Source: Promethearchaeota archaeon | GTDB taxonomy: Archaea > Asgardarchaeota > Lokiarchaeia > Sigyniarchaeales > SOKP01 | Assembly: GCA_048941285.1 (NCBI GenBank) | Contig: JBHLNS010000009.1 | Location: 1 to 64,000 of the forward strand | Length of the DNA: 64,000 nucleotides | Direction of reading: 5' to 3' | In this document: piece by piece, positions 1 to 64,000 of the stretch | How positions within the stretch are numbered: the stretch's first letter is position 1 | Layout: every line of letters starts with the position of its first letter | Translations under genes and position numbers: made by a program | The notes under the pieces: generated by a model | Databases searched by the model: none | Told to the model about the DNA's origin: nothing | What the model saw: the letters and a program-made list of their open reading frames with translations, nothing else

Positions 1-20
1 TTACTGTTTGTATTGTATTT

Positions 21-947
21 TTAGTCAAAATCGGGGACCTCTTGTATTTTAAACTGATGAGATAAACCTTTTAAATCATCAATAGAGTTATAATTATTAT
101 CTTTCAAATATCCAATTATTCCATGATTTATTTCACTAAGAATTTCAGTTGTTTTAAATAATGCAGTACCAATTTGGACTGCTGATGCTCCAACTAAAAA
201 GAATTCTATTACATCTTGCCAGGAAGCTATTCCTCCACATCCAATTATTGGGATTTTCAAAACTTTATGTAAATCATATACTTTCTTTATGGCTATAGGC
301 TGAATAGCTCTACCAGATAGACCTCCACTTCCATGAGATAAGATAGGTCTTTTAGTATTTATATCAATTTTCATAGCAGATAAAGTATTTATTGCTACTA
401 CTGCATCAGCACCACCTTCCTCAGCTGCTAAAGCTATTTCCACTATGTCAGTTACGTTTGGGTTTAATTTTACGAAGAGAGGAACTTCAAGTGTGTTTTT
501 TAGAAATTTTACTAATTTAAATGTTAAATCTTTATCGATACCTATAGAAGATACTTCAGCATGTGGACAAGAAATATTTATTTCAATAGCATCAGCCCCA
601 GCATTTTCAGCTTTAATTGCTACATCAAGATATTCCCCATTGGTACTTCCAAAAACGCTTACTATTAAGGGAATGTTATGTTTTTTTATTTCTTTTATTT
701 CTGAAACAAATTCATTGATTCCAGGATTACCTAAACCAACACTATTCATAAAAGATCCTGGGTATATTTCAATTATAGATGGATTTTTATACCCTTTTCT
801 TGGTTTTGGTCCGATAGATTTTGTAGTGACAGCACCCGCTCCAGCATCAATTACTCTTTTCATTGAAGAAAATGAGACCCCTAAAATCCCTGAAGCTAAA
901 ATTATTGGAGATTTTAGTTTTAAACCAGAAAGATTTACTTCTAGCAT
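21..947 (-). CDS. pyrD: Dihydroorotate dehydrogenase, family 1 catalytic subunit
   Basis: SPIILASG, TTKS, NSVGLGNPG, catalytic NISCPH, KLNPN, GGLSG and GCGGI motifs. Confidence 0.95.
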   Translation of the reverse strand: MLEVNLSGLKLKSPIILASGILGVSFSSMKRVIDAGAGAVTTKSIGPKPRKGYKNPSIIEIYPGSFMNSVGLGNPGINEFVSEIKEIKKHNIPLIVSVFGSTNGEYLDVAIKAENAGADAIEINISCPHAEVSSIGIDKDLTFKLVKFLKNTLEVPLFVKLNPNVTDIVEIALAAEEGGADAVVAINTLSAMKIDINTKRPILSHGSGGLSGRAIQPIAIKKVYDLHKVLKIPIIGCGGIASWQDVIEFFLVGASAVQIGTALFKTTEILSEINHGIIGYLKDNNYNSIDDLKGLSHQFKIQEVPDFD

Positions 948-1025
948 TTTTTAAAAGACAATAATGATTATAGTTTTATAATAATTATTAATGAAGGAAA
1001 AATAACTGTAAGTATAACAATCAAA

Positions 1026-2231
1026 ATGAAGTCGTATATAGCAGATACCTTAATTGGAATTTTTGCATTTGATGAATCTGGGAATATCTTAAACTTTATT
1101 GATTTTAATGATGATAATGAGAAAATTTCTGAATTTTATAATGCCCTAGAAAATGATATTATTCAAAAAATATTTGAGGTCTTCTTATTAGATTTAAAAA
1201 ATTCTGGTTTTAATGAATTTATTTTTGACAATATTAAATTAGAATTACTAACTTCGGAAAAATTAGGCTATAAAACTCATTTAGAAAGCAAATCGTTAGA
1301 ACTCAAAACTTTTCGTTTTAATCTAGAACAAAATTTAAAGAAAGTTGGAATAAATAAAACAAGAGAAGAAATCCTAACAAAATATAAAGAAATAAGTGAT
1401 AAATTAACTAAAAAAAAAGTTAGCGAAGTAAGTGGGCATTCAGATAATATTATTATTCAAGTTATTACAGTTTTAGATGTTATTAAAAAATCAATAAGCC
1501 TATTTTCAAGTCATCTAAGGGAATGGTATGGATTACATTTTCCTGAGTTAACTGATAAAATTATTGAAGATAATATTACTTTGGCAAATCTAATAAGGAA
1601 TTTAGGCTCGAGGAAAAATTTTACGTTTGACAATATTAAAAATAAGGTAGATTTGAAAGAAAGCAAAATTAAAGTTATACAACAATATGCTTTAGAATCA
1701 ATGGGCGCAAATATTGACTTATCTTTGATACAAAATTATGCAGATCAAATTATTTCATTAGATGATTATCGTTTACAATTAGAGAATTATTTAGAAACAA
1801 TATTAGAAATTTTTGCTCCTAACCTTAATTCCTTAATCGGTTCCTTAATTGCCGCAAAATTAATAGCGAAGGCAGGCAGTTTACAAAAATTGGCTTATAT
1901 GCCAGCATCGAGAATTCAATTATTAGGCGCAGAAAAGGCATTATACCGATTTCTTAAAACTGGTGAAAAAAGACCAAAACACGGGTTAATATTTCAATGG
2001 AATCAGATTAGATCAGCGAAACCTTATCACCGAGGTAAGATTGCTAGAGTTGTAGCAGGAAAAATTGGAGTTGCTGCTAAAGTAGATTACTTCAATGGTG
2101 AATTTTTAGGTGATAAATTATTGCAGGGAATTGAAGAAAAAATAAAAGAAATTGAAATTAAATATCCGAGTCCTCCAAAAAAAGCACCAATAGCAAAAGC
2201 TAAGAAAAAGAAATCGAAGAAAAAAAGATAA
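1026..2231 (+). CDS. nop5: Box C/D sRNP protein Nop5 (Nop56/58 family)
   Basis: LREWYGLHFPEL, PASRIQLLGAEKALYRFL and PKHGLIFQ motifs; Lys-rich tail; directly upstream of fibrillarin. Confidence 0.95.
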   Translation: MKSYIADTLIGIFAFDESGNILNFIDFNDDNEKISEFYNALENDIIQKIFEVFLLDLKNSGFNEFIFDNIKLELLTSEKLGYKTHLESKSLELKTFRFNLEQNLKKVGINKTREEILTKYKEISDKLTKKKVSEVSGHSDNIIIQVITVLDVIKKSISLFSSHLREWYGLHFPELTDKIIEDNITLANLIRNLGSRKNFTFDNIKNKVDLKESKIKVIQQYALESMGANIDLSLIQNYADQIISLDDYRLQLENYLETILEIFAPNLNSLIGSLIAAKLIAKAGSLQKLAYMPASRIQLLGAEKALYRFLKTGEKRPKHGLIFQWNQIRSAKPYHRGKIARVVAGKIGVAAKVDYFNGEFLGDKLLQGIEEKIKEIEIKYPSPPKKAPIAKAKKKKSKKKR

Positions 2232-2251
2232 TATATTACAGCGAGAGGAAA

Positions 2252-2947
2252 ATGTTAAAAACTGAAATTAGAAAGCACCCTAAATTTTACAATGTGTTTA
2301 TTTCAGGAACTCAAGAGAGATTAAAACTCTATACAAAAAATTTAGATATAAATAAAAGAGTATATGGAGAGAAATTAATAACTTTTAAAGGGGTAGAATA
2401 CCGAGAATGGGATCCATTTAGAAGTAAATTAGCAGCATTACTTTTAGAAAATCCTATCACAAACTTTTTATCAGAAAATCTAAAATGTTTGTATTTAGGA
2501 GCATCTTCAGGAACTACAATTTCTCACCTTTCCGATATTATAAATTTTGGAATAATTTATGGTGTTGAGTTTGCTGAAAGAAGTATGAGACAATTAATCC
2601 AAAATATAGTAAATAGGGAAAATATTGTTCCAATATTGGAAGATGCACGTTTTCCAGAGAATTATGGTAAATATATTTTTACTAATATAGATTTAATTTA
2701 CCAAGATGTTGCTCAACCACGACAAGCAGAAATTGCTCTAAAAAATTGCAATTATTATTTAAAGAAGGGGGGAATTTTAATTCTTGCTATAAAATCTCAG
2801 TCAATTGATAGCATTCAAAAATCTGAAATTACATATACTCAGGAGAAAAAGATACTTGAAAAGGCCGGATATAAGGTTTTAGAAAGCATAAATATCCATA
2901 AATATGCTGCTAATCATATAGTTTTAATAGTTAAAAAAAGTGATTAG
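2252..2947 (+). CDS. flpA: Fibrillarin-like rRNA/tRNA 2'-O-methyltransferase
   Basis: YREWDPFRSKLAA, LYLGASSGTTISHLSD, DVAQPRQA. Confidence 0.96.
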   Translation: MLKTEIRKHPKFYNVFISGTQERLKLYTKNLDINKRVYGEKLITFKGVEYREWDPFRSKLAALLLENPITNFLSENLKCLYLGASSGTTISHLSDIINFGIIYGVEFAERSMRQLIQNIVNRENIVPILEDARFPENYGKYIFTNIDLIYQDVAQPRQAEIALKNCNYYLKKGGILILAIKSQSIDSIQKSEITYTQEKKILEKAGYKVLESINIHKYAANHIVLIVKKSD

Positions 2948-3666
2948 TCAAAAAATTCAGTGATTTTTTTTGAATATATTTCTTCATTTACTATTTTTTT
3001 CGTTGTATCCCACGATTTTCTTGCGATTTTAGGTATTTTTTTATTCTCTTTCACATAATTTCTGAGAAATTGGGTTGTTATAATATCAGAAGGGTATCCT
3101 GAACCAAAATTTCCATATTTCATATGCAATTCTTTTATTAGAGTATCTCTTTTATCTTTAGCAATTATAGACCCTGCCGAAACAATTGGATAGAGATCAT
3201 CAGCTTTATGTTTAGAAATTATTTTTTTGGGAGTATAATTCAATAATTGTTTTATAGATTTTCCGAATCTCTGCTCATTTACATCTGCAGCATCTATATA
3301 GATTATATCTGGCTGCAAATCGTTAATAATTTCTGCCATTTTTAACTCTTCAAGTCGATTCAATGTAAGTTTTTTACTTTCTCTTGCATCAATTTCTTGA
3401 GGACTAATTACAACTATTTTGTGTGAATGACACTTACTCTGCAAGAGATTATTTAACTCACTTCTACTTTTGGGAGATAATTTTTTTGAATCTTTAACCC
3501 CAATTTCAGATAATAAGTTTATTTTTGATTTTTTGAAACAAACTCCACATATAACCATAGGACCTAAGACAGAGCCTTTTAACATATAATTCGAAGAGAA
3601 TTAAATTCTACCAGCCTCGTCGATCCCACAGATTAATTCGATTTTATCCTCACGATTCTTGTACAA
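2944..3666 (-). CDS. rnhB: Ribonuclease HII, split by a predicted 30-nt BHB intron (exon 1 3666-3608, exon 2 3577-2944; about 230 aa spliced)
   Basis: The track ORF (start 3585) lacks the N-terminal catalytic motif. In-frame upstream sequence encodes ELICGIDEAGR, separated from GSVLGPMV by 30 nt containing TAA. KADDLYPIVSAGSIIAK and GSGYPSD occur downstream. The start at TTG 3666 is inferred. Confidence 0.9.
3578..3607 (-). other. Predicted BHB (tRNA-type) intron in rnhB mRNA: AATTTAATTCTCTTCGAATTATATGTTAAA
   Basis: Central helix UGGU/GUUA, 3-nt bulges AG|A and AA|A, inner stem AUUUAAUUC/GAAUUAUAU, exon-exon stem GACGAGGC/GGCUCUGUC. Removal restores DEAGRGSVLG and deletes the in-frame TAA at 3601-3603. 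Confidence 0.82.
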
Positions 3667-4651
3667 GTTCAATGAATTCTTCTTCATCATCGACTTCTTC
3701 TAAATTTTTAATTTTAACAATAGGGATATTTGTATTTTTTAACTGTTCAGGAATTTTGATATCATTATCAATTATGAAAAGTGAATTTTTATGAAATAGA
3801 TCTGTGAATAACTTTAGACATTGGAAATTCATTTCATTTATTTTTCCTTGTTCTTCAGAGATCCCAGAAAATAGAGGATAAAAGCTATCTTTACTTATCT
3901 TAGGTGAATGAGAGTATAAAGATAATTTGAAAGGAATAGATCCTTTTTTATACCAATAAGAAGAAAGACCAATATCCATTATTATATCTTGAACATGTGA
4001 TTCAAATTTGCTTAATTCTTTTTCTTCTGAAACTCCTTTTTCATCTAAATCATCTTTTATTGTCCATTCAAAAAGATTTATTTTCTTAAAGAGATCATTA
4101 TTTTCTAATATCTCTGATATTTGTTCAGCAATTTTCTCTGACGGTCGCATAGATTCATTTTCATATGAACATATAGTTCTCTTTGTAACTCCTAAGATTT
4201 CTGATAATTCTTTTCGTGATATTAAATTTTTTTCTCTTAAGATTTTCATTAATTTACCATCTAAAAATACTATTGCTCCACCTCTTCTCGCTAATATATG
4301 TGGATAATGGCCATTAAGTATATTTTCTAATGTATTAAGTGTTATAAAGGGTAAACCCTCTCTTACATAAATAGTATTGTCTTCTAGTTTCTGGTACCGA
4401 TTTCTGATTCCAATTAGTAAAGGCTTTGATTTAAGGATTAAGGATAATGATTTTATGTCATGAATAACACTTTCATTTAGGTTATCTATATTAGGAAATA
4501 TTTTAACACTGAATACCAAATCTTCTTTCTTAACTAAAAGATCAAAACAGAATTTATTTTTATTAATAGCAAAATTTCCCAATGCTAATGTTTCATAATT
4601 AGCCTTCTTTAATAATACATCAATCCTTTGAATTATCTTTTCAATCGTCAA
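3650..4651 (-). CDS. Archaeal HTH transcriptional regulator (COG1395-like)
   Basis: FDLLVKK N-terminal domain, ARRGG and XRE-type HTH SRKELSEILGVTKRTICSYEN. Confidence 0.85.
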   Translation of the reverse strand: MTIEKIIQRIDVLLKKANYETLALGNFAINKNKFCFDLLVKKEDLVFSVKIFPNIDNLNESVIHDIKSLSLILKSKPLLIGIRNRYQKLEDNTIYVREGLPFITLNTLENILNGHYPHILARRGGAIVFLDGKLMKILREKNLISRKELSEILGVTKRTICSYENESMRPSEKIAEQISEILENNDLFKKINLFEWTIKDDLDEKGVSEEKELSKFESHVQDIIMDIGLSSYWYKKGSIPFKLSLYSHSPKISKDSFYPLFSGISEEQGKINEMNFQCLKLFTDLFHKNSLFIIDNDIKIPEQLKNTNIPIVKIKNLEEVDDEEEFIELVQES

Positions 4652-4765
4652 ATCTAATCTTTAAAAAACTATATAGCATAAAAAAATTATTCTTTTTTGA
4701 ATAAGGAATATAATCTTATAAATATATAGCTTTTACATTGGTAATGACAAACTTTCTATGCTTTC

Positions 4766-5353
4766 TTATTTTTTATTAGATATGCGTAGAAGATCTGAAT
4801 CCGTGATAATTCCAGTATATTCATTGTTTTCTTTCACTAAAACAGCTGGATATTTCATAAGTAGATCAGAAATATCCTTCACATTCCAATTTTTATCAAT
4901 TTCTGGAAAAGGGAGTTCTTTTATTAGCGACACATCCATATTGATAATCGTTGGATTATCTGTGATATATTTTTGTATTTTTTTTGAGGTAATACTACCA
5001 AAATTTTGATTATTTTCTATTATTGGTAATTGTGAAATTCCATTTTCATTCATTAAATTAACTGCCTCTCTTATTGTAGATCTAGGATTTATGAATTTGA
5101 TATTAGTAGTCATTAATTCTCCTGCAATCCGGACTGATTCTTCCTTTTTCTTACGTTTATTAATTAAATATTCAAAAATCCTCTTAAATTTGGTGTATGG
5201 AGGATCAACAGTTCCTCTCTCTATTCTAGAAATTGTGGATTGAGGAATATTTAATTTTTCGACCCTAGCAAGTTCGTTTGCTAATTGTTTTTGGCTAATG
5301 TCTAACTTTTTACGTAATCGTTTGATTTCACTTAAATCTGGTAATTTATCCAT
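4766..5353 (-). CDS. XRE-HTH plus CBS-pair transcriptional regulator (COG3620-like)
   Basis: IKRLRKKLDISQKQLA...QSTISRIERGTVDP; CBS motifs ISQLPII and GIITDSDLL. Confidence 0.88.
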   Translation of the reverse strand: MDKLPDLSEIKRLRKKLDISQKQLANELARVEKLNIPQSTISRIERGTVDPPYTKFKRIFEYLINKRKKKEESVRIAGELMTTNIKFINPRSTIREAVNLMNENGISQLPIIENNQNFGSITSKKIQKYITDNPTIINMDVSLIKELPFPEIDKNWNVKDISDLLMKYPAVLVKENNEYTGIITDSDLLRISNKK

Positions 5354-5535
5354 TTTTGCTATGAATAGATTTTATGCTTCTTATGCATAATATAATTACA
5401 AAATATTTATAAAAGTTATTAATTAAAAATTCTGATGATACGATGTATTGCATTTTTGATTTAATAAGGAATTTAACTGATAATTAATTTAAAAACATAT
5501 TTAGTAGAACTATTTATAGAAGATGAGTAATTGAA

Positions 5536-6780
5536 ATGTTGAAAATTTCAAAGGCACATTTTTTACCAATTGAAAAAAGTGATTTTCCCGAACTCTGTGA
5601 AAGGAAAGGAATTGGACATCCTGATACTGTGTGCGATGCTGTTGCTGATGCATGCTCTAGAGCCTTATGTCTTTACTATCTCGAGAATTTCAATCGAATA
5701 TACCACCATAATGTAGACAAAGCAGCATTAGTAGGTGGAACAGCAAAACCAAAATATGGTGGTGGTCAAATTATCCAACCACAATATTTTTTGATTGTTG
5801 GAAGAGCAATAAATCAAATTCTTACAGAATGTGGTGATGGTTCAAATAAACTTGAATATGTTCCTATTCCAACAATTTGTATTGAAACCCAACGTGAAGT
5901 ACTCTCAAATATTTTTAGAAACCTTGATTTAAATCGAGATATCCAATTTGATTATGCAGTTCGACCAGGATCGATTGATCTAACGGGAGTTTTTGATGAA
6001 TCCCATCATACTGAAGAAGTTCCACTCGCTAATGATACTAGTTTTGGAGTAGGGTATGCTCCTTATTCGGATGTTGAAAAGATAGCTTTAGAAGCAGAAT
6101 ATTTAATCAATTCAGATAAATTCAAAGACAAATGTAAGGCTTCTGGGGAAGATGTTAAAGTAATGGTTGAGAGAATTGGAAATGAAGTGGGAATAACTGT
6201 TGCAGCCGCAATGGTAAGCAAATATATAAATGATGCGAGTGAATATGTTAGCTATGTTGATCAAATCAAGGAAGCTGTTTTAGATTTAGCCGCAGATATA
6301 ATTCCAGACCGAGAAGTATCATGTCAAGTCAATGTAGCAGATAAGATCGAAAAAGGAATTATGTACTTAACTATTACTGGAACATCTGCCGAAGCGGGTG
6401 ATGATGGAGAAGTAGGACGTGGAAATCGATCTAACGGTCTTATAACACCTTGCAGAACAATGAGTTTAGAAGCTGTTTGTGGAAAAAATCCTATTAATCA
6501 TGTAGGTAAATTATATAATGTACTTGGAACAGAAATGGCTAGAGAAATAATAAAGAGAGGTCAAGGAGATATTATAGAAGCACATGTCAAATTATTATCT
6601 CAAATTGGTAGACCTATCACCGACCCCTGGGTTAATTCAATCGAATTGATTCCTGCTGATAATGTAAACTTCGATTCAGTTAAAAAAATAGCTCAGGAAG
6701 TTACAGCTGAAAAACTTAGTAAGGAATACTTCATTGATTTACGAAAAAGATTAATTGCTGGTAAAGTCCAAGTTTTTTGA
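5536..6780 (+). CDS. mat: Archaeal-type S-adenosylmethionine synthetase
   Basis: [68 protein letters not shown]. Confidence 0.96.
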
Positions 6781-6800
6781 TAAATTCTTATAGATAAACA

Positions 6801-6829
6801 AATTTTTATTTTTTTCTCTTTTTTCTTTT
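6801..6829 (+). terminator. Oligo-T tract after mat (archaeal-type terminator)
   Basis: Several T runs about 20-50 nt after the stop codon. Confidence 0.45.
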
Positions 6830-6915
6830 ATTAGGTAATTTATAGCACAATTTTATAATTTTATACAATCCAATTATTTTTTTATTAAAACAATGATATC
6901 TAAAAGTGAGGCTGA

Positions 6916-7182
6916 ATGGGTTTAGATAAGTGGCTAAAGTCAGATGATAAAAAAAATGATCTAAAAAATATGAAAATTCCCACAAAACAAGTTGAAAAGA
7001 GGAAAAAAGAACAAAAAAAAAACAAAACTGTTGAACAACAAATAAGAAAATTGATAAAGTATACGCTTCTTTGTGGAAACACTATATGTAAGTATCAAAG
7101 AATTATAGTTAAAAAGCAACTGAGTGAAAAGGATAGAATCTGCCCTAGATGTGGAAAAAATATGAGAGTTAAGGAAGAATAA
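6916..7182 (+). CDS. Small basic Zn-ribbon protein
   Basis: MGLDKWL start, Lys-rich linker, CGNTIC and CPRCG; SD-like GTGAGG upstream. Confidence 0.6.
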   Translation: MGLDKWLKSDDKKNDLKNMKIPTKQVEKRKKEQKKNKTVEQQIRKLIKYTLLCGNTICKYQRIIVKKQLSEKDRICPRCGKNMRVKEE

Positions 7183-7435
7183 ATTTACTAGGTAAACCAA
7201 AATCTTTAGTATTATTCAAAAAATTAGATGGAAGATTATCTAAATCAAAAACAGATTCACAATTTGGGCAAGTGTTAGGTTTTTTACTGTATTTTAATAT
7301 TAAGTAAACAATAAAACCCAAACCTAAAGTTAGAATGACCATAAAACAGAGGACTTCATGATAAACATGGTTAAAATTCTTACGTCTAAGGGATACCACC
7401 CTTTCACATGTTGGACAGTATACTTTATGACCCAC
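7169..7435 (-). CDS. LITAF-like Zn-ribbon membrane-associated protein
   Basis: CPTC, then a hydrophobic stretch (VLCFMVILTLGLGFIVYLIL), then CPNC. Confidence 0.65.
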   Translation of the reverse strand: MGHKVYCPTCERVVSLRRKNFNHVYHEVLCFMVILTLGLGFIVYLILKYSKKPNTCPNCESVFDLDNLPSNFLNNTKDFGLPSKFILP

Positions 7436-7579
7436 TGGTTAACTTCTCTCTTTTTAATAATTAAATTAAATATATTAAATTATAATTAATTTTTGGTTAT
7501 TATAAAAATACAATTTTTTTTTTATTACATTGTTTTATCAATAGGTCTAATATAAACCGAGCTTGAAAAATAAAAGGTA

Positions 7580-7744
7580 TTAATTAAAACCTCTAAAAAC
7601 TTTTTTTTCCTCTTGCTTCTTTTTCTTTTCTCCAGTTGTTAAAATATCCCAAGTGCTACTAACACCCATATCTTTTAATTTCTTTCGCTCCTCATCTAAA
7701 GACATATCATTTTTATTCTCATCTTCAAATTCATCTTCACTCAT
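7580..7744 (-). CDS. Small charged protein, 54 aa (MSEDEFEDENKNDMSLDEERKKLKDMGVSSTWDILTTGEKKKKQEEKKVFRGFN); not in ORF track
   Basis: ATG-to-TAA ORF with host-like purine-rich codons, filling an intergenic gap. Confidence 0.6.
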   Translation of the reverse strand: MSEDEFEDENKNDMSLDEERKKLKDMGVSSTWDILTTGEKKKKQEEKKVFRGFN

Positions 7745-7946
7745 CAAACAAACCAATAAAATCTTTATCCTTAATAAACTAGTGTGATTAGCCTTAATAT
7801 ATTTTTCTTAATTTAAGATTAATAAGCGTTATGTAAATGTTATAGCATTATTAGGAAAAATTTAATGATGACATACTCAATAAAATTTTAAGTATCTAAT
7901 TTTATATTTTATTAAAAATCATTTTAAAAAATTTTTTATACTAAAT

Positions 7947-8951
7947 TTGGTAATAATTATGACAATTTGCGCGCATTGTGGGCGTGAAATAATTGGAGAA
8001 CTTTTTCATTGTAATGAATGTGGATATAATTATTGTGCAATACATAAAGATCCAGTAAATCATGATTGCGATATCATAAAAGATAGTTTAACATTACAGC
8101 AATCACCAACTGTTATCCCCTCTTACAATCAAATGCCTCAGTCTTTACAAGCTCCTCAAGAACAAATATATCAACAGCCAAGTGCTTCTGGAGTAATTCG
8201 AGGGACGACAGATGGAACATATACTTGGTATCATCAAGAAAGTCAAGTACCAGTCAATGCGTTTGATCCTGATTCAGGTATTAAATTTAAAGGAATCTTA
8301 TTACCTCATAAATCAGAATTATTTCATTTTATAGTGGGAGTATCTCTTATTTATATAATCGGCATTATAACTTTCACTCCTGATTTAATAACTTATCCCG
8401 GTTATCAATGGGCAATTTTCATGTTAGCGGGTTTTTATGCGACAGCCTTTCTTTTTCATGAGCTGGGACATAGACAGGTAGCAGTTCACTTCAACCTTCA
8501 AACTAAGTTCAGATTATTAACCTTTGGAATGATTTTAACAGTTGTTGGTGTGGTTATAAACATATATTCATTAATGTCTGGTGGGAATAGCTTTCCTTCC
8601 TTAGCTCTACCAGGTGCCGTTGTTGTTTTAGGACTAAGTAAAATAGATAGAACTACAGGATTATGCAAAGCTGCTGGACCCACAGTGAATCTGGTATATG
8701 GTATCATCCTTTTCGCAGTATCTTTTATAATTCCAATATACCCGCTTAATATGTTAATCGGTTTAGCCGCGAATTTGAATTTTATGTTGGGTACTTTCAA
8801 TATGATTCCTATTGGCATTCTAGATGGCCAAAATATTTGGAAATGGAACAAAAAAATCTATATCGTATTAGGGGGTTCATTAATAACACTTTTAATAATT
8901 ACATATATACTTATCTACGCTCCAATTACGAGTAATCCATACATTCCCTAA
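7947..8951 (+). CDS. AN1-type Zn finger fused to site-2 (M50) intramembrane metalloprotease
   Basis: CAHC...CNECGYNYCAIH...HDC; HELGH, AAGPTVN, FNMIPIGILDG; probable start ATG 7959. Confidence 0.88.
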   Translation: MVIIMTICAHCGREIIGELFHCNECGYNYCAIHKDPVNHDCDIIKDSLTLQQSPTVIPSYNQMPQSLQAPQEQIYQQPSASGVIRGTTDGTYTWYHQESQVPVNAFDPDSGIKFKGILLPHKSELFHFIVGVSLIYIIGIITFTPDLITYPGYQWAIFMLAGFYATAFLFHELGHRQVAVHFNLQTKFRLLTFGMILTVVGVVINIYSLMSGGNSFPSLALPGAVVVLGLSKIDRTTGLCKAAGPTVNLVYGIILFAVSFIIPIYPLNMLIGLAANLNFMLGTFNMIPIGILDGQNIWKWNKKIYIVLGGSLITLLIITYILIYAPITSNPYIP

Positions 8952-9139
8952 TATTATTTATTTCCTTATTTTTCTCTAATTTTGAAATAATTATTTTTTT
9001 AAGACTATACATGCATTATGACAAAAATAAAAAGAAAAAATTATGAAGGATGATTATTTTAAATTATTTGAATTTTGAGTATTATTTATAATATTATTTG
9101 AGCAAAAAAACAATATAATTGATCTTAAAGTGATTTAAA

Positions 9140-10084
9140 CTGACCTATTGCGAATTTTGCGGTGATCAAATTACTTATTTACCATTTAATTGTAAGTATT
9201 GTGGTGGTACTTATTGTAAAAAGCATAGATTACCTGAAAATCACGACTGTACATTTGAACTAAAACATGTACCTGTAGTCCCTACTAGTCAGAAGGACAC
9301 TTATGGACAATACGAGGATATCGCAATTAAAAGACCTGTATCTAAAGTTTATTTAGATGAAGAACCAAAAGCATTCAAGAAATATTTAAGAAGGCAAGAA
9401 AAACAAAATGAAAGAACCTTGAGGTTATATCAGAAACCCTATAAGAGATTGTCTCAATATCAGGGAACTAAAACCCTCTTTATTTTAATTATAATATTCT
9501 CTATTACAGCTTTATTTTTTAGTTATTACGAAATTCCTGAGTATATTTCTTTAAGTTTATACGGACTTATATATAAATTCACATACTGGACTTTTCTTAC
9601 AAGTCTTTTTGTAGGTACTGATAATTGGTTAAGTCTGTTTTTCTTGGTAATTATATTATTTATTTTATATTTTATGGCTAGAAATATTGAAACCAGTCAA
9701 GGAACTAAATTTTTAGTAATATTGTATATAATTAGTTGCTTATTTACCGCACTATTCTATGTTTTATTAAGAATTTCATTAATTTTTTTTTACCCTTTAG
9801 ATTTTGCTCCTCCACTACATATTGGCTTAGCATGGGGGGGAATCTTAGGATTATTATCTTATTCTCTATTTCCAATTATGAATAGAAAAATAACTGCTTT
9901 TATGTATTTTCTTCCAATTAGAATGAACGGGAGATCGTTTTTGTTGCTCATTATTCTTCTAAGGTTGTTTCCAGTAATTCTTTTTGCGTGGTATTACCCT
10001 TATTACATTGTATTTTACTTACCAGAATTGGGTGGAATATTAGGAGCATATATTGTATATAAGTATCAATTTAATTTACGATAA
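9140..10084 (+). CDS. AN1-type Zn finger fused to a rhomboid-like membrane domain lacking the catalytic dyad
   Basis: The frame is open 93 codons upstream of the track start (9419) and encodes TYCEFCG...CKYCGGTYCKKHRLPENHDC from CTG 9140. Rhomboid-like YWTFLTSLF; GLAWGG and PELGG replace GxSG and xHLGG. Confidence 0.78.
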   Translation: MTYCEFCGDQITYLPFNCKYCGGTYCKKHRLPENHDCTFELKHVPVVPTSQKDTYGQYEDIAIKRPVSKVYLDEEPKAFKKYLRRQEKQNERTLRLYQKPYKRLSQYQGTKTLFILIIIFSITALFFSYYEIPEYISLSLYGLIYKFTYWTFLTSLFVGTDNWLSLFFLVIILFILYFMARNIETSQGTKFLVILYIISCLFTALFYVLLRISLIFFYPLDFAPPLHIGLAWGGILGLLSYSLFPIMNRKITAFMYFLPIRMNGRSFLLLIILLRLFPVILFAWYYPYYIVFYLPELGGILGAYIVYKYQFNLR

Positions 10085-10178
10085 TTTCATGAAAGAAAAG
10101 TTGTTTGAATTCATAAAAATTATCAAGGAAAAAGTCTTTATTTTCATATCCTATTGAATATATAAAATTATTTGAATA

Positions 10179-10841
10179 GTGAAAATGCCTGGTAATAAAA
10201 CATCTAGAATCATAGAATTAAATGCAGATTTGATCGAAAATAATGATAGACTAGCAGAAGAAAATAAAAAAATATTAAAGGATAAAAATATAAAAAGCTT
10301 TGATTTTGTTGGAGCTATAGGAGCAGGTAAAACAGCGATTATTGAAGGTATTGTTAAAAAAATTTCACAAGATTATAAAGTTCTTGTCATTAATGGCGAT
10401 GTGGCTACTAGAATAGATGCTGATAGAATTGAAAAACATGGCGTGCGAACAATTCAAATTAATACCGGACGTGAGTGTGCACTCAATTCATATCATATCT
10501 CCCAAGTTTTAAAGAATTATAATTTAAATGAAATTGACATAGTATTTATTGAAAACGTAGGGAATTTGATTTGTCCTTCTGATTTTATTTTAGGTGTTGA
10601 CAAACGGATTGTAATAGTATCAATAACAGAAGGTCCATGGGTAATTCGTAAACATCCAATGTTATTTAAATTTTCTGATGTTGCTATTATTAACAAGATT
10701 GATTTAAAAGATGTTATGGACGTAAATATTGAAGAGATGATAAAAGATGCTAGAGAAATTAATCCAAATCTCAAAATATTTGTTACAAGTGCTAGAACTG
10801 GGGAAAATATCTCCAAATTTATAAATTATATCTTAAATTAG
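10179..10841 (+). CDS. hypB: Hydrogenase nickel-incorporation GTPase HypB
   Basis: GAIGAGKT, QINTGREC, FIENVGNLICP, KHPMLF, INKID, SARTGE. Confidence 0.92.
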   Translation: MKMPGNKTSRIIELNADLIENNDRLAEENKKILKDKNIKSFDFVGAIGAGKTAIIEGIVKKISQDYKVLVINGDVATRIDADRIEKHGVRTIQINTGRECALNSYHISQVLKNYNLNEIDIVFIENVGNLICPSDFILGVDKRIVIVSITEGPWVIRKHPMLFKFSDVAIINKIDLKDVMDVNIEEMIKDAREINPNLKIFVTSARTGENISKFINYILN

Positions 10842-10899
10842 GTAAAATAAGAATAAAAGCAAAAGAATATAATATTATTATTAACTAAAAAAGTTCTGA

Positions 10900-11319
10900 T
10901 TGATTATGTCAATAAGGCAATATAATACGGAGTTAGGAACTTTAATTGATAAGATTGTTAAGGTTTACATTGATAAGGATAAATTTTTTGTGGGGCAATT
11001 AAAGGGAATTTCAGAAGACTCCAATTTAATTCTTATTAATGCTAAAAATGAAAAGAACAAGTCATTTCCAAAATTGTTTGTAAGAAGTAATTTTTATGAT
11101 TTTATAAGCCTAGAAGAAGAACCTTTTCCTATGCAGGCTTTAGCGGATAGAATTGCAACGATTTTCACAAAAGGGCATGTAGATTATATTGAAGATCAGA
11201 ATATAATATCAATCTTAAGTGGAAAAATTATTGTTGATGAGAACGGAGTGAGAGGAGAAGGTCCTTCAGCTGATAGAGTTAGGAAAATTTATGAGCAATT
11301 TAAAATGGATTTGGAATAA
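10900..11319 (+). CDS. Sm-like protein with C-terminal domain (SmAP3-type)
   Basis: Sm1 motif GQLKGISEDSNLILINA, then a C-terminal domain ...KIIVDENGVRGEGPSADRVRKIYEQF. Confidence 0.8.
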   Translation: MIMSIRQYNTELGTLIDKIVKVYIDKDKFFVGQLKGISEDSNLILINAKNEKNKSFPKLFVRSNFYDFISLEEEPFPMQALADRIATIFTKGHVDYIEDQNIISILSGKIIVDENGVRGEGPSADRVRKIYEQFKMDLE

Positions 11320-11354
11320 GATTAATTTTTATAAATTATATTTTTTTATTAATT

Positions 11355-11864
11355 TTATTCTGTGAATAAATTCAGCAAATTTTTTAATTCTATATCCATA
11401 ATTACATTTTTCATAATAGCTTTCCCTAACGGGGATACTTTAATAATACCTAACTCATCAAATTTTCTGATATAATCATTATCAATCAAAAAATGAATAT
11501 CTGTGTCCCATACATCATCAAAAATTTCTTTTAAATCATCAATTTTTATATTCTCATCAACTTCTTTGCTTAAAGCAATTATTAATGCTAAAGTTCCATA
11601 CTGAGATGGAGTTATATTATCATCTTTTCCCTCAGAAGTAAGAATATAAAATTGTTGTTCAAGAAACTTAGTTTTAATAAGCTCTAAACCTACATTTCTT
11701 AAATTCATATAAACTTGACTCATAATTTCTTCGAAATTGAAATTTTGGCTTAGATTTTTAAGATCTGCTTCTCGAATAACTTTTTGAGGATTTGTTAAAA
11801 TAAGTTTGGTAATATTTTTTACAGTTTCGCTTATTTCATTACTATTAATAGTCAATATATTCAA
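11355..11864 (-). CDS. Tandem winged-helix protein, MAGE/Nse3 (KITE)-like
   Basis: FEEIMSQVYMNLRNVGLEL..FYIL..GTLALIIAL..FLIDNDYI follows MAGE/Nse3 spacing (by eye); overlaps the end of the SMC-like gene. Confidence 0.55.
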   Translation of the reverse strand: MNILTINSNEISETVKNITKLILTNPQKVIREADLKNLSQNFNFEEIMSQVYMNLRNVGLELIKTKFLEQQFYILTSEGKDDNITPSQYGTLALIIALSKEVDENIKIDDLKEIFDDVWDTDIHFLIDNDYIRKFDELGIIKVSPLGKAIMKNVIMDIELKNLLNLFTE

Positions 11865-13474
11865 CTCTCTTTAACTGTTATTACTTTTAATTTTTTAATT
11901 GCTTCTTTTAATTCTAAGTTTGATATAATAAAAGTAATATTAAATTTTGATAAAGTAGGTTCCATTTCAAATATAGGTATAATTTTTCTAATAGTCCGAT
12001 AAATAGAACCTGCTTTATTATATTGTTTTAAAATTGATACGTTTGAAAAAATAATATTATTTTCATTAATATGGAGTTTAATTGAGATGTAAAACACAAT
12101 AATAAAGAATATTTTTTCTGGTGTGGTTAATTCCTCAAATATAATTTGTTCTTTATCTTTTCTTATAAATATTATACTAATGTAAAAGCCTTTTTGGTCT
12201 TCAGTTAATGTTATTCTAATTTGAGATTTTATATTAACTTCCGTTAGGAACTTGTTCATAAAGAATTCGATATTAGACAGAGAATTCTCTAATTCTTCGA
12301 ATTGTTTAAAGCTCTGAGAAATTTCTTTTTCATTGATTGTAATAAACATTTCTGATTTATTATGGATTATTTCTTCATCAATTTTCATGAGTTTTTTTAT
12401 AATTAGAGATAAATCAAAAGGATCTTGAGGATTGAAATAGGTATTTGGTAAGCTATATTTATTTAATTCAATTTCAGTTTTATCAATACTATTTTTTATT
12501 TCTTTTGAGGATCTTAGAATTTTTAAATCAAATATATCAATATCTTTAATTTCTGTATTCTTTTCATCTTTAAATTTGTTTTTTAGTTCAGATTGTAATT
12601 CTTTTATTCTTTTTTTATCGTTATTGATTATTTCTAATAGAGATTGGTGATCCTTTTCAATTATTTTGTAAAGAGGGGTAAGCCCATCAAGCTTAATTTG
12701 AGTTTCTTTTTTTTTAGTTGTTATTTCATTAATTTCGAATTGAATTTCTTTAGCCTTCTTTTGAATTGCTCGAATTTTCTCTGCATTTGATAAATCTCCT
12801 TCAGATTCTATTATATCAATTTTTATAACTTGTTTTGACTCATGCTTATCTCCTCCCATTTCTCTAGTAATCCGATTTATTTGGTTAAAACACTGTTTCT
12901 TTTGGTTAGTTAATTGTTGAATTTTATTATTATAATTATCTAATGTGATTTTAATCTCATTAATCTGGCTTTTACGTTGAAAATAATCTTCTTCGAATAG
13001 CTTCAATTTGTTTTCATTATTAGCTAAAGATTCATTCAATTTATTCAATAAATCTTTTGTAGCAGCAATATCACTTGATTTTTTAGATTGAATTGATAAT
13101 TCTAATTCTCTTAATAGAGACTCTTTTTCTTTGAGAAAGCTAATATATTGGAGAAGGGATAATAAATTATAGATAATTTCATTATATTGAGAAGTAGTGG
13201 CTATATTATTAATAATAATTCTACGATATTCATGGAAAAAGTATAATAGCTCATTAGCTTTTAATAAATCTTGAAATTCTTCTTTTTGTTCTTTTAAAAA
13301 ATCCACAAATTTATCTATAGGAATATTATTTAAATCCTGAGAAATTTCAAGAAATATATCACTTTTATATTCAGTTAATAAATTCTTTTTAATTTTCCCG
13401 TTAATTAGTGTGAATTTATCATTAATTAATATATCCTTTGAGCCGATGGTTACTTTAAAATTACTTGTTGAAAT
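11861..13474 (-). CDS. Short SMC/Rad50-like coiled-coil protein with degenerate ABC motifs
   Basis: Long heptad coiled coil; C-terminal FEELTTPEK at the LSGGE position and IIFSNV at the Walker B position. The frame is open upstream of the track start (13306) to ATT 13474, which follows SD-like GAAGGT. Confidence 0.6.
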   Translation of the reverse strand: MSTSNFKVTIGSKDILINDKFTLINGKIKKNLLTEYKSDIFLEISQDLNNIPIDKFVDFLKEQKEEFQDLLKANELLYFFHEYRRIIINNIATTSQYNEIIYNLLSLLQYISFLKEKESLLRELELSIQSKKSSDIAATKDLLNKLNESLANNENKLKLFEEDYFQRKSQINEIKITLDNYNNKIQQLTNQKKQCFNQINRITREMGGDKHESKQVIKIDIIESEGDLSNAEKIRAIQKKAKEIQFEINEITTKKKETQIKLDGLTPLYKIIEKDHQSLLEIINNDKKRIKELQSELKNKFKDEKNTEIKDIDIFDLKILRSSKEIKNSIDKTEIELNKYSLPNTYFNPQDPFDLSLIIKKLMKIDEEIIHNKSEMFITINEKEISQSFKQFEELENSLSNIEFFMNKFLTEVNIKSQIRITLTEDQKGFYISIIFIRKDKEQIIFEELTTPEKIFFIIVFYISIKLHINENNIIFSNVSILKQYNKAGSIYRTIRKIIPIFEMEPTLSKFNITFIISNLELKEAIKKLKVITVKES

Positions 13475-13498
13475 ATTTTATACCTTCTATTTTTTTTA

Positions 13499-14536
13499 TT
13501 AATTATCAAAATGCTCTTCAAATTGTTTATACTCTTTATCTTTTCTTTTCTTTCTTTCTCGAATTAAATCAATTGGATCTTTATCTTCATCATTTTGAAT
13601 CATATATTTATCATTAAAGCTTTTTTCAAATTGAGACTTAAATTTTTTAATTTTTTCAGAAATTTCATCACTGATCTCAATTGAATTATTCTCAATAGGT
13701 TTTTTGGAAACAGTTGTTAATTTTTCCCTACTTTTCTTCCTCCTAAGTCTCTTAAACTCACTATCGGAGAGCTTTAAATAATTTTCATAAGTTGTTTTCT
13801 GTTCTTCTTGTCTCTTCTTTAATTTTTCTATTTCCTCTTTCTCTTTAACTTTTTCAATAATTGCCCTTTTAGCCCTCAACTCTTGTTGAGTTAATTTGCT
13901 CTCAATAGTTTGAAAAAATTCATCGAAAGTCAATGTAGGATTTTCTTTGAAAACTTTTTTATAATTTTTTATCAAATTTGGATCGATATCTTTAGGAATC
14001 CTTGTTAATTCTTCTTTAAGTTTTATCTCGATTAAATTTTGATAATAACGCTTAGATTTCTTTATAGATTTTAAGAAGATTGTATTGTGTTTTAATGTAT
14101 CAAGAAGCTCCAACCAACTTGAAATTTCAATTGACGGCACAAATGAAACAAAATCGATGATTTTACTAATTTTTTTTCCTTCTACTAAATTTAATCCTAT
14201 TTTTTTTGTTATCTCTTTATCGATGCTTAATTTTTTTAAATTCTCCTTAAATCTTTCTTTATATTTCGTAATCAATTGGTTCTGAAAATCCAGAAAGCTA
14301 TTGAGATTAACTTTTGAAAGTTTATCTAACTTATCGTTTACATTTTGTAACAATTCTTTTATTATTGCGATCTGGGAGGAAAAATTCTTATCAGTAACAT
14401 CTTTTTCAACATATTGAATATTTTTTGATAATTTAGACGAAGTATCGTGTATTTGATTTAACTCTACTTGTAGATCTTCAATAGGTCTTGTTAATTCCCT
14501 AATCTTTTCTAGATTAAATATTTGGTAAGGATTCAT
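13499..14536 (-). CDS. Hypothetical coiled-coil, highly charged protein
   Basis: 345-aa ORF within a co-directional operon; heptad-rich. Confidence 0.75.
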   Translation of the reverse strand: MNPYQIFNLEKIRELTRPIEDLQVELNQIHDTSSKLSKNIQYVEKDVTDKNFSSQIAIIKELLQNVNDKLDKLSKVNLNSFLDFQNQLITKYKERFKENLKKLSIDKEITKKIGLNLVEGKKISKIIDFVSFVPSIEISSWLELLDTLKHNTIFLKSIKKSKRYYQNLIEIKLKEELTRIPKDIDPNLIKNYKKVFKENPTLTFDEFFQTIESKLTQQELRAKRAIIEKVKEKEEIEKLKKRQEEQKTTYENYLKLSDSEFKRLRRKKSREKLTTVSKKPIENNSIEISDEISEKIKKFKSQFEKSFNDKYMIQNDEDKDPIDLIRERKKRKDKEYKQFEEHFDN

Positions 14537-14565
14537 AAGAATTATTTTAAAAAGTTTTATTATTT

Positions 14566-15675
14566 CTATATTTCTGGAGGTCCAAAACTCTTACTTCTAT
14601 TTTTTTTAGAAGTATTTGAAAATGTTTGAGCTTTTTTAGCATCGCTTAGAACATCTTGTCTATCAACATGAATAGCAGTGCCACCAACTAACTTTAAAGA
14701 ATTATAAAAATCATCATAATTTAATAATCCTGTATTAATTGACTTTAATAAGGCGACCCTTGTACCTCTTTCAATATCTGATCCAGAATATCCATATGAT
14801 AGCTCTAAAAGGCCTCCTCTTTGATTCTTTTTCCTAAATTCTTCCCATAGAAGCCCATTGTCAAATTCAGATATAATTTTCCCTAATTTTGTTTCTAACT
14901 CTTTTGAAATTGCTTGAACTTTTTCATATTCACCATTTAAATTTGAAAGAATTGAATCATCTACTCCAATTTTGGAATTTTTTATTTTGGTGACAAATGA
15001 TTCGATTATTTTTTTTCTTAAATGAAAATCAGGAAACTCAAATTTAAAATGAAATGTAAACCGACGCCATATTGCTGAATCTAGCTGATGTTGATGATTT
15101 GTAGCCCCAAAAATCGCAAGAGGTACTCCTTCATAATTTACTCTATCAATCACTTGGAGAAAAGAAATTACTGCTCTTTTAATTTCTCCTACTTCATGAA
15201 TATTAGATCTCTCAGAGCCAATTGCATCAATTTCATCAAAGAATAACACAAAGGCATTTCTTTCTTTAGAAATTTCAGCGGCTAATTCTACAACTCCACG
15301 AATATTTTTGATAGTATCCCCTAATAAGGGTGAAACTAACCTATCCGACTCTACAACACATATTGGAATATTATATTTCTTGGCAAATCCCCTTGTTAAA
15401 GATGTTTTTCCAGTACCTGGAGGTCCATAAAGAAGTACAGTGAGGTTTGGAGCCAATTTTGTTGTTTTTAAATTTTCTGTGAATTCATTATATTTTTTTA
15501 AAGCTTTAAAAAAGTCATCTAAAATTTCTTTTTTTCCTTCATTTCCTAATATATCGTCTACAGTTTCTTTAATATCTGAAGGAAAATAAATTGCGCCATA
15601 TTTACCAAGTCGCTCTTTAATAACATCATCAGTATATACTAATTTATCATCCTTCTCATTATTAGTTTTAGGCAT
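14566..15675 (-). CDS. Single-domain AAA+ ATPase
   Basis: Walker A GPPGTGKT, Walker B LFFDEID, SRH ATNHQHQLDSAIWRRF, GYSGSDIE. Confidence 0.92.
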   Translation of the reverse strand: MPKTNNEKDDKLVYTDDVIKERLGKYGAIYFPSDIKETVDDILGNEGKKEILDDFFKALKKYNEFTENLKTTKLAPNLTVLLYGPPGTGKTSLTRGFAKKYNIPICVVESDRLVSPLLGDTIKNIRGVVELAAEISKERNAFVLFFDEIDAIGSERSNIHEVGEIKRAVISFLQVIDRVNYEGVPLAIFGATNHQHQLDSAIWRRFTFHFKFEFPDFHLRKKIIESFVTKIKNSKIGVDDSILSNLNGEYEKVQAISKELETKLGKIISEFDNGLLWEEFRKKNQRGGLLELSYGYSGSDIERGTRVALLKSINTGLLNYDDFYNSLKLVGGTAIHVDRQDVLSDAKKAQTFSNTSKKNRSKSFGPPEI

Positions 15676-15697
15676 ATTATATCAACTTTGTATAAAA

Positions 15698-17008
15698 TTA
15701 ATTTTTTTTTATATTTTTATTTTCAAAACTCCCACAAAAGAGAGCAATTTCATTAATTAATATTTTAAGATTATCTATTTGGGATCCTATAAAATTAAAG
15801 ATTTCTTTTCGGTATTGAATTGAATCTCTAATTTTCATTTTATCTAATCCTAAATAATTAGGAAAACATATTAATTTCATTAAATATGGTAGAACCTTTT
15901 CATTTGTTTGAAGATCTTTAAAGATAGTATAAAATATATTTTCATCAGATAATTTCCATTTTAAAATACCCATATATACCAGAAATGCACAATTCATTGA
16001 AATCCAATTAACTAGTTCTTTTGACAAAAAACCTCTTCTTTGAGAGGCAAAAGCTAAATAATAAAGTATAAAAGTTTCATTACTAAATTGTGGATAAAAC
16101 CTTATTATTCCATCTGATTGTTTATTTTCACGCAAGAAATTATTTTCTAATAAAAGTTCTACAGAATCCTCCTGTGGTGCTAAAAATATCCCATCTATAA
16201 GACGTAAACCAATTCGTTCAGCAACTTTCTCTAAAGCCTCTTCTTCTGCATTTGCGATTGAATCAATATAGGGTAAAAATATATCGTTCTTCAAGATCAT
16301 AGGAATTTCGTGATTTTTTTTTTCTGGGAATTCCCCAAAATTAGGATCCAAATTGTAGAGTGAAGTTATATTATTTATTATTTGGTATATCTTAGGTGAT
16401 ATTCCAGGAATTTCAAAATAATCTGGATTTTCTAAATTTTCTCGATAAAATGTGTGAGGCTGTAAAAGGTGTCGTTGACACTCATAAAAATTAGTAGAAT
16501 GCTGTAATAAATTATTATATATGATTCTTAGGTTTGCGCCACGTGGGAATAGTTTATCCTCAATAAATTTAACTAATTGATATAGATACGTATTTTCTAA
16601 ATTGGATTCATCAGGATTGGTGATATGGCGTAAAGTATTCAACGCATTAATAGATTCATGAAGGAAATCTACAATATAATCTTTAATATCAATTATAGGG
16701 ATTTTTTCTCTATACTTAACAATAAAATCCTTGATAATTTCATAAATATTAGATCTATACATAGCAGAAAATTCTGAAAGTGCCCTAACTTTACGAATAT
16801 TTCTTTTTTCTTCTTCTTGACGTATTTTATCGAGAATTTCTGTATCTAGAAGTAAATCAGCATCTAAATCAAGAATTATTCTTCTTGTTTCTCTTAGGAT
16901 TGGACGCATATGACTCAAGAATGTTAAGTACCGTGGTAAAATATCTGTCCATTTCTCTCTTTTCCTTCCCGGTTTGACTGTTCTCGTAGATTTTTTCTTA
17001 TAACTCAT
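15698..17008 (-). CDS. Hypothetical protein
   Basis: 436-aa ORF tightly packed in the operon; no motif recognised. Confidence 0.8.
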   Translation of the reverse strand: MSYKKKSTRTVKPGRKREKWTDILPRYLTFLSHMRPILRETRRIILDLDADLLLDTEILDKIRQEEEKRNIRKVRALSEFSAMYRSNIYEIIKDFIVKYREKIPIIDIKDYIVDFLHESINALNTLRHITNPDESNLENTYLYQLVKFIEDKLFPRGANLRIIYNNLLQHSTNFYECQRHLLQPHTFYRENLENPDYFEIPGISPKIYQIINNITSLYNLDPNFGEFPEKKNHEIPMILKNDIFLPYIDSIANAEEEALEKVAERIGLRLIDGIFLAPQEDSVELLLENNFLRENKQSDGIIRFYPQFSNETFILYYLAFASQRRGFLSKELVNWISMNCAFLVYMGILKWKLSDENIFYTIFKDLQTNEKVLPYLMKLICFPNYLGLDKMKIRDSIQYRKEIFNFIGSQIDNLKILINEIALFCGSFENKNIKKN

Positions 17009-17033
17009 TATTTTACCCTAATTCATAATTATT

Positions 17034-18173
17034 TTATTCTTCATTATATCCAACTAAAATTTCAGTAAAAATGTTAGAGATCTCAATAAAGATAGGTATT
17101 TCAACTCTACATAAGTTTCCCAATATCCATTTATTAACATCTTTAAGAAGAAATCTTATTTGATTATGGATTTTCTTATTAATTTCAGAGTCAATTATTT
17201 TAGAAAGCCATAATCCTCCTCCTATTCTATAAGCTATGATTTTGATAAGTGGTTCGAATAATGGTTCTAAAACTTGTTTCATCATCCAAGATTTTGGTAT
17301 AACACTCATATTTTTCTCGTTAAAATTAGGATCATTTAAAATGGGATTAGTTTCATCAATACTTAATTTTGGCATGAAACTAAGTAATAAAATTAATGCA
17401 AATATTGCTGAGATCCCATTAATTGTATAAGCCCCACCTATTTTCTCGATATTATCTCTGTTTATTGCTAAATTTGCTAAAAACATGCTTATAAAAACAG
17501 TTCTATCAAACTCTTCTGAAACATAAGCATATCCTAGTTCATCATCAATAATTAAATATTTCTCTTCAAGAATTTTAATGATTTCGTCAGGAAATGTATA
17601 AAAAACAAATACTTTTTCCTCACTTCTCCTTACATCTTTCTTGATCATAAGTTCTTTAGATATGAGTCCAAACATGTTTGAAAGTTCTTCAAGTTGTTTT
17701 TTTACATAATGACGCGGTTTATTAGGATCTCCAAACATAGCAAAAAATTGATGATCAACTATATGGAAATCATTTCTCTTACTAAACGCCTCAACCATTC
17801 TATCTATTATCGGCCCCTGAGTTCCAGTTGCTATAGCTTTTGCTTTAGAAGTTACAAATCCATTTAACAATTCATTGATAATAAAATCTTGTTCATGCGT
17901 TCTTGATTTCAATATGTTTTTTAATGCTTCAGAAAAACTCTTAGTATTAGGAAAAAAGGCATTTTGTATTTTATCATTAATCGATTTTATTAATATTTCT
18001 CCATTATTTTTAGGAAAGTGAAGTTTCATATTGTTTAATCTCTGGATCAAAGCTTCTTTTGCTCCTGGGATATTTTCTATATCTCTTTTTTGTAATACTT
18101 CAATTGCTCTTTCAAGATTCCCTTGAAAATCATTCAAGAGTTCTTTCCAAGTTGTATCTTGATCTTCTTTCAT
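17034..18173 (-). CDS. Hypothetical protein
   Basis: 379-aa ORF with SD-like GAGTGA upstream; no motif recognised. Confidence 0.8.
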   Translation of the reverse strand: MKEDQDTTWKELLNDFQGNLERAIEVLQKRDIENIPGAKEALIQRLNNMKLHFPKNNGEILIKSINDKIQNAFFPNTKSFSEALKNILKSRTHEQDFIINELLNGFVTSKAKAIATGTQGPIIDRMVEAFSKRNDFHIVDHQFFAMFGDPNKPRHYVKKQLEELSNMFGLISKELMIKKDVRRSEEKVFVFYTFPDEIIKILEEKYLIIDDELGYAYVSEEFDRTVFISMFLANLAINRDNIEKIGGAYTINGISAIFALILLLSFMPKLSIDETNPILNDPNFNEKNMSVIPKSWMMKQVLEPLFEPLIKIIAYRIGGGLWLSKIIDSEINKKIHNQIRFLLKDVNKWILGNLCRVEIPIFIEISNIFTEILVGYNEE

Positions 18174-18197
18174 GTTTTTATCACTCTTGGATACTTT

Positions 18198-19166
18198 TTA
18201 TTTAGTTATTTTCCAATTTAATTCGATTGAGATAATTTTTAAAGCATCGATTAATGGTTTAACAAGCTTCTTATCATAAATATTTGGAGATGCCATCCCT
18301 TTCTGGGCTTTCCAACCCATCTGAGTTCCATCCCCCATCTCCCTCTGACCAAACTTCAAAATATTACTCAAATCACGAACCCACCAATAGAATCTTAACC
18401 ATTTTTTATTTGGATTATCCTTAGAATAAATTACAGCTAAAGCTTTCCATTCTCCCATTAACCATTTAAGGGTTATCCCACTTACTGGCAAATAATAGTT
18501 TATGGGAAAATTTGCATGGAATCGAAGATCAAGATCCTTAGGTTGAATATTAAATATTGGTTGATTATAACCTTCTAATATGACAATTTCTCCGCAATGC
18601 TGACACTCGTAATGGGATTTCATTTTATCCATTTTTTTCTGGCATTTAGGACAAGTTTTATTTTCAAGAATCCTATATCTTATTATCTCTAGAGTTTTTT
18701 CATTTTCTAATTCCTCTTCAGTTTTTTGTTTTTGTTTTCCAAATTTTCCACTCCAAGTCCAGAGATCATCAAATGATGCATCAATTTTTTCCAAAGCTAT
18801 AATTGTGTTATTTAAAACAAATTTATCATAAATTTTAAACATACCAGCATGTTGATAATTTTTCCACCATGATAATCTTACGTATTGTTCTTCCTTTAAA
18901 TAGGGACTATGACAGATTAATGCAGCGAATAATCGATTATCAGTTTTATAAATTGTAATGCCTTGTTCACAAATTTCATATTGCTTATTCAAGCTTGCAT
19001 TTCTGTGAAAAAATTCACCTTCTTGAAAACCTCCTGCTTCAGTTTCCTTTTTTTCTTTTGTTTCTATATCGTTATCCTTTTCTTTAATAATTTTTTTACA
19101 TTGGGGGCATTGAAAAATTCCTGCTACTAAAGGTTCCATCTGAATATCGCAAGCGGGGCATTTCAA
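18198..19166 (-). CDS. Internally duplicated protein: 2 x (C4 Zn ribbon plus beta-rich domain)
   Basis: CPAC..CPQC and CPKC..CQHC; repeated YVRLSWWK/WLRFYWWV and KIYDK/NIYDK. Confidence 0.8.
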   Translation of the reverse strand: MKCPACDIQMEPLVAGIFQCPQCKKIIKEKDNDIETKEKKETEAGGFQEGEFFHRNASLNKQYEICEQGITIYKTDNRLFAALICHSPYLKEEQYVRLSWWKNYQHAGMFKIYDKFVLNNTIIALEKIDASFDDLWTWSGKFGKQKQKTEEELENEKTLEIIRYRILENKTCPKCQKKMDKMKSHYECQHCGEIVILEGYNQPIFNIQPKDLDLRFHANFPINYYLPVSGITLKWLMGEWKALAVIYSKDNPNKKWLRFYWWVRDLSNILKFGQREMGDGTQMGWKAQKGMASPNIYDKKLVKPLIDALKIISIELNWKITK

Positions 19167-19168
19167 TT

Positions 19169-20269
19169 TTAATCATCACCACTCATTATTAATAGTCGTT
19201 CATAATCTAAATTTAATAATTTTAATTCTTTTTCTGCTATGTTTGTAATCTTATCATTAATTAGAACCAATTTTTTTCTGAGTTCAATTAAAATATTTTG
19301 TATATTCTCTAGGATCCCTTCTTCATTAAAAGAGATTTTTTCAATGAATTTTAAATAACTATTTTTTCTTTCCTTCCCAGAATAAAGCTTTTTCAAATCC
19401 ATCAATCCTATATTGATTTCTTCAAGCTGGTTCCTATATTTTAATAATGATAATAATTGAGAATTCCAATCTTTAAAGATATCAACATCTTTATTAATCT
19501 TTTCATATTTAAATTTATCAGAAAGTTCTACTTTCTCATCTTTAAGATATTGAATTATTTCTTTATTTTCTTCTATTGCTTTGTTGATTTTTTTTACAAT
19601 TAATTTTGTATTTAATACTGGATCAAAAATTTTAATGAATTCATTAATTTTTTCCTGTATTTCTCTAAACCTTTGAATAAATCCCTCAATTGTAAATTCA
19701 ATTTTAATCGCTTGGTAAATATTCCCAAATTGATCCAAAATATAATAAAGATCATCCGATAATGTATAATCATGTTCGCCAATACCAAAAATAAGGCTAT
19801 GAATTACATTGCTTTTTTCACATCGTACACCCTTTAGCCTGGTTAGTGCTAAATTAAAATTCCTACGATTTAGAAATTTAAATTTTTTATTAATTATTAA
19901 AAATAATGTATCTTCAGGAACAGAGATAGTAACATTTTCTATAGTTATTGTTTCTTCTCCTAACTTTAAAATAAAATCATCTTCTTTTTGCTCAAATTCT
20001 CGCAAACTTCGAATATTCTTAATTAATCCTAAATCAATATAGATTTCGATAAATTCCTTGTTCCAAAATTTTAAAATGTTACTCTTATAAATATCATCTA
20101 AAATAAGTACTCTTTCATAGGATTCAATAAGAATATTATCGCTTAAGTCTTTAAATAAATCATTTCTAATAACATATAAGAAAAGAATGATATATCTCAT
20201 GTCTAAGTTATCGAGAACGCTATCTATTAAGGTTTGATCATGTTCTAAGGTTAAATTTCTATGTTCCAT
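19169..20269 (-). CDS. Hypothetical protein with possible N-terminal winged helix and C-terminal coiled coil
   Basis: First gene of the operon; ATG 20269 preferred over the track start 20344; C-terminal heptads. Confidence 0.75.
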   Translation of the reverse strand: MEHRNLTLEHDQTLIDSVLDNLDMRYIILFLYVIRNDLFKDLSDNILIESYERVLILDDIYKSNILKFWNKEFIEIYIDLGLIKNIRSLREFEQKEDDFILKLGEETITIENVTISVPEDTLFLIINKKFKFLNRRNFNLALTRLKGVRCEKSNVIHSLIFGIGEHDYTLSDDLYYILDQFGNIYQAIKIEFTIEGFIQRFREIQEKINEFIKIFDPVLNTKLIVKKINKAIEENKEIIQYLKDEKVELSDKFKYEKINKDVDIFKDWNSQLLSLLKYRNQLEEINIGLMDLKKLYSGKERKNSYLKFIEKISFNEEGILENIQNILIELRKKLVLINDKITNIAEKELKLLNLDYERLLIMSGDD

Positions 20270-20457
20270 ACCTAAAATCCACTCATCTTTTTTAAAATAG
20301 CAAAAACATTTCAGTGAAAAAGAGTAATTATAATAATAAATCATTCCTAAAAAATTTTACTAAAAGCCTTTAAAGTTTTTCACTAAAAGCAAAAATATTT
20401 TAGTTTCCCCTTTCTTTATTCTATTTGAAAATTGATATATTTTTATTGTATTAAAGT

Positions 20458-21045
20458 GTGATCTCAATGGGAAGAAGAAAGCGTAAACAAGTAAGCCCAA
20501 AACGTGTAAAAAGAGTCCCAAAAATCTTTACTTGCCCAGAATGTGGTGAGAAAAGTGTAAAAGTGACAGATTTAAAAAAGAAAGGGGCATTTGCTACTGT
20601 AAAGTGTGGAAATTGTGGTTTAACCAAAGAAGTATTAGTAAATTCAATTTCAGAGCCCGTTGATGCATTTGGGGATTTTATTGATATTTATTATGCAGAT
20701 CAAGAACTATTAAGATTAGAAAAACGTATTGTTAAATTAAAAAAAGAAAATGAATGGGGAGAACTTGCTTTAGCCTACTCTATTTTATCAGACCTATGTA
20801 AAACAAAAGCAGCAATTTTATTGGAAGAAGATGATGTGAATTTAGATGAAGTTGATAATTGGAAAATGCAAGCTGAGAAATATAAACAGCTTGAAAAAGA
20901 CGCCATATTAAAACTTGACACTGAAGAACTAGAACGAGGAGTCCGAACTGATGAAGAATCGTTATTTACTGAAAGTGATACAAAGATAAAAAAAGAACGG
21001 AAAATTGATGATATTTTTGATGATCCAGGATTTTTAGAGTTTTAA
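20458..21045 (+). CDS. elf1: Transcription elongation factor Elf1 with C-terminal helical/acidic extension
   Basis: MGRRKRK...FTCPECG...CGNCG...EPVDAFGDFID; probable start ATG 20467. Confidence 0.85.
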   Translation: MISMGRRKRKQVSPKRVKRVPKIFTCPECGEKSVKVTDLKKKGAFATVKCGNCGLTKEVLVNSISEPVDAFGDFIDIYYADQELLRLEKRIVKLKKENEWGELALAYSILSDLCKTKAAILLEEDDVNLDEVDNWKMQAEKYKQLEKDAILKLDTEELERGVRTDEESLFTESDTKIKKERKIDDIFDDPGFLEF

Positions 21046-21246
21046 AAAGGAATATTTTTAATATTTATTCTCTTGAAAAATTAATTTCAGAGATTTACTA
21101 ATTCTTTTACTGGAGGTGTTGATTTAGGAAGTAAAATATCTCCTAAAGATTTAGCAGAAAGGTTCTCAAATAAAAAGACTAGCAATTAGTTTTATTCAAA
21201 ATAAAAAAATTTAGAATAAAAGACTGCATATTTATAGAATATTGTA

Positions 21247-21693
21247 TTACGTCTGTTTACGTTTTGCAAAGAGCTGCTTTAATTCCCCCATAATTGCTCC
21301 TCTAAGTGATACTGGACTAGCAGGACGGCCAGGGGTGGGAACAGGACCTGAACCTCCAGGGGGACCTCCAGGTGGGCCTCCTGGTGGTGGTGGTGGAGGA
21401 CCTCCAGGTGGACCTCCAGATGCACGCGCTGTAACAGGAGTTACCGCAGTTGGTGTTGTTACGGGAGCGCCTCCCGATCTGAGTGATGAAATTTGATTAT
21501 TTAAAGAATTAATTTGGTTTTGTAAATTTGAAACTTTCTCATTTACAGAGCCTAAGGATTGATCGACCAAATCAGGGATGCGTAAGACAATAGACATTAT
21601 CTTTTCAATAATATCGCCAAAAGCATTTAACTTTTCTTCTAATGGCGCTTTTCGAGTACTATCTAAGAAGCTTGCAAATTCTTCAGCACACAT
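21247..21693 (-). CDS. Coiled-coil plus polyproline plus basic C-terminal helix protein (Ena/VASP-like architecture)
   Basis: VSNLQNQINSLNNQISSL, GGPPGGPPPPPPGGPPGGPP, C-terminal GAIMGELKQLFAKRKQT. Confidence 0.8.
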   Translation of the reverse strand: MCAEEFASFLDSTRKAPLEEKLNAFGDIIEKIMSIVLRIPDLVDQSLGSVNEKVSNLQNQINSLNNQISSLRSGGAPVTTPTAVTPVTARASGGPPGGPPPPPPGGPPGGPPGGSGPVPTPGRPASPVSLRGAIMGELKQLFAKRKQT

Positions 21694-21821
21694 ATAAACT
21701 CTTTAAGTCTGGTAATTTTTTATATTATCTAGTAATTTAATAGATTTTAGTTTAATAAATTTAAGTTTAAGCTCAAATCAATTTTTAAAAAAAATGTATA
21801 AAAGAAAAGTAAAATTTTTTT

Positions 21822-22451
21822 TTAACTCAATTCAGTAATAGTATCTTTTAATTTAATCCAGAGCGTATTGATCTCATCTCTTACCTCAGTGAATTGATAT
21901 ATTTTTTTTATTAATATATCTCGTGCTCTGTCAAAATCTCTTTGAACATCATTTAATTCTTGGTCCAGGAGATTTAATTTATCGCCATCAATTAGTTTAT
22001 TTTTCGCTTTTTCAGCATCTAGAGCTTTTTTTATTACAATTGTTCTTTTGTCAGCGAGTTCTGATAATGCATTAACGAATTCTTCTTTTTTTTGTACTAA
22101 ATATTCTTTTTGCACAGCAAGATCTTTTATCGCATTTAAATATTTATTGTTTGCTTTAATATAATCGTCATTTTTTGAGATAATATCCTTATATAAGTTT
22201 ACTTCTTCATCTTTAATGTTAGACCTATGTTCTCGAGCAAGAGTTTGCATTTGTTTTAATACATCTCTAAAAACTCGGTTTAGCATCTCACGAGTTATAT
22301 TTGCTTTAGTTACATTTTCTGCATATTTCAATTGAGAACTAATGAGATTTTTCTGCGCTTTAGCCAGTTTCTTAAATTGAGAGACGAGGTCTTTCTCAGC
22401 CTTTGCTAATATTAATTCATCTTCATGCGTAATTATAGGACTCATTTTCAA
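21822..22451 (-). CDS. All-helical protein, possibly BAR-domain-like
   Basis: 209 aa of long amphipathic helices with almost no Pro or Gly; fold is inferred. Confidence 0.6.
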   Translation of the reverse strand: MKMSPIITHEDELILAKAEKDLVSQFKKLAKAQKNLISSQLKYAENVTKANITREMLNRVFRDVLKQMQTLAREHRSNIKDEEVNLYKDIISKNDDYIKANNKYLNAIKDLAVQKEYLVQKKEEFVNALSELADKRTIVIKKALDAEKAKNKLIDGDKLNLLDQELNDVQRDFDRARDILIKKIYQFTEVRDEINTLWIKLKDTITELS

Positions 22452-22538
22452 TCCCTCTCTATTGTTTTTTACAGTATTTTAAAAATTCCGTAAATGATTT
22501 ACTCATTTTGAATATTATAAAATTATTAATATTTAAGT

Positions 22539-23573
22539 TTATATTGAAAAGGATGCTGTTAAAATATTATCTTTGTAATTAGCTTTTATAATTTTAGCTT
22601 CAATATAATTTCCAATAAAATTTTCTGGTTTAATAATTGGCTTGTTTAATAATATCTTTATACCGAAATTATTACTAATTTTACCAATAAATTCCTTTTC
22701 CCATCGTCCCTTAGAAATAACTTTCAATCTTAATATTTCATTTTTTCGAACTTTCAAGGATGCACCAGTTTTTCGCTTATGAATTCCAAAATCATTTGGT
22801 CCCAATTTTAATTTTATATTGTACTTTTTTTCAAGAGAAGATAATTGATTATAAAAATAACCCCAACTTTTTGGTCTAATTTTCTTCAATTTTCTCCCCG
22901 TTTTATAAATAAGATATTTTTGGATACCTATTTGAATTTTTTTATCACTATAACCCATTTTCCTTAGATCTTTGACAAGTTTTATGATGTCCTCAATATC
23001 GTTATCATTTTCCCCTGGAAACCAGACAGGGGCTAGTAACACATTAATTGTGGTATTTAGTAATCGTGAGATATTTTTCAATAAATTATTTAAATCGTAA
23101 TTTTTACTATTGCATAAATAATTAACCTTTTCTGAATTTAGCGAATTTAAACTGATATTTATTCGTGTTACTTTAACTTCTTCTAATCGTTTAATTATAT
23201 TTTCAGTTAACAATAACCCATTCGTCTGCAATGATATAGTTTCAATTCCTTTTATCTTCCAGATTTCTTTAATTAAATTGAATATTTCTGGATAAAGCAG
23301 GATTTCTCCATATGGAGCAAAATGAATCTCTATGTTATAATATCCTTTGGCATTAACTATTTCTCTTATTTTATTAATTAAATAGTCAGGATCAACGACA
23401 AAATTTGTATTATAATCTCCAGCACTTACAAAACAATATTTGCATTTCAAGTTACATAAGGTTAAAGGTTTTATTTCAATGACATTTGTGCCCCTATCAA
23501 TTATCCCGAGAAAATCTACTCCAAATAATGGGATCTCTGATTTTTCATCTACATAAATAATCTCTTTTGTCAT
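22539..23573 (-). CDS. Radical SAM protein with C-terminal OB/TRAM-like domain
   Basis: GIIDRGTNVIEIKP and CNLKCKYC (CxxxCxxC), QTNG. Confidence 0.9.
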   Translation of the reverse strand: MTKEIIYVDEKSEIPLFGVDFLGIIDRGTNVIEIKPLTLCNLKCKYCFVSAGDYNTNFVVDPDYLINKIREIVNAKGYYNIEIHFAPYGEILLYPEIFNLIKEIWKIKGIETISLQTNGLLLTENIIKRLEEVKVTRINISLNSLNSEKVNYLCNSKNYDLNNLLKNISRLLNTTINVLLAPVWFPGENDNDIEDIIKLVKDLRKMGYSDKKIQIGIQKYLIYKTGRKLKKIRPKSWGYFYNQLSSLEKKYNIKLKLGPNDFGIHKRKTGASLKVRKNEILRLKVISKGRWEKEFIGKISNNFGIKILLNKPIIKPENFIGNYIEAKIIKANYKDNILTASFSI

Positions 23574-23581
23574 GATATGTT

Positions 23582-24655
23582 TCAGAGTTTATATCGTAAA
23601 ATTCCTATAATTGATCCTAGACCTATTAGTTGCTCACCTGTTAGATTTTCTGTGCTCATGATATTAATCTCTCCACCAGTTTTTTCAACATTTGTTATAA
23701 TTTCTTCAATTTTTAGCTTATTTTGTTTTGAAGAGCCTCTAATTAAAACATCCGCTATTAATAATTCTTTAATTGCTCCTTTTTCAGAAGCAATAAACAC
23801 TTCATCAAGGCCTATGGCAATAAGATCAGCATCAATAGCAAATTGTCTCATTACATTTTCTATTTGTTCAGATTCCTGCAACACTTTTATTTTATTCCTA
23901 AAATTTTCTAACTTATTTGATTTTAAAGCTTCTCTAATTCCGCTTTCAGTCCCAGAACTAGTATGGAACGTCTCAATTTTACCTTTAAAATTAAAACCTG
24001 GTTCTTTTTGAAGAAAATTTATAAAATTGTCTTTGGTATTTCCAGGTCCACATACTATGATTAAGTTTATTTCCACGTTCTTTATATTTTCTATTATTAC
24101 CTTCTCAATTTCGGTAAAGAATTCACTTAATGCCTTATTTCGATAAGTTTGTTTGTATCGTTTACCAGGTATGTTTTTTCTGATTGTAGCTATCCTATTA
24201 TGGCTAAAATTTGTGATAAGAGCTAAGTTTGCCAATCCCGTTTCAATTGCAATAATTAATGTAATAAAATTTGATTCAAATTTCGATGTTTCTTTTAGTC
24301 TTCTTAATTCATTTTTCAACCAATTTTCTTTAATTATTGTTAACGTTTGAGAAACTTCTACATTAAAGGTATGGTAGCTTCCAAAGCTAACATAATCGTC
24401 TGGACCTTCTAAAATTTTACCTTTTATTCTTAATCGATTTGAAAATTCATGAAAAGATATTGATTCAACTTTGAGTTTTAATTTCATTAATTTACGTTCG
24501 CCCGAAGTTCCCTCTTTAAGAACAACTCTTCTTTGAGTAAGGGAAGAAACTTCATCATCTTTATTGATAATATTATAGAGTGACCATAGATCATTAAGAT
24601 TTTCTATCTTAACGGTAATCTCTCCATGCTTTTGATCCATAGCAAGAATTTTCAA
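23582..24655 (-). CDS. pelA: Pelota/Dom34 ribosome-rescue factor
   Basis: DLWSLYNII, FHEFSNRLRIKGKI, GSYHT, IPGKRY, GPGNTK, LGSIIGILRY. Confidence 0.95.
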   Translation of the reverse strand: MKILAMDQKHGEITVKIENLNDLWSLYNIINKDDEVSSLTQRRVVLKEGTSGERKLMKLKLKVESISFHEFSNRLRIKGKILEGPDDYVSFGSYHTFNVEVSQTLTIIKENWLKNELRRLKETSKFESNFITLIIAIETGLANLALITNFSHNRIATIRKNIPGKRYKQTYRNKALSEFFTEIEKVIIENIKNVEINLIIVCGPGNTKDNFINFLQKEPGFNFKGKIETFHTSSGTESGIREALKSNKLENFRNKIKVLQESEQIENVMRQFAIDADLIAIGLDEVFIASEKGAIKELLIADVLIRGSSKQNKLKIEEIITNVEKTGGEINIMSTENLTGEQLIGLGSIIGILRYKL

Positions 24656-24800
24656 ATCTTGACTGTCTCACTAAAAAATTCTATTTATTTATAATAAATT
24701 CAAAATTTAAGAAAAGCTTAATTCAATTTGATTACAAAATTAATAAAAATAATATAAATAAAAAAGATAAAAACAAAATGTATTAAATATTTAACAGCCT

Positions 24801-24953
24801 TTATTTTTCTCCTAAAGCTTTTTTAACTTTTTCTAATTCTTCCATACGCTTTCTTTTTTCTTCCTCTCTTCTCTTTAACTCTGCTTCATCGACTTTTTGA
24901 AGTGAAACACCTTTTTTAATTTCTTCTTGTAATTCTTTATCTACTGGAGCCAA
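24801..24953 (-). CDS. 50-aa microprotein with a WH2-like motif (MAPVDKELQEEIKKGVSLQKVDEAELKRREEEKRKRMEELEKVKKALGEK); not in ORF track
   Basis: TTG start with SD-like AAAGGTG upstream, TAA stop; LxxxIxxGxxLxKV motif followed by an E/K/R-rich helix. Confidence 0.75.
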   Translation of the reverse strand: MAPVDKELQEEIKKGVSLQKVDEAELKRREEEKRKRMEELEKVKKALGEK

Positions 24954-25044
24954 TTTTATTGAACACCTTTTACTTTATATTGTCCTAAAATAATTAAATT
25001 AATATTTACACAAAATATATTAGAATTTATTTATAAGTTTAAGT

Positions 25045-25518
25045 TTATAGAGAGTCCATTTCCAATTCCATTAAATAGGCACTTTCTCCCGATTGATAAT
25101 AATTTTTAAGTATCTCGGGATTTTTTTTGAATTTAAATTTTTCATATAATTTTATAGCGTTTGAATTACTTATTTGAACGTTTAATACAATCTTTTTAAT
25201 TTCTTTTACTTTTTTTAGTTCTTCTATGGTTTTTTGAAGAAGGAATGAACCATAACCTTTATTTTGAAATTTTGGTTTTATAAGAAAATTAATCATATTT
25301 GCTCTCTCTTTTTGATCTCTTATAACTATAATAAAACCAATTAATTTTTTTTTTCCTTTGTTATTTTCTAATTTTAGAAAGAGTGCATTATTTTCTAATA
25401 GATTTCTCAGTAAATCCTTAGAAAAAGCATTCTTCTTGAAAATTTTTTGCTCAAGATTCACAATTTTTTTTAAATCTTTTGTTGTTACTTTTTTAATTTC
25501 CATTAAAACCATATTCAT
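25045..25518 (-). CDS. GNAT N-acetyltransferase (RimI/Ard1-like)
   Basis: FQNKGYGSFL, LNVQISNSNAIKLYEKF, NYYQSGESAYLM. Confidence 0.88.
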   Translation of the reverse strand: MNMVLMEIKKVTTKDLKKIVNLEQKIFKKNAFSKDLLRNLLENNALFLKLENNKGKKKLIGFIIVIRDQKERANMINFLIKPKFQNKGYGSFLLQKTIEELKKVKEIKKIVLNVQISNSNAIKLYEKFKFKKNPEILKNYYQSGESAYLMELEMDSL

Positions 25519-26644
25519 CCATAAATATTTTTAAGGGAGTTTTTTCTGTTATTTGCTGATATTTTAATTCTCTAAAAGGTGTTGTTTCTATTACGAAGCC
25601 TTTTAATTTATACCTTTCTATTAAAGATATTACTTGATCGTTAATTGAAATATAGAAGGGCATTCTAATATATTTTTCAGTATAGGAAAGCAGTTTACTA
25701 TGAATTTTTAATTCATAGAGTAAATCCTTATATAATTTGACCAAATCTTTTTCTCCCCCTTCAATTTGTCCAAATAATAAAAGACCTTCCTCAGTGATTA
25801 CTTCATAAGGTAATTTAATATTTTTAGCTCTGCGAAGATATCTATTTTTCAATTGATGGTAATCTTTCGCCCGTATGGAACAAAAATGGATCTTTAAAGA
25901 AATTTCCGATCCTAATTTTCGCATTAGACTAATTGCTGTTTCTCTGCTATTAACAACAGATGCGATTGAATCTTTTTTTAATTCGAATCCTCTAGACTTA
26001 AGTGATTGACTATTAGGAAAACAGTATTCGAATTCATTTATATTAATAAAATCTGCTCCGATATTATCTAAATAAAATATCAATTCCTCAAGGGATTTTT
26101 TTCTTTCTTCTCCAGGGATTGCTGGAACTTCAGCACCTACACTCATCTCCCAATCTAGAGCCTCTTTAATATTTTTCCAGTTTTTTTTCGCGGGGTGAAA
26201 TCGTAATTCATCCAATCCCGCAAGAGAAAGTCTTTTAGCAATATTTTGATTAAAGTTAATACCATTTGTATATAAATGGATGTGAAACCTTCTTCCTTTA
26301 ATACCTTTAATATAATTAATATAATCTACAGTTTTTTCTAAATTTTTCTCTGAAAGTGGTTCTCCCCCTGTAATACTCATTCCTTGAGCATCCATCATGT
26401 TAATTTCTTGTAATAATTCATCTTTATTTTTAATTTGCACTTCATTGGCGAATGTTATATCTTTACCTCTCCTTTCATCTGAAATAGGACAGTACCAATA
26501 ACAATGATCAGGTTTTTGACAGATACCATTTAAAAATAAAACTAATTTAGATCCTCTTAAACAATATTTACATCCTTTAGGAATACCTTTTCCTTTAATA
26601 TAGTAAGTTTCTTCCTTATTTTTTACTAATTTTGCTTTTTTCAT
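25493..26644 (-). CDS. Radical SAM protein (COG2108-like)
   Basis: PKGCKYC, C..CYWYCP, SITGGEPL, HIHLYT, LDELRFHP, NINEFE. Confidence 0.88.
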   Translation of the reverse strand: MKKAKLVKNKEETYYIKGKGIPKGCKYCLRGSKLVLFLNGICQKPDHCYWYCPISDERRGKDITFANEVQIKNKDELLQEINMMDAQGMSITGGEPLSEKNLEKTVDYINYIKGIKGRRFHIHLYTNGINFNQNIAKRLSLAGLDELRFHPAKKNWKNIKEALDWEMSVGAEVPAIPGEERKKSLEELIFYLDNIGADFININEFEYCFPNSQSLKSRGFELKKDSIASVVNSRETAISLMRKLGSEISLKIHFCSIRAKDYHQLKNRYLRRAKNIKLPYEVITEEGLLLFGQIEGGEKDLVKLYKDLLYELKIHSKLLSYTEKYIRMPFYISINDQVISLIERYKLKGFVIETTPFRELKYQQITEKTPLKIFMDEYGFNGN

Positions 26645-27348
26645 ATTTTAAATAATTTTTTTCTTATGATGGATTTCTTTTTTGCTAAGCTTTTTAAAAC
26701 GTCTTCTGTGGTTTCGTTAATCTGGATTGATCTTTTCAGAAATACTCCAGTTCTTCCATACTTTTCTCTTCTTAAAAGGACTTTCTTTCTTTCATTTAAA
26801 GTGCCAATACTAATACCTAATTCTTTCGCTATATGAGCTTCATTCCCAATTATTGAAATTTCTTCGTGTCCTTGAGAATTTGGTTTGATTAATACTAGTC
26901 TTTTATCTATACCCATTACTCGTAAATCTGATTTCAATTGATTTATATCTATTTTCCCTCCAAAATCATAGAATTCCATATTTTTTTTGTCAAGTCTAGA
27001 TAAAGGCAATGTGATACAATCTAATTCACTTAAATGGATATACAATTTAATAGAATCTACGGGTGTAGCCATTAATATTTCCCTAAAATAATTTTTATAG
27101 TTGTTTTTTTCTAAAACAAGCTCTATTTGGAATGGAGGAATTTGTTGAAAAAAAACAATATCGATATCACTATCTTCGTGAACATCACCACGAGCTATAC
27201 TTCCGTGAACGATTGGATTGAACCCTTCTTTAGCAAACATCTCTAATAAATTTAAAGCAGTTTTCCTTTTTTTTTTAAAGAGAATCCAATCTTCTTTAGA
27301 GTATATTATTTTTTCACAATGATCTCTTAAAATTTTTTCTTTTTTCAT
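26641..27348 (-). CDS. Nucleotidyltransferase-domain protein (COG2413-like)
   Basis: HGSIARGDVHEDSDIDI, FYDFGG, GIDKRL, GRTGVF. Confidence 0.88.
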   Translation of the reverse strand: MKKEKILRDHCEKIIYSKEDWILFKKKRKTALNLLEMFAKEGFNPIVHGSIARGDVHEDSDIDIVFFQQIPPFQIELVLEKNNYKNYFREILMATPVDSIKLYIHLSELDCITLPLSRLDKKNMEFYDFGGKIDINQLKSDLRVMGIDKRLVLIKPNSQGHEEISIIGNEAHIAKELGISIGTLNERKKVLLRREKYGRTGVFLKRSIQINETTEDVLKSLAKKKSIIRKKLFKI

Positions 27349-27357
27349 AACTAAATA

Positions 27358-28191
27358 TTATAATTCTGATTTTAGTAACTTATTCTCTACAATTTCAATA
27401 ATCATGCTTATAACGATTGTCTCATAATACTTAAATGAAAATGTAGCTTTCTCTATGGCTAAATACTCTAAGTAATTTTGTTTTTGATGAGGAACTCCTT
27501 CTAAGAACTTCTTCAAGTGTTTGTTTTTCGAGACTAATGTTGATTTTCCACTAAAAATTGGAAATATTTGAGCCTTTATGGAATCTTTACTAAAGATTAT
27601 ATCATAATCTGAAAATTTTCTTTTGTTTAGTTTTGGATTAATCATGATAACACCCCCAATATTAGAATCTGATAGAAATTGTTTACAATAAATAACCGAT
27701 CCTGAATAATTTATTAAAACGTATTGAAGTTTTGCCATGGATGTCATTATTTTAAAATCACCCACAATAGTTGTAATTAATGATTTCCACTCCTCAAGTA
27801 ATGTATTTTCAAGCATCTTATTCGCTGTTTTGTGGTTTATTTTAGCTTTAATATTTATAACATTAAAGCCATAAGTACTTAATCCTTCAGTAAAGACTCT
27901 TAAGAGCTTCTTTCTATGATTAGTTCTTAAGATTAGAATCAAGGGTAAAACACTAAAATTATTTTTGAGGTTTGAATTCCTTGTTAAGCACCACTTTTTA
28001 ATAGAAATTATTGATTTTGTCTTTTTTTCTCTTGTTTTTGAAAAGCAAATATGCTCTAAAACTTGATTTGAAAAGGAATAACGCCATCGATGAGTAATTT
28101 TAAACAGTTTTACACTAAACAGTAATAAAAGTAATAAGATAATTATAATAATGTCAACAGAGATCCAATCTATTTGAAAAAAACCTGTCAT
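27358..28191 (-). CDS. Membrane-anchored hypothetical protein, possibly a degenerate alpha/beta-hydrolase fold
   Basis: N-terminal TM helix; LSTYGFNV, LINYS and GVIMINP spacing. Confidence 0.6.
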   Translation of the reverse strand: MTGFFQIDWISVDIIIIILLLLLLFSVKLFKITHRWRYSFSNQVLEHICFSKTREKKTKSIISIKKWCLTRNSNLKNNFSVLPLILILRTNHRKKLLRVFTEGLSTYGFNVINIKAKINHKTANKMLENTLLEEWKSLITTIVGDFKIMTSMAKLQYVLINYSGSVIYCKQFLSDSNIGGVIMINPKLNKRKFSDYDIIFSKDSIKAQIFPIFSGKSTLVSKNKHLKKFLEGVPHQKQNYLEYLAIEKATFSFKYYETIVISMIIEIVENKLLKSEL

Positions 28192-28215
28192 TTTATTAAA
28201 AAATTAAATTTAGAG

Positions 28216-28530
28216 TTATTCTACTACTTCAGCAATCCAGTTTAAATACTTTTCAGAACCTTTTTCTATTTTAAATCCAATACATTCAGGTGTTTCATAA
28301 CTATGGACTTCATTAATTTTATTTATTATAAGCTCACTATTCTTTTCAATCGTTTTGATGAGTAATAAATACTCGTCGTCTTCCTCAATTTCGCCCTTCC
28401 ATCTATAAACGGATGAAATATTATGGATAATATTTACACATGCAGCAAGTTTGCTTTTAACCAAAAGACTTGCGATTTTTTTACTTTCTTCTATATTGGG
28501 TACAGTTACAAGGAAAATATAATAATTCAT
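28216..28530 (-). CDS. cutA: Divalent-cation tolerance protein CutA
   Basis: LAACVNI, SVYRWKGEIE, HSYETPE, YLNW; ATG 28530 preferred over the track start. Confidence 0.93.
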   Translation of the reverse strand: MNYYIFLVTVPNIEESKKIASLLVKSKLAACVNIIHNISSVYRWKGEIEEDDEYLLLIKTIEKNSELIINKINEVHSYETPECIGFKIEKGSEKYLNWIAEVVE

Positions 28531-28944
28531 TTTAGATCTTTTTTTAAAATTTATAATTCTGATTAATGTAACACTTATTATCAAATTTTTTAAGATTTAT
28601 TGGTTTTCCTTTTCAAATATTTAGAATTTTTTTTTGATTATGAATAATAAACAATGAAATAATGGTCTTTTTCATGGTTTTAAATTTGTCATTATATTTT
28701 GATAGAAAAGAATAATTCAAAATGGCATATATTTTCTCTAATATTTTGATGCTTTTGGAAAATTAATTACTTTCTAATATTTTGAAATTTTGGAAAAATA
28801 AGTTTTAAGAAACAATCAAATAAAAGATTTAAATAAAGAATTTTCATGATTAAATGCAATTGAATTTGAAAGTAAAAAATCAATAATATTAATTTAAAAT
28901 TTTTTTAAAATGCATGGTTTATATAGGTTTATTTATTTTCCCTC

Positions 28945-29186
28945 TAATTTCTTTTCCATTTTCGTATTGAGAGATATTAGAACTTCTCCTGGAAGTCTAT
29001 TTTCTAGGAGAAATCTCTCAATATTATTGAATTCAAACATGAAATCACTTCAGAATCAAGAGATTTTGAGTAGAAATGAATTAATTATAAAAACCTAATT
29101 CTTCACTAATATTTTGAAAATTCAAAAAAATCCATTATTTCAGAATATCTTGATATGTGGAGAATCCATACTTTCCAAAGAGATTA
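28945..29186 (+). ncRNA. Candidate structured RNA of unknown class (standalone ncRNA or leader)
   Basis: Nested helices 28965-75/29013-23, 28984-94/29002-12, 29055-69/29140-54 and closing 28945-54/29177-86; G-U wobbles favour the + strand; TTTATATA at 28918-28925. Confidence 0.45.
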
Positions 29187-29327
29187 AGAATAATATTTAA
29201 ATAAAAGATCTTCGTGTTTTAATTAATCTATAATTTATGTATAAAAATAAAGTAAAAACTGAATAGGTTTACTTATAAAAAAACAAATAAATTAACAAAA
29301 AATCAAAAAATATATCGTGTATTTATT

Positions 29328-31085
29328 ATGGAAATGGAGAAAAAAAATTTAGCGATAATCATCTTAGCAGTCGTACTAGCCGCCTCAGGTGTTGGAAACG
29401 TAATCATGGCTGCGATGCTTGGTTTTATTAAAGAACCTCCAACTGTTGAGGTACTTAAAGTGGCAGCAGTATCCAATCCTGTTACTATGGATCCATGCGA
29501 CACCTGGGATAGTGTCTCAAATGACATGCTTCGCCAGGTAGTTGAACCTTTAATTGCATATAATTTGTCAGACCCAGCATTTCCTCTTGTTGGAAGACTT
29601 GCTGAATCTTGGAGTTGGCCTGATGAGACAACAGTCGTATTCCAATTGCGACCAAATGTATTATTCCATGATGGTACTTCTCTTACTGGAGAATGCGTTC
29701 TCCACTCTTTTGAAAGAATAAACTTTTTTGGTAATGCAACTGGTACTTTAACTGCTCCTCATCACATGGCTTTTCCACACTCTCTTTATAAATTTGCTGA
29801 TGCGGGGCCCTACGTAGCACCAATTTTCAATCATACCCTTAGTTTTGTCAATCCATCTGACCCATTAGAAGTTACACTTAAATTAAATGCTCCTTTTGCT
29901 CCTGCTGAAGGATTATTAGCTTACGAAGCAAGTTCAATTGTTCATCCTGATTCTACTCCTGTAAATGAGATGTTAGAACTTGGCACAGATCTAGCCATTG
30001 GAACTGGTCCATATAAATTAGTTAGTTATGTACCTAACTCCGAGATTCGATTTGAGCGATGGGATAGATATTGGAGAGAACCTGGTTATTGGGATGAAAT
30101 TGTTAATGTCTATTATCGAGATGCTGTCACCGCTAATAATGCTATGTTAGCTGGAGATATTGACTACCTAGGTCAAGGTATTGCAGCATTAAAAGAATAT
30201 TTCGAAGCAAGTCCGTATATTACGGTAACTGGAGATGGCGTTAATGATTTCATAAATGGATCTCTTTATTGGTATATTGCATTTAACTCTCCCTATATAA
30301 ATGTTACCTGGAGAAAAGCTATTGCCTCTGCCTTTAACTATACTTATCTCAATCGAGAAATAGATGAAGACACGACAGTGAAAGCAAATTCTATAGTGCC
30401 TCCAGGGTTTCCTGCCCATAATGCTTCAGTTAAAGGTGGTGTTTATAACATACCAAAAGCTAGACAATTAATGCAGAAAATGGGTTATGGAGTAGGATGG
30501 GAGACAGGTTCCCAAGTTGGAAGTTCATTCACTCCTGGAGCAGATGAAGCTCTTTGGAAAGCCGCATCATGGGTACCCGATGTAGGTAACTTTACCAATG
30601 GGTTTAACTTCCGTCATAGACAAGGAAGTCATTTCATGGAACTTCTCATTCAACGATTCGATTATGATATGGACAGAATAGGAATTGAAATTAACATCCA
30701 AGTATTAACTTGGGATGAATTCATAGAAATGGGTGAAAACCATCCTGATAGACTCCATATCTATTATGTCGGATGGGGTCCTGATTATTTTGAAACCTTT
30801 AATATGATTGATCCATTAGTAAATCCAGCATCATCATCTAACTTTGCTCGAATTAATAACCCTCAAATAAATATGTACTTGTCCCTTGCTGCAGCTGAAA
30901 CCGATACTGCTACGAGATACTCATATTATGAGAAACTTCAATATTTAATTATGGACAAATATCAATATCATATGGGCGTAGAATACGACAAACTCTATTT
31001 TGTACATTCCAATACCGTGAAAAACTTCCCATATAACACTATGAGGAACTTATACTGGTATCCGACTTATCGCGAAACTGCTTAA
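29328..31085 (+). CDS. ABC peptide/nickel-type substrate-binding protein (family 5, DppA/OppA-like)
   Basis: N-terminal membrane anchor; TMDP, RLAESW, FQLRPNVLFHDGT, IGTGPYKL, GWGPDY. Confidence 0.92.
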   Translation: MEMEKKNLAIIILAVVLAASGVGNVIMAAMLGFIKEPPTVEVLKVAAVSNPVTMDPCDTWDSVSNDMLRQVVEPLIAYNLSDPAFPLVGRLAESWSWPDETTVVFQLRPNVLFHDGTSLTGECVLHSFERINFFGNATGTLTAPHHMAFPHSLYKFADAGPYVAPIFNHTLSFVNPSDPLEVTLKLNAPFAPAEGLLAYEASSIVHPDSTPVNEMLELGTDLAIGTGPYKLVSYVPNSEIRFERWDRYWREPGYWDEIVNVYYRDAVTANNAMLAGDIDYLGQGIAALKEYFEASPYITVTGDGVNDFINGSLYWYIAFNSPYINVTWRKAIASAFNYTYLNREIDEDTTVKANSIVPPGFPAHNASVKGGVYNIPKARQLMQKMGYGVGWETGSQVGSSFTPGADEALWKAASWVPDVGNFTNGFNFRHRQGSHFMELLIQRFDYDMDRIGIEINIQVLTWDEFIEMGENHPDRLHIYYVGWGPDYFETFNMIDPLVNPASSSNFARINNPQINMYLSLAAAETDTATRYSYYEKLQYLIMDKYQYHMGVEYDKLYFVHSNTVKNFPYNTMRNLYWYPTYRETA

Positions 31086-31120
31086 AAAAATATCAGATAG
31101 TAATATACAAATTAAATTCC

Positions 31121-31142
31121 CTTTTTTTTATCTTTATTTTTT
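31121..31142 (+). terminator. Oligo-T tract after the substrate-binding protein gene
   Basis: T8 and further T runs about 35-55 nt after the stop codon. Confidence 0.4.
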
Positions 31143-31404
31143 AAAAATTAGTTAATGTTAGTAAAACAATATTACTTATATTATATACTGCTTAATAGAT
31201 CTTCGCCTAATAATCTAATATTATAATTTGAGCGATTTAAATGAAAGTTGAAATATAATATTGCAAATTAAATTAAGAGATTATTTATATTTTGATTTCA
31301 AGTAATAACAATAAAAATGATTTACGTGTTGTATAAAGAAATTTAAATTAGTAAAATTCTATTAAATATACAATTAAAATATTATAACTGAGGAATATAA
31401 AAAC

Positions 31405-32130
31405 GTGTTACATAATGTTTACTTGATCCACCAATACACAGGGATTTGTTTAATCCATCGAAAGTATGGGACTATTGAATTTAATCAAGATTTAGTTAGT
31501 GGCTTTCTCACGGCATTAAAGGATTTTAGTGTTGAATTTTCGAAGGGATCTGGAGAATTGAAAGTAATTGATATGCAGGTGTTTTACTTGCTTTTAGTTT
31601 TTAAAGAAGGAGTGTTAATAACTGCTGCTGCTGACAAAAATGACGACGCTAAGATAACCCATAAAGCCTTAACGGATATTATTGATAAGTTTGTGGCTAA
31701 ATATGGTGATCAGCTTGAAAATTGGTCTGGGGACGTCCGTATCTTCCGAGATTTTGACCAAGTTATTGATGGTATTTTAGAAAATGGCAAACTTGCTGAA
31801 ATCGAACTGAAGCTTCCAATTTTGAAGATTTTTAAGAAAGATTTTCAGAAATCTCAAAAGCAGATAGCAAAGAGAGGGTTAGTATTATCAGAGGAAGATC
31901 TACGCAAAGTTCGAGATCAGAAGCCAGAATGGACGGAAAAGAGACTACCTAAGCAAGTTATAACACAAGGATTTCTAGATAAGAAGGAATATAAGATTGC
32001 ACATTTAGCAGATGGATTCCATACCATTTCCGAGATTGCTGAGGAGGGAGGTCGACCAGAATCAGAGATTCAAAAAATAATAAAAAGTTTAGATGATTTA
32101 GGTTTACTTTCATTTATCGATATAAAGTAA
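31405..32130 (+). CDS. Longin-like domain protein with C-terminal winged helix
   Basis: VYLIHQYTGICLIHRKY...QDLVSGFLTALKDF (Asgard longin pattern); C-terminal ADGFHTISEIA...IKSLDDLGLL. Confidence 0.75.
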   Translation: MLHNVYLIHQYTGICLIHRKYGTIEFNQDLVSGFLTALKDFSVEFSKGSGELKVIDMQVFYLLLVFKEGVLITAAADKNDDAKITHKALTDIIDKFVAKYGDQLENWSGDVRIFRDFDQVIDGILENGKLAEIELKLPILKIFKKDFQKSQKQIAKRGLVLSEEDLRKVRDQKPEWTEKRLPKQVITQGFLDKKEYKIAHLADGFHTISEIAEEGGRPESEIQKIIKSLDDLGLLSFIDIK

Positions 32131-32292
32131 AGCTTTTTCTGATTTTATTACATACTATTTTTTGGTAGAGATTGAATTAATTGCGTACAAATCCCAATAA
32201 ATTTTGGGTTCTTTATTGAACATTTTATTTTATGATATTTTATAAGAATAAAGGAAAATATTTTTGAAAATTGATTTACTTATAAAGATAAT

Positions 32293-33765
32293 ATGAATGT
32301 TAATAAAATTGATGACAATATCTACGAGATTCCTCCAAAAACATTAATGACAAGGATTAAAGGAAATATTGAAAAGTTTCAAATGAAGGTTCCCGTCAAA
32401 ATTTATGCTAATGATTATATTTTAGAAAAAATCCGGATAGATCGTACATTGGACCAGATATGTAACGTTGCTTGCTTATCTGGGATACAAAAACATGCTA
32501 TCGCTTTATCAGATGCTCATCAAGGGTATGGTTTTTGTATTGGGGGTGTTGCTGGAACAGATGCAGAGGATGGAATGATTTCTCCCGGTGGTGTAGGCTA
32601 TGATATTAATTGTGGTGTAAGACTGTTAAGATCAAACTTGTCTCTTAATGATATTAACAGTGTTCTTCCTAATCTGTTGGATAAAATCTTTGATAATATT
32701 CCTTCAGGTTTAGGTTCAAAAGGTAAACTTAATATAAACTATTCAGAGTTAGATAAAGTGCTAAATAATGGGGTGAGATGGGCAGTAGACAATGATTATG
32801 GTATTGAAGAGGATCTTAAACATTTGGAAGAAAATGGATGTTTAAAGGATGCGGATGCTAGTCTAGTTTCTCAAAAGGCAAAACAACGCGCAATAAAGCA
32901 ACTAGGTTCTTTAGGAAGTGGAAATCATTTTCTAGAAATACAAAAAGTCGATGAAATTTATAATGAAGGAGTTGCCAAAACTCTCGGAATACATGAAAAG
33001 AATCAAATTACTGTTATGGTTCATACAGGAAGTAGAGCGCTGGGACATCAAGTATGCACAGATTCTTTACGCAACATTGAACAAGCCATGAAAAAATATA
33101 ATGTAAAAGTTCCTGATAGAGAACTAGCATGTGTTCCTGCCAATACTTCTGAAGCACAAAACTATTTAAAACAAATGGCATGTGCAGCTAATTTTGGATT
33201 CACAAACCGTCAATTAATCACGCATTGGTTAAGGGAATCCTTTCAAAACATCTTTAGGAAGGATATAGATGATTTAGATCTACATCTAATTTATGGAGTT
33301 TGCCATAATATTTTAAAAATAGAAGAACATGAAATCAATGGTAAAAGGATGAAATTAAACGTTCATAGAAAAGGTGCTACAAGGGCCTTTCCACCAAATC
33401 ATCCTGCTTTACCGTCTAGATATAAATCTATAGGACAGCCAGTTTTAATACCCGGAACGATGGGTTCTGCATCATATCTCTGTGTTGGTAAAGAAAAAGC
33501 AATGGATCTGTCTTTTGGCTCTACAGCTCATGGTTCTGGAAGATTAATGTCGAGATCTAAAGCAACGAAAAAATATTGGGGTGAGCGAGTTAAAGAGAGT
33601 CTAAGCCAACAAGGCATCCTAGTGAGAGCTGCTTCTATGAAGGTGATCGCTGAAGAGGCCCCTGGTGCATATAAAGACATAGATCAAGTTGTTCAAGTGA
33701 GCCATGATCTTGAAATCGTTGAAAAAGTAGTTAGGCTAGTTCCTATAGGGGTTGTAAAGGGATAA
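32293..33765 (+). CDS. rtcB: RtcB RNA-splicing ligase
   Basis: DAHQGYGFCIG, GVGYDINCGVR, GSGNHFLE, HTGSR, HRKGATRA, IPGTMG, HGSGR, EEAPGAYKD. Confidence 0.97.
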   Translation: MNVNKIDDNIYEIPPKTLMTRIKGNIEKFQMKVPVKIYANDYILEKIRIDRTLDQICNVACLSGIQKHAIALSDAHQGYGFCIGGVAGTDAEDGMISPGGVGYDINCGVRLLRSNLSLNDINSVLPNLLDKIFDNIPSGLGSKGKLNINYSELDKVLNNGVRWAVDNDYGIEEDLKHLEENGCLKDADASLVSQKAKQRAIKQLGSLGSGNHFLEIQKVDEIYNEGVAKTLGIHEKNQITVMVHTGSRALGHQVCTDSLRNIEQAMKKYNVKVPDRELACVPANTSEAQNYLKQMACAANFGFTNRQLITHWLRESFQNIFRKDIDDLDLHLIYGVCHNILKIEEHEINGKRMKLNVHRKGATRAFPPNHPALPSRYKSIGQPVLIPGTMGSASYLCVGKEKAMDLSFGSTAHGSGRLMSRSKATKKYWGERVKESLSQQGILVRAASMKVIAEEAPGAYKDIDQVVQVSHDLEIVEKVVRLVPIGVVKG

Positions 33766-33789
33766 TTTCTTCTAAATATTAGTCTTACT

Positions 33790-34227
33790 TTATATATCAA
33801 ATACAATATTTATCTTAACACTTTTCTTTTTTTCTTCAAGCTTCATAAAAGAATATGTTATAGCTTTAACTTCAGTTCCGAGTTCATGTTTGAGCTTATC
33901 AAACTTGAGTCCTTTAGCAACAGCTTTTAGGAAATATTGCTTTTTGTCTTTTTTTATTGGATGAATTTTTACATCATTAAAAATTAACTGCTCTACATCA
34001 AAAATATAGAGAAATTCAGTTAAAAAGTCAAATAATAACGCTTCTTTATCTTCGGCTTTAATTGTTATGATTCTTTCAATTTCAGGTGATATTGATCTAA
34101 AACTCGGAGTAATTGTTTCCATTAAGCTATAAACGGTTTGTTCAAAAGCATCTTCCAAGGATTTACCTTTAGCTTCAACCGAAACATCAGCAGTATGATC
34201 TAGGAATTTATAGCCTCTTTTTGTCAT
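33790..34227 (-). CDS. Archease (RtcB cofactor)
   Basis: FLDHTADV and EVKAITY; ends VFDI; convergent with rtcB. Confidence 0.95.
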   Translation of the reverse strand: MTKRGYKFLDHTADVSVEAKGKSLEDAFEQTVYSLMETITPSFRSISPEIERIITIKAEDKEALLFDFLTEFLYIFDVEQLIFNDVKIHPIKKDKKQYFLKAVAKGLKFDKLKHELGTEVKAITYSFMKLEEKKKSVKINIVFDI

Positions 34228-34342
34228 ATTTTACAAATAATTGAGTATGTTTTTCTCATTTAAATGTCCTTGATATATAAAAGATTTTTATAATTATATA
34301 AATTTCTTAGTAGTTTAAATTGATAATAGACAATAATAAAGT

Positions 34343-34840
34343 ATGTTTTATACAATTGCGGATGACTTGATTTTATATCAATTAGTATCTTTTAAAAAAA
34401 AATATTCAAATTTTGAACTTAAACTACGGGAGTATTTTTTTGAAAGAACTCATGGAATATATCCTGATTTTGTAATTGTAATAAGGCAATTCATATTCTT
34501 TTTCGTAAAGAAACAACATTATTTTAACTCAAAAGTGTATATAGATTCAATGAGAAGGGAACTAGAGAATAAAAAGATTATAATTATAAGAATTGAAAAA
34601 ACGCTAATTAATATGCTATTTAATTTTTTTCCTGATTTAAATATTGAAAATGTTAAAATAGAGTTTGATAATAAATCGAGTAAAAGAGAAATTTCAATTT
34701 ATTTTCTATTTTTTGAAGAAAGAGGGATTGCCATAGGGCGTAATGGAGAATATATTAGGGTAATAAACGAAATTTTTGAACGCTATGTTATTTTTGAAAA
34801 CGAAAATGCCCCATTAAAAGTTAAATGCAAATTCAGGTAA
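34343..34840 (+). CDS. Divergent archaeal NusA-like KH-domain protein
   Basis: C-terminal KH motif ERGIAIGRNGEYIR; the N-terminal half lacks a clear GxxG. Confidence 0.6.
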   Translation: MFYTIADDLILYQLVSFKKKYSNFELKLREYFFERTHGIYPDFVIVIRQFIFFFVKKQHYFNSKVYIDSMRRELENKKIIIIRIEKTLINMLFNFFPDLNIENVKIEFDNKSSKREISIYFLFFEERGIAIGRNGEYIRVINEIFERYVIFENENAPLKVKCKFR

Positions 34841-34859
34841 TGGTATCTCCAACTTATCC

Positions 34860-35630
34860 CTACCAAGGTACGTCTTTTAAACCAATAGCAAAAGCTACAG
34901 TATTTGCAATAATACTTACAGCGGGAGTTAAAATTATTAAAAAAATTACAATATAATAATCAGGTAAGAAGAAGAGATTTGGTGCTATGAATCCTGGGAT
35001 GGAAACAAATAATAATGCTACTAATGCGAAATCTAACTGGTCCACTATCCAAAAGGGTGCTCCACTTTTAATATCAAATCTTCTTTTCAAAAATGAACCA
35101 AACAAGTCGCCTAAAACTGCGCCGTAGGAAGCTAATACAATGCGTATAATTAAAACTAAGAAATTAATGGGAAATTCTCCACCTATAAAATAATATTTAA
35201 AAACTACTATTTGATTGTAAAGGAGATATTGTCCTTGAATAGTAGCATCAACAATAATTCCATTTATTGGTTCCCATAATCCATTAAAAAGAAGAAAGAT
35301 ACAAAATGATATTGGAATTCCGATGTATAAAGGTCCTTTTAATCCGTTCCATGTTTTATGATCCCCTAATATCCTCCTACCATCTCTAAAGTATTTCCCG
35401 CCATCAATTGGTTTTCCTCCTCCGGTTATAACCATCGAAGCGTTTGAAATGTATGCGGGAACAATTATTAGTAGGCTAAATATTAATAAAGCAACCCAAT
35501 CCGCCCAGCTGAATAAAAATGTAATTATTAGGAAACTAGCTAAAATTAAAACAGCAAAAGTTATTGCTAAGATAACAGCAATCTTTTTGTGGCTTTTTTC
35601 AGCACCAGAACGACTAGTTTCAGAAGGCAA
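34860..35630 (-). CDS. carS: CDP-archaeol synthase
   Basis: PAYISNA, PIDGGK..DGRRILGDHKTW, GDLFGSFLKRR, DQLDF, C-terminal KDVPW. Confidence 0.93.
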   Translation of the reverse strand: MPSETSRSGAEKSHKKIAVILAITFAVLILASFLIITFLFSWADWVALLIFSLLIIVPAYISNASMVITGGGKPIDGGKYFRDGRRILGDHKTWNGLKGPLYIGIPISFCIFLLFNGLWEPINGIIVDATIQGQYLLYNQIVVFKYYFIGGEFPINFLVLIIRIVLASYGAVLGDLFGSFLKRRFDIKSGAPFWIVDQLDFALVALLFVSIPGFIAPNLFFLPDYYIVIFLIILTPAVSIIANTVAFAIGLKDVPW

Positions 35631-35958
35631 AAGTTTATAATTCCTTAATAAGAGTGTTTTTAGATTATTAAAATAAATAGTTAATTAAATTAAACTTTTT
35701 TTAATAGAAAAAGTTTTTAATAAGAACTTAATAAATATTGCTTCATAAATAATATTCTTTTAAAATCCCGACAATAATATTATAAATTATTAAAAAGATT
35801 CATCAAAATAAGCTATTAAAGCTTTAACATTTTTCTGTTAAATTAAAGATTAATAATTAATTTTAAATATGCAATTGAAATTTTTAACATGCAATTAATA
35901 TGTTAAATATTTCGAGTGCAAAAATTTCTATTAAAATCATGGAGTAGCGGAGTTATAA

Positions 35959-37266
35959 TTGTTGAAAAATAATAGTCATCAACACCAATTTAATATAGAT
36001 AAATTTTACAAAAATTATCTTAAAGGTTCTAAAATCTTTAATAAGAGAGATGCTTTAGATTCATCATATATTCCCAACGAGTTACCTCATCGTGATTCTC
36101 AAATAAGAGACATTGCTGAAAAGACTGCATGTGCGTTATTAGGTGATACTCCGCCAAATTTTTTATGTTATGGGATGACAGGTACAGGAAAAACAGCGAC
36201 AATAAGATATGTTAGTCAAAAGTTAGCACAGCAGAACTCAGAAATTAAACCATGGTGGATATATATTAATTGTAACGTCATATCAACACCCTACCGTATT
36301 TTAGCCCATATTTATAATACCATTTCGAGAAAAGAGAAAATTCCTCCTACTGGATTACCGAAAGATATAATTTTTAAAAAACTTCTAGGTTTATTAGATT
36401 TGAAGGTTGGCCATTCAGTATGTTTCTTAGTGTTAGACGAGATAGATATTTTAGTTGATAAAAAAGGCGGAAATGAAATTTTATACGATTTGACAAGATT
36501 AAATGAGAATTTAGATAATTGTAAAACAAGTATGATAGGTATTTCAAATAAATTAAAATTTCGAGAGAACCTCGACCCTAGAATAATATCGAGTTTAGGA
36601 GAAGAACACATCGTATTTCCATCTTATGATGCAAATGAATTGAGAGATATATTGATTGAAAGGGCTAAAATAGCATTTCAAGAGGGGGTTTTGAAAGAGG
36701 AAGTTATTCCATTATGTGCTGCTTTAGCAGCAAAAGAACATGGCGATGCTCGAAAAGCACTCCAATTATTAAGGAAAGCAGGAGAATTGGCTGAAAGAGA
36801 TCAAAATAAAATAGTTTCAAGTAAGCATGTAAAGAAGGCCCAAGAAGATTTAGAAAATGATCACATTATGGAATATATTAAAGGGATGCCACTTCAAGCA
36901 CAATTAATTTTGTCATCAATTTATCTAATTTCAAAATTTAGCCCCGATCATATAATTATTTCAGGAGATATCTATGATGTACACTCAGAGATTAGAGGAT
37001 TGATACCTGGTGTTAGACAATTGACTAAAAGAAGGATAAGTGACTATATTAATGAATTAACATTAGCAGGGATAATTTCTGCAGAGATTAAGTCTATGGG
37101 ACATTATGGGAGAACTAAAATAATTAAACTTGATATAGGGTCTGAATTATTAGAAAACGTATTATTAGAGAATGAAAAGATAAAAGGTATTATGAATCAT
37201 AAACCCGTTTTTTTACGGACAGATAAAGTAAAGTTGAAAAATAATATATTTAAAAAGTTAATTTAA
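35959..37266 (+). CDS. cdc6: Orc1/Cdc6 replication initiator
   Basis: LPHRDSQI, GMTGTGKT, VLDEID, LDPRIISSL, GDARKALQLL, C-terminal wHTH with GRTK. Confidence 0.95.
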   Translation: MLKNNSHQHQFNIDKFYKNYLKGSKIFNKRDALDSSYIPNELPHRDSQIRDIAEKTACALLGDTPPNFLCYGMTGTGKTATIRYVSQKLAQQNSEIKPWWIYINCNVISTPYRILAHIYNTISRKEKIPPTGLPKDIIFKKLLGLLDLKVGHSVCFLVLDEIDILVDKKGGNEILYDLTRLNENLDNCKTSMIGISNKLKFRENLDPRIISSLGEEHIVFPSYDANELRDILIERAKIAFQEGVLKEEVIPLCAALAAKEHGDARKALQLLRKAGELAERDQNKIVSSKHVKKAQEDLENDHIMEYIKGMPLQAQLILSSIYLISKFSPDHIIISGDIYDVHSEIRGLIPGVRQLTKRRISDYINELTLAGIISAEIKSMGHYGRTKIIKLDIGSELLENVLLENEKIKGIMNHKPVFLRTDKVKLKNNIFKKLI

Positions 37267-37943
37267 GTAATAAAATCCCACGAATCAATATTTTCAGCAA
37301 TTTTACCAAGAAAAAACTCTGCAAGATTCTGATTTTTATCTTTTAATAATAAAAATAATTTTGCTAAATGTTTACAAAATTTTTTATTATCAGCTCTCCG
37401 TGTTTCAAAGTCATGGCAGTTATGATGGATAAATTTATCATTAGTGTTAATTTCTATTAGATAAACTTCTTCTTTAGAACCTTGTACCTTTGATTTAATA
37501 ATTCCTTTAGAACAGTCATATTCCAATTTCTCAAATGCAGCATCAGAAACAGATACAGATCTATTTAATGTGCTCTTATCTACAAATGCACTAATTAAAA
37601 CACTAAAATTAGTTGATTCTTTTGAAATATCGTTTTTTAATTGTTTAACTTTATTTTCAGTGTCAATATTTTCTATGATTTCCATTTTTCTTTTTTTTTG
37701 CCACTCAATTAATCTTTTTTTTAAATTCTCAGATAATTTAAGATGGTTGTTATTATCCTTAATAAGCAATTGTTCTTCAATACATTTATTAATAAATGCT
37801 TTAGCTTTTTCTGGGGGTTCAAGAAATAAATCATAGGAAATTCGAAAAAGCAAATCATTGTATGATATAAAAGGGAGATCGATGATTTTCCATATATAAA
37901 ATAACTTCTCTGAAATATTTGTTCTAGGAATTGCGAGATTCAT
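37263..37943 (-). CDS. SWIM-type Zn finger protein
   Basis: VQGSKEEVY..I, HNCHDF...FCKHL. Confidence 0.8.
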   Translation of the reverse strand: MNLAIPRTNISEKLFYIWKIIDLPFISYNDLLFRISYDLFLEPPEKAKAFINKCIEEQLLIKDNNNHLKLSENLKKRLIEWQKKRKMEIIENIDTENKVKQLKNDISKESTNFSVLISAFVDKSTLNRSVSVSDAAFEKLEYDCSKGIIKSKVQGSKEEVYLIEINTNDKFIHHNCHDFETRRADNKKFCKHLAKLFLLLKDKNQNLAEFFLGKIAENIDSWDFIT

Positions 37944-37982
37944 TGTAATTAATTTATGTTTTTTATGATTTAAGAAGAATAA

Positions 37983-39776
37983 TTAAATATTAGTTTTTAA
38001 GTCTAATTGTATACCTTTTAAGGTATCTATTTCAATAATTGAAAGAATTCCTGGAGTAGGATGTAAGCCTAAAGAATTCATAAACTCTGTTTGAGACTGA
38101 AAACATCCAGAATTTACTAACACAACATTATTGTAATAATCCATACCGTTAATATGAATGTGACCTGTATGAAAAATGTCTGGGATCTTATCGATCACAA
38201 GCCAATCTTTACTGGTTGGAGCAATTTGCGTTTTTTTTCCATAAATAGGGGCTAAGTGCCTACATTTTAATAATTCAATCATTGTGTCAACTGGTTTGTT
38301 GTTATCTAAACCTGGGATTAACATGTTTAAATCAAGTATACTATCACCGTGAAAAACTAAAGTGTTTACGTTATGTGTTTGTAGAAGTGCGGGGTTTCCT
38401 ATACATGATACGCCAAAATCTAAAAGTTCTGCAGAATATTTTTTTGGTACCGCAGGTCTTGGAATTGCATTTCTCACTGGTTCGTGATTTCCAGAACTAT
38501 AGAATATTTTAATATATTCTGGGATTCCAGAAAGAAGTTTTGATGCTTTTTTAAACTGATTATGTATATCTGTTATAAGAAGATCATTCTCTTGGGAGGG
38601 ATAGACTCCAATACCATCAACTAAATCACCATTAATTATAATATATTTAATTCTTCCTGCTCGTTCTCTTTGAATTTTGTTTCCGATATCCCCATTCAAG
38701 AATTTTATGAATCTCATCCATAATTTTTCCTCAAATTCTTTACTACCGATATGTGTATCGGAAATTAAAGCGATAGACAATGGATCTGGTGATAAATTGG
38801 GTTTAAAATCTCTTGGAATATCAATTTTAGTTATGTAATTACAATAAATAATTCCACTTTTACCTCTTTCTGCTGGTTTGTATGTTCCTTCAATATAAAC
38901 CATTTGATCATTTACTGTTCTTTCCGCTATTTTTACATTTTCTTGGTTCTCTGAATCTTTCCGTATAATTACATTAATAATGTTGGTAAGATCTTCCAAT
39001 ATTAGAAAAAAGTTTCCACTTTTAGTTTTTCGTATGTCATTGACTAATCCGATTACTGAAACTTCAACACTATTAGCTAGTCTTAATATGTTATTAATAT
39101 TGTTTGCTGAAAGAACATCGGGTCTTTTCTTTATTAGATCCCTTAGTTTATTAAATTTATCTATTGTAAGATTATAAAAATCTTCATAATCTCCACTTGT
39201 ATAAAGCTTACCAGTGGGATCTTTTAAAATATCATAAGAAAATGTATAATCTTTCGCTATAGGTTTATAGGTTAATGATGATTTAGAGCGTTGAAAATTT
39301 GTTCTGGGGAATTTATTATTTTCGACATTTATTTTTGAATTTTTATGATAATTATCTAATATTTCCTCACCATTATTTAATGCCAAATTTTCTTGGATTT
39401 GTAGAGAATATTCAGGGCTTTCATTAGTTTTTTGCCTTATCTTCCCAATTGTTGAGATTTTAAGTTCAGAAGAATGCTCATTTTTAACATCTTGCTTTAA
39501 TTCTGCCTCCTGAATAGTTATTGAATCAATATTTTTAATTAAAACGTTTTTTAATGATTTCTGTGATTGCTTACTTGAAAAATTCTGTAAAATTTCTTCT
39601 GTTAGATGACTATCAAAATTCGGAAGAAAGCTAACATTTTTAATTATTGATTTAACTTTTTTTAATGGATTATCCATATTCAAAAGAATTTCTAAAGTTG
39701 AGGGTGTTATGTTGATTCCAGAATTAACTAATTCTTTGATGATGTTTTCTTTTTCATTTAGGTTATCGTCTTTCAA
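37983..39776 (-). CDS. polD1: DNA polymerase D small subunit DP1 (proofreading exonuclease)
   Basis: OB fold LILEDLT; phosphoesterase motifs SDTHIGS, GDLVDGIGVYP, GNHE, FHG, RHLAP, HTGHIH. Confidence 0.96.
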   Translation of the reverse strand: MKDDNLNEKENIIKELVNSGINITPSTLEILLNMDNPLKKVKSIIKNVSFLPNFDSHLTEEILQNFSSKQSQKSLKNVLIKNIDSITIQEAELKQDVKNEHSSELKISTIGKIRQKTNESPEYSLQIQENLALNNGEEILDNYHKNSKINVENNKFPRTNFQRSKSSLTYKPIAKDYTFSYDILKDPTGKLYTSGDYEDFYNLTIDKFNKLRDLIKKRPDVLSANNINNILRLANSVEVSVIGLVNDIRKTKSGNFFLILEDLTNIINVIIRKDSENQENVKIAERTVNDQMVYIEGTYKPAERGKSGIIYCNYITKIDIPRDFKPNLSPDPLSIALISDTHIGSKEFEEKLWMRFIKFLNGDIGNKIQRERAGRIKYIIINGDLVDGIGVYPSQENDLLITDIHNQFKKASKLLSGIPEYIKIFYSSGNHEPVRNAIPRPAVPKKYSAELLDFGVSCIGNPALLQTHNVNTLVFHGDSILDLNMLIPGLDNNKPVDTMIELLKCRHLAPIYGKKTQIAPTSKDWLVIDKIPDIFHTGHIHINGMDYYNNVVLVNSGCFQSQTEFMNSLGLHPTPGILSIIEIDTLKGIQLDLKTNI

Positions 39777-40017
39777 AGCAATATTCTTTAAAATGGAATT
39801 ACTAATATTAATTGAAGTATAACATTAAATTATTTTTTATTAAAGGAAAAACAAATTTTCTTTTATAAGTAGAGACTGTAGAAAATTAGCATTCTCCCTA
39901 AGTTTATAAAAGAAATAGCTGATTAATAAATGAATTTAATTAAATTCAGAAAAATAAGTATTATAACTCTTATTTTTAATACATTAGTTTTTATTAACTT
40001 TAGAAATAGGGAATTTT

Positions 40018-43000
40018 ATGGTAGATATAAGTAAAACAATGGAATTGTACTTTAATACAATTCAAAAACAAGTTGATAAATGCTATTCAATTGCAGAGCA
40101 CGCCCGCGAAAAAGGACTTGATCCTGAATTAGAAGTAGAGTCTCCTCAGGCAAAAGATTTAGCCGGTAGAGTTGAAAAGCTTGTTGGTCCAAAAGGTGTT
40201 GCAAACATAATAAGAACATTAAAAAAGAAAGGTTTAACAGAAGATGAACTTGTCTTCAAGGTTGTTGCTGATATTTTGGATAATAAAATTGGAAATATTG
40301 AATCTTTAGAAGCCCGAGTTGATAGAGCAATAAGAATTGGATTAGCGATAAAAACTATGGGCGTAGTAAGCGCACCGCTTGAAGGAATCTCTAAGATTTC
40401 AATTAGAAATAACGGATATGGGAGTAATTATTTATCCTTATATTTTGCAGGACCAATTAGAGCTGCAGGAGGAACTACCGCAGCTTTGTGTGTATTAATT
40501 GCAGATTATGTAAGAAGAAAGTCTAAAATTCCTAAATATGAGGCTACTGAAGCAGAAATTGGTAGATATGTAGAAGAAGTAAAACTATATGATCGAAATG
40601 TCCATTTACAATATCCTTCATCAAATAAAGAAATCAGATATGCTGTGGGGCATTTACCAATAGAAATCAACGGAGACGCAACTGAAGATGAAGAAGTTTC
40701 TGCTTTTAGAGATTTACCTCGGATTGAAACAAATCACATAAGAGGTGGAGCATGCCTAGTTTTAAATGACGGTATTCTGCTCAAAGCCCCAAAATTACTT
40801 AAAATTGCCAATGCTATGAATCTGGAAGGCTGGAATTGGCTTGCTGAATTAAAAAAAATTGCTCAAAACCAAGAAAAGGTGGAAAAAAATAAAGAACAAG
40901 ATTTAAAAGAAGAAATTAAAATCCCTCCAAACTCTAAATATGTTGCAGATATTATTGCCGGACGCCCAGTTTTTAGTCACCCCTCTAAAATAGGAGGTCA
41001 TAGAATAAGATATGGAAGGTCTCGAAATACTGGTTTAGCTGCTGCAGGAATCCATCCTGCAACAATGGTTATTTTAGATGAATTTGTAGCAATTGGAACA
41101 CAATTAAGAATTGAACGACCTGGAAAAAGCACAAGTGTATGCCCCGTAGATAGTATTGAACCACCTATTGTTAAATTGAAGAGTGGTGATGTTCTGAAAA
41201 TATCAAATATCAACAAAGCAAAACAAATATTTCCAGAAATTAAAAAAGTATTATTTTTAGGAGATCTTCTATTTGGATATGGTGAATTTACAGAAAATAA
41301 TCACATATTAATACCCTCTGGATATGTAGAGGAATGGTGGGCATTAGAACTAGAAAAATCTATAAAAGATATAGAAATAATAGATAAAAGATCAAAAGCT
41401 TTTATTGAAAACCCATTTGAAAATATTCCTACTCCTGTAGAAGCTATTAAAATTTCAAGAGAATATAATATTCCTTTACATCCTTGTTATTTAGATTTTT
41501 GGGGTAATATAACATTAGAAGATTTGGAATTGCTGAGAAATGCACTTATCAAGAATTTTTCCAACTCTGAACAAAGAATTACGTTAAATTATGAAAAATC
41601 AATTAAAAAAATTCTAGAAAAGGCATTTATCCCTCACAAAATAAAGGATAATAAAATATTACTTAGTTTAAAAAGGAGTTTTATATTTAAAGAAATATTT
41701 AACTTAGAAGACAAAAAAACAATAGAAACAGAAAAAGATGATGATGTTTTTACTTATTTTTTTAAAGTCTCTTCAATTAAAGTCAAAAATAAAGCGCCAT
41801 ACTATATGGGATCACGTATGGGCAGACCAGAAAAGTCAGAAAGGAAAAGTATGAAAGGAATTCATGCATTATTTCCTCTGAGTGATATTGTTGGTAGTTC
41901 AAGATTATTTGAAAAAGCAATGGGATATAGTGCTAGAAAAAATGATAGTAATAATTCAATCTATAAAAAAAAGAAATCTTTCGATTTTGGAAATAAAAAT
42001 AATATTGTAGAAACCGGTAAAGTTAAAATAGAGGTCTGTAGGAAAAAATGCGTTAATTGTGGAACATCAAGTATTTTTAATATATGTCATAACTGTGGAG
42101 GTCATACTGAATTACAGAAAATATGTCCACGATGTAAAATACTTTTTCCCACTTTTGAAGAAAATTGTTCAAGATGTCATGAGCCATTGAAAACTTCAAT
42201 TGAAGCAAAATTTAATATAAGAAAGTATGTAAACTTAACTTTGAAATCACTTAATGTGCCTTTTCCCCCAAAATTTAAAGGTATTATTGGTTTAACGAAT
42301 GAATATAAAGTTCCAGAACCTATAGAGAAAGGAATTCTAAGAGCCAAAAATGATGTTTTAGTTTATAAGACTGCTGAAATAAGATATGACGCTACTGATA
42401 TACCATTAACCCATTTTAAACCATCAGAAATTGATACCTCCATAGAAAAATTAAGAGATATGGGATATGAATTGGATATTAAAGGAAATCCTCTAAATGA
42501 TAAAAATCAGATTTTAGAGTTGAAAGTACAAGATATAGTTCTTTCTGATGATTGTGCTAATTACTTTATTAAAGTTGCTAATTTCTTAGATGATGAATTA
42601 GAGCTATTTTATAAAGAAGATCGTTTCTATAATATTTCAGCTAGAGAAGATCTATTAGGACATTTAGCTGTAGGTTTAGCCCCACATACTAGTGCGGGAA
42701 TAATAGGTAGAATAATTGGATTTACCTCTGCGAGAGCAATATACGCTCATCCATATTGGCATGCCGCGAAAAGACGAAATTGTGATGGGGACGAAGATGG
42801 TGTTATGCTACTCTTAGATCCTCTATTGAATTTCTCAAGGCATTATCTTCCAAGCAAAATTGGTGGAAGAATGGATGCAACTTTAGTTATAGGTACTAAA
42901 ATAGATCCCAATGAAATTGATGTTGAATCCCACAATTTAGATACTTTAGATCGATATCCATTAGAGTTCTATGAAGCAACAGAACGATACGCTCTACCAT

Positions 43001-43539
43001 CTGAGATAGAAGCGCTAATGAGCCTGGTTAAAAGTTGTTTGGGAACATTTAGACAATATGAAAACATCGGATTCAATATCCCAACAAGCAATATTAATGA
43101 GGGCCCAATAACAACAGCCTATAAATTATATGAGACAATGGATGAAAAAATTGAAGCACAACTTAATTTGGCAAAACTTATTAAAGCTGTAGAAGCAAAA
43201 AAGGTAGCTGAAAAAATTTTAACTACCCATTTCAACCCAGATATACTAGGAAATTTGAGAAAATTTGCCATTCAGAGTTTTCGATGTGTTAAGTGTAATG
43301 AAAAATTCAGACGTCCGCCTTTATTGAACAGTGGAAAATGTCCTAAATGTGGAAATAGAATTATCCTGACAGTAAATCGTGGAGGTATTGAAAAATATAT
43401 ACCTCGTGCTTTGAAAATTTGTAACGATTTTAATTTGGACAATTACACCAAGCAAAGAATGGAATTAATTGAGGAGTATGTAGAAAGCCTAACAAATAAC
43501 CCAAAAATTAAACAGCATAAGTTATCTGACTTCTTTTAA
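40018..43539 (+). CDS. polD2: DNA polymerase D large subunit DP2
   Basis: GVVSAPLEG, YFAGPIRAAGGT, RYGRSRNTG, RMGRPEK, HAAKRRNCDGDED, GGRMDA; no intein. Confidence 0.97.
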   Translation: MVDISKTMELYFNTIQKQVDKCYSIAEHAREKGLDPELEVESPQAKDLAGRVEKLVGPKGVANIIRTLKKKGLTEDELVFKVVADILDNKIGNIESLEARVDRAIRIGLAIKTMGVVSAPLEGISKISIRNNGYGSNYLSLYFAGPIRAAGGTTAALCVLIADYVRRKSKIPKYEATEAEIGRYVEEVKLYDRNVHLQYPSSNKEIRYAVGHLPIEINGDATEDEEVSAFRDLPRIETNHIRGGACLVLNDGILLKAPKLLKIANAMNLEGWNWLAELKKIAQNQEKVEKNKEQDLKEEIKIPPNSKYVADIIAGRPVFSHPSKIGGHRIRYGRSRNTGLAAAGIHPATMVILDEFVAIGTQLRIERPGKSTSVCPVDSIEPPIVKLKSGDVLKISNINKAKQIFPEIKKVLFLGDLLFGYGEFTENNHILIPSGYVEEWWALELEKSIKDIEIIDKRSKAFIENPFENIPTPVEAIKISREYNIPLHPCYLDFWGNITLEDLELLRNALIKNFSNSEQRITLNYEKSIKKILEKAFIPHKIKDNKILLSLKRSFIFKEIFNLEDKKTIETEKDDDVFTYFFKVSSIKVKNKAPYYMGSRMGRPEKSERKSMKGIHALFPLSDIVGSSRLFEKAMGYSARKNDSNNSIYKKKKSFDFGNKNNIVETGKVKIEVCRKKCVNCGTSSIFNICHNCGGHTELQKICPRCKILFPTFEENCSRCHEPLKTSIEAKFNIRKYVNLTLKSLNVPFPPKFKGIIGLTNEYKVPEPIEKGILRAKNDVLVYKTAEIRYDATDIPLTHFKPSEIDTSIEKLRDMGYELDIKGNPLNDKNQILELKVQDIVLSDDCANYFIKVANFLDDELELFYKEDRFYNISAREDLLGHLAVGLAPHTSAGIIGRIIGFTSARAIYAHPYWHAAKRRNCDGDEDGVMLLLDPLLNFSRHYLPSKIGGRMDATLVIGTKIDPNEIDVESHNLDTLDRYPLEFYEATERYALPSEIEALMSLVKSCLGTFRQYENIGFNIPTSNINEGPITTAYKLYETMDEKIEAQLNLAKLIKAVEAKKVAEKILTTHFNPDILGNLRKFAIQSFRCVKCNEKFRRPPLLNSGKCPKCGNRIILTVNRGGIEKYIPRALKICNDFNLDNYTKQRMELIEEYVESLTNNPKIKQHKLSDFF

Positions 43540-44746
43540 CTCCCTCTTTTCTTATATCAATACTTCTTAAAGCTTGATGACAAATATTAATGCAACCGTT
43601 TAAGGCTTCCAAAGAACATTTATCAGGAGTATCTTTTATTGAATGGATATATTTCGAATCTGCACTTGAATGAAAACAGCTTACTTGAAATTTACTATTA
43701 GTTTTTTTAGCATATTTTTGAAATGATTTATAATCACTATTAGGTTTAATAGCTTTATTATAAATTTTTAATGGAATATTCAATTGATTTGCTGTTGCCC
43801 CAAATATATCATTTAGACTTTTATTCGTTTTTCTTCTAAAAATTATTCCAGATTTATTTAAAAGACCTATATAAGAACCTACCATATCGATATTAATATT
43901 AAATGAATTATCAAGATCATAAATTTTTTTCAGACTTTTGAAATGAGTTTTACAAAACCTTCTTGAGCCCTTTAGCCCCCATTCTTCAGCTCCAGGCCAT
44001 AAAATCAAAACATCCATATTATTGAGCGGATTTTTTTTTAAAATCTTTGCTAATTCAAGTGAAATAGCTATTCCACTCGCATTATCAACTGATCCTGATG
44101 ATGGGCGTTCTCTAAAAACTAAATATAAGATTGGGATTGATAAAAACACTCCTCCAATTGATGAGAAACTTATAAAGATTATTAAAAGATTAGACAGAGA
44201 GAGACGAATTAATGCGAAAAAATCAAAAAGAAAGATAGCTATAAAGACTACAAAAACTATAATATAAAAAACTACAATTAATCTATAAATGAAAAAAATA
44301 ATTACTTGCAACCTATATGGAATATTTGCAGAAATTGAATCATAATGGGCAGATATAATTACTAATGGTCTTTCTGGTGTTTTTTCTTTAGCTTTAATTA
44401 ATGCGAAGATGTTTTTGGATTCTTCACTCTTTATGAAACTAACTTCGCGAAAATTAGCAAACGAATATTTTAAAATAAAATAAGCGACAACAATTAAAAT
44501 CATGCGAAAAAGTATTAGATTGATTATTATAAGAAGATAACTTGTTCTCATAAGTATTTTTAAAGGACCTGTCCAATCAAAATGTTCGACTTCGGGAGTA
44601 ATATTATTTTCTATTAATTCTTTCTCTATATAGTTTAATGCTTCAGTTTCTCCAACAGATGAAGCTGTACGATTAAAGGCTAAAGATTTTATGTGTTCCA
44701 TAGCATTTGGCTCATCATACAATTGTAAATTTGAAATAGGCATCAC
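43508..44746 (-). CDS. Membrane-embedded M28-family metallopeptidase
   Basis: SAHYDS, GSVDNASG, GAEEWGLKGS, NIDMVG, SDY, IHSIKD; inserted TM helices. Confidence 0.88.
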   Translation of the reverse strand: MMPISNLQLYDEPNAMEHIKSLAFNRTASSVGETEALNYIEKELIENNITPEVEHFDWTGPLKILMRTSYLLIIINLILFRMILIVVAYFILKYSFANFREVSFIKSEESKNIFALIKAKEKTPERPLVIISAHYDSISANIPYRLQVIIFFIYRLIVVFYIIVFVVFIAIFLFDFFALIRLSLSNLLIIFISFSSIGGVFLSIPILYLVFRERPSSGSVDNASGIAISLELAKILKKNPLNNMDVLILWPGAEEWGLKGSRRFCKTHFKSLKKIYDLDNSFNINIDMVGSYIGLLNKSGIIFRRKTNKSLNDIFGATANQLNIPLKIYNKAIKPNSDYKSFQKYAKKTNSKFQVSCFHSSADSKYIHSIKDTPDKCSLEALNGCINICHQALRSIDIRKEGVKRSQITYAV

Positions 44747-44975
44747 TTATTTAATTTATTATGTGTTCTTATAATTCAATAATAAATAGAATTATAACAA
44801 ATATAAATGCTCATATTATAGAATTTGAACTAATCAAAATATTAAGTTAGGTAATCTATATCGAAAAAATTAAATGTTTTATATCTATAAATGTATTTTA
44901 TGATAATTAGGTTAGAATATGGCATTTTTATATTTCATCCACAATTTATTGAGATTTATTTGCCTAAAATTAGTG

Positions 44976-45148
44976 TGCAGGAGGTGGGATTCGAACCCAC
45001 GAATTTAGGTCGAGGAAGCAATTCCTTCGAAGACCTATGTCACTAGAGCCTCAGTTACGCCATAAACGTATTATTACGTAGTATTCTAGCGCCGTAGACC
45101 AGGCTTAGCCATAAACGTATTATTACGTTGTATTTTGGCAACTCCTGC
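44976..45148 (-). tRNA. tRNA-Leu(GAG) with three BHB introns (45105-45134, 45056-45085, 45004-45031)
   Basis: Removing 30+30+28 nt gives an 85-nt tRNA: acceptor GCAGGAG/CTCCTGC, anticodon arm CTAGA-CTGAGGC-TCTAG, variable arm GAC-ATAG-GTC, T-arm GTGGG-TTCGAAT-CCCAC. Confidence 0.9.
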
Positions 45149-45380
45149 ATTATGAAAAAAATTGTAATCCAATAATTTAGAGTTTATGAATTAAGATAAT
45201 GAATTTAATTTTTAAAATTTTTTTCCTTTAAGATTAATTTATTAAATTCGAACTTTAAATTTTAAGGCTTTCTAACGTTTTCGTTTTCTATAAATTTTTA
45301 TAACGAACGTATTATATACAATAATATATTTCAGTTATTTAGTAATACAGTTGCAACCAAAGTAAAAAGGATGTGAGCTA

Positions 45381-46394
45381 TTGTCGGTCGATCGAAAAAA
45401 ACTTGAAGCGCTACTTAAATGGTATAAGCAAGAGATTGGAGAAAACTTAATCGCGACTCTTATTGTGAATAGAGAAGGGTTGGTAATGTCTGCATTAAAA
45501 GGATCTTCTGATACGGAGGTAGAAGAAGATGTTATAGCAGGTGTAAGTGCACTTGTAGAACCTGTTCTGACTAGAATTACAGAAGAATTTAGTTCTGGTT
45601 CTTTTGGAACAGGAACTTTTGACACAGAAGAGCAAAGGTTTATTTTTTGTGAAGCTGGCCCCGAAGCAATTTTTGTGACTGTATTGAAAGCTGTTGCTAT
45701 GGTAGATCCTGTATTTCCCTATGCGTATTTAGCTGCTGAGAAGATTGCGAGAATATTTGATGGGAGATCAGTAAGTCCGGTAATTCCTAAATTGATCACA
45801 GAGAAAGAATCACAAAATATTCAAAGAAAAATAGACAGCCTACAAAAAATTAAGATCAAATCTGGAGAATATGCGTTTAAGCTTATACTTGGCGGAGAGG
45901 GTGGAGTTGGAAAGACTAGTATGGTTCATCGATTCGTAGAAGATTCATTTCAGGTTGACTATAAATCTACAATTGGCACGTCAATAATGAAAAAGGAATG
46001 TGATTTTCAAGGATTAGAGTCAAAAGTTCGTTTTGTAATCTGGGATTTAGCTGGACAAGCACAATTTAAACGAGTGAGACAGACGTATGTTGCAAATGCT
46101 GAAGCAGGTATTTTAGTCTATGACGTTACTCGTAAAGATACTTTGGATAGTTTAGAAAATTGGTTTAATGAGATTAAAAGTGTTTCACCAACAATATCAA
46201 TGATTCTCGTTGGAAATAAGATAGACCTTGAGAATGATCGTGTTATATCCTCTGAACAAGGCGAAAGGATCGCAGAAAAATTAAATCTTTCATATATTGA
46301 AACATCGGCTAAAACTGGTGAAAATATTAATGATGCTTTTAAAATGCTTGCATTACAAATGATTAAACGTTATGTATTTACAGAAGAAGTATGA
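45381..46394 (+). CDS. Roadblock/LC7 domain fused to a Rab-like small GTPase
   Basis: N-terminal LIVNREGLVMSAL roadblock pattern; G1 GEGGVGKT, G2 YKSTIG, G3 WDLAGQ, G4 NKID, G5 ETSAK; no C-terminal Cys. Confidence 0.9.
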   Translation: MSVDRKKLEALLKWYKQEIGENLIATLIVNREGLVMSALKGSSDTEVEEDVIAGVSALVEPVLTRITEEFSSGSFGTGTFDTEEQRFIFCEAGPEAIFVTVLKAVAMVDPVFPYAYLAAEKIARIFDGRSVSPVIPKLITEKESQNIQRKIDSLQKIKIKSGEYAFKLILGGEGGVGKTSMVHRFVEDSFQVDYKSTIGTSIMKKECDFQGLESKVRFVIWDLAGQAQFKRVRQTYVANAEAGILVYDVTRKDTLDSLENWFNEIKSVSPTISMILVGNKIDLENDRVISSEQGERIAEKLNLSYIETSAKTGENINDAFKMLALQMIKRYVFTEEV

Positions 46395-46398
46395 GTAG

Positions 46399-46499
46399 AG
46401 CCTCTGGGGGGATTTGAACCCCCGACCTACGGATTACGAATCCTTAACATTTCATTCAACACGAAATAAAATGTTGCTCAACCGCTAAGCTACAGAGGC
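46399..46499 (-). tRNA. tRNA-Thr(CGT) with a 29-nt BHB intron at 28/29 (46444-46472)
   Basis: Acceptor GCCTCTG/CAGAGGC; spliced anticodon arm ACGGA-TTCGTAA-TCCGT; T-loop TTCAAAT; BHB central helix AGCA/UGUU. Confidence 0.9.
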
Positions 46500-46566
46500 A
46501 AAGGCAATGTAATAATACAAGTTTATTCAAAAATCATAATTGTAAAGAAATTTTAAAGTTTATTTT

Positions 46567-47592
46567 ATGAAAAATAATATTTACTTGGGAGATATTGGAG
46601 AAATTAAGTTAATTAAATTAGTCGAACAACAAATTTTAAAAAAGACTGGTAAAGAGTTAATAATTGATGATTCTTTTTTTTTTGATGTTAACGATAAGAA
46701 ACCAGGTATTAAAATAGTCCTAAATTCTGATATGTTAGTATCTACAACCGATGTACCTACTCTTATGAATTCTTATCAGATCGGTAGAAAATCTGTGATA
46801 ATGAATGTTAGTGATTTAATTGTTAAAGGTGTTAAACCAGAAGGCATAATCATTTCTTTTGGCTTACCAAAGGAACTTGAAAAAAAATCATTCATAGATA
46901 TCGTAAATGGAATCATAGATTGCGGTATAGAATTCGATCTGGATTATATAGGAGGAGATATTAATGAAACAAAAGAACTAATAATAAATCCTACTGTTTT
47001 CGGCTTTAAACACCCCTCAGAAATAATCTATAGAAAAGGTATTAAAGTAGGAGATATTTTGGTTGCTAATAACAAGTTTGGATTAACAGGTGTAGGATTT
47101 AATATTCTCCTAAAAAAGAAAGGAGGTCTCAATGATTTTCCTTATTATAAAAGAGCAATAATGAGTGTTCTAGAACCAGTAATCTCAGCTAGGGAAGCAT
47201 TTACGTTAGCACAAAAAGATTTAGCAACTTCTAGTATAGATTCTTCTGATGGGCTCTATAAATCTTTAAAAGATCTAATGATTTCTAATCCAAATCTTGG
47301 ATTTGAAGTTGAATTTAATGATAATTTAATTGATGAGGAAGCAATTAATTATTCAAAAGAATATAATGTTTCTTTGGAAGAATTAGTTTTAAATGGGGGG
47401 GAAGAATTTATACATTTATTTACAATAAATCCTGAAGATTTCAAACAGGCCCAAAAAGAAATCCGATCGGCGAGAGGAAATATTTTTAAAATCGGAAAAG
47501 TTATTTCAGAGGATTATATTTCTATTTCTAAGGAGGGAGAAAAAAAAGAGATAAGTAATTATGGATTTGAACATTTCATTAAAAGGGTTTAA
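46567..47592 (+). CDS. thiL: Thiamine-monophosphate kinase
   Basis: GEIKLI, IDDS, SDML, GRKSVIMNVSDL, IGGD, SIDSSDGL, GGEEF. Confidence 0.9.
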   Translation: MKNNIYLGDIGEIKLIKLVEQQILKKTGKELIIDDSFFFDVNDKKPGIKIVLNSDMLVSTTDVPTLMNSYQIGRKSVIMNVSDLIVKGVKPEGIIISFGLPKELEKKSFIDIVNGIIDCGIEFDLDYIGGDINETKELIINPTVFGFKHPSEIIYRKGIKVGDILVANNKFGLTGVGFNILLKKKGGLNDFPYYKRAIMSVLEPVISAREAFTLAQKDLATSSIDSSDGLYKSLKDLMISNPNLGFEVEFNDNLIDEEAINYSKEYNVSLEELVLNGGEEFIHLFTINPEDFKQAQKEIRSARGNIFKIGKVISEDYISISKEGEKKEISNYGFEHFIKRV

Positions 47593-47717
47593 ATAGTGAC
47601 AGAATTAATGAAAATAATTTACATTTGGACGAAAGGAACTGATTTAGATAAAATTTTTATATTATTATAGATTTATACTCATACTATTTAAGCTTAAACA
47701 TTTAAAAAATTCTTGAT

Positions 47718-47824
47718 GGGCTATTGGCGCAGGCAGGTAGCGCAGCAGGCTTTTAACCTGACATTTATGGGAAGATCTCCCATAAAAAGAAAGGTCGGGG
47801 GTTCAATTCCCCTATAGCCCGCCA
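47718..47824 (+). tRNA. tRNA-Lys(TTT) with a 30-nt intron at about 44/45 (47763-47792) and encoded CCA
   Basis: Acceptor GGGCTAT/ATAGCCC then GCCA; anticodon CAGG-CTTTTAA-CCTG; intron hairpin TTTATGGGA/TCCCATAAA; T-loop TTCAATT. Confidence 0.88.
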
Positions 47825-47939
47825 TTGTTCACCTTATTATATATAAATTTGATTTTAAAAAGATAACTAGAGTTTAAGAAAAATTTATGAGATCTTTAAA
47901 TTTATAATTAATAAAAAAAACCCTTCATAACAATACCAT

Positions 47940-48944
47940 ATGGAAAATTTAGAATTTAAGCTTCCATCCGATGAACCTGAGCAGTTATTAGTTAAATCTC
48001 AGGATGATACAAACCCAGATTATGGATGTGAACCAAATAAAAGAAGTATTGAAGCACTTCTACAATACGGTGTGATAAATCTAGACAAACCTAGTGGCCC
48101 TACTAGCCATGAAGTTGTCTCATGGGTTCGTAAAATTTTGAATATATCAAGCGCAGGTCATGGAGGAACGCTCGATCCTAAGGTTACTGGTGTATTACCA
48201 TGTGCTTTAGGAAATGCAACTCGTGTATTATCCGCATTATTAAGTGCTGGTAAAGAATATGTTGGGGTAATGTATTTACATACGTCAGAAAAACAAGAAA
48301 GGATAGAAAAAGTATTTAAATTATTTACTGGAAAAATTTATCAAAGGCCTCCATTGAAGTCATCAGTCGTTAGAAAGCTAAGGATAAGAGAGGTATATTA
48401 TTGTGAAGCTATCGAGGTTGAGAAGAATTATGTTTTATTTAGAATTGGATGTGAAGCTGGAACTTACGTCAGAAAATTTTGCTTTGATATAGGAGAAGCT
48501 CTCTGTTCAGGAGCTCATATGCTCGAGCTTAGAAGAACTAGAGTTGGGAATTTCAAAGAAAATGACAACCTTACATCGCTACAGAATTTAAAGGATGCAT
48601 ATACAATTTATCAACTAGAAGAAAATGAGTATTATTTGAAAAAAATAATCTATCCCATGGAAAAGATGGTATCCCATTTGCCAAAAATTTATGTTAGGGA
48701 CACTGCGGTCGACGCATTATGCCATGGAGCAGATTTGGCATCCGCTGGTATTTGTTATATTGATGCTAGAATAAAAAAGAATATGTTAATAGCATACATG
48801 ACTTTAAAAAAAGAGTTAGTTGGATTTGGGACAACATTAAAGGATGCTTTACAAATTTATAAAGCGAAATCAGGAATTTTAGCAAAAACCAATAAAATTT
48901 TTATGGAAAGAGGAATATATCCGCGATGGAAGGAGAAAAAATAA
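47940..48944 (+). CDS. cbf5: H/ACA RNA-guided pseudouridine synthase Cbf5
   Basis: INLDKPSGPTSHEV, GHGGTLDPKVTG, IYQRPPLKSSV, CEAGTYVR, PUA domain. Confidence 0.96.
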   Translation: MENLEFKLPSDEPEQLLVKSQDDTNPDYGCEPNKRSIEALLQYGVINLDKPSGPTSHEVVSWVRKILNISSAGHGGTLDPKVTGVLPCALGNATRVLSALLSAGKEYVGVMYLHTSEKQERIEKVFKLFTGKIYQRPPLKSSVVRKLRIREVYYCEAIEVEKNYVLFRIGCEAGTYVRKFCFDIGEALCSGAHMLELRRTRVGNFKENDNLTSLQNLKDAYTIYQLEENEYYLKKIIYPMEKMVSHLPKIYVRDTAVDALCHGADLASAGICYIDARIKKNMLIAYMTLKKELVGFGTTLKDALQIYKAKSGILAKTNKIFMERGIYPRWKEKK

Positions 48945-48963
48945 AATATTCTAAATTTATATC

Positions 48964-49593
48964 ATGGCTGAAAAGAAAAATCATTATTTCAGTAAATTTC
49001 CCGATGTTAATGTAAAAATTTATACAATATCTGAAAGTTTAAGAAGGCATCTTTTTATTTTTAAGACTGTAACTGGAGTTTTTTCTTTTAATAATATCGA
49101 TCTTGGAACCAGAGTTTTAATAAACAATATGTATATTCCACAAGATCCTTCTGTTTTGCTTGATTTAGGTTGTGGTTATGGGGTAATAGGTATCGTTTTA
49201 GGCTATGAATCACCTCATAGTTCTGTTTATTTAATAGATATTAATAAGCGAGCGATCTGGTGTGCTAAAGAGAACATCAAGATAAATTTGCCAGATCAAA
49301 CTAAAAAGGTTGTTGCTTTATCTGGAAATTATTTCAGCCCCATTCAAAATAAGAATATAAAATTTGATGGAATTTATATGAATCCTCCATTACGTCAGGG
49401 AAGGAAAGAATTTCTAAATCTTTTAAATGATATTCAAAATTATCTAAAAAAAAATGCTTCTTTTCAATTTGTAATAAGAAAAAAAATGGGAGCTCCTTAT
49501 ATTTTAAAATATTTTAAAGATACCTATCCAAATGAAAAGATTGAGATTCTATGCAAACGAAGTGGATATTGGGTTTTTAGATGTTTTCATTAA
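48964..49593 (+). CDS. RsmC-like class I SAM methyltransferase
   Basis: HYFS, GVFS..IDLGTRVL, LDLGCGYG, DINKRA, NPPLRQG. Confidence 0.88.
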   Translation: MAEKKNHYFSKFPDVNVKIYTISESLRRHLFIFKTVTGVFSFNNIDLGTRVLINNMYIPQDPSVLLDLGCGYGVIGIVLGYESPHSSVYLIDINKRAIWCAKENIKINLPDQTKKVVALSGNYFSPIQNKNIKFDGIYMNPPLRQGRKEFLNLLNDIQNYLKKNASFQFVIRKKMGAPYILKYFKDTYPNEKIEILCKRSGYWVFRCFH

Positions 49594-49707
49594 TGATAAT
49601 TTAATAAAAACCTCGTTTGTTTTAAGAAAATAAACGAAAAAATGGAAAAATTTTTTAGATTAGTATCATTTGAATATTTATAATTCGTAAAAACAGAGGA
49701 TTTTTCC

Positions 49708-49965
49708 TTGACTAAAAAGAAACAGATTGATGTTTTACTCCATAAATTCGTTCCTAAACATGTACTTTTAACTAAAGAAGAATCGCAAAATCTTCTAGAA
49801 AAGTTCCGCATTGAAGTAAATGACCTACCTCAAATATTTGAAAAAGATCCAGTTGCAATTGCTATCGGGGCAAAAGAAGGAGATATCATAAAAATAATAA
49901 GAGATTCCGAGACAACGGTTAAATCAGTAAATTATTATAGATATGTAAAAAAGGAAAAAGCTTAA
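49708..49965 (+). CDS. rpo5: RNA polymerase subunit Rpo5 (H)
   Basis: HKFVPKHVLL, LPQI..KDPV, GDIIKIIRDS.T, YYRYV. Confidence 0.96.
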   Translation: MTKKKQIDVLLHKFVPKHVLLTKEESQNLLEKFRIEVNDLPQIFEKDPVAIAIGAKEGDIIKIIRDSETTVKSVNYYRYVKKEKA

Positions 49966-50009
49966 TATTATTTTTTATTGAAAAAAAAATTAGTAGGGTT
50001 TATTGTATT

Positions 50010-53000
50010 TTGAGTTCTGAAAAATTATCAAATGAAGATAAATGGGTTATTTTAAAGAGTTTATTTGATGAAAAGGGATTAGTACGTCAACATTTAGATT
50101 CTTATAATAATTTCATTGAATATGAAATGCAGACAATAGTAGATGAATCTGGCGAAGTAATTCCCGATATACCTGGTTTTAAGATAAAATTTGGAAAAAT
50201 TAAAGTGGGAGTACCTAAAGTTAGAGAAGCTGATGGTGCTACTATGGAAATCACTCCAATAGAAGCAAGAATTAGAGAACTTAGTTATGCTGCCGATATT
50301 GCGCTGGAAATGACTCCAATAACTATTGATGAGCGAACTCAGAGAGAAGAAGCTGAGGAAACTCTTGACATTTATATAGGCAAAATTCCTATAATGCTTA
50401 AAAGTTGTCGATGTCCATTAGAAAGTCTCTCTGAGCCTGAATTAATCAATAGGGGGGAAGATCCTTTAGATCCAGGAGGATATTTCATAATAAACGGAAC
50501 TGAGCGCGTTCTCGTTACACAAGAAGATTTAGCGCCAAATAGAATTCTTGCTGAGGAAGCCAGTAGAAGTTCCAGTGCAACTCATCAAGCTAAAGTTTTT
50601 TCAACAAGAAGTGGATTCCGTGCACCTGTAACAATTGAAAGGAAAAAAGATGGAAATTTAAGAGTTTCTTTTCCTTCAGTTCCAGGTAAAATTCCGTTGG
50701 CAATTCTTATGAGATCTTTAGGATTACATTCAGATCGAGAGATTTTTGAAGCAATATCTGAAAATGATGAAATCCAGAAAGAATTAATACCTGTGATAGA
50801 TGTAGCATCAGAGATCCAAGTTTTAAAAGATCCCGAAAAATCACAACAAAATGCACTTGATTATATAGGAAAGAGAGTTGCAATTGGACAAACTAAAGAT
50901 TATCGTATTAGAAGAGCACTTCAAGTCTTAGATAGATATCTTTTACCTCATATAGGGAATGCGGAAGAAGATAGAATCAAAAAAGCTTATTATTTAGGAC
51001 AGATGGCGCAAAAAGTAATGGAACTTGCTTTGGGATTAAGAGAGCCAGATGATAAAGATCATTATGCTAATAAAAGACTAAAGTTGGCAGGAGAATTATT
51101 TACTTCGTTGTTTAGAGTTGCTTTTTTAAATCTTGTTAAAGATATTAAATATCAATTAGAAAGAACTGCTGTTAGAGGAAGAGCTCCGAATATAAAAACC
51201 GCTGTCAGAGCAGACGTCATAACTGAAAGAATAAGGCATGCATTAGCTACTGGGAACTGGGTTGGTGGAAAAGCTGGGGTTAGCCAACTTTTAAATAGAA
51301 CTAATCATGTTGGAACTTTGAGCCATTTGAGGCGAGTAATATCACCATTAAGTCGCAGTCAACCTCACTTTGAAGCTAGAGATTTACATCCAACTCAATG
51401 GGGAAAAATCTGTCCCGCAGAAACTCCTGAAGGCCCGAATTGTGGCTTAGTTAAGAATTTAGGATTAGCCTCAATAATCTCTGTTGGCACTGATGAGAGA
51501 ATTATTGAAAATATCTTAATTGATTTAGGAGTGATTCCAATAAACGAAGTTAAAAATGTGAGAGGAGAAAAGGTAAAAGTCTTTTTGAACGGGAAATTAG
51601 TAGGTATACATCAACAGCATAATCCATTTATACGACAACTAAGAGAAAAAAGAAGAAAAGGAGAAATTGGGCAACATGTTAATATTGGATATTATCATGA
51701 TTCAAAAGAAATTCAAATCAATTGTGATGCAGGAAGGGCTACCAGACCTTTATTTGTTCTAAGAAATAACAATTTACTTGTTTCAAAAGAAGATATTGAA
51801 AAACTCAGACAGAATAAATTTATTTGGTCAGATTTAGTTCAAAAAGGTGTTATTGAATATTTAGATGCTGAAGAAGAAGAAAATGCTTATATAGCAATGT
51901 TTGAAGAAGATATAACACCCGAACATACTCATTTAGAGATATCACCTGCAGCAATTTTAGGGATTTGCGCTTCAATTATTCCATTTCCAGAACATAACCA
52001 ATCTCCTAGAAATACTTATGAAGCAGGAATGGTAAAACAAGCATTAGGTTTATTTGCTGCAAACATGCATCTAAGATTAGACACTCGAGGGCATACCTTA
52101 CATTATCCTCAACAACCTTTAGTAAAAACCAGTCCAATGGAGATCATAGGAATAAATAAAAGACCCGCTGGTCAAAATTTTATCATCGGAATGATGAGTT
52201 TCGAAGGCTTTAACATAGAGGATGCAATAATCATCAATAAGGCATCAATCGAGCGAGGTCTTGCACGAAGCCATTTTTTTAGGACATATGATGCTGAAGA
52301 GAGGAAGTATCCAGGGGGCGAAGTTGATAAATTTGAGATCCCAGAACGCGGTGTAAGGGGATTTAAATCTGCCGAGTCATATAGATTACTTTCTGAAGTC
52401 GATGGAATTATTGAACCAGAAACTCAAGTCAATGGAGGAGATGTATTAATAGGAAGAACATCTCCACCTAGATTTATTAAATCTTATGAAGAATTCGAAT
52501 TAATGCAACCTAATAGACGTGAGACTTCAAAAAATATGCGTCATAATGAACAGGGAATAGTAGATACTGTTATTATTTCAGAAACTGTTGATGGCAATAA
52601 ATTAGTTAAAATAAAAGTCAGAGATTTAAGAATTCCAGAATTAGGAGATAAATTCTCTTCCCGACACGGCCAAAAAGGTGTATTAGGATTAGTTGTTGAA
52701 CAAGCAGATATGCCATATACTTCTTCTGGAGTAATTCCAGATATCATTGTAAATCCACACGCAATGCCCTCTAGAATGACTTTGGGACAACTTTTTGAAG
52801 GCATTAGCGGAAAAATTGCATGTACTACAGGAAAATTAGGAGATGCAACTGCTTTCGAATGGACAGATATTACAAAACTTCAGGAGCAATTAGTTGCAGC
52901 AGGATTTGAATTTAATGGAAGAGAAGTAATGTATAATGGTATCACTGGAGAAAAATATGAAGCAGGAATTTATTGTGCACCAATTTATTATCAAAAATTA

Positions 53001-53381
53001 TATCATTTGGTTGCAGATAAGCTTCATGCTAGAGCAAGGGGACCAGTACAAATATTAACAAGACAACCCACAGAAGGACGTGCTCGAGAGGGAGGCTTAA
53101 GATTTGGAGAAATGGAGAGGGATTGTTTAGTTGGACATGGATCAGCGTTACTCTTAAAAGAACGCCTCTTGGATGAATCTGATCGAACAGTAATATTAGT
53201 ATGTGAAAAATGTGGACTTCTTGCTGTTTATGATAGAAACAGAGATAAACGTTATTGCCCAGTTTGTGGAGAAGGAACTATTATTTCCAAGGTTGTCTGT
53301 TCTTACGCTTTTAAATTGCTCTTACAAGAAATGATGAGTCTGGGATTAGCGCCTCGTTTAAAATTGAAAGAAAAAATCTAA
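50010..53381 (+). CDS. rpo2: RNA polymerase subunit Rpo2 (B), unsplit
   Basis: GLVRQHLDSYN, GGYFIINGTERV, ETPEGPNCGLVKN, HNQSPRN, GDKFSSRHGQKG, GGLRFGEMERD. Confidence 0.98.
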   Translation: MSSEKLSNEDKWVILKSLFDEKGLVRQHLDSYNNFIEYEMQTIVDESGEVIPDIPGFKIKFGKIKVGVPKVREADGATMEITPIEARIRELSYAADIALEMTPITIDERTQREEAEETLDIYIGKIPIMLKSCRCPLESLSEPELINRGEDPLDPGGYFIINGTERVLVTQEDLAPNRILAEEASRSSSATHQAKVFSTRSGFRAPVTIERKKDGNLRVSFPSVPGKIPLAILMRSLGLHSDREIFEAISENDEIQKELIPVIDVASEIQVLKDPEKSQQNALDYIGKRVAIGQTKDYRIRRALQVLDRYLLPHIGNAEEDRIKKAYYLGQMAQKVMELALGLREPDDKDHYANKRLKLAGELFTSLFRVAFLNLVKDIKYQLERTAVRGRAPNIKTAVRADVITERIRHALATGNWVGGKAGVSQLLNRTNHVGTLSHLRRVISPLSRSQPHFEARDLHPTQWGKICPAETPEGPNCGLVKNLGLASIISVGTDERIIENILIDLGVIPINEVKNVRGEKVKVFLNGKLVGIHQQHNPFIRQLREKRRKGEIGQHVNIGYYHDSKEIQINCDAGRATRPLFVLRNNNLLVSKEDIEKLRQNKFIWSDLVQKGVIEYLDAEEEENAYIAMFEEDITPEHTHLEISPAAILGICASIIPFPEHNQSPRNTYEAGMVKQALGLFAANMHLRLDTRGHTLHYPQQPLVKTSPMEIIGINKRPAGQNFIIGMMSFEGFNIEDAIIINKASIERGLARSHFFRTYDAEERKYPGGEVDKFEIPERGVRGFKSAESYRLLSEVDGIIEPETQVNGGDVLIGRTSPPRFIKSYEEFELMQPNRRETSKNMRHNEQGIVDTVIISETVDGNKLVKIKVRDLRIPELGDKFSSRHGQKGVLGLVVEQADMPYTSSGVIPDIIVNPHAMPSRMTLGQLFEGISGKIACTTGKLGDATAFEWTDITKLQEQLVAAGFEFNGREVMYNGITGEKYEAGIYCAPIYYQKLYHLVADKLHARARGPVQILTRQPTEGRAREGGLRFGEMERDCLVGHGSALLLKERLLDESDRTVILVCEKCGLLAVYDRNRDKRYCPVCGEGTIISKVVCSYAFKLLLQEMMSLGLAPRLKLKEKI

Positions 53382-53523
53382 GAAATCAAATTTGTTTTTT
53401 ATGTCTTATTTTTTAAGTATTAGATATGACTCTTTTAAAATTTCTAATTATCCTAAGATTTTTTTTTTAAAAATAAATTTAGAAAAAAAAATAGGAATTA
53501 ATATTTGTCCAATTTCTTGCTAA

Positions 53524-53940
53524 TTATAATGAAAACCCGAGGAAGCTAGCGAACCCTGGGATTAAAGTGTACAATAGGAATAATATAAACAGCGTCAATA
53601 ATGAAATCCATACAGAACTGTCCCAAGCAACATCAAGAAGAAATTTAACAAGGATCATTATTATTAAAAAGCCAATAATTGGTACTAATAGCATCAAATA
53701 ATTTCCATCGCTCCATGGGATTTGACTGAAAACCGCAAATACTGCGCTAATTGCTCCCAGTACTATTGGAATCACAAGTACAATTATAAAAGCTACTAAG
53801 ATAATTAAAAATTTCTTATCTGAGGCTTTAGTTTTTGAAACTATAACTATAACAGCAATATACATAATCAATGTAACGATAACTGTTGCCAAAATAAGCC
53901 AGATTATAAACCAAAGAGTAGGATCAAGTTGAAATAACAT
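53524..53940 (-). CDS. Hypothetical multi-pass membrane protein
   Basis: Four hydrophobic segments; SD GGAG upstream. Confidence 0.75.
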   Translation of the reverse strand: MLFQLDPTLWFIIWLILATVIVTLIMYIAVIVIVSKTKASDKKFLIILVAFIIVLVIPIVLGAISAVFAVFSQIPWSDGNYLMLLVPIIGFLIIMILVKFLLDVAWDSSVWISLLTLFILFLLYTLIPGFASFLGFSL

Positions 53941-54117
53941 TTTATTCTCCTTTTTTTCTATTTAATTGAAGAAATTGTGATTATTAGAGGAAAAATTTTC
54001 TTCTTTTTTAAATATTGACAAAACCAATTCTATTTCAAAACTGATAGGAAGTAAACAAAAATTTCTAAAACTTCTAAGAAAATTGATAATTTCAAGTAAA
54101 TTTATTGATTTTATGAT

Positions 54118-54318
54118 TCATAATCCATATGAAAGCAATAAAAAGTGAAAGGCGAATGCTAAAAATACAGCAGAAATCACAGCGGTAATAATGGATAACT
54201 TAATTGATATCTCTCTCCCATACTTGGTATATATGATTAAAATTGTTAATGAAATTATTCCTATAATAAGAAAAAACCACGCTAAGACCCATATTGTTAG
54301 AGATGGAACAACAGCCAT
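54118..54318 (-). CDS. Small two-TM membrane protein
   Basis: Two hydrophobic segments around KYGRE. Confidence 0.6.
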   Translation of the reverse strand: MAVVPSLTIWVLAWFFLIIGIISLTILIIYTKYGREISIKLSIITAVISAVFLAFAFHFLLLSYGL

Positions 54319-54460
54319 ATTCCGTACATCAAAATTTTTTTATAATCTGTATTTTTAGATATGTTTTATTTTTTTTTAATTTTATTAATGAAAAAAATTT
54401 ATAATTATAATCTTTTGATATTTATTAGATAAAATTAGAAATAAATAAAAAGAAACTTAA

Positions 54461-55255
54461 ATGGATAATAAAATGCACTTTCTAAGAAAAATTATTCAAA
54501 CCCCAATTCTGGATGATCCTGCTAATAATTATAAGGAAATTCATCGGCACTTTTATAGGTATTCGAGAGGAGATTTTATAGGCCCTGCTTTGAAAATAAG
54601 CCAAACTAAGACAAAATTCACACTGAAAGGTAGTCATGAGTATGAGGATTTGATCCAAGAATTAGTTGTAAATGGAATTTCAAATCCTAATGATAAATTT
54701 GAAATTAAAGGAAGATTAATCACTGGGGAAGATATTCATGATGAAATTATTAAATTAGGATTTAATTGGGATCTTAAGCAATCTACAGGTCAAACAAAAA
54801 ACTTTAAGGTGGATATTATTGATAAAGCAAATAAAGAGTCATTATTACAGGGTATTGAAGCTTTTCGGGAAACCAGTTATTTTCTAATATCTTTCAATGT
54901 AAACCCAGCTTGCAAGGTATCAACTAATAAAAATATCCCTCAACCTTCTAAAAAAAAAGTTGAAGAAGATGATGTAAATAAAAGGATTCAATTTTGTACT
55001 GGATATCTTAATAATACTGATAAAAATCTAAATAATATAATAGATAATGCATTATATGATTTTAAATCTGATTTTCCAAAAAACTGGAAATCACTCATTA
55101 TTTTTAACAATTATAAAATAACTGATATTGAAATCCCTAAAAAAGTTTCAAATTCAAGATTGTTAAGAATAATGGCAATAAGAAAAGGCAAGCTGTTTCG
55201 TATTCTTGATATTGATGGTGAAATTATAGAAAAACAATATTCAATTGTCGTTTAA
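54461..55255 (+). CDS. Hypothetical protein
   Basis: 264-aa ORF; HRHFYRYSRGDF and C-terminal RKGK; function not recognised. Confidence 0.75.
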   Translation: MDNKMHFLRKIIQTPILDDPANNYKEIHRHFYRYSRGDFIGPALKISQTKTKFTLKGSHEYEDLIQELVVNGISNPNDKFEIKGRLITGEDIHDEIIKLGFNWDLKQSTGQTKNFKVDIIDKANKESLLQGIEAFRETSYFLISFNVNPACKVSTNKNIPQPSKKKVEEDDVNKRIQFCTGYLNNTDKNLNNIIDNALYDFKSDFPKNWKSLIIFNNYKITDIEIPKKVSNSRLLRIMAIRKGKLFRILDIDGEIIEKQYSIVV

Positions 55256-55381
55256 ATATTAATTTCAAATTTTTCTCATAGGAATTTTCAAAAAAATTTA
55301 ACTTTTATAAATTATTTATCTATTAAATTTAAATTGATTAAATGAACGAGGCTAAGTCATATTAAAGAACTGAATCCTTAC

Positions 55382-55936
55382 TTGCGATCTTTTTTATATA
55401 TTATTGGTGGTGAGATTGCCATATATGTTGGTGTAGAACTTCTAAAATCTGAAGCAGAAGATATTACTGATGAAGACATAACTGAAAGCATAAAACAGAG
55501 TATTGAAGGTACAGACATCGATTTCGAACCAGATGATTCCGAAATCTTAAAATTAAATACTGTTCGTAAAACACTTTATAAATTATATTCTGAAAAGCTT
55601 GCTCAATTTAGACGCATAAGAGATAAATCTACAGGATGGTTTATCTATTATTGGTGGCATGAATTCGATTTGCTTGAAGAAATTCTTCTTGAGAAAAAGA
55701 AATTGATTGAGAGTAAATTAAGAGATAGATTAGACTTCGAACAAACTAATTATTTCTTTATTTGTAATAATTGCCAAGATTCAAATATGAAATATAATTT
55801 TGATGAAGCTTTTGAACTTAATTTTAGATGTCCTGATTGTGGGGGCCCACTTGAAGCTCAAGATAATCAAACGATCATTGAATTTTTGAAGGAAAAAATT
55901 GGTCAAATTCAAAATACACAAATTTCAATTGAATAA
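55382..55936 (+). CDS. tfe: Transcription factor E alpha
   Basis: TDEDI..KLNTVRKTLYKLY, RIRDKSTGWFIYYW, FICNNC, FRCPDCG; the true start may lie a few codons upstream. Confidence 0.92.
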   Translation: MRSFLYIIGGEIAIYVGVELLKSEAEDITDEDITESIKQSIEGTDIDFEPDDSEILKLNTVRKTLYKLYSEKLAQFRRIRDKSTGWFIYYWWHEFDLLEEILLEKKKLIESKLRDRLDFEQTNYFFICNNCQDSNMKYNFDEAFELNFRCPDCGGPLEAQDNQTIIEFLKEKIGQIQNTQISIE

Positions 55937-56026
55937 ATAAATTCGCATTTATTACTAAAAATAGTGTTTACAATAAGGTTTTTTTAGCTGGAATATTATC
56001 TATTTTAAAATTTAATCTATATCCAT

Positions 56027-58069
56027 ATGAAAGGAAAACATTCTTTTAGCAAATCTAGATTTGGCACATGCTCAAAAGATTGTTATGGTTCATGCGTTTT
56101 TAAGGGATATTGGGACGATGAGGCATTAGAGCATAAATTTTTAATAGCTGTTCCGTTGAAGAAGCATCCGTTTACGAATGGATTTTTTTGCCCTAAATTT
56201 AAACAAAGAGAGAATTTATTGTATCATCAAGCGCGATTGAGAACTCCATTAATCCGAACCGGCCCCAAATCAGAAAATCTATTCCGAAAAATTTCTTTAG
56301 AGGAAGCAATCGATCATATTGCTGGAATAATAAAAAAAGTTTGTAAAAATGATAATAATAGGTCTATTTTAGCAGCTTTTTATTCGGGGAACTCTGGTAT
56401 TATATCCCAGTTTGCACCAATAAGATTCTTCGAGACTTTAGGTGCAACAATTACAAGCGGTGGGATATGCAATGAAGGAGGTTGCGCGGGTCTTAAGGAG
56501 CTATTTGGTACATACTCTACTACAAACCCTTTTCAAATAACAAATCCTTCTACTAAATTAATAGTAAATTGGGGTAGTAATATATCAGAGAGTAATAACC
56601 ATGCTTATTATTTAGTAAAAAAAGCATTAAGAAATGGGTCAAAACTTGTGGTCGTAGATTCGCGAAATACAGTTGTTGCAGAAAAAGCTAGTTTATTTCT
56701 TCACATCTTTCCAGGTACTGAACATTTGTTAGTTAAGTTAATAATTAATGAATTAATAGCTTGTAATGTCCATGATATAAATTTTTTAGATGAATATTGT
56801 GAAGCTTATTCATCAATTTTTCAGGAAGTGGCTAAGGTTAATAGAGAGAAACTTTTAAGGTATATAGGAATTGATATTAAGGCATTCCGGAATTTTATTG
56901 AATTATTAATAAAATTCAAACACCATACTTTATTCAATATAGGATATGGTGTTCAGAAAGATTTTTTTGGCGGAAAAATAGTTAAGAGTATTGCCTTAAT
57001 TCAGGTTATCCTGGGAAATATAGGAAAATCTGGTACGGGAATCATATATTCTCAGAGTGATTTTATAAAACCACTAATTCAACCACTTCAAGAGTATATA
57101 ACTAATATAAGAGGTGAAGCAAACCTCAAAAAAATTCCTTTAATTAAGCTTGGTTCTTTTTTATCCTCAAGGGATTATCAGTTGTTATTTATTTATAATT
57201 TCAATCCAGCAAGTTCACTACCTAATCAAAATCTATTAAGAAAAGCATTATTGAGAGAAGATTTATTTGTAATAGTATTAGACATGTTTCTTAATGAAAC
57301 CACTAAGTATGCAGATATTGTCATCCCCGCTAAATTTGATTTAGAGTCATATGATTTATTTTCTCCCTATTATATACCCGGTTTATCAATAAATATCGGA
57401 GGTCCGTGTCCATATCGGGAATGTGTGTCTAACTATGAGTTCTTTCAAAAATTGGCGGTGGCAATTGGTCTCGATTCAATGCAAGTTTTTCAAGAATCAC
57501 AAGAAACAATTTTTAAAAATAGTCTAGAAATGCTACCTCCAGAAGTACAAGAAGATCTTAATTCTGCAGGTTATTTTTTATTATTTGATAATGATTCAAT
57601 TCCTTTCAATGACTTAAAATGGCCTACTCCTAATGGTAAAATTCAAACAGTTGGCCCACATTTTGGATTTGGAGAAGAGGAACAAAAATGTAAATTAAAT
57701 TTGAAAAAAAATGAGCTTTTACTCATCTCTCCTTCTCATTCTTATTTTTTACATTCTCAATTAGGAGAATTAAATAAAAAATACTTAAATGATTTTAATA
57801 AAATATTTTTAGCACCAAAAGATATTAAAATTTTGGATTTAAAAGTTGGATGCAAAGTCCATATTTCTAATAAATATGGATCCGGGATATATATCTTAAC
57901 GCAATCTTCAATTTTGAAGCCTAAGACCGCATTAATATATTCTGGGTTATCTTCAAATTTGGAGAACACCCCCAATGTTAATTATTTTATCCCTGAAAGA
58001 CCAGAACAATTAGGTTTTTCGGGAGCATACAATTCTGCAATCATCAAAGTAAAAAAATTTGATTCCTAA
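56027..58069 (+). CDS. Molybdopterin-dependent oxidoreductase, catalytic subunit
   Basis: CSKDCYGSC..FCPK Fe-S motif, RLRTPLIR, WGSN, NPASSLPNQ, ETTKYADIVIPA. Confidence 0.88.
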   Translation: MKGKHSFSKSRFGTCSKDCYGSCVFKGYWDDEALEHKFLIAVPLKKHPFTNGFFCPKFKQRENLLYHQARLRTPLIRTGPKSENLFRKISLEEAIDHIAGIIKKVCKNDNNRSILAAFYSGNSGIISQFAPIRFFETLGATITSGGICNEGGCAGLKELFGTYSTTNPFQITNPSTKLIVNWGSNISESNNHAYYLVKKALRNGSKLVVVDSRNTVVAEKASLFLHIFPGTEHLLVKLIINELIACNVHDINFLDEYCEAYSSIFQEVAKVNREKLLRYIGIDIKAFRNFIELLIKFKHHTLFNIGYGVQKDFFGGKIVKSIALIQVILGNIGKSGTGIIYSQSDFIKPLIQPLQEYITNIRGEANLKKIPLIKLGSFLSSRDYQLLFIYNFNPASSLPNQNLLRKALLREDLFVIVLDMFLNETTKYADIVIPAKFDLESYDLFSPYYIPGLSINIGGPCPYRECVSNYEFFQKLAVAIGLDSMQVFQESQETIFKNSLEMLPPEVQEDLNSAGYFLLFDNDSIPFNDLKWPTPNGKIQTVGPHFGFGEEEQKCKLNLKKNELLLISPSHSYFLHSQLGELNKKYLNDFNKIFLAPKDIKILDLKVGCKVHISNKYGSGIYILTQSSILKPKTALIYSGLSSNLENTPNVNYFIPERPEQLGFSGAYNSAIIKVKKFDS

Positions 58070-58086
58070 TTTAAGTTAAATTCAAT

Positions 58087-58620
58087 CTATTTTTTCTTTT
58101 TAATGAAGGCAATATCACCAAGAGAAGTCCCGGTTGATTTTTTCATGAATTTATCATTTTGGATTTTTGCTTCAATCTCATCAGCTTTTTTTAGAATTTT
58201 GATGTTATAAATATCTTCTATTTTTTTAGCTAATTTTATTGTAGGTTCTACTTTTCCTGTTTCAATTCTTCTTAGTAAGGAAGGTTTTTCATTCAGTTTT
58301 TGAGCAAATTGATCTTGGTTCAATCCAAGTGAATTTCTCTTATTTCTTATTCTTTTAGCGTAATCGGGAATTAATTCTAATTCATCAATTAAATCTTTTT
58401 TGATAATTTGACGTTTTATTGAATTTTTTTTATTATATGTATGGGTTTTTTCAATTTGGGGTTTTTTGGATGGTTCTTGGATTTTCTTACCATGCTGAGC
58501 ACAATTATGGCAAACCGTTATTTTAGCTCCTTCTAATAACACTTTTTGGCCCTTTCCCCAAATAATACTGCCACAAATAGGGCATTCCTTATCAATTTCA
58601 TTATATCGTGATTTAGGCAT
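58087..58620 (-). CDS. mbf1: Archaeal multiprotein bridging factor aMBF1
   Basis: CPICG..EGAKITVCHNC Zn ribbon, HTH, C-terminal TSLGDI; divergent from pan. Confidence 0.92.
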   Translation of the reverse strand: MPKSRYNEIDKECPICGSIIWGKGQKVLLEGAKITVCHNCAQHGKKIQEPSKKPQIEKTHTYNKKNSIKRQIIKKDLIDELELIPDYAKRIRNKRNSLGLNQDQFAQKLNEKPSLLRRIETGKVEPTIKLAKKIEDIYNIKILKKADEIEAKIQNDKFMKKSTGTSLGDIAFIKKKK

Positions 58621-58864
58621 AATGAATTATTGAGTATAAATTATTGAAAGAAAGATTCTATATATATAGAATTTGTTTAAATATTCTTATAATTTACGTT
58701 TTACAGTCATTATATTTTATAATGTATAAATTTTTTAAAAATCGACATTTTTAAGAAATATTATAGAACTAGCCTTAAATTTAAATGATTAAAAGTTTAT
58801 TATTAAATTAAATCAGTTTCTTAAAAAAGTAAATTAAAGTTAGAAAAGAAGGGGTATACTTTTT

Positions 58865-60073
58865 TTGACAACGACTAAAGAAAAGCGAAAAAAAGAAGAA
58901 ACAAAAGATGGAGAATATCTTATAACCTATACCAGACACTTAGAGAAGCGACTTAGAAACTTGGAGACCGAAAAACAGTTATTAGATGCAGAACGTCTAA
59001 GATTGGAACAGGAGTTACATAGTTTAAGAAATGAAATTGACAGACTGAGAGAACCTCCATTAGTCTCCGCCACCATCATTGACTTTTTGGATGAAAAAGG
59101 CAGAGCTATTGTAAAAAGCTCAACAGGGCCCAGTTTTGTTGTTAATACTAGTCGAAAAGTTAAAAATGAAAAGTTAGATCCGGGAACTAGGGTTGCATTA
59201 AATCAAAGAACTTTTGCAATTATGGAAGTTTTACCGACTAAATTGGATCCTTTTGTAAAAGGTATGGAAGTAATTGATTCTATTCCAGATATTTCTTATG
59301 CTGATGTCGGAGGTTTAGAAGACCAAATGCAAGAAGTAAGAGAAACTGTAGAATTACCTTTGAAAAAGCCAGAACTGTTTAAAAGAATTGGAATTGAACC
59401 TCCCAAAGGGGTATTATTATTCGGCGCACCTGGAACTGGGAAAACACTATTAGCGAAAGCCGTTGCCCATGAGACTGAAGCAACTTTTATAAGAATTATT
59501 GGCTCTGAATTGGTGCAAAAATTCATAGGTGAAGGTGCTCGGTTAGTTAGAGAAATTTTTAATTTAGCAAAGGAAAAAGCCCCTACTATCTTATTTATTG
59601 ATGAATTAGATGCTATTGGATCTCAAAGACTTAAAATAGCAACTTCGGGAGACAGAGAAGTTCAAAGAACTCTTATGCAATTATTAAGTGAATTAGATGG
59701 ATTTGAACAAAGAGGAGATGTAAAAATTATTGGTGCTACGAATAGAGTAGATATTTTAGATCCGGCGTTATTGAGACCTGGAAGATTTGATCGTATGATA
59801 GAATTTCCCATTCCTGATGAGGAAGCTCGAGAAGCGATATTTAAAATACATACAAGAAATCTGAATATCGAAGAAACTATAGAATTTAAAAGATTAGTAA
59901 GTCTTACAGAAGGAGCAACTGGAGCTGATATCAAAGCAATATGCACAGAAGCAGGAATGTTTGCAATTCGTAAAGATGCAGATATGATTATTAATAAAGA
60001 TTTTTTTGATGCTGTAGATAAGGTAATGAATAAAGTAAAAGATCAATTTTTTGAATCCCGACTTTACTCATAA
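58865..60073 (+). CDS. pan: Proteasome-activating nucleotidase
   Basis: N-terminal coiled coil plus OB (KSSTGP), GAPGTGKT, ELVQKFIGEG, DREVQRT, LRPGRFDR, C-terminal HbYX (LYS). Confidence 0.96.
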   Translation: MTTTKEKRKKEETKDGEYLITYTRHLEKRLRNLETEKQLLDAERLRLEQELHSLRNEIDRLREPPLVSATIIDFLDEKGRAIVKSSTGPSFVVNTSRKVKNEKLDPGTRVALNQRTFAIMEVLPTKLDPFVKGMEVIDSIPDISYADVGGLEDQMQEVRETVELPLKKPELFKRIGIEPPKGVLLFGAPGTGKTLLAKAVAHETEATFIRIIGSELVQKFIGEGARLVREIFNLAKEKAPTILFIDELDAIGSQRLKIATSGDREVQRTLMQLLSELDGFEQRGDVKIIGATNRVDILDPALLRPGRFDRMIEFPIPDEEAREAIFKIHTRNLNIEETIEFKRLVSLTEGATGADIKAICTEAGMFAIRKDADMIINKDFFDAVDKVMNKVKDQFFESRLYS

Positions 60074-60128
60074 TTTATTTATAGTCCACTTGCTTTTCTT
60101 AATTTAACTAATTATTAATCATTGATCT

Positions 60129-60620
60129 ATGGAAAGTAACTTTTTACTAGGTTTAAGACAAATTAAGGGAATCTCAGATTACCAATTTGGGAAAGATATT
60201 ACGGATATTCTTTTTGATGATATAGATCACATAGACTTTAAAAGATCATCAAATACAAAAAAAATAAGATATGTCTTCTATAACAGTAATTTACTACTTA
60301 TATTAAGGCCTAATAATGGATTTTTTACTTTAACTCTTTTCTCAGCTAATAAAATATTGAAGAAGACTAAAATTCCAAAATTAAGAGTTATTGTATTGAA
60401 TGAAATCTCAGAGTTTATAAAAAAAGGAAGAAATGTTTTTTGTAAACATGTTGTAGATATTGATGGTGATTTACGACCATTAGATGAAGTAATAGTAGTA
60501 AATCAAAATGATGAATTGTTAGGGATCGGTAAATTAAAAGTTCCGGTTTCATATGTAAAAGACTTTAATGTGGGGATTGCAGTAAACATTAGAAAAGGAT
60601 TTTATAAGTCAAACATTTAA
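60129..60620 (+). CDS. PUA-domain protein (archaeosine TGT C-terminal-like)
   Basis: DYQFG, GRNVFCKHV, LRPLDEVIVV, AVNIRKG. Confidence 0.85.
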   Translation: MESNFLLGLRQIKGISDYQFGKDITDILFDDIDHIDFKRSSNTKKIRYVFYNSNLLLILRPNNGFFTLTLFSANKILKKTKIPKLRVIVLNEISEFIKKGRNVFCKHVVDIDGDLRPLDEVIVVNQNDELLGIGKLKVPVSYVKDFNVGIAVNIRKGFYKSNI

Positions 60621-60672
60621 ATCTCGAATTATTATATATATCACGTTATAAACCAATTTAAAGTGAAAGGAA

Positions 60673-61152
60673 TTGGTAAAATTACCAAAAGAAATGCAAA
60701 AGAAGGAAAAAAGTAAACCTAAACGGCCCCAACCAGTTGTAAAGCGAGAAGGTCAGCAATATGGGTCAAGACAAATGCGAAGAAGAATGGCACAGCAAGG
60801 TATAGATATGGAACAAGTTGATGCGACAAGAGTTATTATAGAGGGTCCAGAAAAGACAACAATCATTGAACAACCTGAAGTTTTTCTTATGAAACAAGCA
60901 GGTCAAGAAATTTATCAAGTTATTGGACAAAGTGAAGAAGTTTCTCCTGAAGAATTGATAATCGAAAATGCAGATACTAGTGGAGGCCTTGAAGCTTTAG
61001 AAGAATCTGAAATTAAACCAACTATAACAGAAAATGATATAATGCTAGTTGCTACGCAGGCAAATGTAGAAAAGCAAGAAGCAGAGGCGATTTTAAGAAA
61101 ATTTGATGGAGATATTGCTAAAGCGATTTTATATCTTAAAAACAGACCTTAA
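60673..61152 (+). CDS. nac: Nascent polypeptide-associated complex protein
   Basis: RQMRRRMAQQGIDM, IIEQPEV, YQVIG; UBA-like DIMLVATQAN..GDIAKAIL. Confidence 0.92.
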   Translation: MVKLPKEMQKKEKSKPKRPQPVVKREGQQYGSRQMRRRMAQQGIDMEQVDATRVIIEGPEKTTIIEQPEVFLMKQAGQEIYQVIGQSEEVSPEELIIENADTSGGLEALEESEIKPTITENDIMLVATQANVEKQEAEAILRKFDGDIAKAILYLKNRP

Positions 61153-61231
61153 TGGGAAAAAATAAATTAAATCATAAAGATTAAGAATTATAAAATTTTT
61201 AATATTCAAAAAGCATACATATTATTTTTAA

Positions 61232-61585
61232 ATGTCAAAAATTAAGAAAAAACCAGTCATTAGCCCTTCTAAAGTTTCAGAATTAGATATGAATTTTAAA
61301 AAAATTCTTCAGTTTTCAGGTTGGTTTTTTTTATTGGGTCTTCTGGGATTTTTGGGTGGCTGGTTAGTCTTAGATAATATTTTGGATATTATTAATTTAA
61401 ATTTAGATGTTGTAGAATTCTCGATAATAATTTTTACTGGCACAAACTCAGCAATCAGTTTTGCTTTAGCTTCTAAGATAAAAAATAATCTAGAGAAGAA
61501 AAGACAATATTTTCTAGATTGGTTATTAGCAGAATTTTTGTTTTGTATGCTCGCAATTTTTACAATTGCCGCATATCAATGGTAA
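61232..61585 (+). CDS. Hypothetical three-TM membrane protein
   Basis: Three hydrophobic segments. Confidence 0.7.
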   Translation: MSKIKKKPVISPSKVSELDMNFKKILQFSGWFFLLGLLGFLGGWLVLDNILDIINLNLDVVEFSIIIFTGTNSAISFALASKIKNNLEKKRQYFLDWLLAEFLFCMLAIFTIAAYQW

Positions 61586-61622
61586 TATTTTCTTATTTTT
61601 AAAAAATAAAAAAAAATTCATA

Positions 61623-61952
61623 TTATTTATAATCTTCTCTAGAAGGATGAAAAACTTCAATAATTTCAGCTTTTTCAATTATAAAAGCTCCATGTTTTTC
61701 ATTAGAGTCAAAAACATAGCTATCTCCTGTTTTAGCAATAAAATCCCCATTATCTGTTAAGAATTTGATTTTACCATAAATTACATAACCAATTTGGTAT
61801 TCTTGATGTCTATGTTTCGGAATTTTAGCATCTTTTTCAAGTAAAAAATGACATAACATAACGGAATTATTATAAGTTAAGGTTTTCCGAAAAACTCCTT
61901 CAAGAGCTTTTATTGGCTTAATATTGTCTTTATTTGTAGTTCTATTCGACAT
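61623..61952 (-). CDS. Cupin-domain protein
   Basis: PKHRHQEYQIGYVIYG, GDSY...HGA, EVFHPSREDY. Confidence 0.88.
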   Translation of the reverse strand: MSNRTTNKDNIKPIKALEGVFRKTLTYNNSVMLCHFLLEKDAKIPKHRHQEYQIGYVIYGKIKFLTDNGDFIAKTGDSYVFDSNEKHGAFIIEKAEIIEVFHPSREDYK

Positions 61953-62375
61953 AGTAATCAGTACGAATTTGAATTTGACGATCTTTTTTGTTTAAATATA
62001 TCTATAATTAATTCTTATAAAGGTTTTACAGATAAATTAAAGATACATCTATGATGTCTTCGACATTATTTTATATTAAACGTAATTTAAGATTGAATAA
62101 ATTAGAAATTGAGAAGAGTCCAAAGGATTAAGAATTTTTTCGTAATTTTAATAGGCAGCTTTCAAAAGATCAAATAAAGTATTAATAAATTAAGTTTAAA
62201 TTGGAAAAACAAATAAATTTTTATATCAAAAGAGGTAAAATATTAACGATAATAAACAGTTAATAATTCTCTTATTTCAGTTCATATTACCGACAAAATT
62301 TGTAAATTAAAATAGTATATTATTTCACTACATAATAAATGTATATATAAGAATCAAAAAAAGGTATGAGATCAA

Positions 62376-64000
62376 TTGGTATTAGTATCAGATTCAGAGG
62401 CCATAAAAGAAAAAAAGAATGAAAAAATAAATCGCAAATATTTGACAAAATTACTGCCACAAGTCTTTCGAACTGAGGGTGATGTAGTATCATTCGACCC
62501 TTTAAAAATTGAACAGAGTATTATATATGAAACAGGGTTGGATCAAAAATACGCTGATAAAATTACGGAATTAGTTGTAAGAAGAATAATATCTTCTGGT
62601 ATTCGTTTTTTATCTGGTCCTCATATTAGAGAGATTGTTTGTTCAATATTGTCAGAACAACATTTTGAAGATGAGCGTAAATTATATACAAGAATAGGAA
62701 TGCCATTAATGGATTATGAGGCAATTTTGGAATATGGAGTAGATGAAAATGCAAATCAAGATATGAATCCTGAGAGTATTCATCATTGGGCGGCAAATAG
62801 AATATCAGATGAATATGCGTTATTAAGGATTCTAGATTCTGAAGAAGCTCATGCTCACTTATATGGAGATATTCATGTTCACATGTTGCGATATTTCGAT
62901 TTAAGACCTTTCTGTCAAGAATGGGACCCGCGAATGATTCTTGAACATGGGCTCCCTCCAGTAGAAAGTTGGGCGCATTGTAGTAAATCAGGTCCGGCTG
63001 GAAGTTTACGTGTTGCAGTAACTCATCTCGCAAAATGGCTAGGGATAATTCAAGGTGAATTCAGTGGAGGTCAAGGATATGATTATATTACAACATTTTT
63101 AGCTCCTTATGCTCGTAATTTAAATGATAGAGAAATTGAACAGTCAATGCAATGCCTAATTTTTGAAACAAATCAAATATTCGCAGCAAGAGGAGGACAA
63201 GTACCATTTACTTCAATTTCTTGTACTCCTACAGTCCCTGATGGCTTATTAAATATCCCTGCTGTTGGACCTCATGGAAAAATAGTAGGTAAATATGGCG
63301 ATTATAAAGATGAATGTCTTAAACTCTTTGATGCTTTAACTGATGTGTATATTCAAGGGGATCATAATGGAAAGCTTTTCGCCTTTCCAAAGCATGAGAT
63401 TAAAATTAAAAAAGAATGGTTGCAGGAATTTGAACCTTCTTACTTAAAAATAATGGAGGAAGTAGCAAAAATGGGAACTCCCTACTTCCTTAATATGTGC
63501 CCTGATTGGATGCCAGATGAAATTCATAGTCAATGCTGTAGGAAATTTTTAAGTGGAAATCAAATCATTGAACAATGTATTCTTGATCCAGAGAAGAGAA
63601 AAAATGCAAATGTATGGGAAAATTATGTTACCATTGGTTCATTGCAGAGTGTTAGTTTAAATCTTCCCAGGTATGCATATTTATCTAAAAATGAAGATGA
63701 CTATTTCAGAATATTAGATGTTAAGATGGAACTTACAGCTCGAATTCTGCAAAAAAAATGGAGGTTAATGGAAAAGAGATTAAAAACTAGGCATTTACCT
63801 CTATGTAGTGGTATGATAAACGATAAACCCATTTTTAGTATAAAAGACCAGAATCTCTCGATTGGATTCACTGGGTTAAATGAAGCTGTAAAAAGTATTA
63901 CTGGATATGAATTACATGAAAATAATACTGCGTACGATTTTGGAAAAAAGATATTAAATTACATGGTCGCAAAGTGTAATACTATGACAGAAAGGGATCA
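62376..64000 (+). CDS. nrdD: Anaerobic ribonucleoside-triphosphate reductase with N-terminal ATP cone (runs off the window end)
   Basis: Manual translation from TTG 62376: ATP cone (VFRTEGDVVSFDP..SGPHIREIV), ENAN, AHLYGDIHVH, RPFC, FSGGQG, RGGQVPF, SLNLPR. Confidence 0.92.
   Translation, partial: MVLVSDSEAIKEKKNEKINRKYLTKLLPQVFRTEGDVVSFDPLKIEQSIIYETGLDQKYADKITELVVRRIISSGIRFLSGPHIREIVCSILSEQHFEDERKLYTRIGMPLMDYEAILEYGVDENANQDMNPESIHHWAANRISDEYALLRILDSEEAHAHLYGDIHVHMLRYFDLRPFCQEWDPRMILEHGLPPVESWAHCSKSGPAGSLRVAVTHLAKWLGIIQGEFSGGQGYDYITTFLAPYARNLNDREIEQSMQCLIFETNQIFAARGGQVPFTSISCTPTVPDGLLNIPAVGPHGKIVGKYGDYKDECLKLFDALTDVYIQGDHNGKLFAFPKHEIKIKKEWLQEFEPSYLKIMEEVAKMGTPYFLNMCPDWMPDEIHSQCCRKFLSGNQIIEQCILDPEKRKNANVWENYVTIGSLQSVSLNLPRYAYLSKNEDDYFRILDVKMELTARILQKKWRLMEKRLKTRHLPLCSGMINDKPIFSIKDQNLSIGFTGLNEAVKSITGYELHENNTAYDFGKKILNYMVAKCNTMTERD

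What the first reader, a model, noticed from the sequence alone, without database searches (positions are those of the whole stretch)
3571..3622. Candidate tRNA-type (BHB) intron inside a protein-coding gene: rnhB split in its catalytic DEAGR|GS motif
Seen: the minus strand reads TGT GGG ATC GAC GAG GCT GGT AG[A ATT TAA TTC TCT TCG AAT TAT ATG TTA AA]A GGC TCT GTC TTA GGT CCT ATG, i.e. CGIDEAGR-(30 nt with in-frame TAA)-GSVLGPM. The insert folds as a BHB: exon-exon stem GACGAGGC/GGCUCUGUC, central helix UGGU/GUUA (1 WC plus 3 G-U, so weak), 3-nt bulges AG|A and AA|A, inner stem AUUUAAUUC/GAAUUAUAU (one U-U). Cutting after the second base of each bulge (the archaeal EndA rule) removes exactly 3578-3607 and restores the frame and motif. 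Established: DEAGRG holds catalytic acidic residues of RNase HII, and archaeal mRNA BHB introns are known mainly from crenarchaeal cbf5. Inference: this Asgard-like archaeon splices an mRNA with its tRNA-splicing machinery, as eukaryotes do in part for HAC1/XBP1. Gene callers would report a truncated, inactive protein starting at the ATG inside the intron.
Basis: partly seen in the sequence, partly recalled or inferred. Interest (0 to 1): 0.93.

Follow-up and report, generated by a model that had tools for sequence, protein, structure and literature searches.

The report
Tiny tRNA-type intron splitting RNase HII
The only RNase HII gene of this Asgard archaeon is interrupted inside its catalytic motif by a 30-base insert that folds into the shape cut by the tRNA-splicing enzyme, so its messenger RNA most likely has to be spliced like a tRNA before an active enzyme can be made.

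Summary
Window 3578-3607 (minus strand) is a 30-nt insert with an in-frame TAA, sitting after the second base of the Arg codon of DEAGRG in the genome's only RNase HII locus.

It is not an artefact or a pseudogene. The same insert, at the same site, is in 83 of the 127 genomes of the window's GTDB family that have an RNase HII hit. It was found in 0 of 265 other genomes of the phylum.

Its length is 30 nt in 77 loci, 29 in 2, 28 in 1 and 31 in 1. Leaving it out gives an intact 216-224 aa frame in 105 of 105 complete loci.

The 4-bp central helix is 93.5% paired, against 29-37% in shifted registers. All 9 inner-stem pairs change on both sides.

The genome has two EndA paralogues and RtcB. Splicing itself is not shown: the one RNA run found did not cover the junction.

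Verdict: a new member of the rare class of archaeal mRNA BHB introns (so far cbf5 in Crenarchaeota), here in an Asgard lineage.

The parts
3608..3672 (-). Exon 1 of rnhB, ending with the first two bases (AG) of the Arg codon of DEAGRG. It encodes ...CGIDEAG. The start is uncertain: TTG at 3672-3670 or 3666-3664.
   Evidence: The exon-1 residues C-G-[ILV]-D-E-A-G are invariant in 81 of 81 intron-bearing loci, with free wobble changes.
3578..3607 (-). 30-nt BHB-type intron, with a TAA in the exon-1 frame.
   Evidence: A stop in the exon-1 frame lies inside the insert in 77 of 77 distinct sequences. It is single copy in the genome.
2944..3577 (-). Exon 2 of rnhB. It begins with the third base of the Arg codon, then GSVLGPM..., and runs to the TAA at 2946-2944.
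   Evidence: With the insert left out the frames are 216-224 aa in 105 of 105 complete loci.
3610..3613 (-). Central 4-bp helix, 5' strand (exon 1: third base of the Ala codon plus the Gly codon).
   Evidence: Pairs with 3583-3580. 93.5% of cells are paired over 77 sequences, and 2 of the 4 pairs change on both sides.
3580..3583 (-). Central 4-bp helix, 3' strand (inside the intron).
3607..3609 (-). 5' three-base bulge (A-G-A). The predicted cut is between 3608 and 3607.
   Evidence: Alignment columns 23, 24 and 26. The cut is fixed by three loci (L038, L047, L061) where the intron starts with T, so only a cut after AG rebuilds Arg.
3577..3579 (-). 3' three-base bulge (A-A-A). The predicted cut is between 3578 and 3577.
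   Evidence: Alignment columns 54-56. The rebuilt codon is AGA, AGG or AAA in 81 of 81 loci.
3598..3606 (-). Inner (intron) helix, 5' strand.
   Evidence: Pairs with 3592-3584. 9 of 9 pairs change on both sides; 87.5% of cells are paired.
3584..3592 (-). Inner (intron) helix, 3' strand.
3593..3597 (-). Five-base loop of the intron hairpin. Its last two bases are conserved: U in 75 of 77 and C in 67 of 77 sequences.
3614..3621 (-). Outer exon-exon helix, 5' strand (the Asp, Glu and Ala codons).
   Evidence: 7 pairs, 96.1% of cells paired. One A-C mismatch is present in all sequences, and one G is slipped. Synonymous sites are biased: GAG in 80 of 81 intron-bearing loci against 11 of 25 intron-less loci.
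3568..3576 (-). Outer exon-exon helix, 3' strand (the Gly, Ser/Pro and Val codons).
32455..33762 (+). RtcB RNA ligase gene, the expected exon-joining enzyme.
   Evidence: PF01139 at E 1.6e-170, open frame without stops.

Best explanation
The 30 nt at 3607-3578 are a bulge-helix-bulge (BHB) intron in the pre-mRNA of rnhB (RNase HII).

In the transcript, exon 1 and exon 2 pair with each other (outer helix). The last four exon-1 bases before AG pair with four bases near the 3' end of the insert (central helix). The rest of the insert forms a 9-bp hairpin. This leaves two 3-base bulges on opposite strands, 4 bp apart.

The tRNA-splicing endonuclease EndA cuts after the second base of each bulge. 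In this lineage EndA is encoded by two paralogues, as expected for the broad-specificity (alpha-beta)2 form. RtcB then joins the exons (and probably circularises the 30-mer). This rebuilds the Arg codon and the catalytic motif DEAGRGS.

Unspliced mRNA stops at the TAA two codons into the insert, so active RNase HII depends on tRNA-type splicing.

Shown here: the insert, its conservation, the covarying BHB, the restored frames, and the presence of EndA and RtcB genes.

Inferred: that EndA and RtcB act on this RNA, the exact cuts, and the circular intron.

History (inferred): one gain near the base of the family, then several precise losses.
For: (1) There is one RNase HII locus in the genome, with a TAA inside it. 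The read-through matches TIGR00729 over profile positions 1-205 of 207.

(2) An insert at the identical codon position was seen in 82 of 107 loci examined (one of them is followed by N). A pattern scan found it in 82 of 400 genomes of the phylum: 81 of 134 in family f1 plus the window's own genome, 0 of 265 elsewhere, and 0 hits for the reversed-pattern control.

(3) Lengths are 30 nt (77 loci), 29 (2), 28 (1) and 31 (1). With the insert left out, 105 of 105 complete loci give 216-224 aa frames.

(4) Covariation over 77 distinct sequences: 85.7% of cells paired against 28-43% when slid, 13 pairs with changes on both sides, and 9 of 9 inner-helix pairs with such changes. The central helix is 93.5% paired, with pair types such as U-G, C-G, G-C and U-A at one position. 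Shifted registers give 28.9% and 37.0%.

(5) The rebuilt codon is AGA (77), AGG (3) or AAA (1) of 81.

(6) Exon-1 amino acids are invariant with free synonymous change outside the helix. Inside the helix the synonymous sites are biased: GAG in 80 of 81 against 11 of 25, and Gly GGA in 0 of 81 against 11 of 25.

(7) The genome has two EndA paralogues of 198 and 201 aa, each with N- and C-terminal domains, and RtcB. Asgard archaea are reported to have (alpha-beta)2 EndA with the specificity-broadening L1 loop (PMC5829648, passages).

(8) The same cut geometry fits ARAGORN tRNA introns of this genome. The central helix is 4/4 paired in 3 of 6, 3/4 in 2 of 6 and 2/4 in 1 of 6.
Against: - There is no RNA evidence. 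The single metatranscriptome run found (share 0.06) laid contigs only on 3668-3700 (3 mismatches, flanks unlike the window) and on 4033-4300, not on the junction.
- Energy models do not predict the BHB. The MFE holds all four central pairs in 2 of 77 sequences, and forcing the BHB costs a median 4.9 kcal/mol. For the window's own sequence z is only -1.63.
- In this genome the central helix has one Watson-Crick pair and three G-U pairs.
- The outer helix has an invariant A-C mismatch and a slipped G. Being coding, it shows only 1 of 7 pairs with a change on both sides.
- The sequences are relatives, so shuffle control (a) overstates the support. The slide control and the pair types carry the argument.
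- All genomes are assemblies of uncultured organisms.
- The L1 loop of EndA was not examined here.
Confidence: 0.88

Rival explanations
1. Translational bypass (ribosome hopping, as in phage T4 gene 60). The ribosome takes off at the Gly codon before the insert, skips it and lands on the Gly codon after it. The hairpin serves as the bypass signal.
For: A bypass would tolerate the insert lengths of 28-31 nt. A stop codon lies shortly after the take-off site in 77 of 77 sequences. A hairpin includes the take-off codon.
Against: The take-off and landing Gly codons are identical in only 18 of 77 sequences. Pairs such as GGT/GGG, GGT/GGA and GGC/GGA occur. The product would lack the Arg-Gly of DEAGRG, which every intron-less relative keeps. 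Bypass does not explain why AG before the insert plus A/G after it always make Arg or Lys (81 of 81). Nor does it explain the exact 4-bp spacing of two 3-base bulges. That T4 gene 60 uses matched codons is recalled, not checked here.
Confidence: 0.03
2. The insert is removed from the RNA, but not by EndA. Some other hairpin-specific nuclease or ligase pathway, or an unknown recoding step, restores the frame.
For: Excision is required by the 4 loci whose length is not a multiple of three. No experiment ties EndA to this RNA. The MFE fold is not a BHB.
Against: The conserved geometry is exactly that of EndA substrates, and the frame is restored only by the EndA cut rule. EndA and RtcB genes are present. 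No other small-intron excision system is known in archaea (recalled).
Confidence: 0.05
3. Decaying or truncated gene. The insert is a disabling insertion, and the cell makes only an inactive N-terminally truncated protein from the ATG inside it, or nothing.
For: A 213-aa ORF starts at the ATG at 3585. The gene reads as broken under table 11.
Against: It is the only RNase HII locus. 83 genomes keep the insert together with intact exons. Their proteins diverge down to 50% identity (median 65%) while exon-1 residues stay invariant. An ATG open into exon 2 exists in only 38 of 77 sequences. The lost residues would include the catalytic Asp and Glu (role recalled).
Confidence: 0.02
4. Assembly or sequencing artefact.
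For: None, beyond the genome being a draft of 101 contigs.
Against: The insert is in 83 independently assembled genomes, with differing sequences.
Confidence: 0.01

Closest known systems
The cbf5 pre-mRNA intron of Crenarchaeota (Desulfurococcales and Sulfolobales)
   Same: A short BHB-type intron inside a protein-coding gene, thought to be cut by a hetero-oligomeric EndA with relaxed specificity. Its distribution is lineage-specific, with one gain and several losses (PMC2738675, abstract and passages). The pattern here is the same: a minimum of 10 state changes on the gene tree, at least 5 of them forced by well-supported branches.
   Different: The host gene is different (rnhB; cbf5 is uninterrupted here). 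The phylum is different (Asgard). The insert sits inside the catalytic motif, and its length is held at 28-31 nt. For cbf5, splicing has been shown experimentally in some species; here it has not.
Archaeal tRNA and rRNA BHB introns
   Same: Two 3-base bulges, a 4-bp helix, flanking helices, the same cut positions and the same enzymes (EndA, RtcB). This genome is rich in interrupted tRNA genes: ARAGORN finds only 13 tRNAs, 7 of them with introns, two of 30 nt. Heavy tRNA interruption is reported for Asgard archaea (bioRxiv 10.64898/2026.10.13.758758, abstract and passages; PMC11291895, passages).
   Different: The substrate is an mRNA. [quoted passage not shown] There is no tRNA body to help recognition.
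HAC1/XBP1 unconventional mRNA splicing in eukaryotes
   Same: A small intron is removed from an mRNA without the spliceosome, by a protein endonuclease cutting in stem-loops. The exons are joined by the tRNA ligase (RtcB in animals). Splicing changes the reading frame of the product. (Recalled; PMC13149111 passages name IRE1-mediated splicing.)
   Different: The endonuclease there is IRE1, not the tRNA-splicing endonuclease, and the event is a regulated stress switch. No regulation is shown here.
Phage T4 gene 60 translational bypass
   Same: An untranslated gap inside a coding sequence, with a stop codon after the take-off site and a hairpin.
   Different: Matched take-off and landing codons are needed there (recalled). 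Here they match in only 18 of 77 sequences, and a bypass product would lose conserved residues.

Membership tests
Archaeal BHB intron (EndA substrate) | [quoted passage not shown] | tested here: met
   The central helix (alignment columns 19-22 with 50-53) is 93.5% paired over 77 sequences, against 28.9% and 37.0% in shifted registers. The bulge columns are unpaired by construction and 3 nt long.
Archaeal BHB intron (EndA substrate) | Inner flanking helix (h') made of intron sequence. | tested here: met
   9 pairs, all with changes on both sides; 87.5% of cells paired.
Archaeal BHB intron (EndA substrate) | Outer flanking helix (h) made of exon sequence. | tested here: met
   7 pairs, 96.1% of cells paired. 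It has an invariant A-C mismatch and one slipped G next to the 3' bulge, and only 1 pair changes on both sides. The motif is therefore slightly relaxed. Biased synonymous sites support the helix.
Archaeal BHB intron (EndA substrate) | Cuts inside the bulges give a functional mature RNA. | tested here: met
   The Arg/Lys codon is rebuilt in 81 of 81 loci. Intact 216-224 aa frames result in 105 of 105 complete loci, including the 28-, 29- and 31-nt inserts.
Archaeal BHB intron (EndA substrate) | The host encodes EndA of a broad-specificity type and an RtcB ligase. | tested here: met
   Two EndA paralogues (PF01974 at E 4.5e-30 and 1.1e-18; TIGR00324) and RtcB (E 1.6e-170). Which paralogue is catalytic, and the L1 loop, were not examined. 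The (alpha-beta)2 form with L1 in Asgard comes from PMC5829648.
Archaeal BHB intron (EndA substrate) | Excision and exon ligation seen in RNA. | not testable with these tools
   One RNA run was found, and its contigs do not cover 3560-3625.
Crenarchaeal cbf5-type mRNA intron | The intron lies in the cbf5 (TruB-family pseudouridine synthase) gene. | tested here: not met
   The TruB_N matches at window 48129-48470 lie in one 337-aa open frame without stops. The intron here is in rnhB.
Programmed translational bypass | Matching take-off and landing codons flank the gap. | tested here: not met
   They are identical in 18 of 77 sequences.
Group I / group II self-splicing intron | A ribozyme core of hundreds of bases. 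| tested here: not met
   The insert is 28-31 nt. There is no Rfam match above chance in 3300-3900; the best is ceN106 at 20.8 bits against a gathering score of 60.

The most novel reading that the evidence does not exclude
The intron is not a neutral passenger but a maintained gate. Placing a stop-bearing BHB intron inside the catalytic motif of the only RNase HII makes production of the enzyme depend on EndA/RtcB activity. That would be an Asgard counterpart of HAC1/XBP1-type regulated mRNA splicing, possibly with a functional 30-nt circular RNA.

It may also be the first visible case of a wider set of mRNA BHB introns in Asgard genomes, which gene callers silently mis-annotate.

Hints in favour:
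- Length held at 28-31 nt while intron identity falls as low as 20%.
- A stop in the exon-1 frame in 77 of 77 sequences.
- The last two loop bases conserved.

Against:
- At least 5 independent precise losses show it is dispensable.
- No other case was found here.
Probability: 0.15. Interest if true: 0.9.

Novelty: new member of a known kind. Interest (0 to 1): 0.78.

Why it matters
Splicing of archaeal messenger RNA by the tRNA-splicing machinery has rested essentially on one gene, cbf5, in Crenarchaeota (PMC2738675).

This is a second host gene. It lies in Asgard archaea, the closest prokaryotic relatives of eukaryotes, and it has unusually strong comparative support: 83 genomes, compensatory changes, and insert lengths that break the frame.

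It shows that the relaxed (alpha-beta)2 EndA of a lineage overloaded with tRNA introns can also hold a protein-coding gene hostage.

It gives a clean natural system for studying the gain and precise loss of introns in a prokaryote.

It offers a direct test of whether protein-enzyme mRNA splicing of the HAC1/XBP1 kind has an archaeal antecedent.

In practice, annotation pipelines will probably call this essential repair and replication enzyme truncated or broken in dozens of Asgard genomes.

In five searches of the paper library I found no paper describing an intron in RNase HII or any mRNA BHB intron in Asgard archaea. Supplements were closed and subscription journals are not held, so an earlier mention cannot be excluded.

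Tried and rejected
RNA evidence. The look-up of sequencing runs gave one metatranscriptome run (X1, share 0.06). Read laying placed only two contigs. One lies on 3668-3700 (3 differences, with unlike sequence on both sides, so probably another organism). The other lies on 4033-4300 (exact), inside the upstream gene. Nothing lies on the junction. This says nothing for or against splicing.

Single-sequence folding. The MFE of 3560-3632 is not the BHB, and z = -1.63. The MFE holds the central helix in 2 of 77 homologues. I take this as a limit of energy models for protein-bound bulged motifs, not as support.

A further exon-exon helix seen in the MFE (alignment columns 6-10 with 69-73) is only 61.8% paired across the alignment. 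I dropped it.

Genome-wide hunt for other mRNA BHB introns. A scan of both strands for the same geometry (introns of 12-45 nt), plus an open frame restored across the junction, recovered the rnhB intron. It also gave 354 other candidates (355 in all). Those I looked at by eye were ordinary stop/start junctions of neighbouring genes. Without a protein library in the script box they cannot be sorted, so I did not follow them. cbf5, the classical host, is uninterrupted.

Phylum-wide RNase HII family search. Only 150 of 383 matches were listed, all those from outside family f1 without stops. The unlisted, weaker rows could have hidden interrupted genes, so I replaced it with the pattern scan.

The low scores of family f26 looked like split genes, but they are single open frames of 262-280 aa with an extra in-frame segment.

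Calibrating the cut rule on this genome's ARAGORN tRNA introns is weak support only. The central helix is 4/4 paired in 3 of 6, 3/4 in 2 and 2/4 in 1. A seventh call, with a 1953-nt 'intron', was skipped. A first version of the script cut long introns at 50 letters and was wrong for tRNA-Tyr; one search is the corrected run.

Rows dropped:
- 3 of 110 loci (L004, L009, L026, all from other families) did not match my motif expression and were not scored.
- L100 (G021) has N after the insert and is counted as intron-bearing, but it is in no alignment.
- L101 (G076) ends at a contig end and was left out.
- 4 duplicate junctions (L037, L054, L098, L101) were left out of alignment A1.
- The tree holds only 17 of the 43 intron-less genomes of family f1, so the number of losses is a lower bound on a gene tree, not a species tree.

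The intron has no second copy in the genome; the next blastn hit has E = 3.

Full report
What is there. On the minus strand of the window the reading frame of an RNase HII gene runs ...CGIDEAGR. It then meets 30 nt (3607-3578) whose second full codon is TAA, and it resumes with GSVLGPM.... Read through with X at the stop, the protein matches NCBIfam TIGR00729 (archaeal RNase HII; E 1.3e-58, profile positions 1-205 of 207) and Pfam PF01351 (E 3.1e-42, 1-199 of 199). Both matches run across the insert. It is the only PF01351 locus in the 3.55-Mb, 94%-complete genome. A mechanical ORF list gives a 213-aa frame from an ATG inside the insert (2944-3585). That frame would lack the Asp-Glu of DEAGRG, which I recall to be catalytic residues.

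Not an artefact and not decay. A family search in 41 relatives showed that almost every genome of the window's genus has the same feature: a match of about 630 nt with a stop inside. Other genera of the order have about 603-606 nt without stops. Across the whole GTDB family (135 genomes, 127 with an RNase HII hit) I fetched the junctions. 82 of the 107 loci that I could score carry an insert at exactly this place. Its length is 30 nt in 77 loci, 29 in 2, 28 in 1 and 31 in 1. One further locus has a 30-nt insert followed by N.

An IUPAC pattern for the interrupted junction hit 82 of 400 genomes sampled over the phylum. All hits were in this one family (81 of 134 plus the window's genome), with 0 of 265 in more than 30 other families and 0 hits for the reversed pattern. 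Adding the genome with N gives 83 intron-bearing genomes, 43 intron-less and one unscorable, out of 127.

By genus the counts are: g1 51 of 52, g13 1 of 1, g15 5 of 5, g16 4 of 4, g17 1 of 2, g21 3 of 8, g22 14 of 39, g23 4 of 7, and g12, g14, g18, g19, g20 none.

With the insert left out, all 105 complete loci give open frames of 216-224 aa, including the four whose insert is not a multiple of three. The proteins of intron-bearing loci diverge down to 50% identity (median 65%). The introns diverge down to 20% identity (median 73%). Yet the seven residues before the insert are C-G-[ILV]-D-E-A-G in 81 of 81 loci, with free wobble variation. Exon 1 is thus translated and under selection, and the insert must be removed or skipped.

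The structure. 85.7% of cells pair in the proposed register, against 28-43% when the 3' partners are slid by 1 to 3 columns. 13 of 25 pairs show changes on both sides.
- Inner hairpin: all 9 pairs change on both sides. Several genera have wholly different stem sequences that still pair.
- Central 4-bp helix: 93.5% paired, against 28.9% and 37.0% for registers shifted by one, and 76.2% for the alternative seen in the window's own MFE. Its outermost pair is U-G, C-G, G-C or U-A in different genomes, so the wobble base of the exon's Gly codon covaries with an intron base.
- Outer exon-exon helix: 7 pairs, 96.1% paired. It has an A-C mismatch in every sequence, and one of two invariant G next to the 3' bulge is left out. 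It is coding, so it hardly covaries.

The outer helix does leave a mark on synonymous sites. Glu is GAG in 80 of 81 intron-bearing loci against 11 of 25 intron-less loci. The Gly before the cut is never GGA (0 of 81, against 11 of 25). The third base of the Ser/Pro codon after the cut is a pyrimidine in 80 of 81.

Because the sequences are relatives, the shuffle control (0 of 500) is not a probability. I rely on the slide control, the shifted registers and the variety of pair types.

Energy minimisation does not find the BHB (2 of 77; median cost 4.9 kcal/mol). The window's own sequence is unremarkable on its own (z = -1.63).

Where it is cut. The mature sequence allows only two cut pairs in most genomes. 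In three loci (L038, L047, L061) the insert begins with T, so only a cut after AG together with a cut before the final A/G rebuilds Arg. That places each cut after the second base of a 3-base bulge lying 3' of its central-helix strand. This is the geometry that follows from the canonical 37/38 tRNA intron (established knowledge, recalled). The rebuilt codon is AGA in 77, AGG in 3 and AAA in 1 of 81 loci, matching the Arg or Lys of intron-less relatives. As a rough internal check, the same geometry applied to six ARAGORN tRNA introns of this genome gives a fully paired central helix in 3, 3 of 4 pairs in 2 and 2 of 4 in 1.

The machinery. The genome has two separate EndA homologues of 198 and 201 aa, each with the N-terminal and catalytic C-terminal domains. 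This is what is expected for an (alpha-beta)2 enzyme. Asgard archaea are reported to have that type with the L1 loop that broadens specificity (PMC5829648, passages; also bioRxiv 10.64898/2026.10.13.758758, passages). RtcB lies in the window itself (32455-33762). ARAGORN in intron mode finds only 13 tRNA genes in the whole genome, 7 of them with introns. This fits the heavy and partly undetectable interruption of Asgard tRNA genes described in those papers and in PMC11291895 (passages). The relatives' public records are titled Promethearchaeota, Hermodarchaeota or Hodarchaeota archaeon. The genome has 29.7% G+C.

History. On a maximum-likelihood tree of the 105 deduced proteins, rooted on the eight loci from other families, the intron state needs at least 10 changes. 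Five of these are forced by branches with SH-aLRT of 95 or more. Intron-less genes nest inside intron-bearing clades, for example the one intron-less member of genus g1. The simplest reading is one gain near the base of the family and repeated exact losses, as proposed for cbf5 (PMC2738675). This is a gene tree with only 17 of the 43 intron-less family members, so the numbers are rough.

Rivals. Ribosomal bypass would tolerate the odd lengths. However, it needs matching take-off and landing codons (identical in 18 of 77), it would delete the conserved Arg-Gly, and it does not explain the Arg-rebuilding bases or the bulge spacing. A pseudogene or truncated product is contradicted by the conservation above, and the internal ATG is open into exon 2 in only 38 of 77 sequences. 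An unknown non-EndA excision cannot be excluded without experiments. No Rfam family matches the region, and the intron is single copy.

What is missing. No transcript data cover the junction, so splicing, the exact cuts and a circular intron are inferences.

Comparison and novelty. In mechanism this is an archaeal BHB intron, and it passes every structural membership test I could run. It is like the crenarchaeal cbf5 intron in kind, but in another gene and another phylum; cbf5 here is intact. Five full-text searches and the passages read turned up no report of an intron in RNase HII or of an mRNA BHB intron in Asgard archaea. Supplements were closed. I rate it a new member of a known kind, of high interest to people working on archaeal RNA processing and on the origin of eukaryotic splicing pathways.

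Noticed in passing
window 47718-47824 (+): ARAGORN in intron mode calls a tRNA-Lys(UUU) with a 19-nt intron here, whereas the standard tRNA scan found no tRNA in the window. Genome-wide, only 13 tRNAs were found in 3.55 Mb, 7 of them with introns. Most tRNA genes are probably too interrupted to be detected.
   Followed up: partly
window 3628-3672 (-): rnhB has no ATG start. The nearest canonical in-frame starts are TTG 12 and 14 codons before the Cys codon, overlapping the end of the upstream gene (TGA at 3652-3650). In five relatives (L015, L021, L077, L081, L083) an in-frame stop 4-5 codons upstream forces a GTG, TTG or ATG start two codons before Cys, where this genome has TTA. A purine-rich GAGGA-like motif lies about 12-15 nt upstream of that position in many loci.
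   Followed up: partly
window 3578-3607 and alignment A1: Every one of the 77 distinct introns has a stop codon in the exon-1 frame. The last two loop bases are U (75 of 77) and C (67 of 77), even where the stems differ completely. This may reflect selection on more than the BHB.
   Followed up: partly
window 32455-33762 (+) and 48129-48470 (+): RtcB ligase and a cbf5/TruB-family gene lie in the same window. cbf5, the classical host of archaeal mRNA introns, is uninterrupted here.
   Followed up: yes
window 1026-2947 (+): Two ORFs of 401 and 231 aa, which by eye look like Nop56/58 and fibrillarin, end 4 nt inside the 3' end of rnhB (convergent overlap at 2944-2947). The names are from my reading of the translations and were not tested with a family search.
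   Followed up: no
G003:C18:144667-145191, G017:C9:18861-19388, G138:C1:1537-2061: Some relatives have a second, much longer open frame (558-587 aa) carrying an RNase HII domain (profile positions 1-165, E 1e-22 to 1e-25). The window's genome has none.
   Followed up: no
L154-L160 (family f26, genus g53): RNase HII of another Asgard family scores low (E 1e-16 to 1e-26), or as two pieces, because of an extra in-frame segment. The frames are open (262-280 aa), so this is not an intron.
   Followed up: yes
G000 contig C81 25047-27093: ARAGORN calls a tRNA-Glu(UUC) with a 1953-nt 'intron'. It could be a long intron, a split tRNA or a false call.
   Followed up: no

Follow-up and report, generated by a model that had tools for sequence, protein, structure and literature searches.

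The rnhB gene of a Promethearchaeota MAG (G+C 29%) is interrupted by a 30-nt insert with an in-frame stop codon. We examined this gene within a window of 64,000 nucleotides, the whole stretch of DNA that was analysed, and read it as three segments:

3608 to 3690, minus strand: rnhB exon 1, which by translation encodes ...ELICGIDEAGR
3578 to 3607, minus strand: the proposed 30-nt BHB intron of rnhB, A + AUUUAAUUC (stem) + UCUUC (loop) + GAAUUAUAU (stem) + GUUA + AA
2944 to 3577, minus strand: rnhB exon 2, GSVLGPMV... through the stop

In the minus-strand frame, ...ICGIDEAGR is followed by I * F S S N Y M L K from the insert, in which the stop is a TAA, and then by GSVLGPMV.... The 10 insert-encoded residues are absent from solved RNase HII chains, and the insert falls exactly between conserved residues; alignment of the read-through protein with T. 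kodakarensis RNase HII (2dfh; E = 1.2e-48) left a 10-residue gap in the chain. A full-length match to RNase HII (Pfam PF01351) that includes the N-terminal DEAGRG motif was obtained only after removal of the insert. We take the Asp-Glu of this motif to be the first two catalytic residues of RNase HII. The insert can be placed at 3578-3607 (cut register AG|A...AA|A) or equally at 3577-3606. Exon 1 overlaps the 3' end of an upstream HTH gene (stop at 3650-3652), and its start is ambiguous among an ATG at 3690, a conserved TTG at 3672 and a TTG at 3666; the TTGAAC start region is conserved in 20 of 20 loci.

Interruption of rnhB is shared by close relatives. The gene is interrupted in all 23 same-genus genomes in which it was found, in 21 of them by in-frame stops over a full-length match and in two by a split across frames; no match was obtained for G016. 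Among genomes from the order's other genera, none of the 15 giving a match had an in-frame stop in rnhB. From 51 loci examined, 50 with the motif yielded 45 distinct sequences, of which 31 carry the insert (30 nt in 29, 29 nt in two) and 14 do not. The two 29-nt inserts break the reading frame, and the stop, always in one particular codon of the intron, varies among species between TAA, TGA and TAG. Each of the 14 intron-less orthologues has a contiguous AGA|GG at the junction. On an RNase HII tree, these 14 sequences form one group nested among 36 intron-bearing rows, which fits an old gain of the intron followed by later precise loss. The intron state changes 3 times on this tree, compared with 19.5 times in shuffles, a history compatible with a single gain of the rnhB intron and its loss once or twice.

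The insert and its flanks can be folded into a BHB motif in two registers that are about equally good, one with a 4-bp helix and 3+3-nt bulges and the other with a 3-bp helix and 3+4-nt bulges. In the strict register, GUUA of the intron pairs with UGGU of the exon, and the bulges are AG|A and AA|A. Under this strict model, 91.0% of 525 cells were paired, compared with 23-46% when the partners were slid, and five pairs had changed on both sides, compared with 1.5 in shuffles (0 of 500 as high); the alternative register paired 93.5% of 618 cells. Central helix cells were 95% paired across the 31 sequences, in most species through G-U pairs, and the H pair 17-44 was seen as U-G, C-G, U-A and G-C. 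Pairing also extended to the inner hairpin h' (9 bp, 89.5% of cells, four pairs with double changes) and to the outer exon-exon helix (90-97%). RNAalifold alone recovered the hairpin and an outer helix and left the central helix unpaired. Conservation and compensatory changes support the reading of the rnhB insert as an intron of BHB type.

Two genes for the predicted splicing machinery are present in the window:

32293 to 33765, plus strand: rtcB (RNA 3'-phosphate ligase), the presumed exon ligase (Pfam RtcB, E = 2.9e-170)
33790 to 34227, minus strand: archease, the RtcB cofactor (Pfam Archease, E = 4.5e-41)

These matches confirm the identities assigned in a preliminary description of this DNA, which had also remarked on the nearness of the two genes to the introns and allowed that it may be coincidental. 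That arrangement is not conserved: the relative G022 has its tRNA cluster at 0.70 Mb, rtcB at 1.20 Mb and rnhB at 2.145 Mb. As the same description had remarked, the window lacks endA; two EndA paralogues, each with both Pfam EndA domains, are encoded on other contigs of the source genome (198 aa, G000:C70; 201 aa, G000:C68). The 198-aa paralogue matches the A. pernix catalytic subunit (3p1z_B; E = 9e-35) and keeps the Y/H/K positions, and its specificity loop IHKPRLEYFSKP aligns gap-free to VEKPRGADFEGP of 3p1z_B, with the Lys at chain residue 44 by count. Alignment with 5x89 shows that the 201-aa paralogue has Ser at the catalytic His position. According to the part of PMC5829648 drawn on here, K44 of A. 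pernix EndA is the conserved lysine of the L1/Crenarchaea-specific loop, and the two-paralogue EndA type is linked to relaxed specificity and reported for Asgard archaea. The enzyme of this genome is of the two-paralogue type with a specificity-loop lysine, in line with the relaxed EndA postulated earlier; from sequence, we predict an (alpha-beta)2 assembly with a broad substrate range.

Taken together, we consider it highly probable that the rnhB insert is a genuine archaeal BHB intron in pre-mRNA, which would be cut by a two-subunit EndA and joined by RtcB with archease. In the folded transcript, the exon bases UGGU/GGU and those of a GAGGCU...GGCUC outer helix would find their partners in the 3' portion of the insert and in exon 2, which would place the junctions in short bulges flanking a 3-4 bp helix that adjoins a hairpin of 9 bp with a 5-nt loop. 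Both bulges would be cut by EndA, composed of the catalytic paralogue with the loop lysine and the His-less paralogue, and RtcB with archease would join the exons to encode ...GIDEAGR-GSVLGP.... Only this spliced mRNA could then yield an RNase HII that retains the first two catalytic residues. Cleavage, ligation and the identity of the acting enzymes are predicted here from sequence, and the same enzymes would excise the ~30-nt introns of tRNA-Leu, -Thr and -Lys and the 30-nt introns of an EF-2 family gene and rpoA1 described below. An earlier suggestion that removal of RNA:DNA hybrids by RNase HII is coupled to splicing capacity was not supported.

Three tRNA genes in the window carry inserts, with three in tRNA-Leu(GAG) and one each in tRNA-Thr(CGU) and tRNA-Lys(UUU):

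44976 to 45148, minus strand: tRNA-Leu(GAG) gene, 173 nt with three inserts, recognised as a G+C island and by reading
45105 to 45134, minus strand: tRNA-Leu intron 1, D-arm, 30 nt or, with cuts placed two bases inward, 28 nt, by cloverleaf reading
45056 to 45085, minus strand: tRNA-Leu intron 2, 30 nt, at 30/31 or 31/32, by cloverleaf reading
within 45006 to 45036, minus strand: third tRNA-Leu insert, in the variable arm, 24-30 nt with ambiguous exact boundaries
46399 to 46499, minus strand: tRNA-Thr(CGU) gene, from Rfam
46444 to 46472, minus strand: tRNA-Thr intron, 29 nt, between 28/29, by cloverleaf reading
47718 to 47821, plus strand: tRNA-Lys(UUU) gene, from Rfam
47763 to 47792, plus strand: tRNA-Lys intron, 30 nt, in the variable loop (44/45 or 43/44), by cloverleaf reading

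ARAGORN at default settings returned no tRNA genes for the window. Rfam matched tRNA-Thr and tRNA-Lys at 47-51 bits and gave a weak match to the 3' part only of tRNA-Leu (22.2 bits). For tRNA-Leu intron 1, the exon join GCCAA|GCCTGG equals the uninterrupted D-arm of a tRNA-Leu fragment in G022. Intron 2 forms, by eye, a BHB with H helix CGCU/GGCG and bulges AGA and UAA, and in G022 its hairpin sequence differs with pairing retained. Removal of introns 1 and 2 (60 nt) from the 173 nt leaves 113 nt, and because a tRNA-Leu is expected to be roughly 85 nt long, we assigned a third insert. The tRNA-Thr intron has H helix AGCA/UGUU, bulges AC|A and AA|G and an 8-bp hairpin; its motif scores are H 4/4 and h' 4/4, and strict BHB cuts yield an exact cloverleaf. 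The tRNA-Lys intron, A + UUUAUGGGA + AGAUC + UCCCAUAAA + AAGA + AA, has a relaxed motif, with no H helix to the adjacent exon; in G022 a U-A pair of its stem is replaced by A-U, a compensatory change.

All of these tRNA inserts lie away from position 37/38, as the preliminary description stated. The lengths it gave were reproduced for rnhB, Leu-1, Leu-2 and Lys (30 nt) and for Thr (29 nt), and its 28 nt for the third Leu insert lies within our broader range. A relationship in sequence between the rnhB intron and those of the tRNAs was not supported. The description had pointed to a layout AAT...TAT-N4-(A/T)A, which is literally present but is simply the BHB architecture, and to a shared ATGTTAA. 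The latter is present but offset by one base from the cut sites, and it is not kept in G022, where the Thr intron ends GATGCTAA and the rnhB intron ends TATGTCAAAA. A BLAST search of the genome with the rnhB intron gave no match better than E = 0.048, which fell in an AT-rich spacer. The rnhB intron resembles the tRNA introns in layout only, which is 1 nt + 9-bp stem + 5-nt loop + 9 + 4 nt that pair with the exon + 2 nt.

A genome-wide scan for other coding-region BHB introns, which the preliminary description had set as its own test, identified two that share the 30-nt layout, so the lack of further examples that would have refuted the description was not seen. One lies in an EF-2 family gene and the other in the sole rpoA1 gene:

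G000:C1:142733-142762: EF-2 family gene intron, 30 nt
G000:C1:98368-98397: rpoA1 intron, 30 nt

Across congeneric species, each of the two introns is either there or missing at an exact site. In 15 EF-2 alleles that lack the intron the junction is TCAGAT|GA, and the UCAG/CUGA helix is paired in 100% of the seven intron-bearing sequences, among which covariation was not significant (one double change, 62 of 500 shuffles as high). A second EF-2 intron is present in G017. The rpoA1 intron has helix GGGC/GCCU; the G022 gene, which lacks it, has CAT|ATT at the junction and shares 98.3% identity over the 60 aa that span it. Different inserts occur within 6 nt in G024 and G021, and no insert was found in 21 of the 24 congeners searched, with no match in G011. 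Metatranscriptome run X4 contained two EF-2 contigs with continuations from the last exon-1 base into exon 2 (11 letters) and from exon 2 back into exon 1 (22 letters), short of the 31 letters of the bridging rule applied, and none of the 26 RNA pieces placed on the gene covered the intron. These contigs, which come from a related strain, weakly suggest splicing at EF-2, and an allele without the intron may be their source. Of 22 alleles compared by eye, however, the intron-bearing one of G001 is the sole match to their letters. Overall, the mRNAs of rnhB, the EF-2 family gene and rpoA1 very probably need cutting and rejoining by tRNA-splicing enzymes before translation.

A separate issue, which concerns intron history and leaves splicing unaffected, is whether the inserts belong to one mobile 30-nt BHB family that moves among tRNA and coding sites by reverse splicing or copying, rather than being old vertical introns that are occasionally lost. 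Mobility is plausible, and we give it somewhat less than an even chance. The layout 1+9+5+9+4+2 is common to all of the introns, and Leu-1 is a near-copy of Leu-2, agreeing with it at 26 of 27 bases (E = 8e-7 in a genome-wide search). Intron 1 differs in G022, which makes this copy specific to the lineage of the window and indicates that intron copying, as had been proposed, happened at least once. Furthermore, trees built from either half of the EF-2 gene call for the intron to have been gained or lost at least six times, with no clustering (243 of 500 shuffles as low), G017 has its additional EF-2 intron, and the neighbouring rpoA1 inserts of G000, G024 and G021 differ. However, Leu-1/Leu-2, within one gene, is the only pair of near-identical introns at non-homologous sites; introns at other sites share no sequence similarity, with no copies of the rnhB, Thr or Lys introns detected by BLAST in the genome or of the rpoA1 and EF-2 introns in a comparison by eye only. 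The history fitted for rnhB needs a single gain, and divergence among the EF-2 intron copies reaches 7 of 30 bases, a level comparable to that at synonymous sites and consistent with long vertical inheritance and precise loss on repeated occasions. The interpretation in the preliminary description is, as a whole, partly supported. We tentatively picture the 30-nt BHB mini-introns of Loki-type Asgards as an active population, one that may settle at any transcript site offering a 4-nt exon complement, first in tRNA genes and also in essential protein genes (RNA polymerase A', the EF-2 family, RNase HII), with repeated gain and loss between sister species; the odds lean slightly against this picture. 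If true, the prokaryotes most closely related to eukaryotes would express their genes with protein-enzyme-dependent mRNA splicing as a routine, evolving step.

It is very unlikely that rnhB is instead broken, whether as a pseudogene, as a two-piece gene or as a source of N-truncated RNase HII from an ATG within the insert. That ATG, at 3585 in G000, opens the 213-aa ORF that a gene caller would choose (2944-3585), which spans Pfam RNase_HII positions 8-199 of 199 and lacks 1-7. However, such a protein would be without the Asp-Glu of DEAGRG, and a would-be internal start (ATG, GTG or TTG) is missing by eye in 6 of the 31 intron-bearing sequences. In addition, both exons are open and conserved (62-83% protein identity in 23 congeners), the length and pairing of the insert are kept, and rnhB is single-copy in the genome (one match). 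Similarly unlikely is translational bypassing, known from ribosome hopping on phage T4 gene 60, in which the insert would stay in the mRNA and the ribosome would leave before the stop and land past the hairpin: the stop two codons past exon 1 beside a stable hairpin, the tolerance of 29-nt inserts and the GAT codons on both sides of the EF-2 insert in G000 would suit it, but rnhB has no matching take-off and landing codons that keep R + G, inserts of the same layout are found in tRNA genes, whose transcripts no ribosome translates, exon positions paired with the insert are under constraint (rnhB H pairs covary, and EF-2 TCAG is kept in 7 of 7 intron-bearing alleles and variable in intron-less ones), and the EF-2 RNA contigs lack the insert, a weak point against it.

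BHB splicing of rnhB as proposed here can be set beside known systems. Multiple non-canonical tRNA introns, with a proposed transposition of introns, have reportedly been described for Thermoproteales by Sugahara in 2008 and Fujishima in 2010. The introns in the window are similar in that they lie off 37/38, several occur per gene and near-identical copies sit at different sites (Leu-1/Leu-2), but here the copy pair is within one gene and cross-gene families were not seen. An Asgard tRNA-intron preprint draws the same contrast with Thermoproteales for Asgard archaea, and PMC11291895 reports introns in 92-95% of the tRNA genes of Atabeyarchaeia and Freyarchaeia. The tRNA introns of both sources are likewise many, short, non-canonical and missed by standard tRNA finders; term searches of the two papers returned no intron in a protein-coding gene.

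Among mRNAs, the cbf5 pre-mRNA has a BHB intron in Crenarchaeota (Desulfurococcales, Sulfolobales; PMC2738675, in part), and the relevant passage of PMC7714728 describes it as the only one reported in archaeal coding mRNA. Like those of rnhB, EF-2 and rpoA1, the cbf5 intron is of tRNA type, lies within coding sequence and was gained and lost among relatives, and its removal by splicing endonuclease and ligase, in hosts with two-subunit EndA, is predicted to be alike here. In contrast, the hosts here are rnhB, the EF-2 family gene and rpoA1, the lineage is Asgard, and the introns are all exactly 30 nt with one layout. As coding-sequence hosts of archaeal BHB introns these three appear to be new, in that the literature searched, as far as its text was accessible, reports only cbf5. 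The cbf5 homologue in the window (47940-48944) is uninterrupted. In Haloferax volcanii, the HVO_1309 mRNA has a BHB intron in its 5' UTR (PMC7714728, in part), and it is, as predicted for rnhB, an mRNA substrate of the archaeal splicing endonuclease. That intron lies in a UTR, whereas the reading frame of rnhB depends on intron removal. In the unconventional splicing of HAC1/XBP1 mRNA in eukaryotes, Ire1 cuts stem-loop sites and, in animals, RtcB joins the exons. The XBP1 intron is also named in the abstract of PMC12530127. As in rnhB, a short intron in coding mRNA would be cut by a protein endonuclease and its removal alters the translation product, but HAC1/XBP1 splicing uses Ire1 and is stress-regulated, whereas rnhB is predicted to use the tRNA-splicing endonuclease.

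In the minus-strand frame of rnhB, which encodes RNase HII, the reading runs through ELICGIDEAGR into 30 nt that translate as I, stop, F, S, S, N, Y, M, L and K, and then resumes with GSVLGPMVICGV. Solved RNase HII chains show a 10-residue alignment gap exactly at this insert, and the ORF that a gene caller would typically report (2944-3585) does not contain positions 1-7 of Pfam RNase_HII. The gene is single copy in G000, the genome that holds the window. Among same-genus genomes, all 23 in which rnhB was found (one further genome gave no match) are interrupted at this site, 21 by in-frame TAA, TGA or TAG stops and 2 by a split across frames, and the stop is absent from all 15 matching genomes of other genera of the order. 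The 51 loci examined at the site reduce to 45 distinct sequences; 31 carry the insert (30 nt in 29 of them, 29 nt in 2), and the other 14 are continuous at AGA/GG, where the slash marks the insertion site. The frame reading, the gap in the solved chains and the 31 insert-bearing sequences confirm the 30-nt rnhB insert proposed in a preliminary description of this DNA.

We also examined how the rnhB insert folds. It opens with an A, followed by a hairpin of two 9-nt stem strands around a 5-nt loop, a 4-nt segment that pairs with exon bases, and AA. In the alignment of 31 sequences, a strict bulge-helix-bulge (BHB) model leaves 91.0% of cells paired, compared with 23-46% when the partners are slid, and 5 pairs are changed on both sides, versus 1.5 in shuffles, with 0 of 500 shuffles reaching 5. 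A second register, whose central helix has 3 bp, 3' bulge 4 nt and outer helix 8 bp, is 93.5% paired; in either register the cuts fall inside the bulges and yield the identical mRNA. The central helix consists for the most part of G-U pairs, and RNAalifold alone recovered the hairpin and the outer helix of rnhB and not this central helix, which we counted against a clean textbook motif. The internal ATG of the insert is not conserved, as 6 of the 31 sequences have none of the usual start codons at that place.

On a tree of the exon-2 protein, the 14 intron-less rnhB sequences form one group nested within intron-bearing lineages, and intron presence requires 3 changes, versus 19.5 in shuffles, a pattern consistent with an early gain and a later precise loss. 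Comparison gives good support to splicing as the probable means by which the rnhB insert is removed. The candidate start codons of exon 1 (3650-3690) would make rnhB overlap by 17-41 nt the 3' end of the upstream gene:
3650-4651, minus strand: HTH_3 gene, 333 aa

Scanning all of G000 with the strict BHB motif returned 170,112 matches, flat across lengths 17-80, and the 8,294 that fuse ORFs show no peak near 30. As a sole detector, the strict motif overlooked rnhB itself, which has one U-U mismatch. The flat length profile and this omission indicate that the motif alone is powerless in a genome of 29% G+C. G000 was compared with the complete genome of its congener G022, with three criteria combined: an insert resembling a BHB intron, an ORF restored by its removal, and, in the other genome, the insert either conserved or exactly absent. 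Strict BHB, ORF fusion and conservation in G022 left 351 pairs; the two genomes are so alike that most of these are off-frame junk. A filter against long spanning ORFs wrongly discards rnhB at a threshold of 70, as a 78-codon antisense frame crosses it; in relaxed form the filter left 34 pairs, of which only rnhB is credible. A relaxed BHB search gave 105 pairs at 29 loci, where rnhB and a gene of the EF-2 family were judged real; the remaining loci were set aside, by eye and on protein motifs, as probable gene boundaries (e.g., rrp4/rrp41, aroD/aroE, porA/porB, and L29 with the next gene) or low-complexity frames. Finally, three candidates from G000 and one from G022 lack the insert in the other genome, where the sequence continues unbroken with at least 72% identity, and only rpoA1, the RNA polymerase A' gene, is credible. 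The scan covers ORF-breaking inserts of 18-48 nt in genes present in G022, a scope that in-frame introns lacking a stop would escape. It yields two predicted coding-sequence introns beyond rnhB, the sole coding case in the preliminary description, which had named further cases as the test of its idea, and all three lie in G000:
G000 contig C1, 142544-144826: EF-2 family gene; best solved match P. horikoshii EF-2, E = 3.6e-154
G000 contig C1, 142733-142762 (locus L175, 1233-1262): EF-2 insert, 30 nt, containing TAA
G000 contig C1, 98368-98397 (locus L210, 568-597): rpoA1 insert, 30 nt, containing TAG and TAA, between GHFGH and IELARPV

The EF-2 insert reads U, UAGAUUAAG, GCUUA, CUUGAUCUA, CUGA and AA, with UCAG in the exon, and its layout is identical to that of the rnhB and tRNA-Lys introns. 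P. horikoshii EF-2 lacks the 10 residues of the insert. Within the genus, 8 of 25 genomes (G000 included) carry it, 15 lack it and 2 allowed no call; none of the 16 genomes of other genera has it, and intron-less alleles read exactly TCAGAT/GA. Trees of the 3' and 5' halves of the gene, which exclude the truncated loci L198 and L199, require at least six gains or losses of the insert, whose presence is scattered and does not cluster. Beside the insert, inspection by eye found CAGCTCC in 7 of 7 intron-bearing versus 1 of 15 intron-less alleles, and GAGGAG in 6 of 7 versus 1 of 15. Synonymous sites that pair around the insert track its presence, and the helix is 97% paired; covariation in EF-2 was not significant. 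In the congener G017 (locus L182), a further 30-nt insert with this layout interrupts the AH/IDHGKT GTPase motif of the EF-2 gene; among the genomes searched, G017 alone has it.

The rpoA1 insert reads U, GUUAGAAAC, AAUUA, GAUUCUAAC, GCCU and AA, with GGGC in the exon, which is again the layout of the rnhB and tRNA-Lys introns. The gene is single copy in G000. The insert found in G000 occurs only in that genome, and rpoA1 has no insert in 21 congeners, G022 among them (one further congener gave no match). At the same site, rpoA1 of G024 (locus L237) has a 30-nt insert of its own plus a 35-nt insert after a 6-nt micro-exon, ATAGAA, and that of G021 (locus L239) has about 85 extra bases; both were read by eye from an alignment. 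From these alignments, the spot looks like an insertion hotspot.

RNA contigs from four sediment metatranscriptome runs of one study contain 7-11% of EF-2 words. No contig of these four runs covers the EF-2 intron, and none yielded a joint by the bridging rule of 31 letters. In one run (X4), two contigs pass from exon 1 directly into 11 letters of exon 2 and from exon 2 back into 22 letters of exon 1; both fall below this rule and come from a related strain, which may carry an intron-less allele. By eye, the contig letters fit only the intron-bearing allele of the congener G001 out of 22 EF-2 alleles. We regard these exon-to-exon contigs as a hint of splicing, for EF-2 only, and not as proof.

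G000, the genome of a Loki-type Asgard archaeon, comprises 3.55 Mb in 101 contigs with a G+C content of 25-32%, and the window is positions 1-64000 of its contig C69. With default settings ARAGORN found no tRNA genes in the window; its -i option called two single-intron genes, with wrong introns and one misnamed as Phe. Rfam detected two tRNA genes, each about 30 nt over length. A third, tRNA-Leu, lies below the Rfam threshold and was missed by that search; a G+C island and direct reading of the sequence revealed it. Inserts were placed by a brute-force cloverleaf fit and by reading of folds:
44976-45148, minus strand: tRNA-Leu(GAG), 173 nt (G+C island and reading); inserts of 30 nt in the D-arm (Leu-1), 30 nt at the anticodon stem/loop boundary (Leu-2), and 24-30 nt with approximate ends in the variable arm
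46399-46499, minus strand: tRNA-Thr(CGU) (Rfam); 29-nt insert between positions 28 and 29
47718-47821, plus strand: tRNA-Lys(UUU) (Rfam); 30-nt insert in the variable loop

These placements bear out five tRNA inserts, none at position 37/38, as first described; for the third Leu insert, the length stands only as a range. The tRNA-Thr intron is a strict BHB, with helix AGCA paired to UGUU and bulges AC/A and AA/G, and Leu-2, by eye, is another. The tRNA-Lys intron lacks a helix with the adjacent exon, which places it in the relaxed form. Of the 24 tRNA matches in G000 that exceed the Rfam cut-off, 9 span 101-105 nt, which makes an insert of about 30 nt the norm in this genome. In G022, the tRNA-Lys hairpin shows a compensatory U-A to A-U change, and the Leu-2 hairpin differs in sequence with pairing kept. 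A tRNA-Leu fragment in G022 has an uninterrupted D-arm that agrees with the Leu-1 exon join; this fragment (G022 contig C1, 701060-701200) carries intron 2 and lies about 450 nt from a full tRNA-Leu gene. Directly after tRNA-Lys, the cbf5 homologue (TruB_N, 47940-48944, plus strand) is uninterrupted; cbf5 is the one gene for which a BHB intron in an archaeal coding sequence has been published in the literature searched. The iolM-type and thiolase genes of G000 are likewise intact, and its matches to ADH_N (8), Thiolase_N (9) and Thiolase_C (8) contain no internal stops.

We also asked whether the introns are related to one another. In BLAST searches against G000, Leu-1 and Leu-2 match at 26 of 27 bases (E = 8e-7) and are the sole such pair among the window introns; Leu intron 1 differs in G022, which marks the copy as recent. 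For the rnhB intron, the best other match in G000 (E = 0.048) falls within a spacer. That match is an AT-rich intergenic hairpin (G000 contig C99, 16805-16827) that agrees with the intron's first 22 nt in 22 of 23 columns with one gap, a likeness that is probably due to chance. The motifs common to the rnhB and tRNA introns in the preliminary description amount to the BHB layout, and relatives do not retain them. A mobile intron system is a plausible reading.

Two paralogues of the splicing endonuclease EndA are encoded in G000, on contigs outside the window. The first (contig C70, 1939-2535) has its match in the catalytic subunit of the heterotetrameric A. pernix enzyme, including the loop lysine, and the second (contig C68, 23978-24583) lacks the catalytic His. 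PMC5829648 describes a two-paralogue EndA with an L1 loop in Asgard archaea and associates this loop with relaxed specificity. The genes for RtcB and archease are both in the window, as originally noted, but their proximity to the introns is not conserved, since in G022 both genes are distant from rnhB and the tRNA cluster.

According to PMC7714728, published archaeal BHB introns outside tRNA genes include one in a coding sequence, cbf5 of Crenarchaeota, and one in a 5' UTR, a single case in Haloferax, and PMC11291895 and a recent census report abundant tRNA introns in Asgard archaea. The literature searched, mostly main texts of open-access papers, does not mention rnhB, EF-2 or rpoA1 as BHB hosts. 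The cbf5 system involves one coding gene, whereas G000 has predicted introns in three unrelated information-processing genes. If these are confirmed, three such genes in one Asgard genome, with rpoA1 and rnhB in single copy, would need tRNA-type splicing, and gene callers would truncate or split them in Asgard MAGs: rnhB would lose its catalytic N-terminus, and rpoA1 and EF-2 would each come out as two pieces. Confirmation would also mean that the lineage closest to eukaryotes has mRNA introns that protein enzymes remove, a point relevant to the origin of intron-tolerant gene expression. Presence and absence among sister species would then provide a natural experiment on the arrival and departure of BHB introns, a question that the recent census of Asgard tRNA introns left open.

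Two further features of the window were observed. A weak C/D-box sRNA-like match lies at 19516-19573 on the minus strand (Rfam sR52 at 29.8 bits, below the gathering score of 50; E = 0.033). A G+C island at 21263-21501, which reaches 70% in a genome of 29%, falls within an ORF (21247-21693, minus strand, 148 aa) that encodes a Pro/Gly-rich low-complexity stretch.

Follow-up and report, generated by a model that had tools for sequence, protein, structure and literature searches.

Two questions are raised by this locus: whether a frame of only 50 codons in the genome of a Loki-type (Promethearchaeota) archaeon encodes a protein at all, and whether that protein could bind actin monomers. The frame lies in the window, the whole 64,000-nt stretch of contig JBHLNS010000009.1 (GCA_048941285.1) that was analysed and in which all positions are counted, and an initial annotation had described it as a WH2/beta-thymosin-like microprotein. 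In the published sources available to us, control of Asgard actin is credited to profilins and gelsolins only, and WH2-like motifs are reported in gelsolins only, with no stand-alone archaeal WH2-like protein among them (PMC9433394, 10.1101/2025.11.30.690169, PMC13716822). We show here that the frame is a gene, and we argue that the predicted small protein is a promising, still unproven candidate for a type of archaeal actin regulator not described before.

The frame exists as first described, with an identical translation (Table 1). Its position on the minus strand and its TTG start had gone unmentioned. A six-frame search recovered an orthologue in 22 of 24 other genomes of the same genus at E ≤ 1.3e-13, which answers the call for a conservation check; the same search gave no match in genome G019 (92% complete), and in genome G006 just a weak one that lies within a longer frame. 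In 20 same-genus loci the start codon stands at one position and is ATG in eight, GTG in nine and TTG in three. The proposed SD-like AAAGGTG also held up, with GGTG kept at a constant distance in 17 of the 20 loci and replaced by GGGT, GGGG or AGTG in the other three. Sixteen of these loci were used to measure selection, the four with 51 codons being left out, and across 120 pairs the mean dN was 0.060 and the mean dS 0.82, a ratio of 0.07. The low dN/dS, the orthologues in 22 of 24 genomes and a start codon that varies in place show that this is a real, strongly conserved gene and not a chance frame. In the same 16 loci the 100 nt upstream were 82% identical, versus 63% for the 100 nt downstream. 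The conserved AT-rich box upstream is possibly an archaeal TATA/BRE promoter element, and the T-rich tract after the stop possibly an oligo-T terminator; together with the SD they suggest that the gene forms a separate transcription unit. In a word-indexed protein search all 158 candidates matched the microprotein at E ≤ 1, and among the matches listed (120 of the 158) lengths were 49-51 aa and identities 78-100%. Many of the public records of these orthologues are named 'hypothetical protein', and one name is an evident misnomer.

Table 1. Features of the microprotein locus and its surroundings (positions in the 64,000-nt window).
Feature	Position	Strand	Remarks
Microprotein CDS	24801..24953	minus	50 codons; from ORF list and translation
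TTG start	24951-24953	minus	microprotein CDS
TAA stop	24801-24803	minus	microprotein CDS
SD-like AAAGGTG	24964-24970	minus	GGTG ends 10 nt before the microprotein start codon
AT-rich box	24987..25005	minus	34-52 nt upstream of the start; kept in 16 aligned same-genus upstream regions; putative promoter element
T-rich tract	24757..24779	minus	just 3' of the microprotein stop, seen in the sequence; putative terminator
WH2-like half, residues 4-22	24888..24944	minus	amphipathic helix (V4, L8, I12), G15, L18-Q-K20-V21-D22
Conserved charged helix, residues 23-47	24813..24887	minus	E-L-K-x-R-E-E-E-K-K-K-R-M-E-E-L-E-K-V-K type
GNAT acetyltransferase	25045..25518	minus	upstream of the microprotein, same strand
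Pelota	23582..24655		downstream of the microprotein
Radical-SAM genes			flanking the microprotein neighbourhood
'VASP-like' polyproline gene	21247..21693	minus	148 residues

The protein divides into a WH2-like half and a charged helix. A WH2 motif consists of an amphipathic helix followed by [LI]-x2-G-x2-L-[KR]-[KR]-[VT]. Residues 8-21 of the window protein read L-x3-I-x2-G-x2-L-Q-K-V, and, judged by sequence, this motif is in the exact WH2 register; the spacing I-x2-G-x2-L-x-K-V is that of the aligned N-WASP and MIM WH2 peptides. We scanned all 22,046 stop-to-stop frames of at least 40 aa in the window's genome (2,126,173 residues) and found that the microprotein ORF holds the only instance of L-x3-I-x2-G-x2-L-x-K-V. 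When the pattern was relaxed to a looser WH2 type, to which the microprotein ORF does not conform, the same frames gave six unrelated matches.

Residue conservation was counted in an alignment (A5) of the window protein and 55 of 56 small representatives from a wider search described below; P0177 was left out, its first 15 residues being unalignable. In the WH2-like half L8 is kept in 42 of the 56 rows, I12 in 42 (with leucine in a further 11), G15 in 49, L18 in 53 and K20 in 48, and position 21 is valine in 40, proline in five, leucine in five, isoleucine in three and threonine in one. Each position of I..G..L.KV is kept in most of these homologues, as the initial annotation had required. The position after L18 is more variable, with alanine in 15, lysine in 12 and glutamate in 11, so that it is basic in only 12 of 56; in the window protein it is glutamine, giving LQKV. 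The best-conserved part of the microprotein is the charged helix, where E30 (46), E32 (48), K33 (53), K35 (49), R36 (55), E39 (56) and L40 (53) stand out. This region had been described as a generic E/R/K single-helix tail, which it is not: no other stretch of the protein is so well conserved, and K33, R36, E39 and L40 are nearly invariant.

How far does the family extend? With the single microprotein as query, matches at E 9e-9 to 0.3 came from every one of 16 genomes in three further families of this order, and the small ORFs examined there include canonical LKKV forms (L023, L024). We also used a profile, A1, which includes the window protein itself (P0001) among its 22 rows. At E ≤ 0.001 it matched 42 of 201 genomes across the phylum, with 38 of 40 genomes in the window's family and all three in the sister family, and none of 157 genomes in 25 other families of the phylum. 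Within this search the family is confined to one order of Loki-type archaea, and to speak of an 'Asgard' peptide was too broad. The window's genome holds a single copy, the microprotein matching A1 at E 5.3e-26 and the next best frame at E 0.3; the match runs over the full length of the profile, with L18, K20, K33, R36, E39 and L40 all present.

Against 1.84 billion cluster representatives the 22-member A1 profile matched 78 proteins at E ≤ 0.001, 31 of them at E ≤ 1e-10, each standing for a cluster at 50% identity. Fifty-six are stand-alone proteins of 44-80 aa and four are fragments of less than 44 aa. Others are several-unit proteins or fragments of such proteins (P0121, P0175, P0194, P0154, P0178, P0169), or carry an N-terminal globular domain followed by one to four units (P0136, P0158, P0190, and the fragments P0174 and P0187). 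The unit is also found between leucine-rich repeats (LRR) and a ribbon-helix-helix (RHH) domain (P0181), ahead of a RING-like zinc finger, with LRR or alone (P0191, P0188), and behind RHH (P0183, P0195). P0172 is a eukaryote-like protein with FHA, PP1-binding and SAP regions and seven WH2-like repeats. A bacterial histidine kinase, P0185, matched only on a repeated charged stretch and was regarded as spurious. As relatives carry the unit in tandem or fused to other domains, the 50-mer is, as read from these alignments, the stand-alone version of a modular unit some 45 residues long. Even if it did not bind actin, the family would still be an abundant, strongly selected, modular unit.

The likeness to WH2 is real in register and marginal in statistics. 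Pfam WH2 (PF02205, 28 positions, gathering cut-off 23.1 bits) gave no match at E ≤ 10 to the whole genome in six frames, and the window protein had no WH2 or thymosin match at the same threshold. The WH2 profile search proposed in the initial annotation thus failed for the window protein itself and succeeded for a relative: P0149 scores 23.7 bits (E 3.6e-5), above the curated cut-off, and in a Pfam scan of the 56 A5 members WH2 was matched by five at E ≤ 10, with 3.6e-5 the best E of any family. Of 20 members hand-picked for LKKV or a similar motif, WH2 was listed in seven and not in 13; apart from P0149, the six others gave E 0.007-0.089. We also compared A1 with 177,635 distinct PDB sequences. 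Six matched at E ≤ 10. The N-WASP tandem-WH2 construct came first (3m3n_W, E 0.017), and the six include the MIM WH2 peptide (2d1k_C, E 1.1). Both align to profile positions 4-25, and the remaining four involve the charged helix or a designed protein. Taken singly, the N-WASP repeats did no better than E 29-310. In a search with A5, the broader profile, N-WASP was third of 23 matches (E 0.064), after two designed helical proteins, and the MIM peptide was no longer among the 23. A WH2 peptide by itself has no fixed fold and consists of a helix plus an extended segment. AlphaFold2 (AF2) models of relatives, built on shallow alignments of 8 and 33 rows, place a helix, then an 8-10-residue loop of pLDDT <50 over G-x-x-L-x-K, then a second helix. 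Family-level WH2 statistics are borderline to just significant, and the claim that the protein is WH2-like stands as to register and family statistics and falls short as to the window protein, which has LQKV and no Pfam match. Sequence comparison does not establish homology to eukaryotic WH2; the family is absent from the other Asgard families searched and the motif is short enough to have had two origins.

The beta-thymosin part of the description fared similarly. The microprotein has the size and layout of a beta-thymosin, being a stand-alone protein of 50 residues whose gene has a start, an SD and a stop of its own, and AF2 predicts a helix-loop-helix for the unit in relatives. In the ESM Atlas the best Pfam-named matches of the window protein were thymosin-bearing clusters (0.86), and those of a 55%-identical member were thymosin clusters at 0.86 and 0.84, scores which, being below 0.9, are leads only. 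The D-K-S-x-M-x-K/H-V stretch of the orthologue ORFs L034 and L168 is reminiscent of the thymosin motif. Set against these leads, Pfam thymosin (PF01290) had no match in the genome at E ≤ 10, and it is absent from the 25 Pfam families most often matched by the 56 representatives.

A more specific context for the unit comes from the proteins with an N-terminal globular domain. P0158 has 36 relatives at E ≤ 0.001, two of which carry a precomputed Profilin assignment (PF00235). Against Pfam Profilin, with a cut-off of 25 bits, P0158 scored E 2.5e-4 (21.6 bits) and P0136 E 1.5e-3 (19.1 bits), both matches spanning nearly the whole model. We modelled P0190 with AF2 from alignment A3 (33 aligned members); the mean pLDDT was 72 and the pTM 0.45, with pLDDT about 80 over residues 21-123. 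The best Foldseek match of this model was the Odin profilin bound to actin (5zza_P, E 1e-9, TM 0.87, 27% identity), followed by Loki profilin 2, Loki profilin 1 and then eukaryotic profilins, with 50 matches at E ≤ 0.001. Behind the profilin domain the model places a linker, the unit and a further small conserved domain, the unit forming a helix (149-164), a loop (165-173) and a second helix (174-198) at pLDDT 51-76. In hhalign the unit of the fusions aligned with the microprotein family over 47 columns at 97.2% and E 3e-11, and when the A3 profile was compared with the microprotein only positions 157-201 matched, at E 3.4e-9. In these relatives, then, the unit shares a chain with a genuine Asgard profilin domain. 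The window's own genome has three profilin-domain ORFs, none of them fused to a unit.

The several-unit proteins provide a possible link to experiment. Tandem proteins of 479-497 aa with about ten units occur in eight of 14 genomes of the sister family, and in none of 131 genomes of the window's family or of five genomes of two further families. Their unit aligns with the microprotein family at hhalign 89% and E 2e-6. The AF2 model, from a shallow alignment of eight rows, has a pTM of 0.18 and consists of helices of about 37 residues joined by 8-10-residue loops of pLDDT <50; in P0121 the first loop runs from G27 to D34, the G-x-x-L-x-K-P-D stretch. We considered a compact alpha-solenoid and rejected it on the low pTM and the low-confidence loops of this eight-row model, and a string of helix-plus-extended-motif units would fit the prediction better.

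In a published Lokiactin co-immunoprecipitation, the 'hypothetical protein' GNAMCCOK_04085 (UYP47766.1, 56.41 kDa) was recovered with 44 peptides, 70.5% coverage and 366 spectra, at a log2 enrichment of 4.53 (P 4.5e-5, adjusted P 0.0021), while Lokiactin itself (42.75 kDa) was at log2 4.44 (PMC13716822, Nature 2026). The protein ranks 301 in the proteome and does not appear in the text of the article as available to us (PMC13716822). The two profilins named there are of 14.47 and 22.82 kDa and are, by these masses, not unit fusions (PMC13716822). For one tandem ORF of our set, L163 (488 aa), the monoisotopic mass comes to 56,413.9 Da, equal to the 56.41 kDa of UYP47766.1, and six other tandem ORFs lie at 56.62-57.65 kDa. 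We take the mass column of the data sheet to be monoisotopic, judging from its IgG contaminant row. An exact-sequence look-up of the L163 ORF gave no match, a search with alignment A4 returned the query alone, the related-locus search with A4 found no conserved stretch, and the related-locus search with A1 listed 45 loci, none from the cultured strain. Identified by mass alone, UYP47766.1 is probably a ten-unit relative that co-purifies with Lokiactin. Three metabolic enzymes rank above it in the same experiment (PMC13716822), so its enrichment is no proof of direct contact. The genome that holds L163 also encodes a 55-residue orthologue of the microprotein (6,570.3 Da); the co-IP sheet, as available, has no row at 6.57 kDa (PMC13716822), and the orthologue may be missing from the database that was searched or may yield too few peptides.

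How might such a protein work? On balance we favour a reading in which the 50-mer binds Lokiactin monomers through its WH2-like half, with the charged helix adding a second contact. The helices of WH2 motifs and beta-thymosins bind a hydrophobic cleft on the barbed face of actin, the WH2 site lying between subdomains 1 and 3. With V4, L8 and I12, the N-terminal amphipathic helix would occupy the same cleft of the Lokiactin monomer, G15 would end the helix and L18-x-K20-V21 would lie extended along the actin surface. The charged helix (23-47) might run up the monomer, as beta-thymosin does with its C-terminal half, or it might engage a further partner. The 50-mer would then sequester or shuttle monomers, the profilin-unit form would deliver them, and the ten-unit form could gather several in the manner of a nucleator. 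The WH2 likeness, the profilin fusion and the co-IP of a protein with the mass of a ten-unit relative speak for actin. Against it stand the weak single-unit WH2 statistics, a best-conserved region that has no place in WH2, proline at V21 in five of 56 members, neighbours that are GNAT and Pelota rather than actin genes, the lack of matches in the 157 genomes of 25 other families, and the fusions to RHH, LRR and RING-like domains, which may mark a general binding module.

This last point leads to the chief alternative, that the unit serves Loki-type archaea as an all-purpose helical adaptor between proteins and makes no contact of its own with actin, the WH2 motif being coincidental and the links to profilin and the co-IP indirect. 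We consider this unlikely, but it has to be taken seriously. Besides profilin, the unit keeps company with RHH, with LRR plus RHH, and with LRR plus RING or zinc-ribbon domains; the best-conserved residues are in the charged helix rather than the WH2-like half; the single-unit WH2 statistics are marginal; and P0172, probably a nuclear protein, bears such repeats too. Against a mere adaptor stand L8, I12, G15, L18 and K20, kept in 42-53 of 56 members in the exact WH2 register, a member that passes the Pfam WH2 cut-off, and the fusion to profilin, which as an actin-monomer binder is a specific context.

At the other end of the scale, the unit might be the true archaeal counterpart of the WH2/beta-thymosin actin-monomer module, and so a third class of regulator beside profilins and gelsolins. 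We regard this stronger version as rather improbable. Were it true, the 50-mer would sequester monomers, the profilin-unit proteins would deliver them and the ten-unit proteins would align monomers and nucleate Lokiactin filaments in the manner of tandem-WH2 nucleators, and WH2-type actin control would either predate eukaryotes or have arisen twice on the same actin surface.

The composition of the charged helix brings in a different idea, a small nucleic-acid or chromatin protein whose K/R/E helix binds DNA or RNA or forms an H-NS-type coiled coil. In the Pfam scan of the 56 members DUF3006 was matched by 13 and Histone_HNS_N by 12 (best E 1.3e-4), and fusions to ribbon-helix-helix domains exist. 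All these Pfam matches are far below the cut-offs and fall on the compositionally biased helix, and we rejected them as compositional. The 50-mer as a whole is acidic (16 D/E versus 14 K/R) with residues 23-36 about balanced, and the conserved G-x-x-L-x-K-V half would be left unexplained. We judge this reading very unlikely.

Gene order offers some room for a translation- or ribosome-linked small protein, either TMA7-like or a partner of Pelota or of the neighbouring N-acetyltransferase. Besides the window, a genome of another genus (G079) and one of another family (G030) share the gene order GNAT, microprotein, Pelota, radical SAM, and the microprotein gives an impression of likeness to TMA7. 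However, Pfam TMA7 (PF09072) has no match in the genome at E ≤ 10 and is matched by only two of the 56 representatives, far below the cut-off (best E 0.84), the microprotein gene is preceded by a conserved box and an SD of its own, and its neighbours differ elsewhere, being CarS-like and ZPR1-like in G038 and MoxR-type AAA and VWA in G033 and G029. The idea is very improbable. As for a chance open frame in AT-rich intergenic DNA, its shortness, TTG start and absence from the annotation available at first could be held in favour, yet conservation refutes it beyond reasonable doubt, with dN/dS 0.07 at dS 0.82, 78 clusters (50% identity) matching the profile at E ≤ 0.001, and a start codon that switches between ATG, GTG and TTG while the frame stays.

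Genomic context has a further aspect in the 'VASP-like' gene, which had been placed about 3 kb from the microprotein. The gene is where it was said to be and is kept in 37 of 41 relatives; its product, helical at the N-terminus, contains a coiled coil and a G/P-rich polyproline tract and carries a conserved amphipathic helix at the C-terminus. The proximity is a property of the genus only: the two genes are 3-5 kb apart on the same contig in 17 same-genus genomes, and 78 kb apart in G030 and 110 kb in G038, so a general linkage was rejected. Operon-type linkage of the microprotein to actin genes was also rejected, there being no actin-related family among the Pfam matches (E ≤ 0.01 or below) across 16-34 kb. 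As a separate observation, the S-L-R-x-x-I-M-x-E-L-K motif of the C-terminal helix of the 'VASP-like' protein recurs directly before the unit in some relatives, namely LRR/RHH fusions and one small stand-alone protein (P0181, P0191, P0192, P0195 and the L030 ORF).

If Lokiactin is indeed the partner of the small protein, as we favour, several things follow. With a WH2/thymosin-like family, monomer sequestration and perhaps nucleation would join the means by which archaea control actin, and the unremarked top match of the published Lokiactin co-IP would be explained. The origin of WH2-type regulation would become directly testable with a 50-residue peptide, in a family from the closest archaeal relatives of eukaryotes available in culture.

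The unit can finally be set beside the known systems. What it shares with WH2 is a short amphipathic helix with G-x-x-L-x-K-V after it in matching register, and occurrence singly, in tandem, or near a polyproline or profilin context. It differs in that the window protein is below Pfam detection, that the residue after the leucine is usually non-basic, that the Pfam model has no counterpart of the conserved 25-residue charged helix, and that the family is archaeal and of one order only, with an actin contact that is here predicted. Beta-thymosins are likewise stand-alone peptides of similar size, in which an N-terminal helix precedes an LKKT-type motif and the C-terminal half is helical, although that half is a linker and a short helix, in contrast to the long conserved charged helix of the microprotein. 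Among Asgard proteins, the available account of the two-domain gelsolins reports an LKKT-type four-residue motif in the linker, seen in a solved structure on rabbit actin, and linker motifs reading LVDV or LKDV in Loki gelsolins (Akil et al. 2022, PMC9433394). An Asgard protein using an LKKT-type contact with actin is thus on record, but that motif sits inside gelsolin without a preceding WH2 helix of its own (PMC9433394) and has no sequence relation to the unit. For the profilin fusions of alignment A3, the precedent is the trypanosomatid profilin, in which an inserted WH2-like helix is reported to engage the actin monomer at its target-binding cleft (PMC10907219). Both systems join a profilin and a WH2-like helix in one chain; the eukaryotic protein carries the helix within the profilin fold, whereas the archaeal proteins carry the unit behind the domain, after a linker.

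The unit, a module of about 45 residues that occurs alone, fused or repeated, is also found joined to an RHH domain within the same genus as the window. Proteins of 130-167 residues carrying the RHH domain and one unit of the L-x-K-P type are encoded at loci L030 and L032, in the genomes G002 and G006 respectively. This form is present in G006, and no gene for the 50-residue microprotein was found in that genome at the thresholds searched. One family of the order has other neighbours in place of the GNAT acetyltransferase and Pelota: at loci L111 in G033 and L112 in G029, the microprotein gene is arranged head to head with the gene of a MoxR-type AAA ATPase, after which comes a VWA-domain gene.

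The profile built from the Asgard unit family also matched P0172, a eukaryote-like protein of 762 residues in the representative library, with an E-value of 2e-7; the Pfam WH2 model matched it at 0.002. This protein contains FHA, PP1-binding and two SAP domains, and a WH2-like motif, I-K-A-G-V-Q-L-K, recurs in it seven times or more. WH2-like repeats are odd for a protein that is apparently nuclear.

Two profilin-domain proteins of the window's own genome, at loci L075 and L076, share a helix of the form P-x-L-K-x-E-I-x-x-F-L-x-W-I-K in their C-terminal extensions. This helix sits in the same place as the first helix of the unit in the profilin-unit fusions, and is possibly a divergent relative of the unit.

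Features in the window and on other contigs of the same genome
Feature	Position	Strand	Remarks
Elf1-type zinc-ribbon transcription elongation factor	20458-21045	+	Pfam E 1e-18
Polyproline ORF, 148 residues	21247-21693	-	Helical N-terminus, coiled coil, G/P-rich polyproline tract, C-terminal amphipathic helix
All-helical-looking ORF, 209 residues	21822-22451	-	Flanked by polyproline gene and radical-SAM gene
Profilin-domain protein, 211 aa	L075:1315-1950 (contig C74)	-	C-terminal extension
Profilin-domain protein, 217 aa	L076:1495-2148 (contig C18)	+	C-terminal extension

For the 209-residue ORF all Pfam matches were weak and below the cut-offs, the best being to SAM_2 (E-value 0.011), and a PDB sequence search gave no meaningful match. 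The Elf1-type factor has an acidic-rich C-terminal extension of about 115 residues.

The polyproline ORF, called VASP-like in the initial annotation, is present in 37 of 41 relatives. Its C-terminal amphipathic helix is conserved, of the type S-L-R-G-A-I-M-G-E-L-K, and the same motif lies immediately N-terminal to the unit in LRR and RHH fusions (library proteins P0181, P0191 and P0195, and the ORF at L030) and in P0192, a stand-alone unit protein of 63 residues. In WASP/VASP-type proteins polyproline is likewise followed by such an amphipathic helix, and the polyproline ORF resembles them in this layout.
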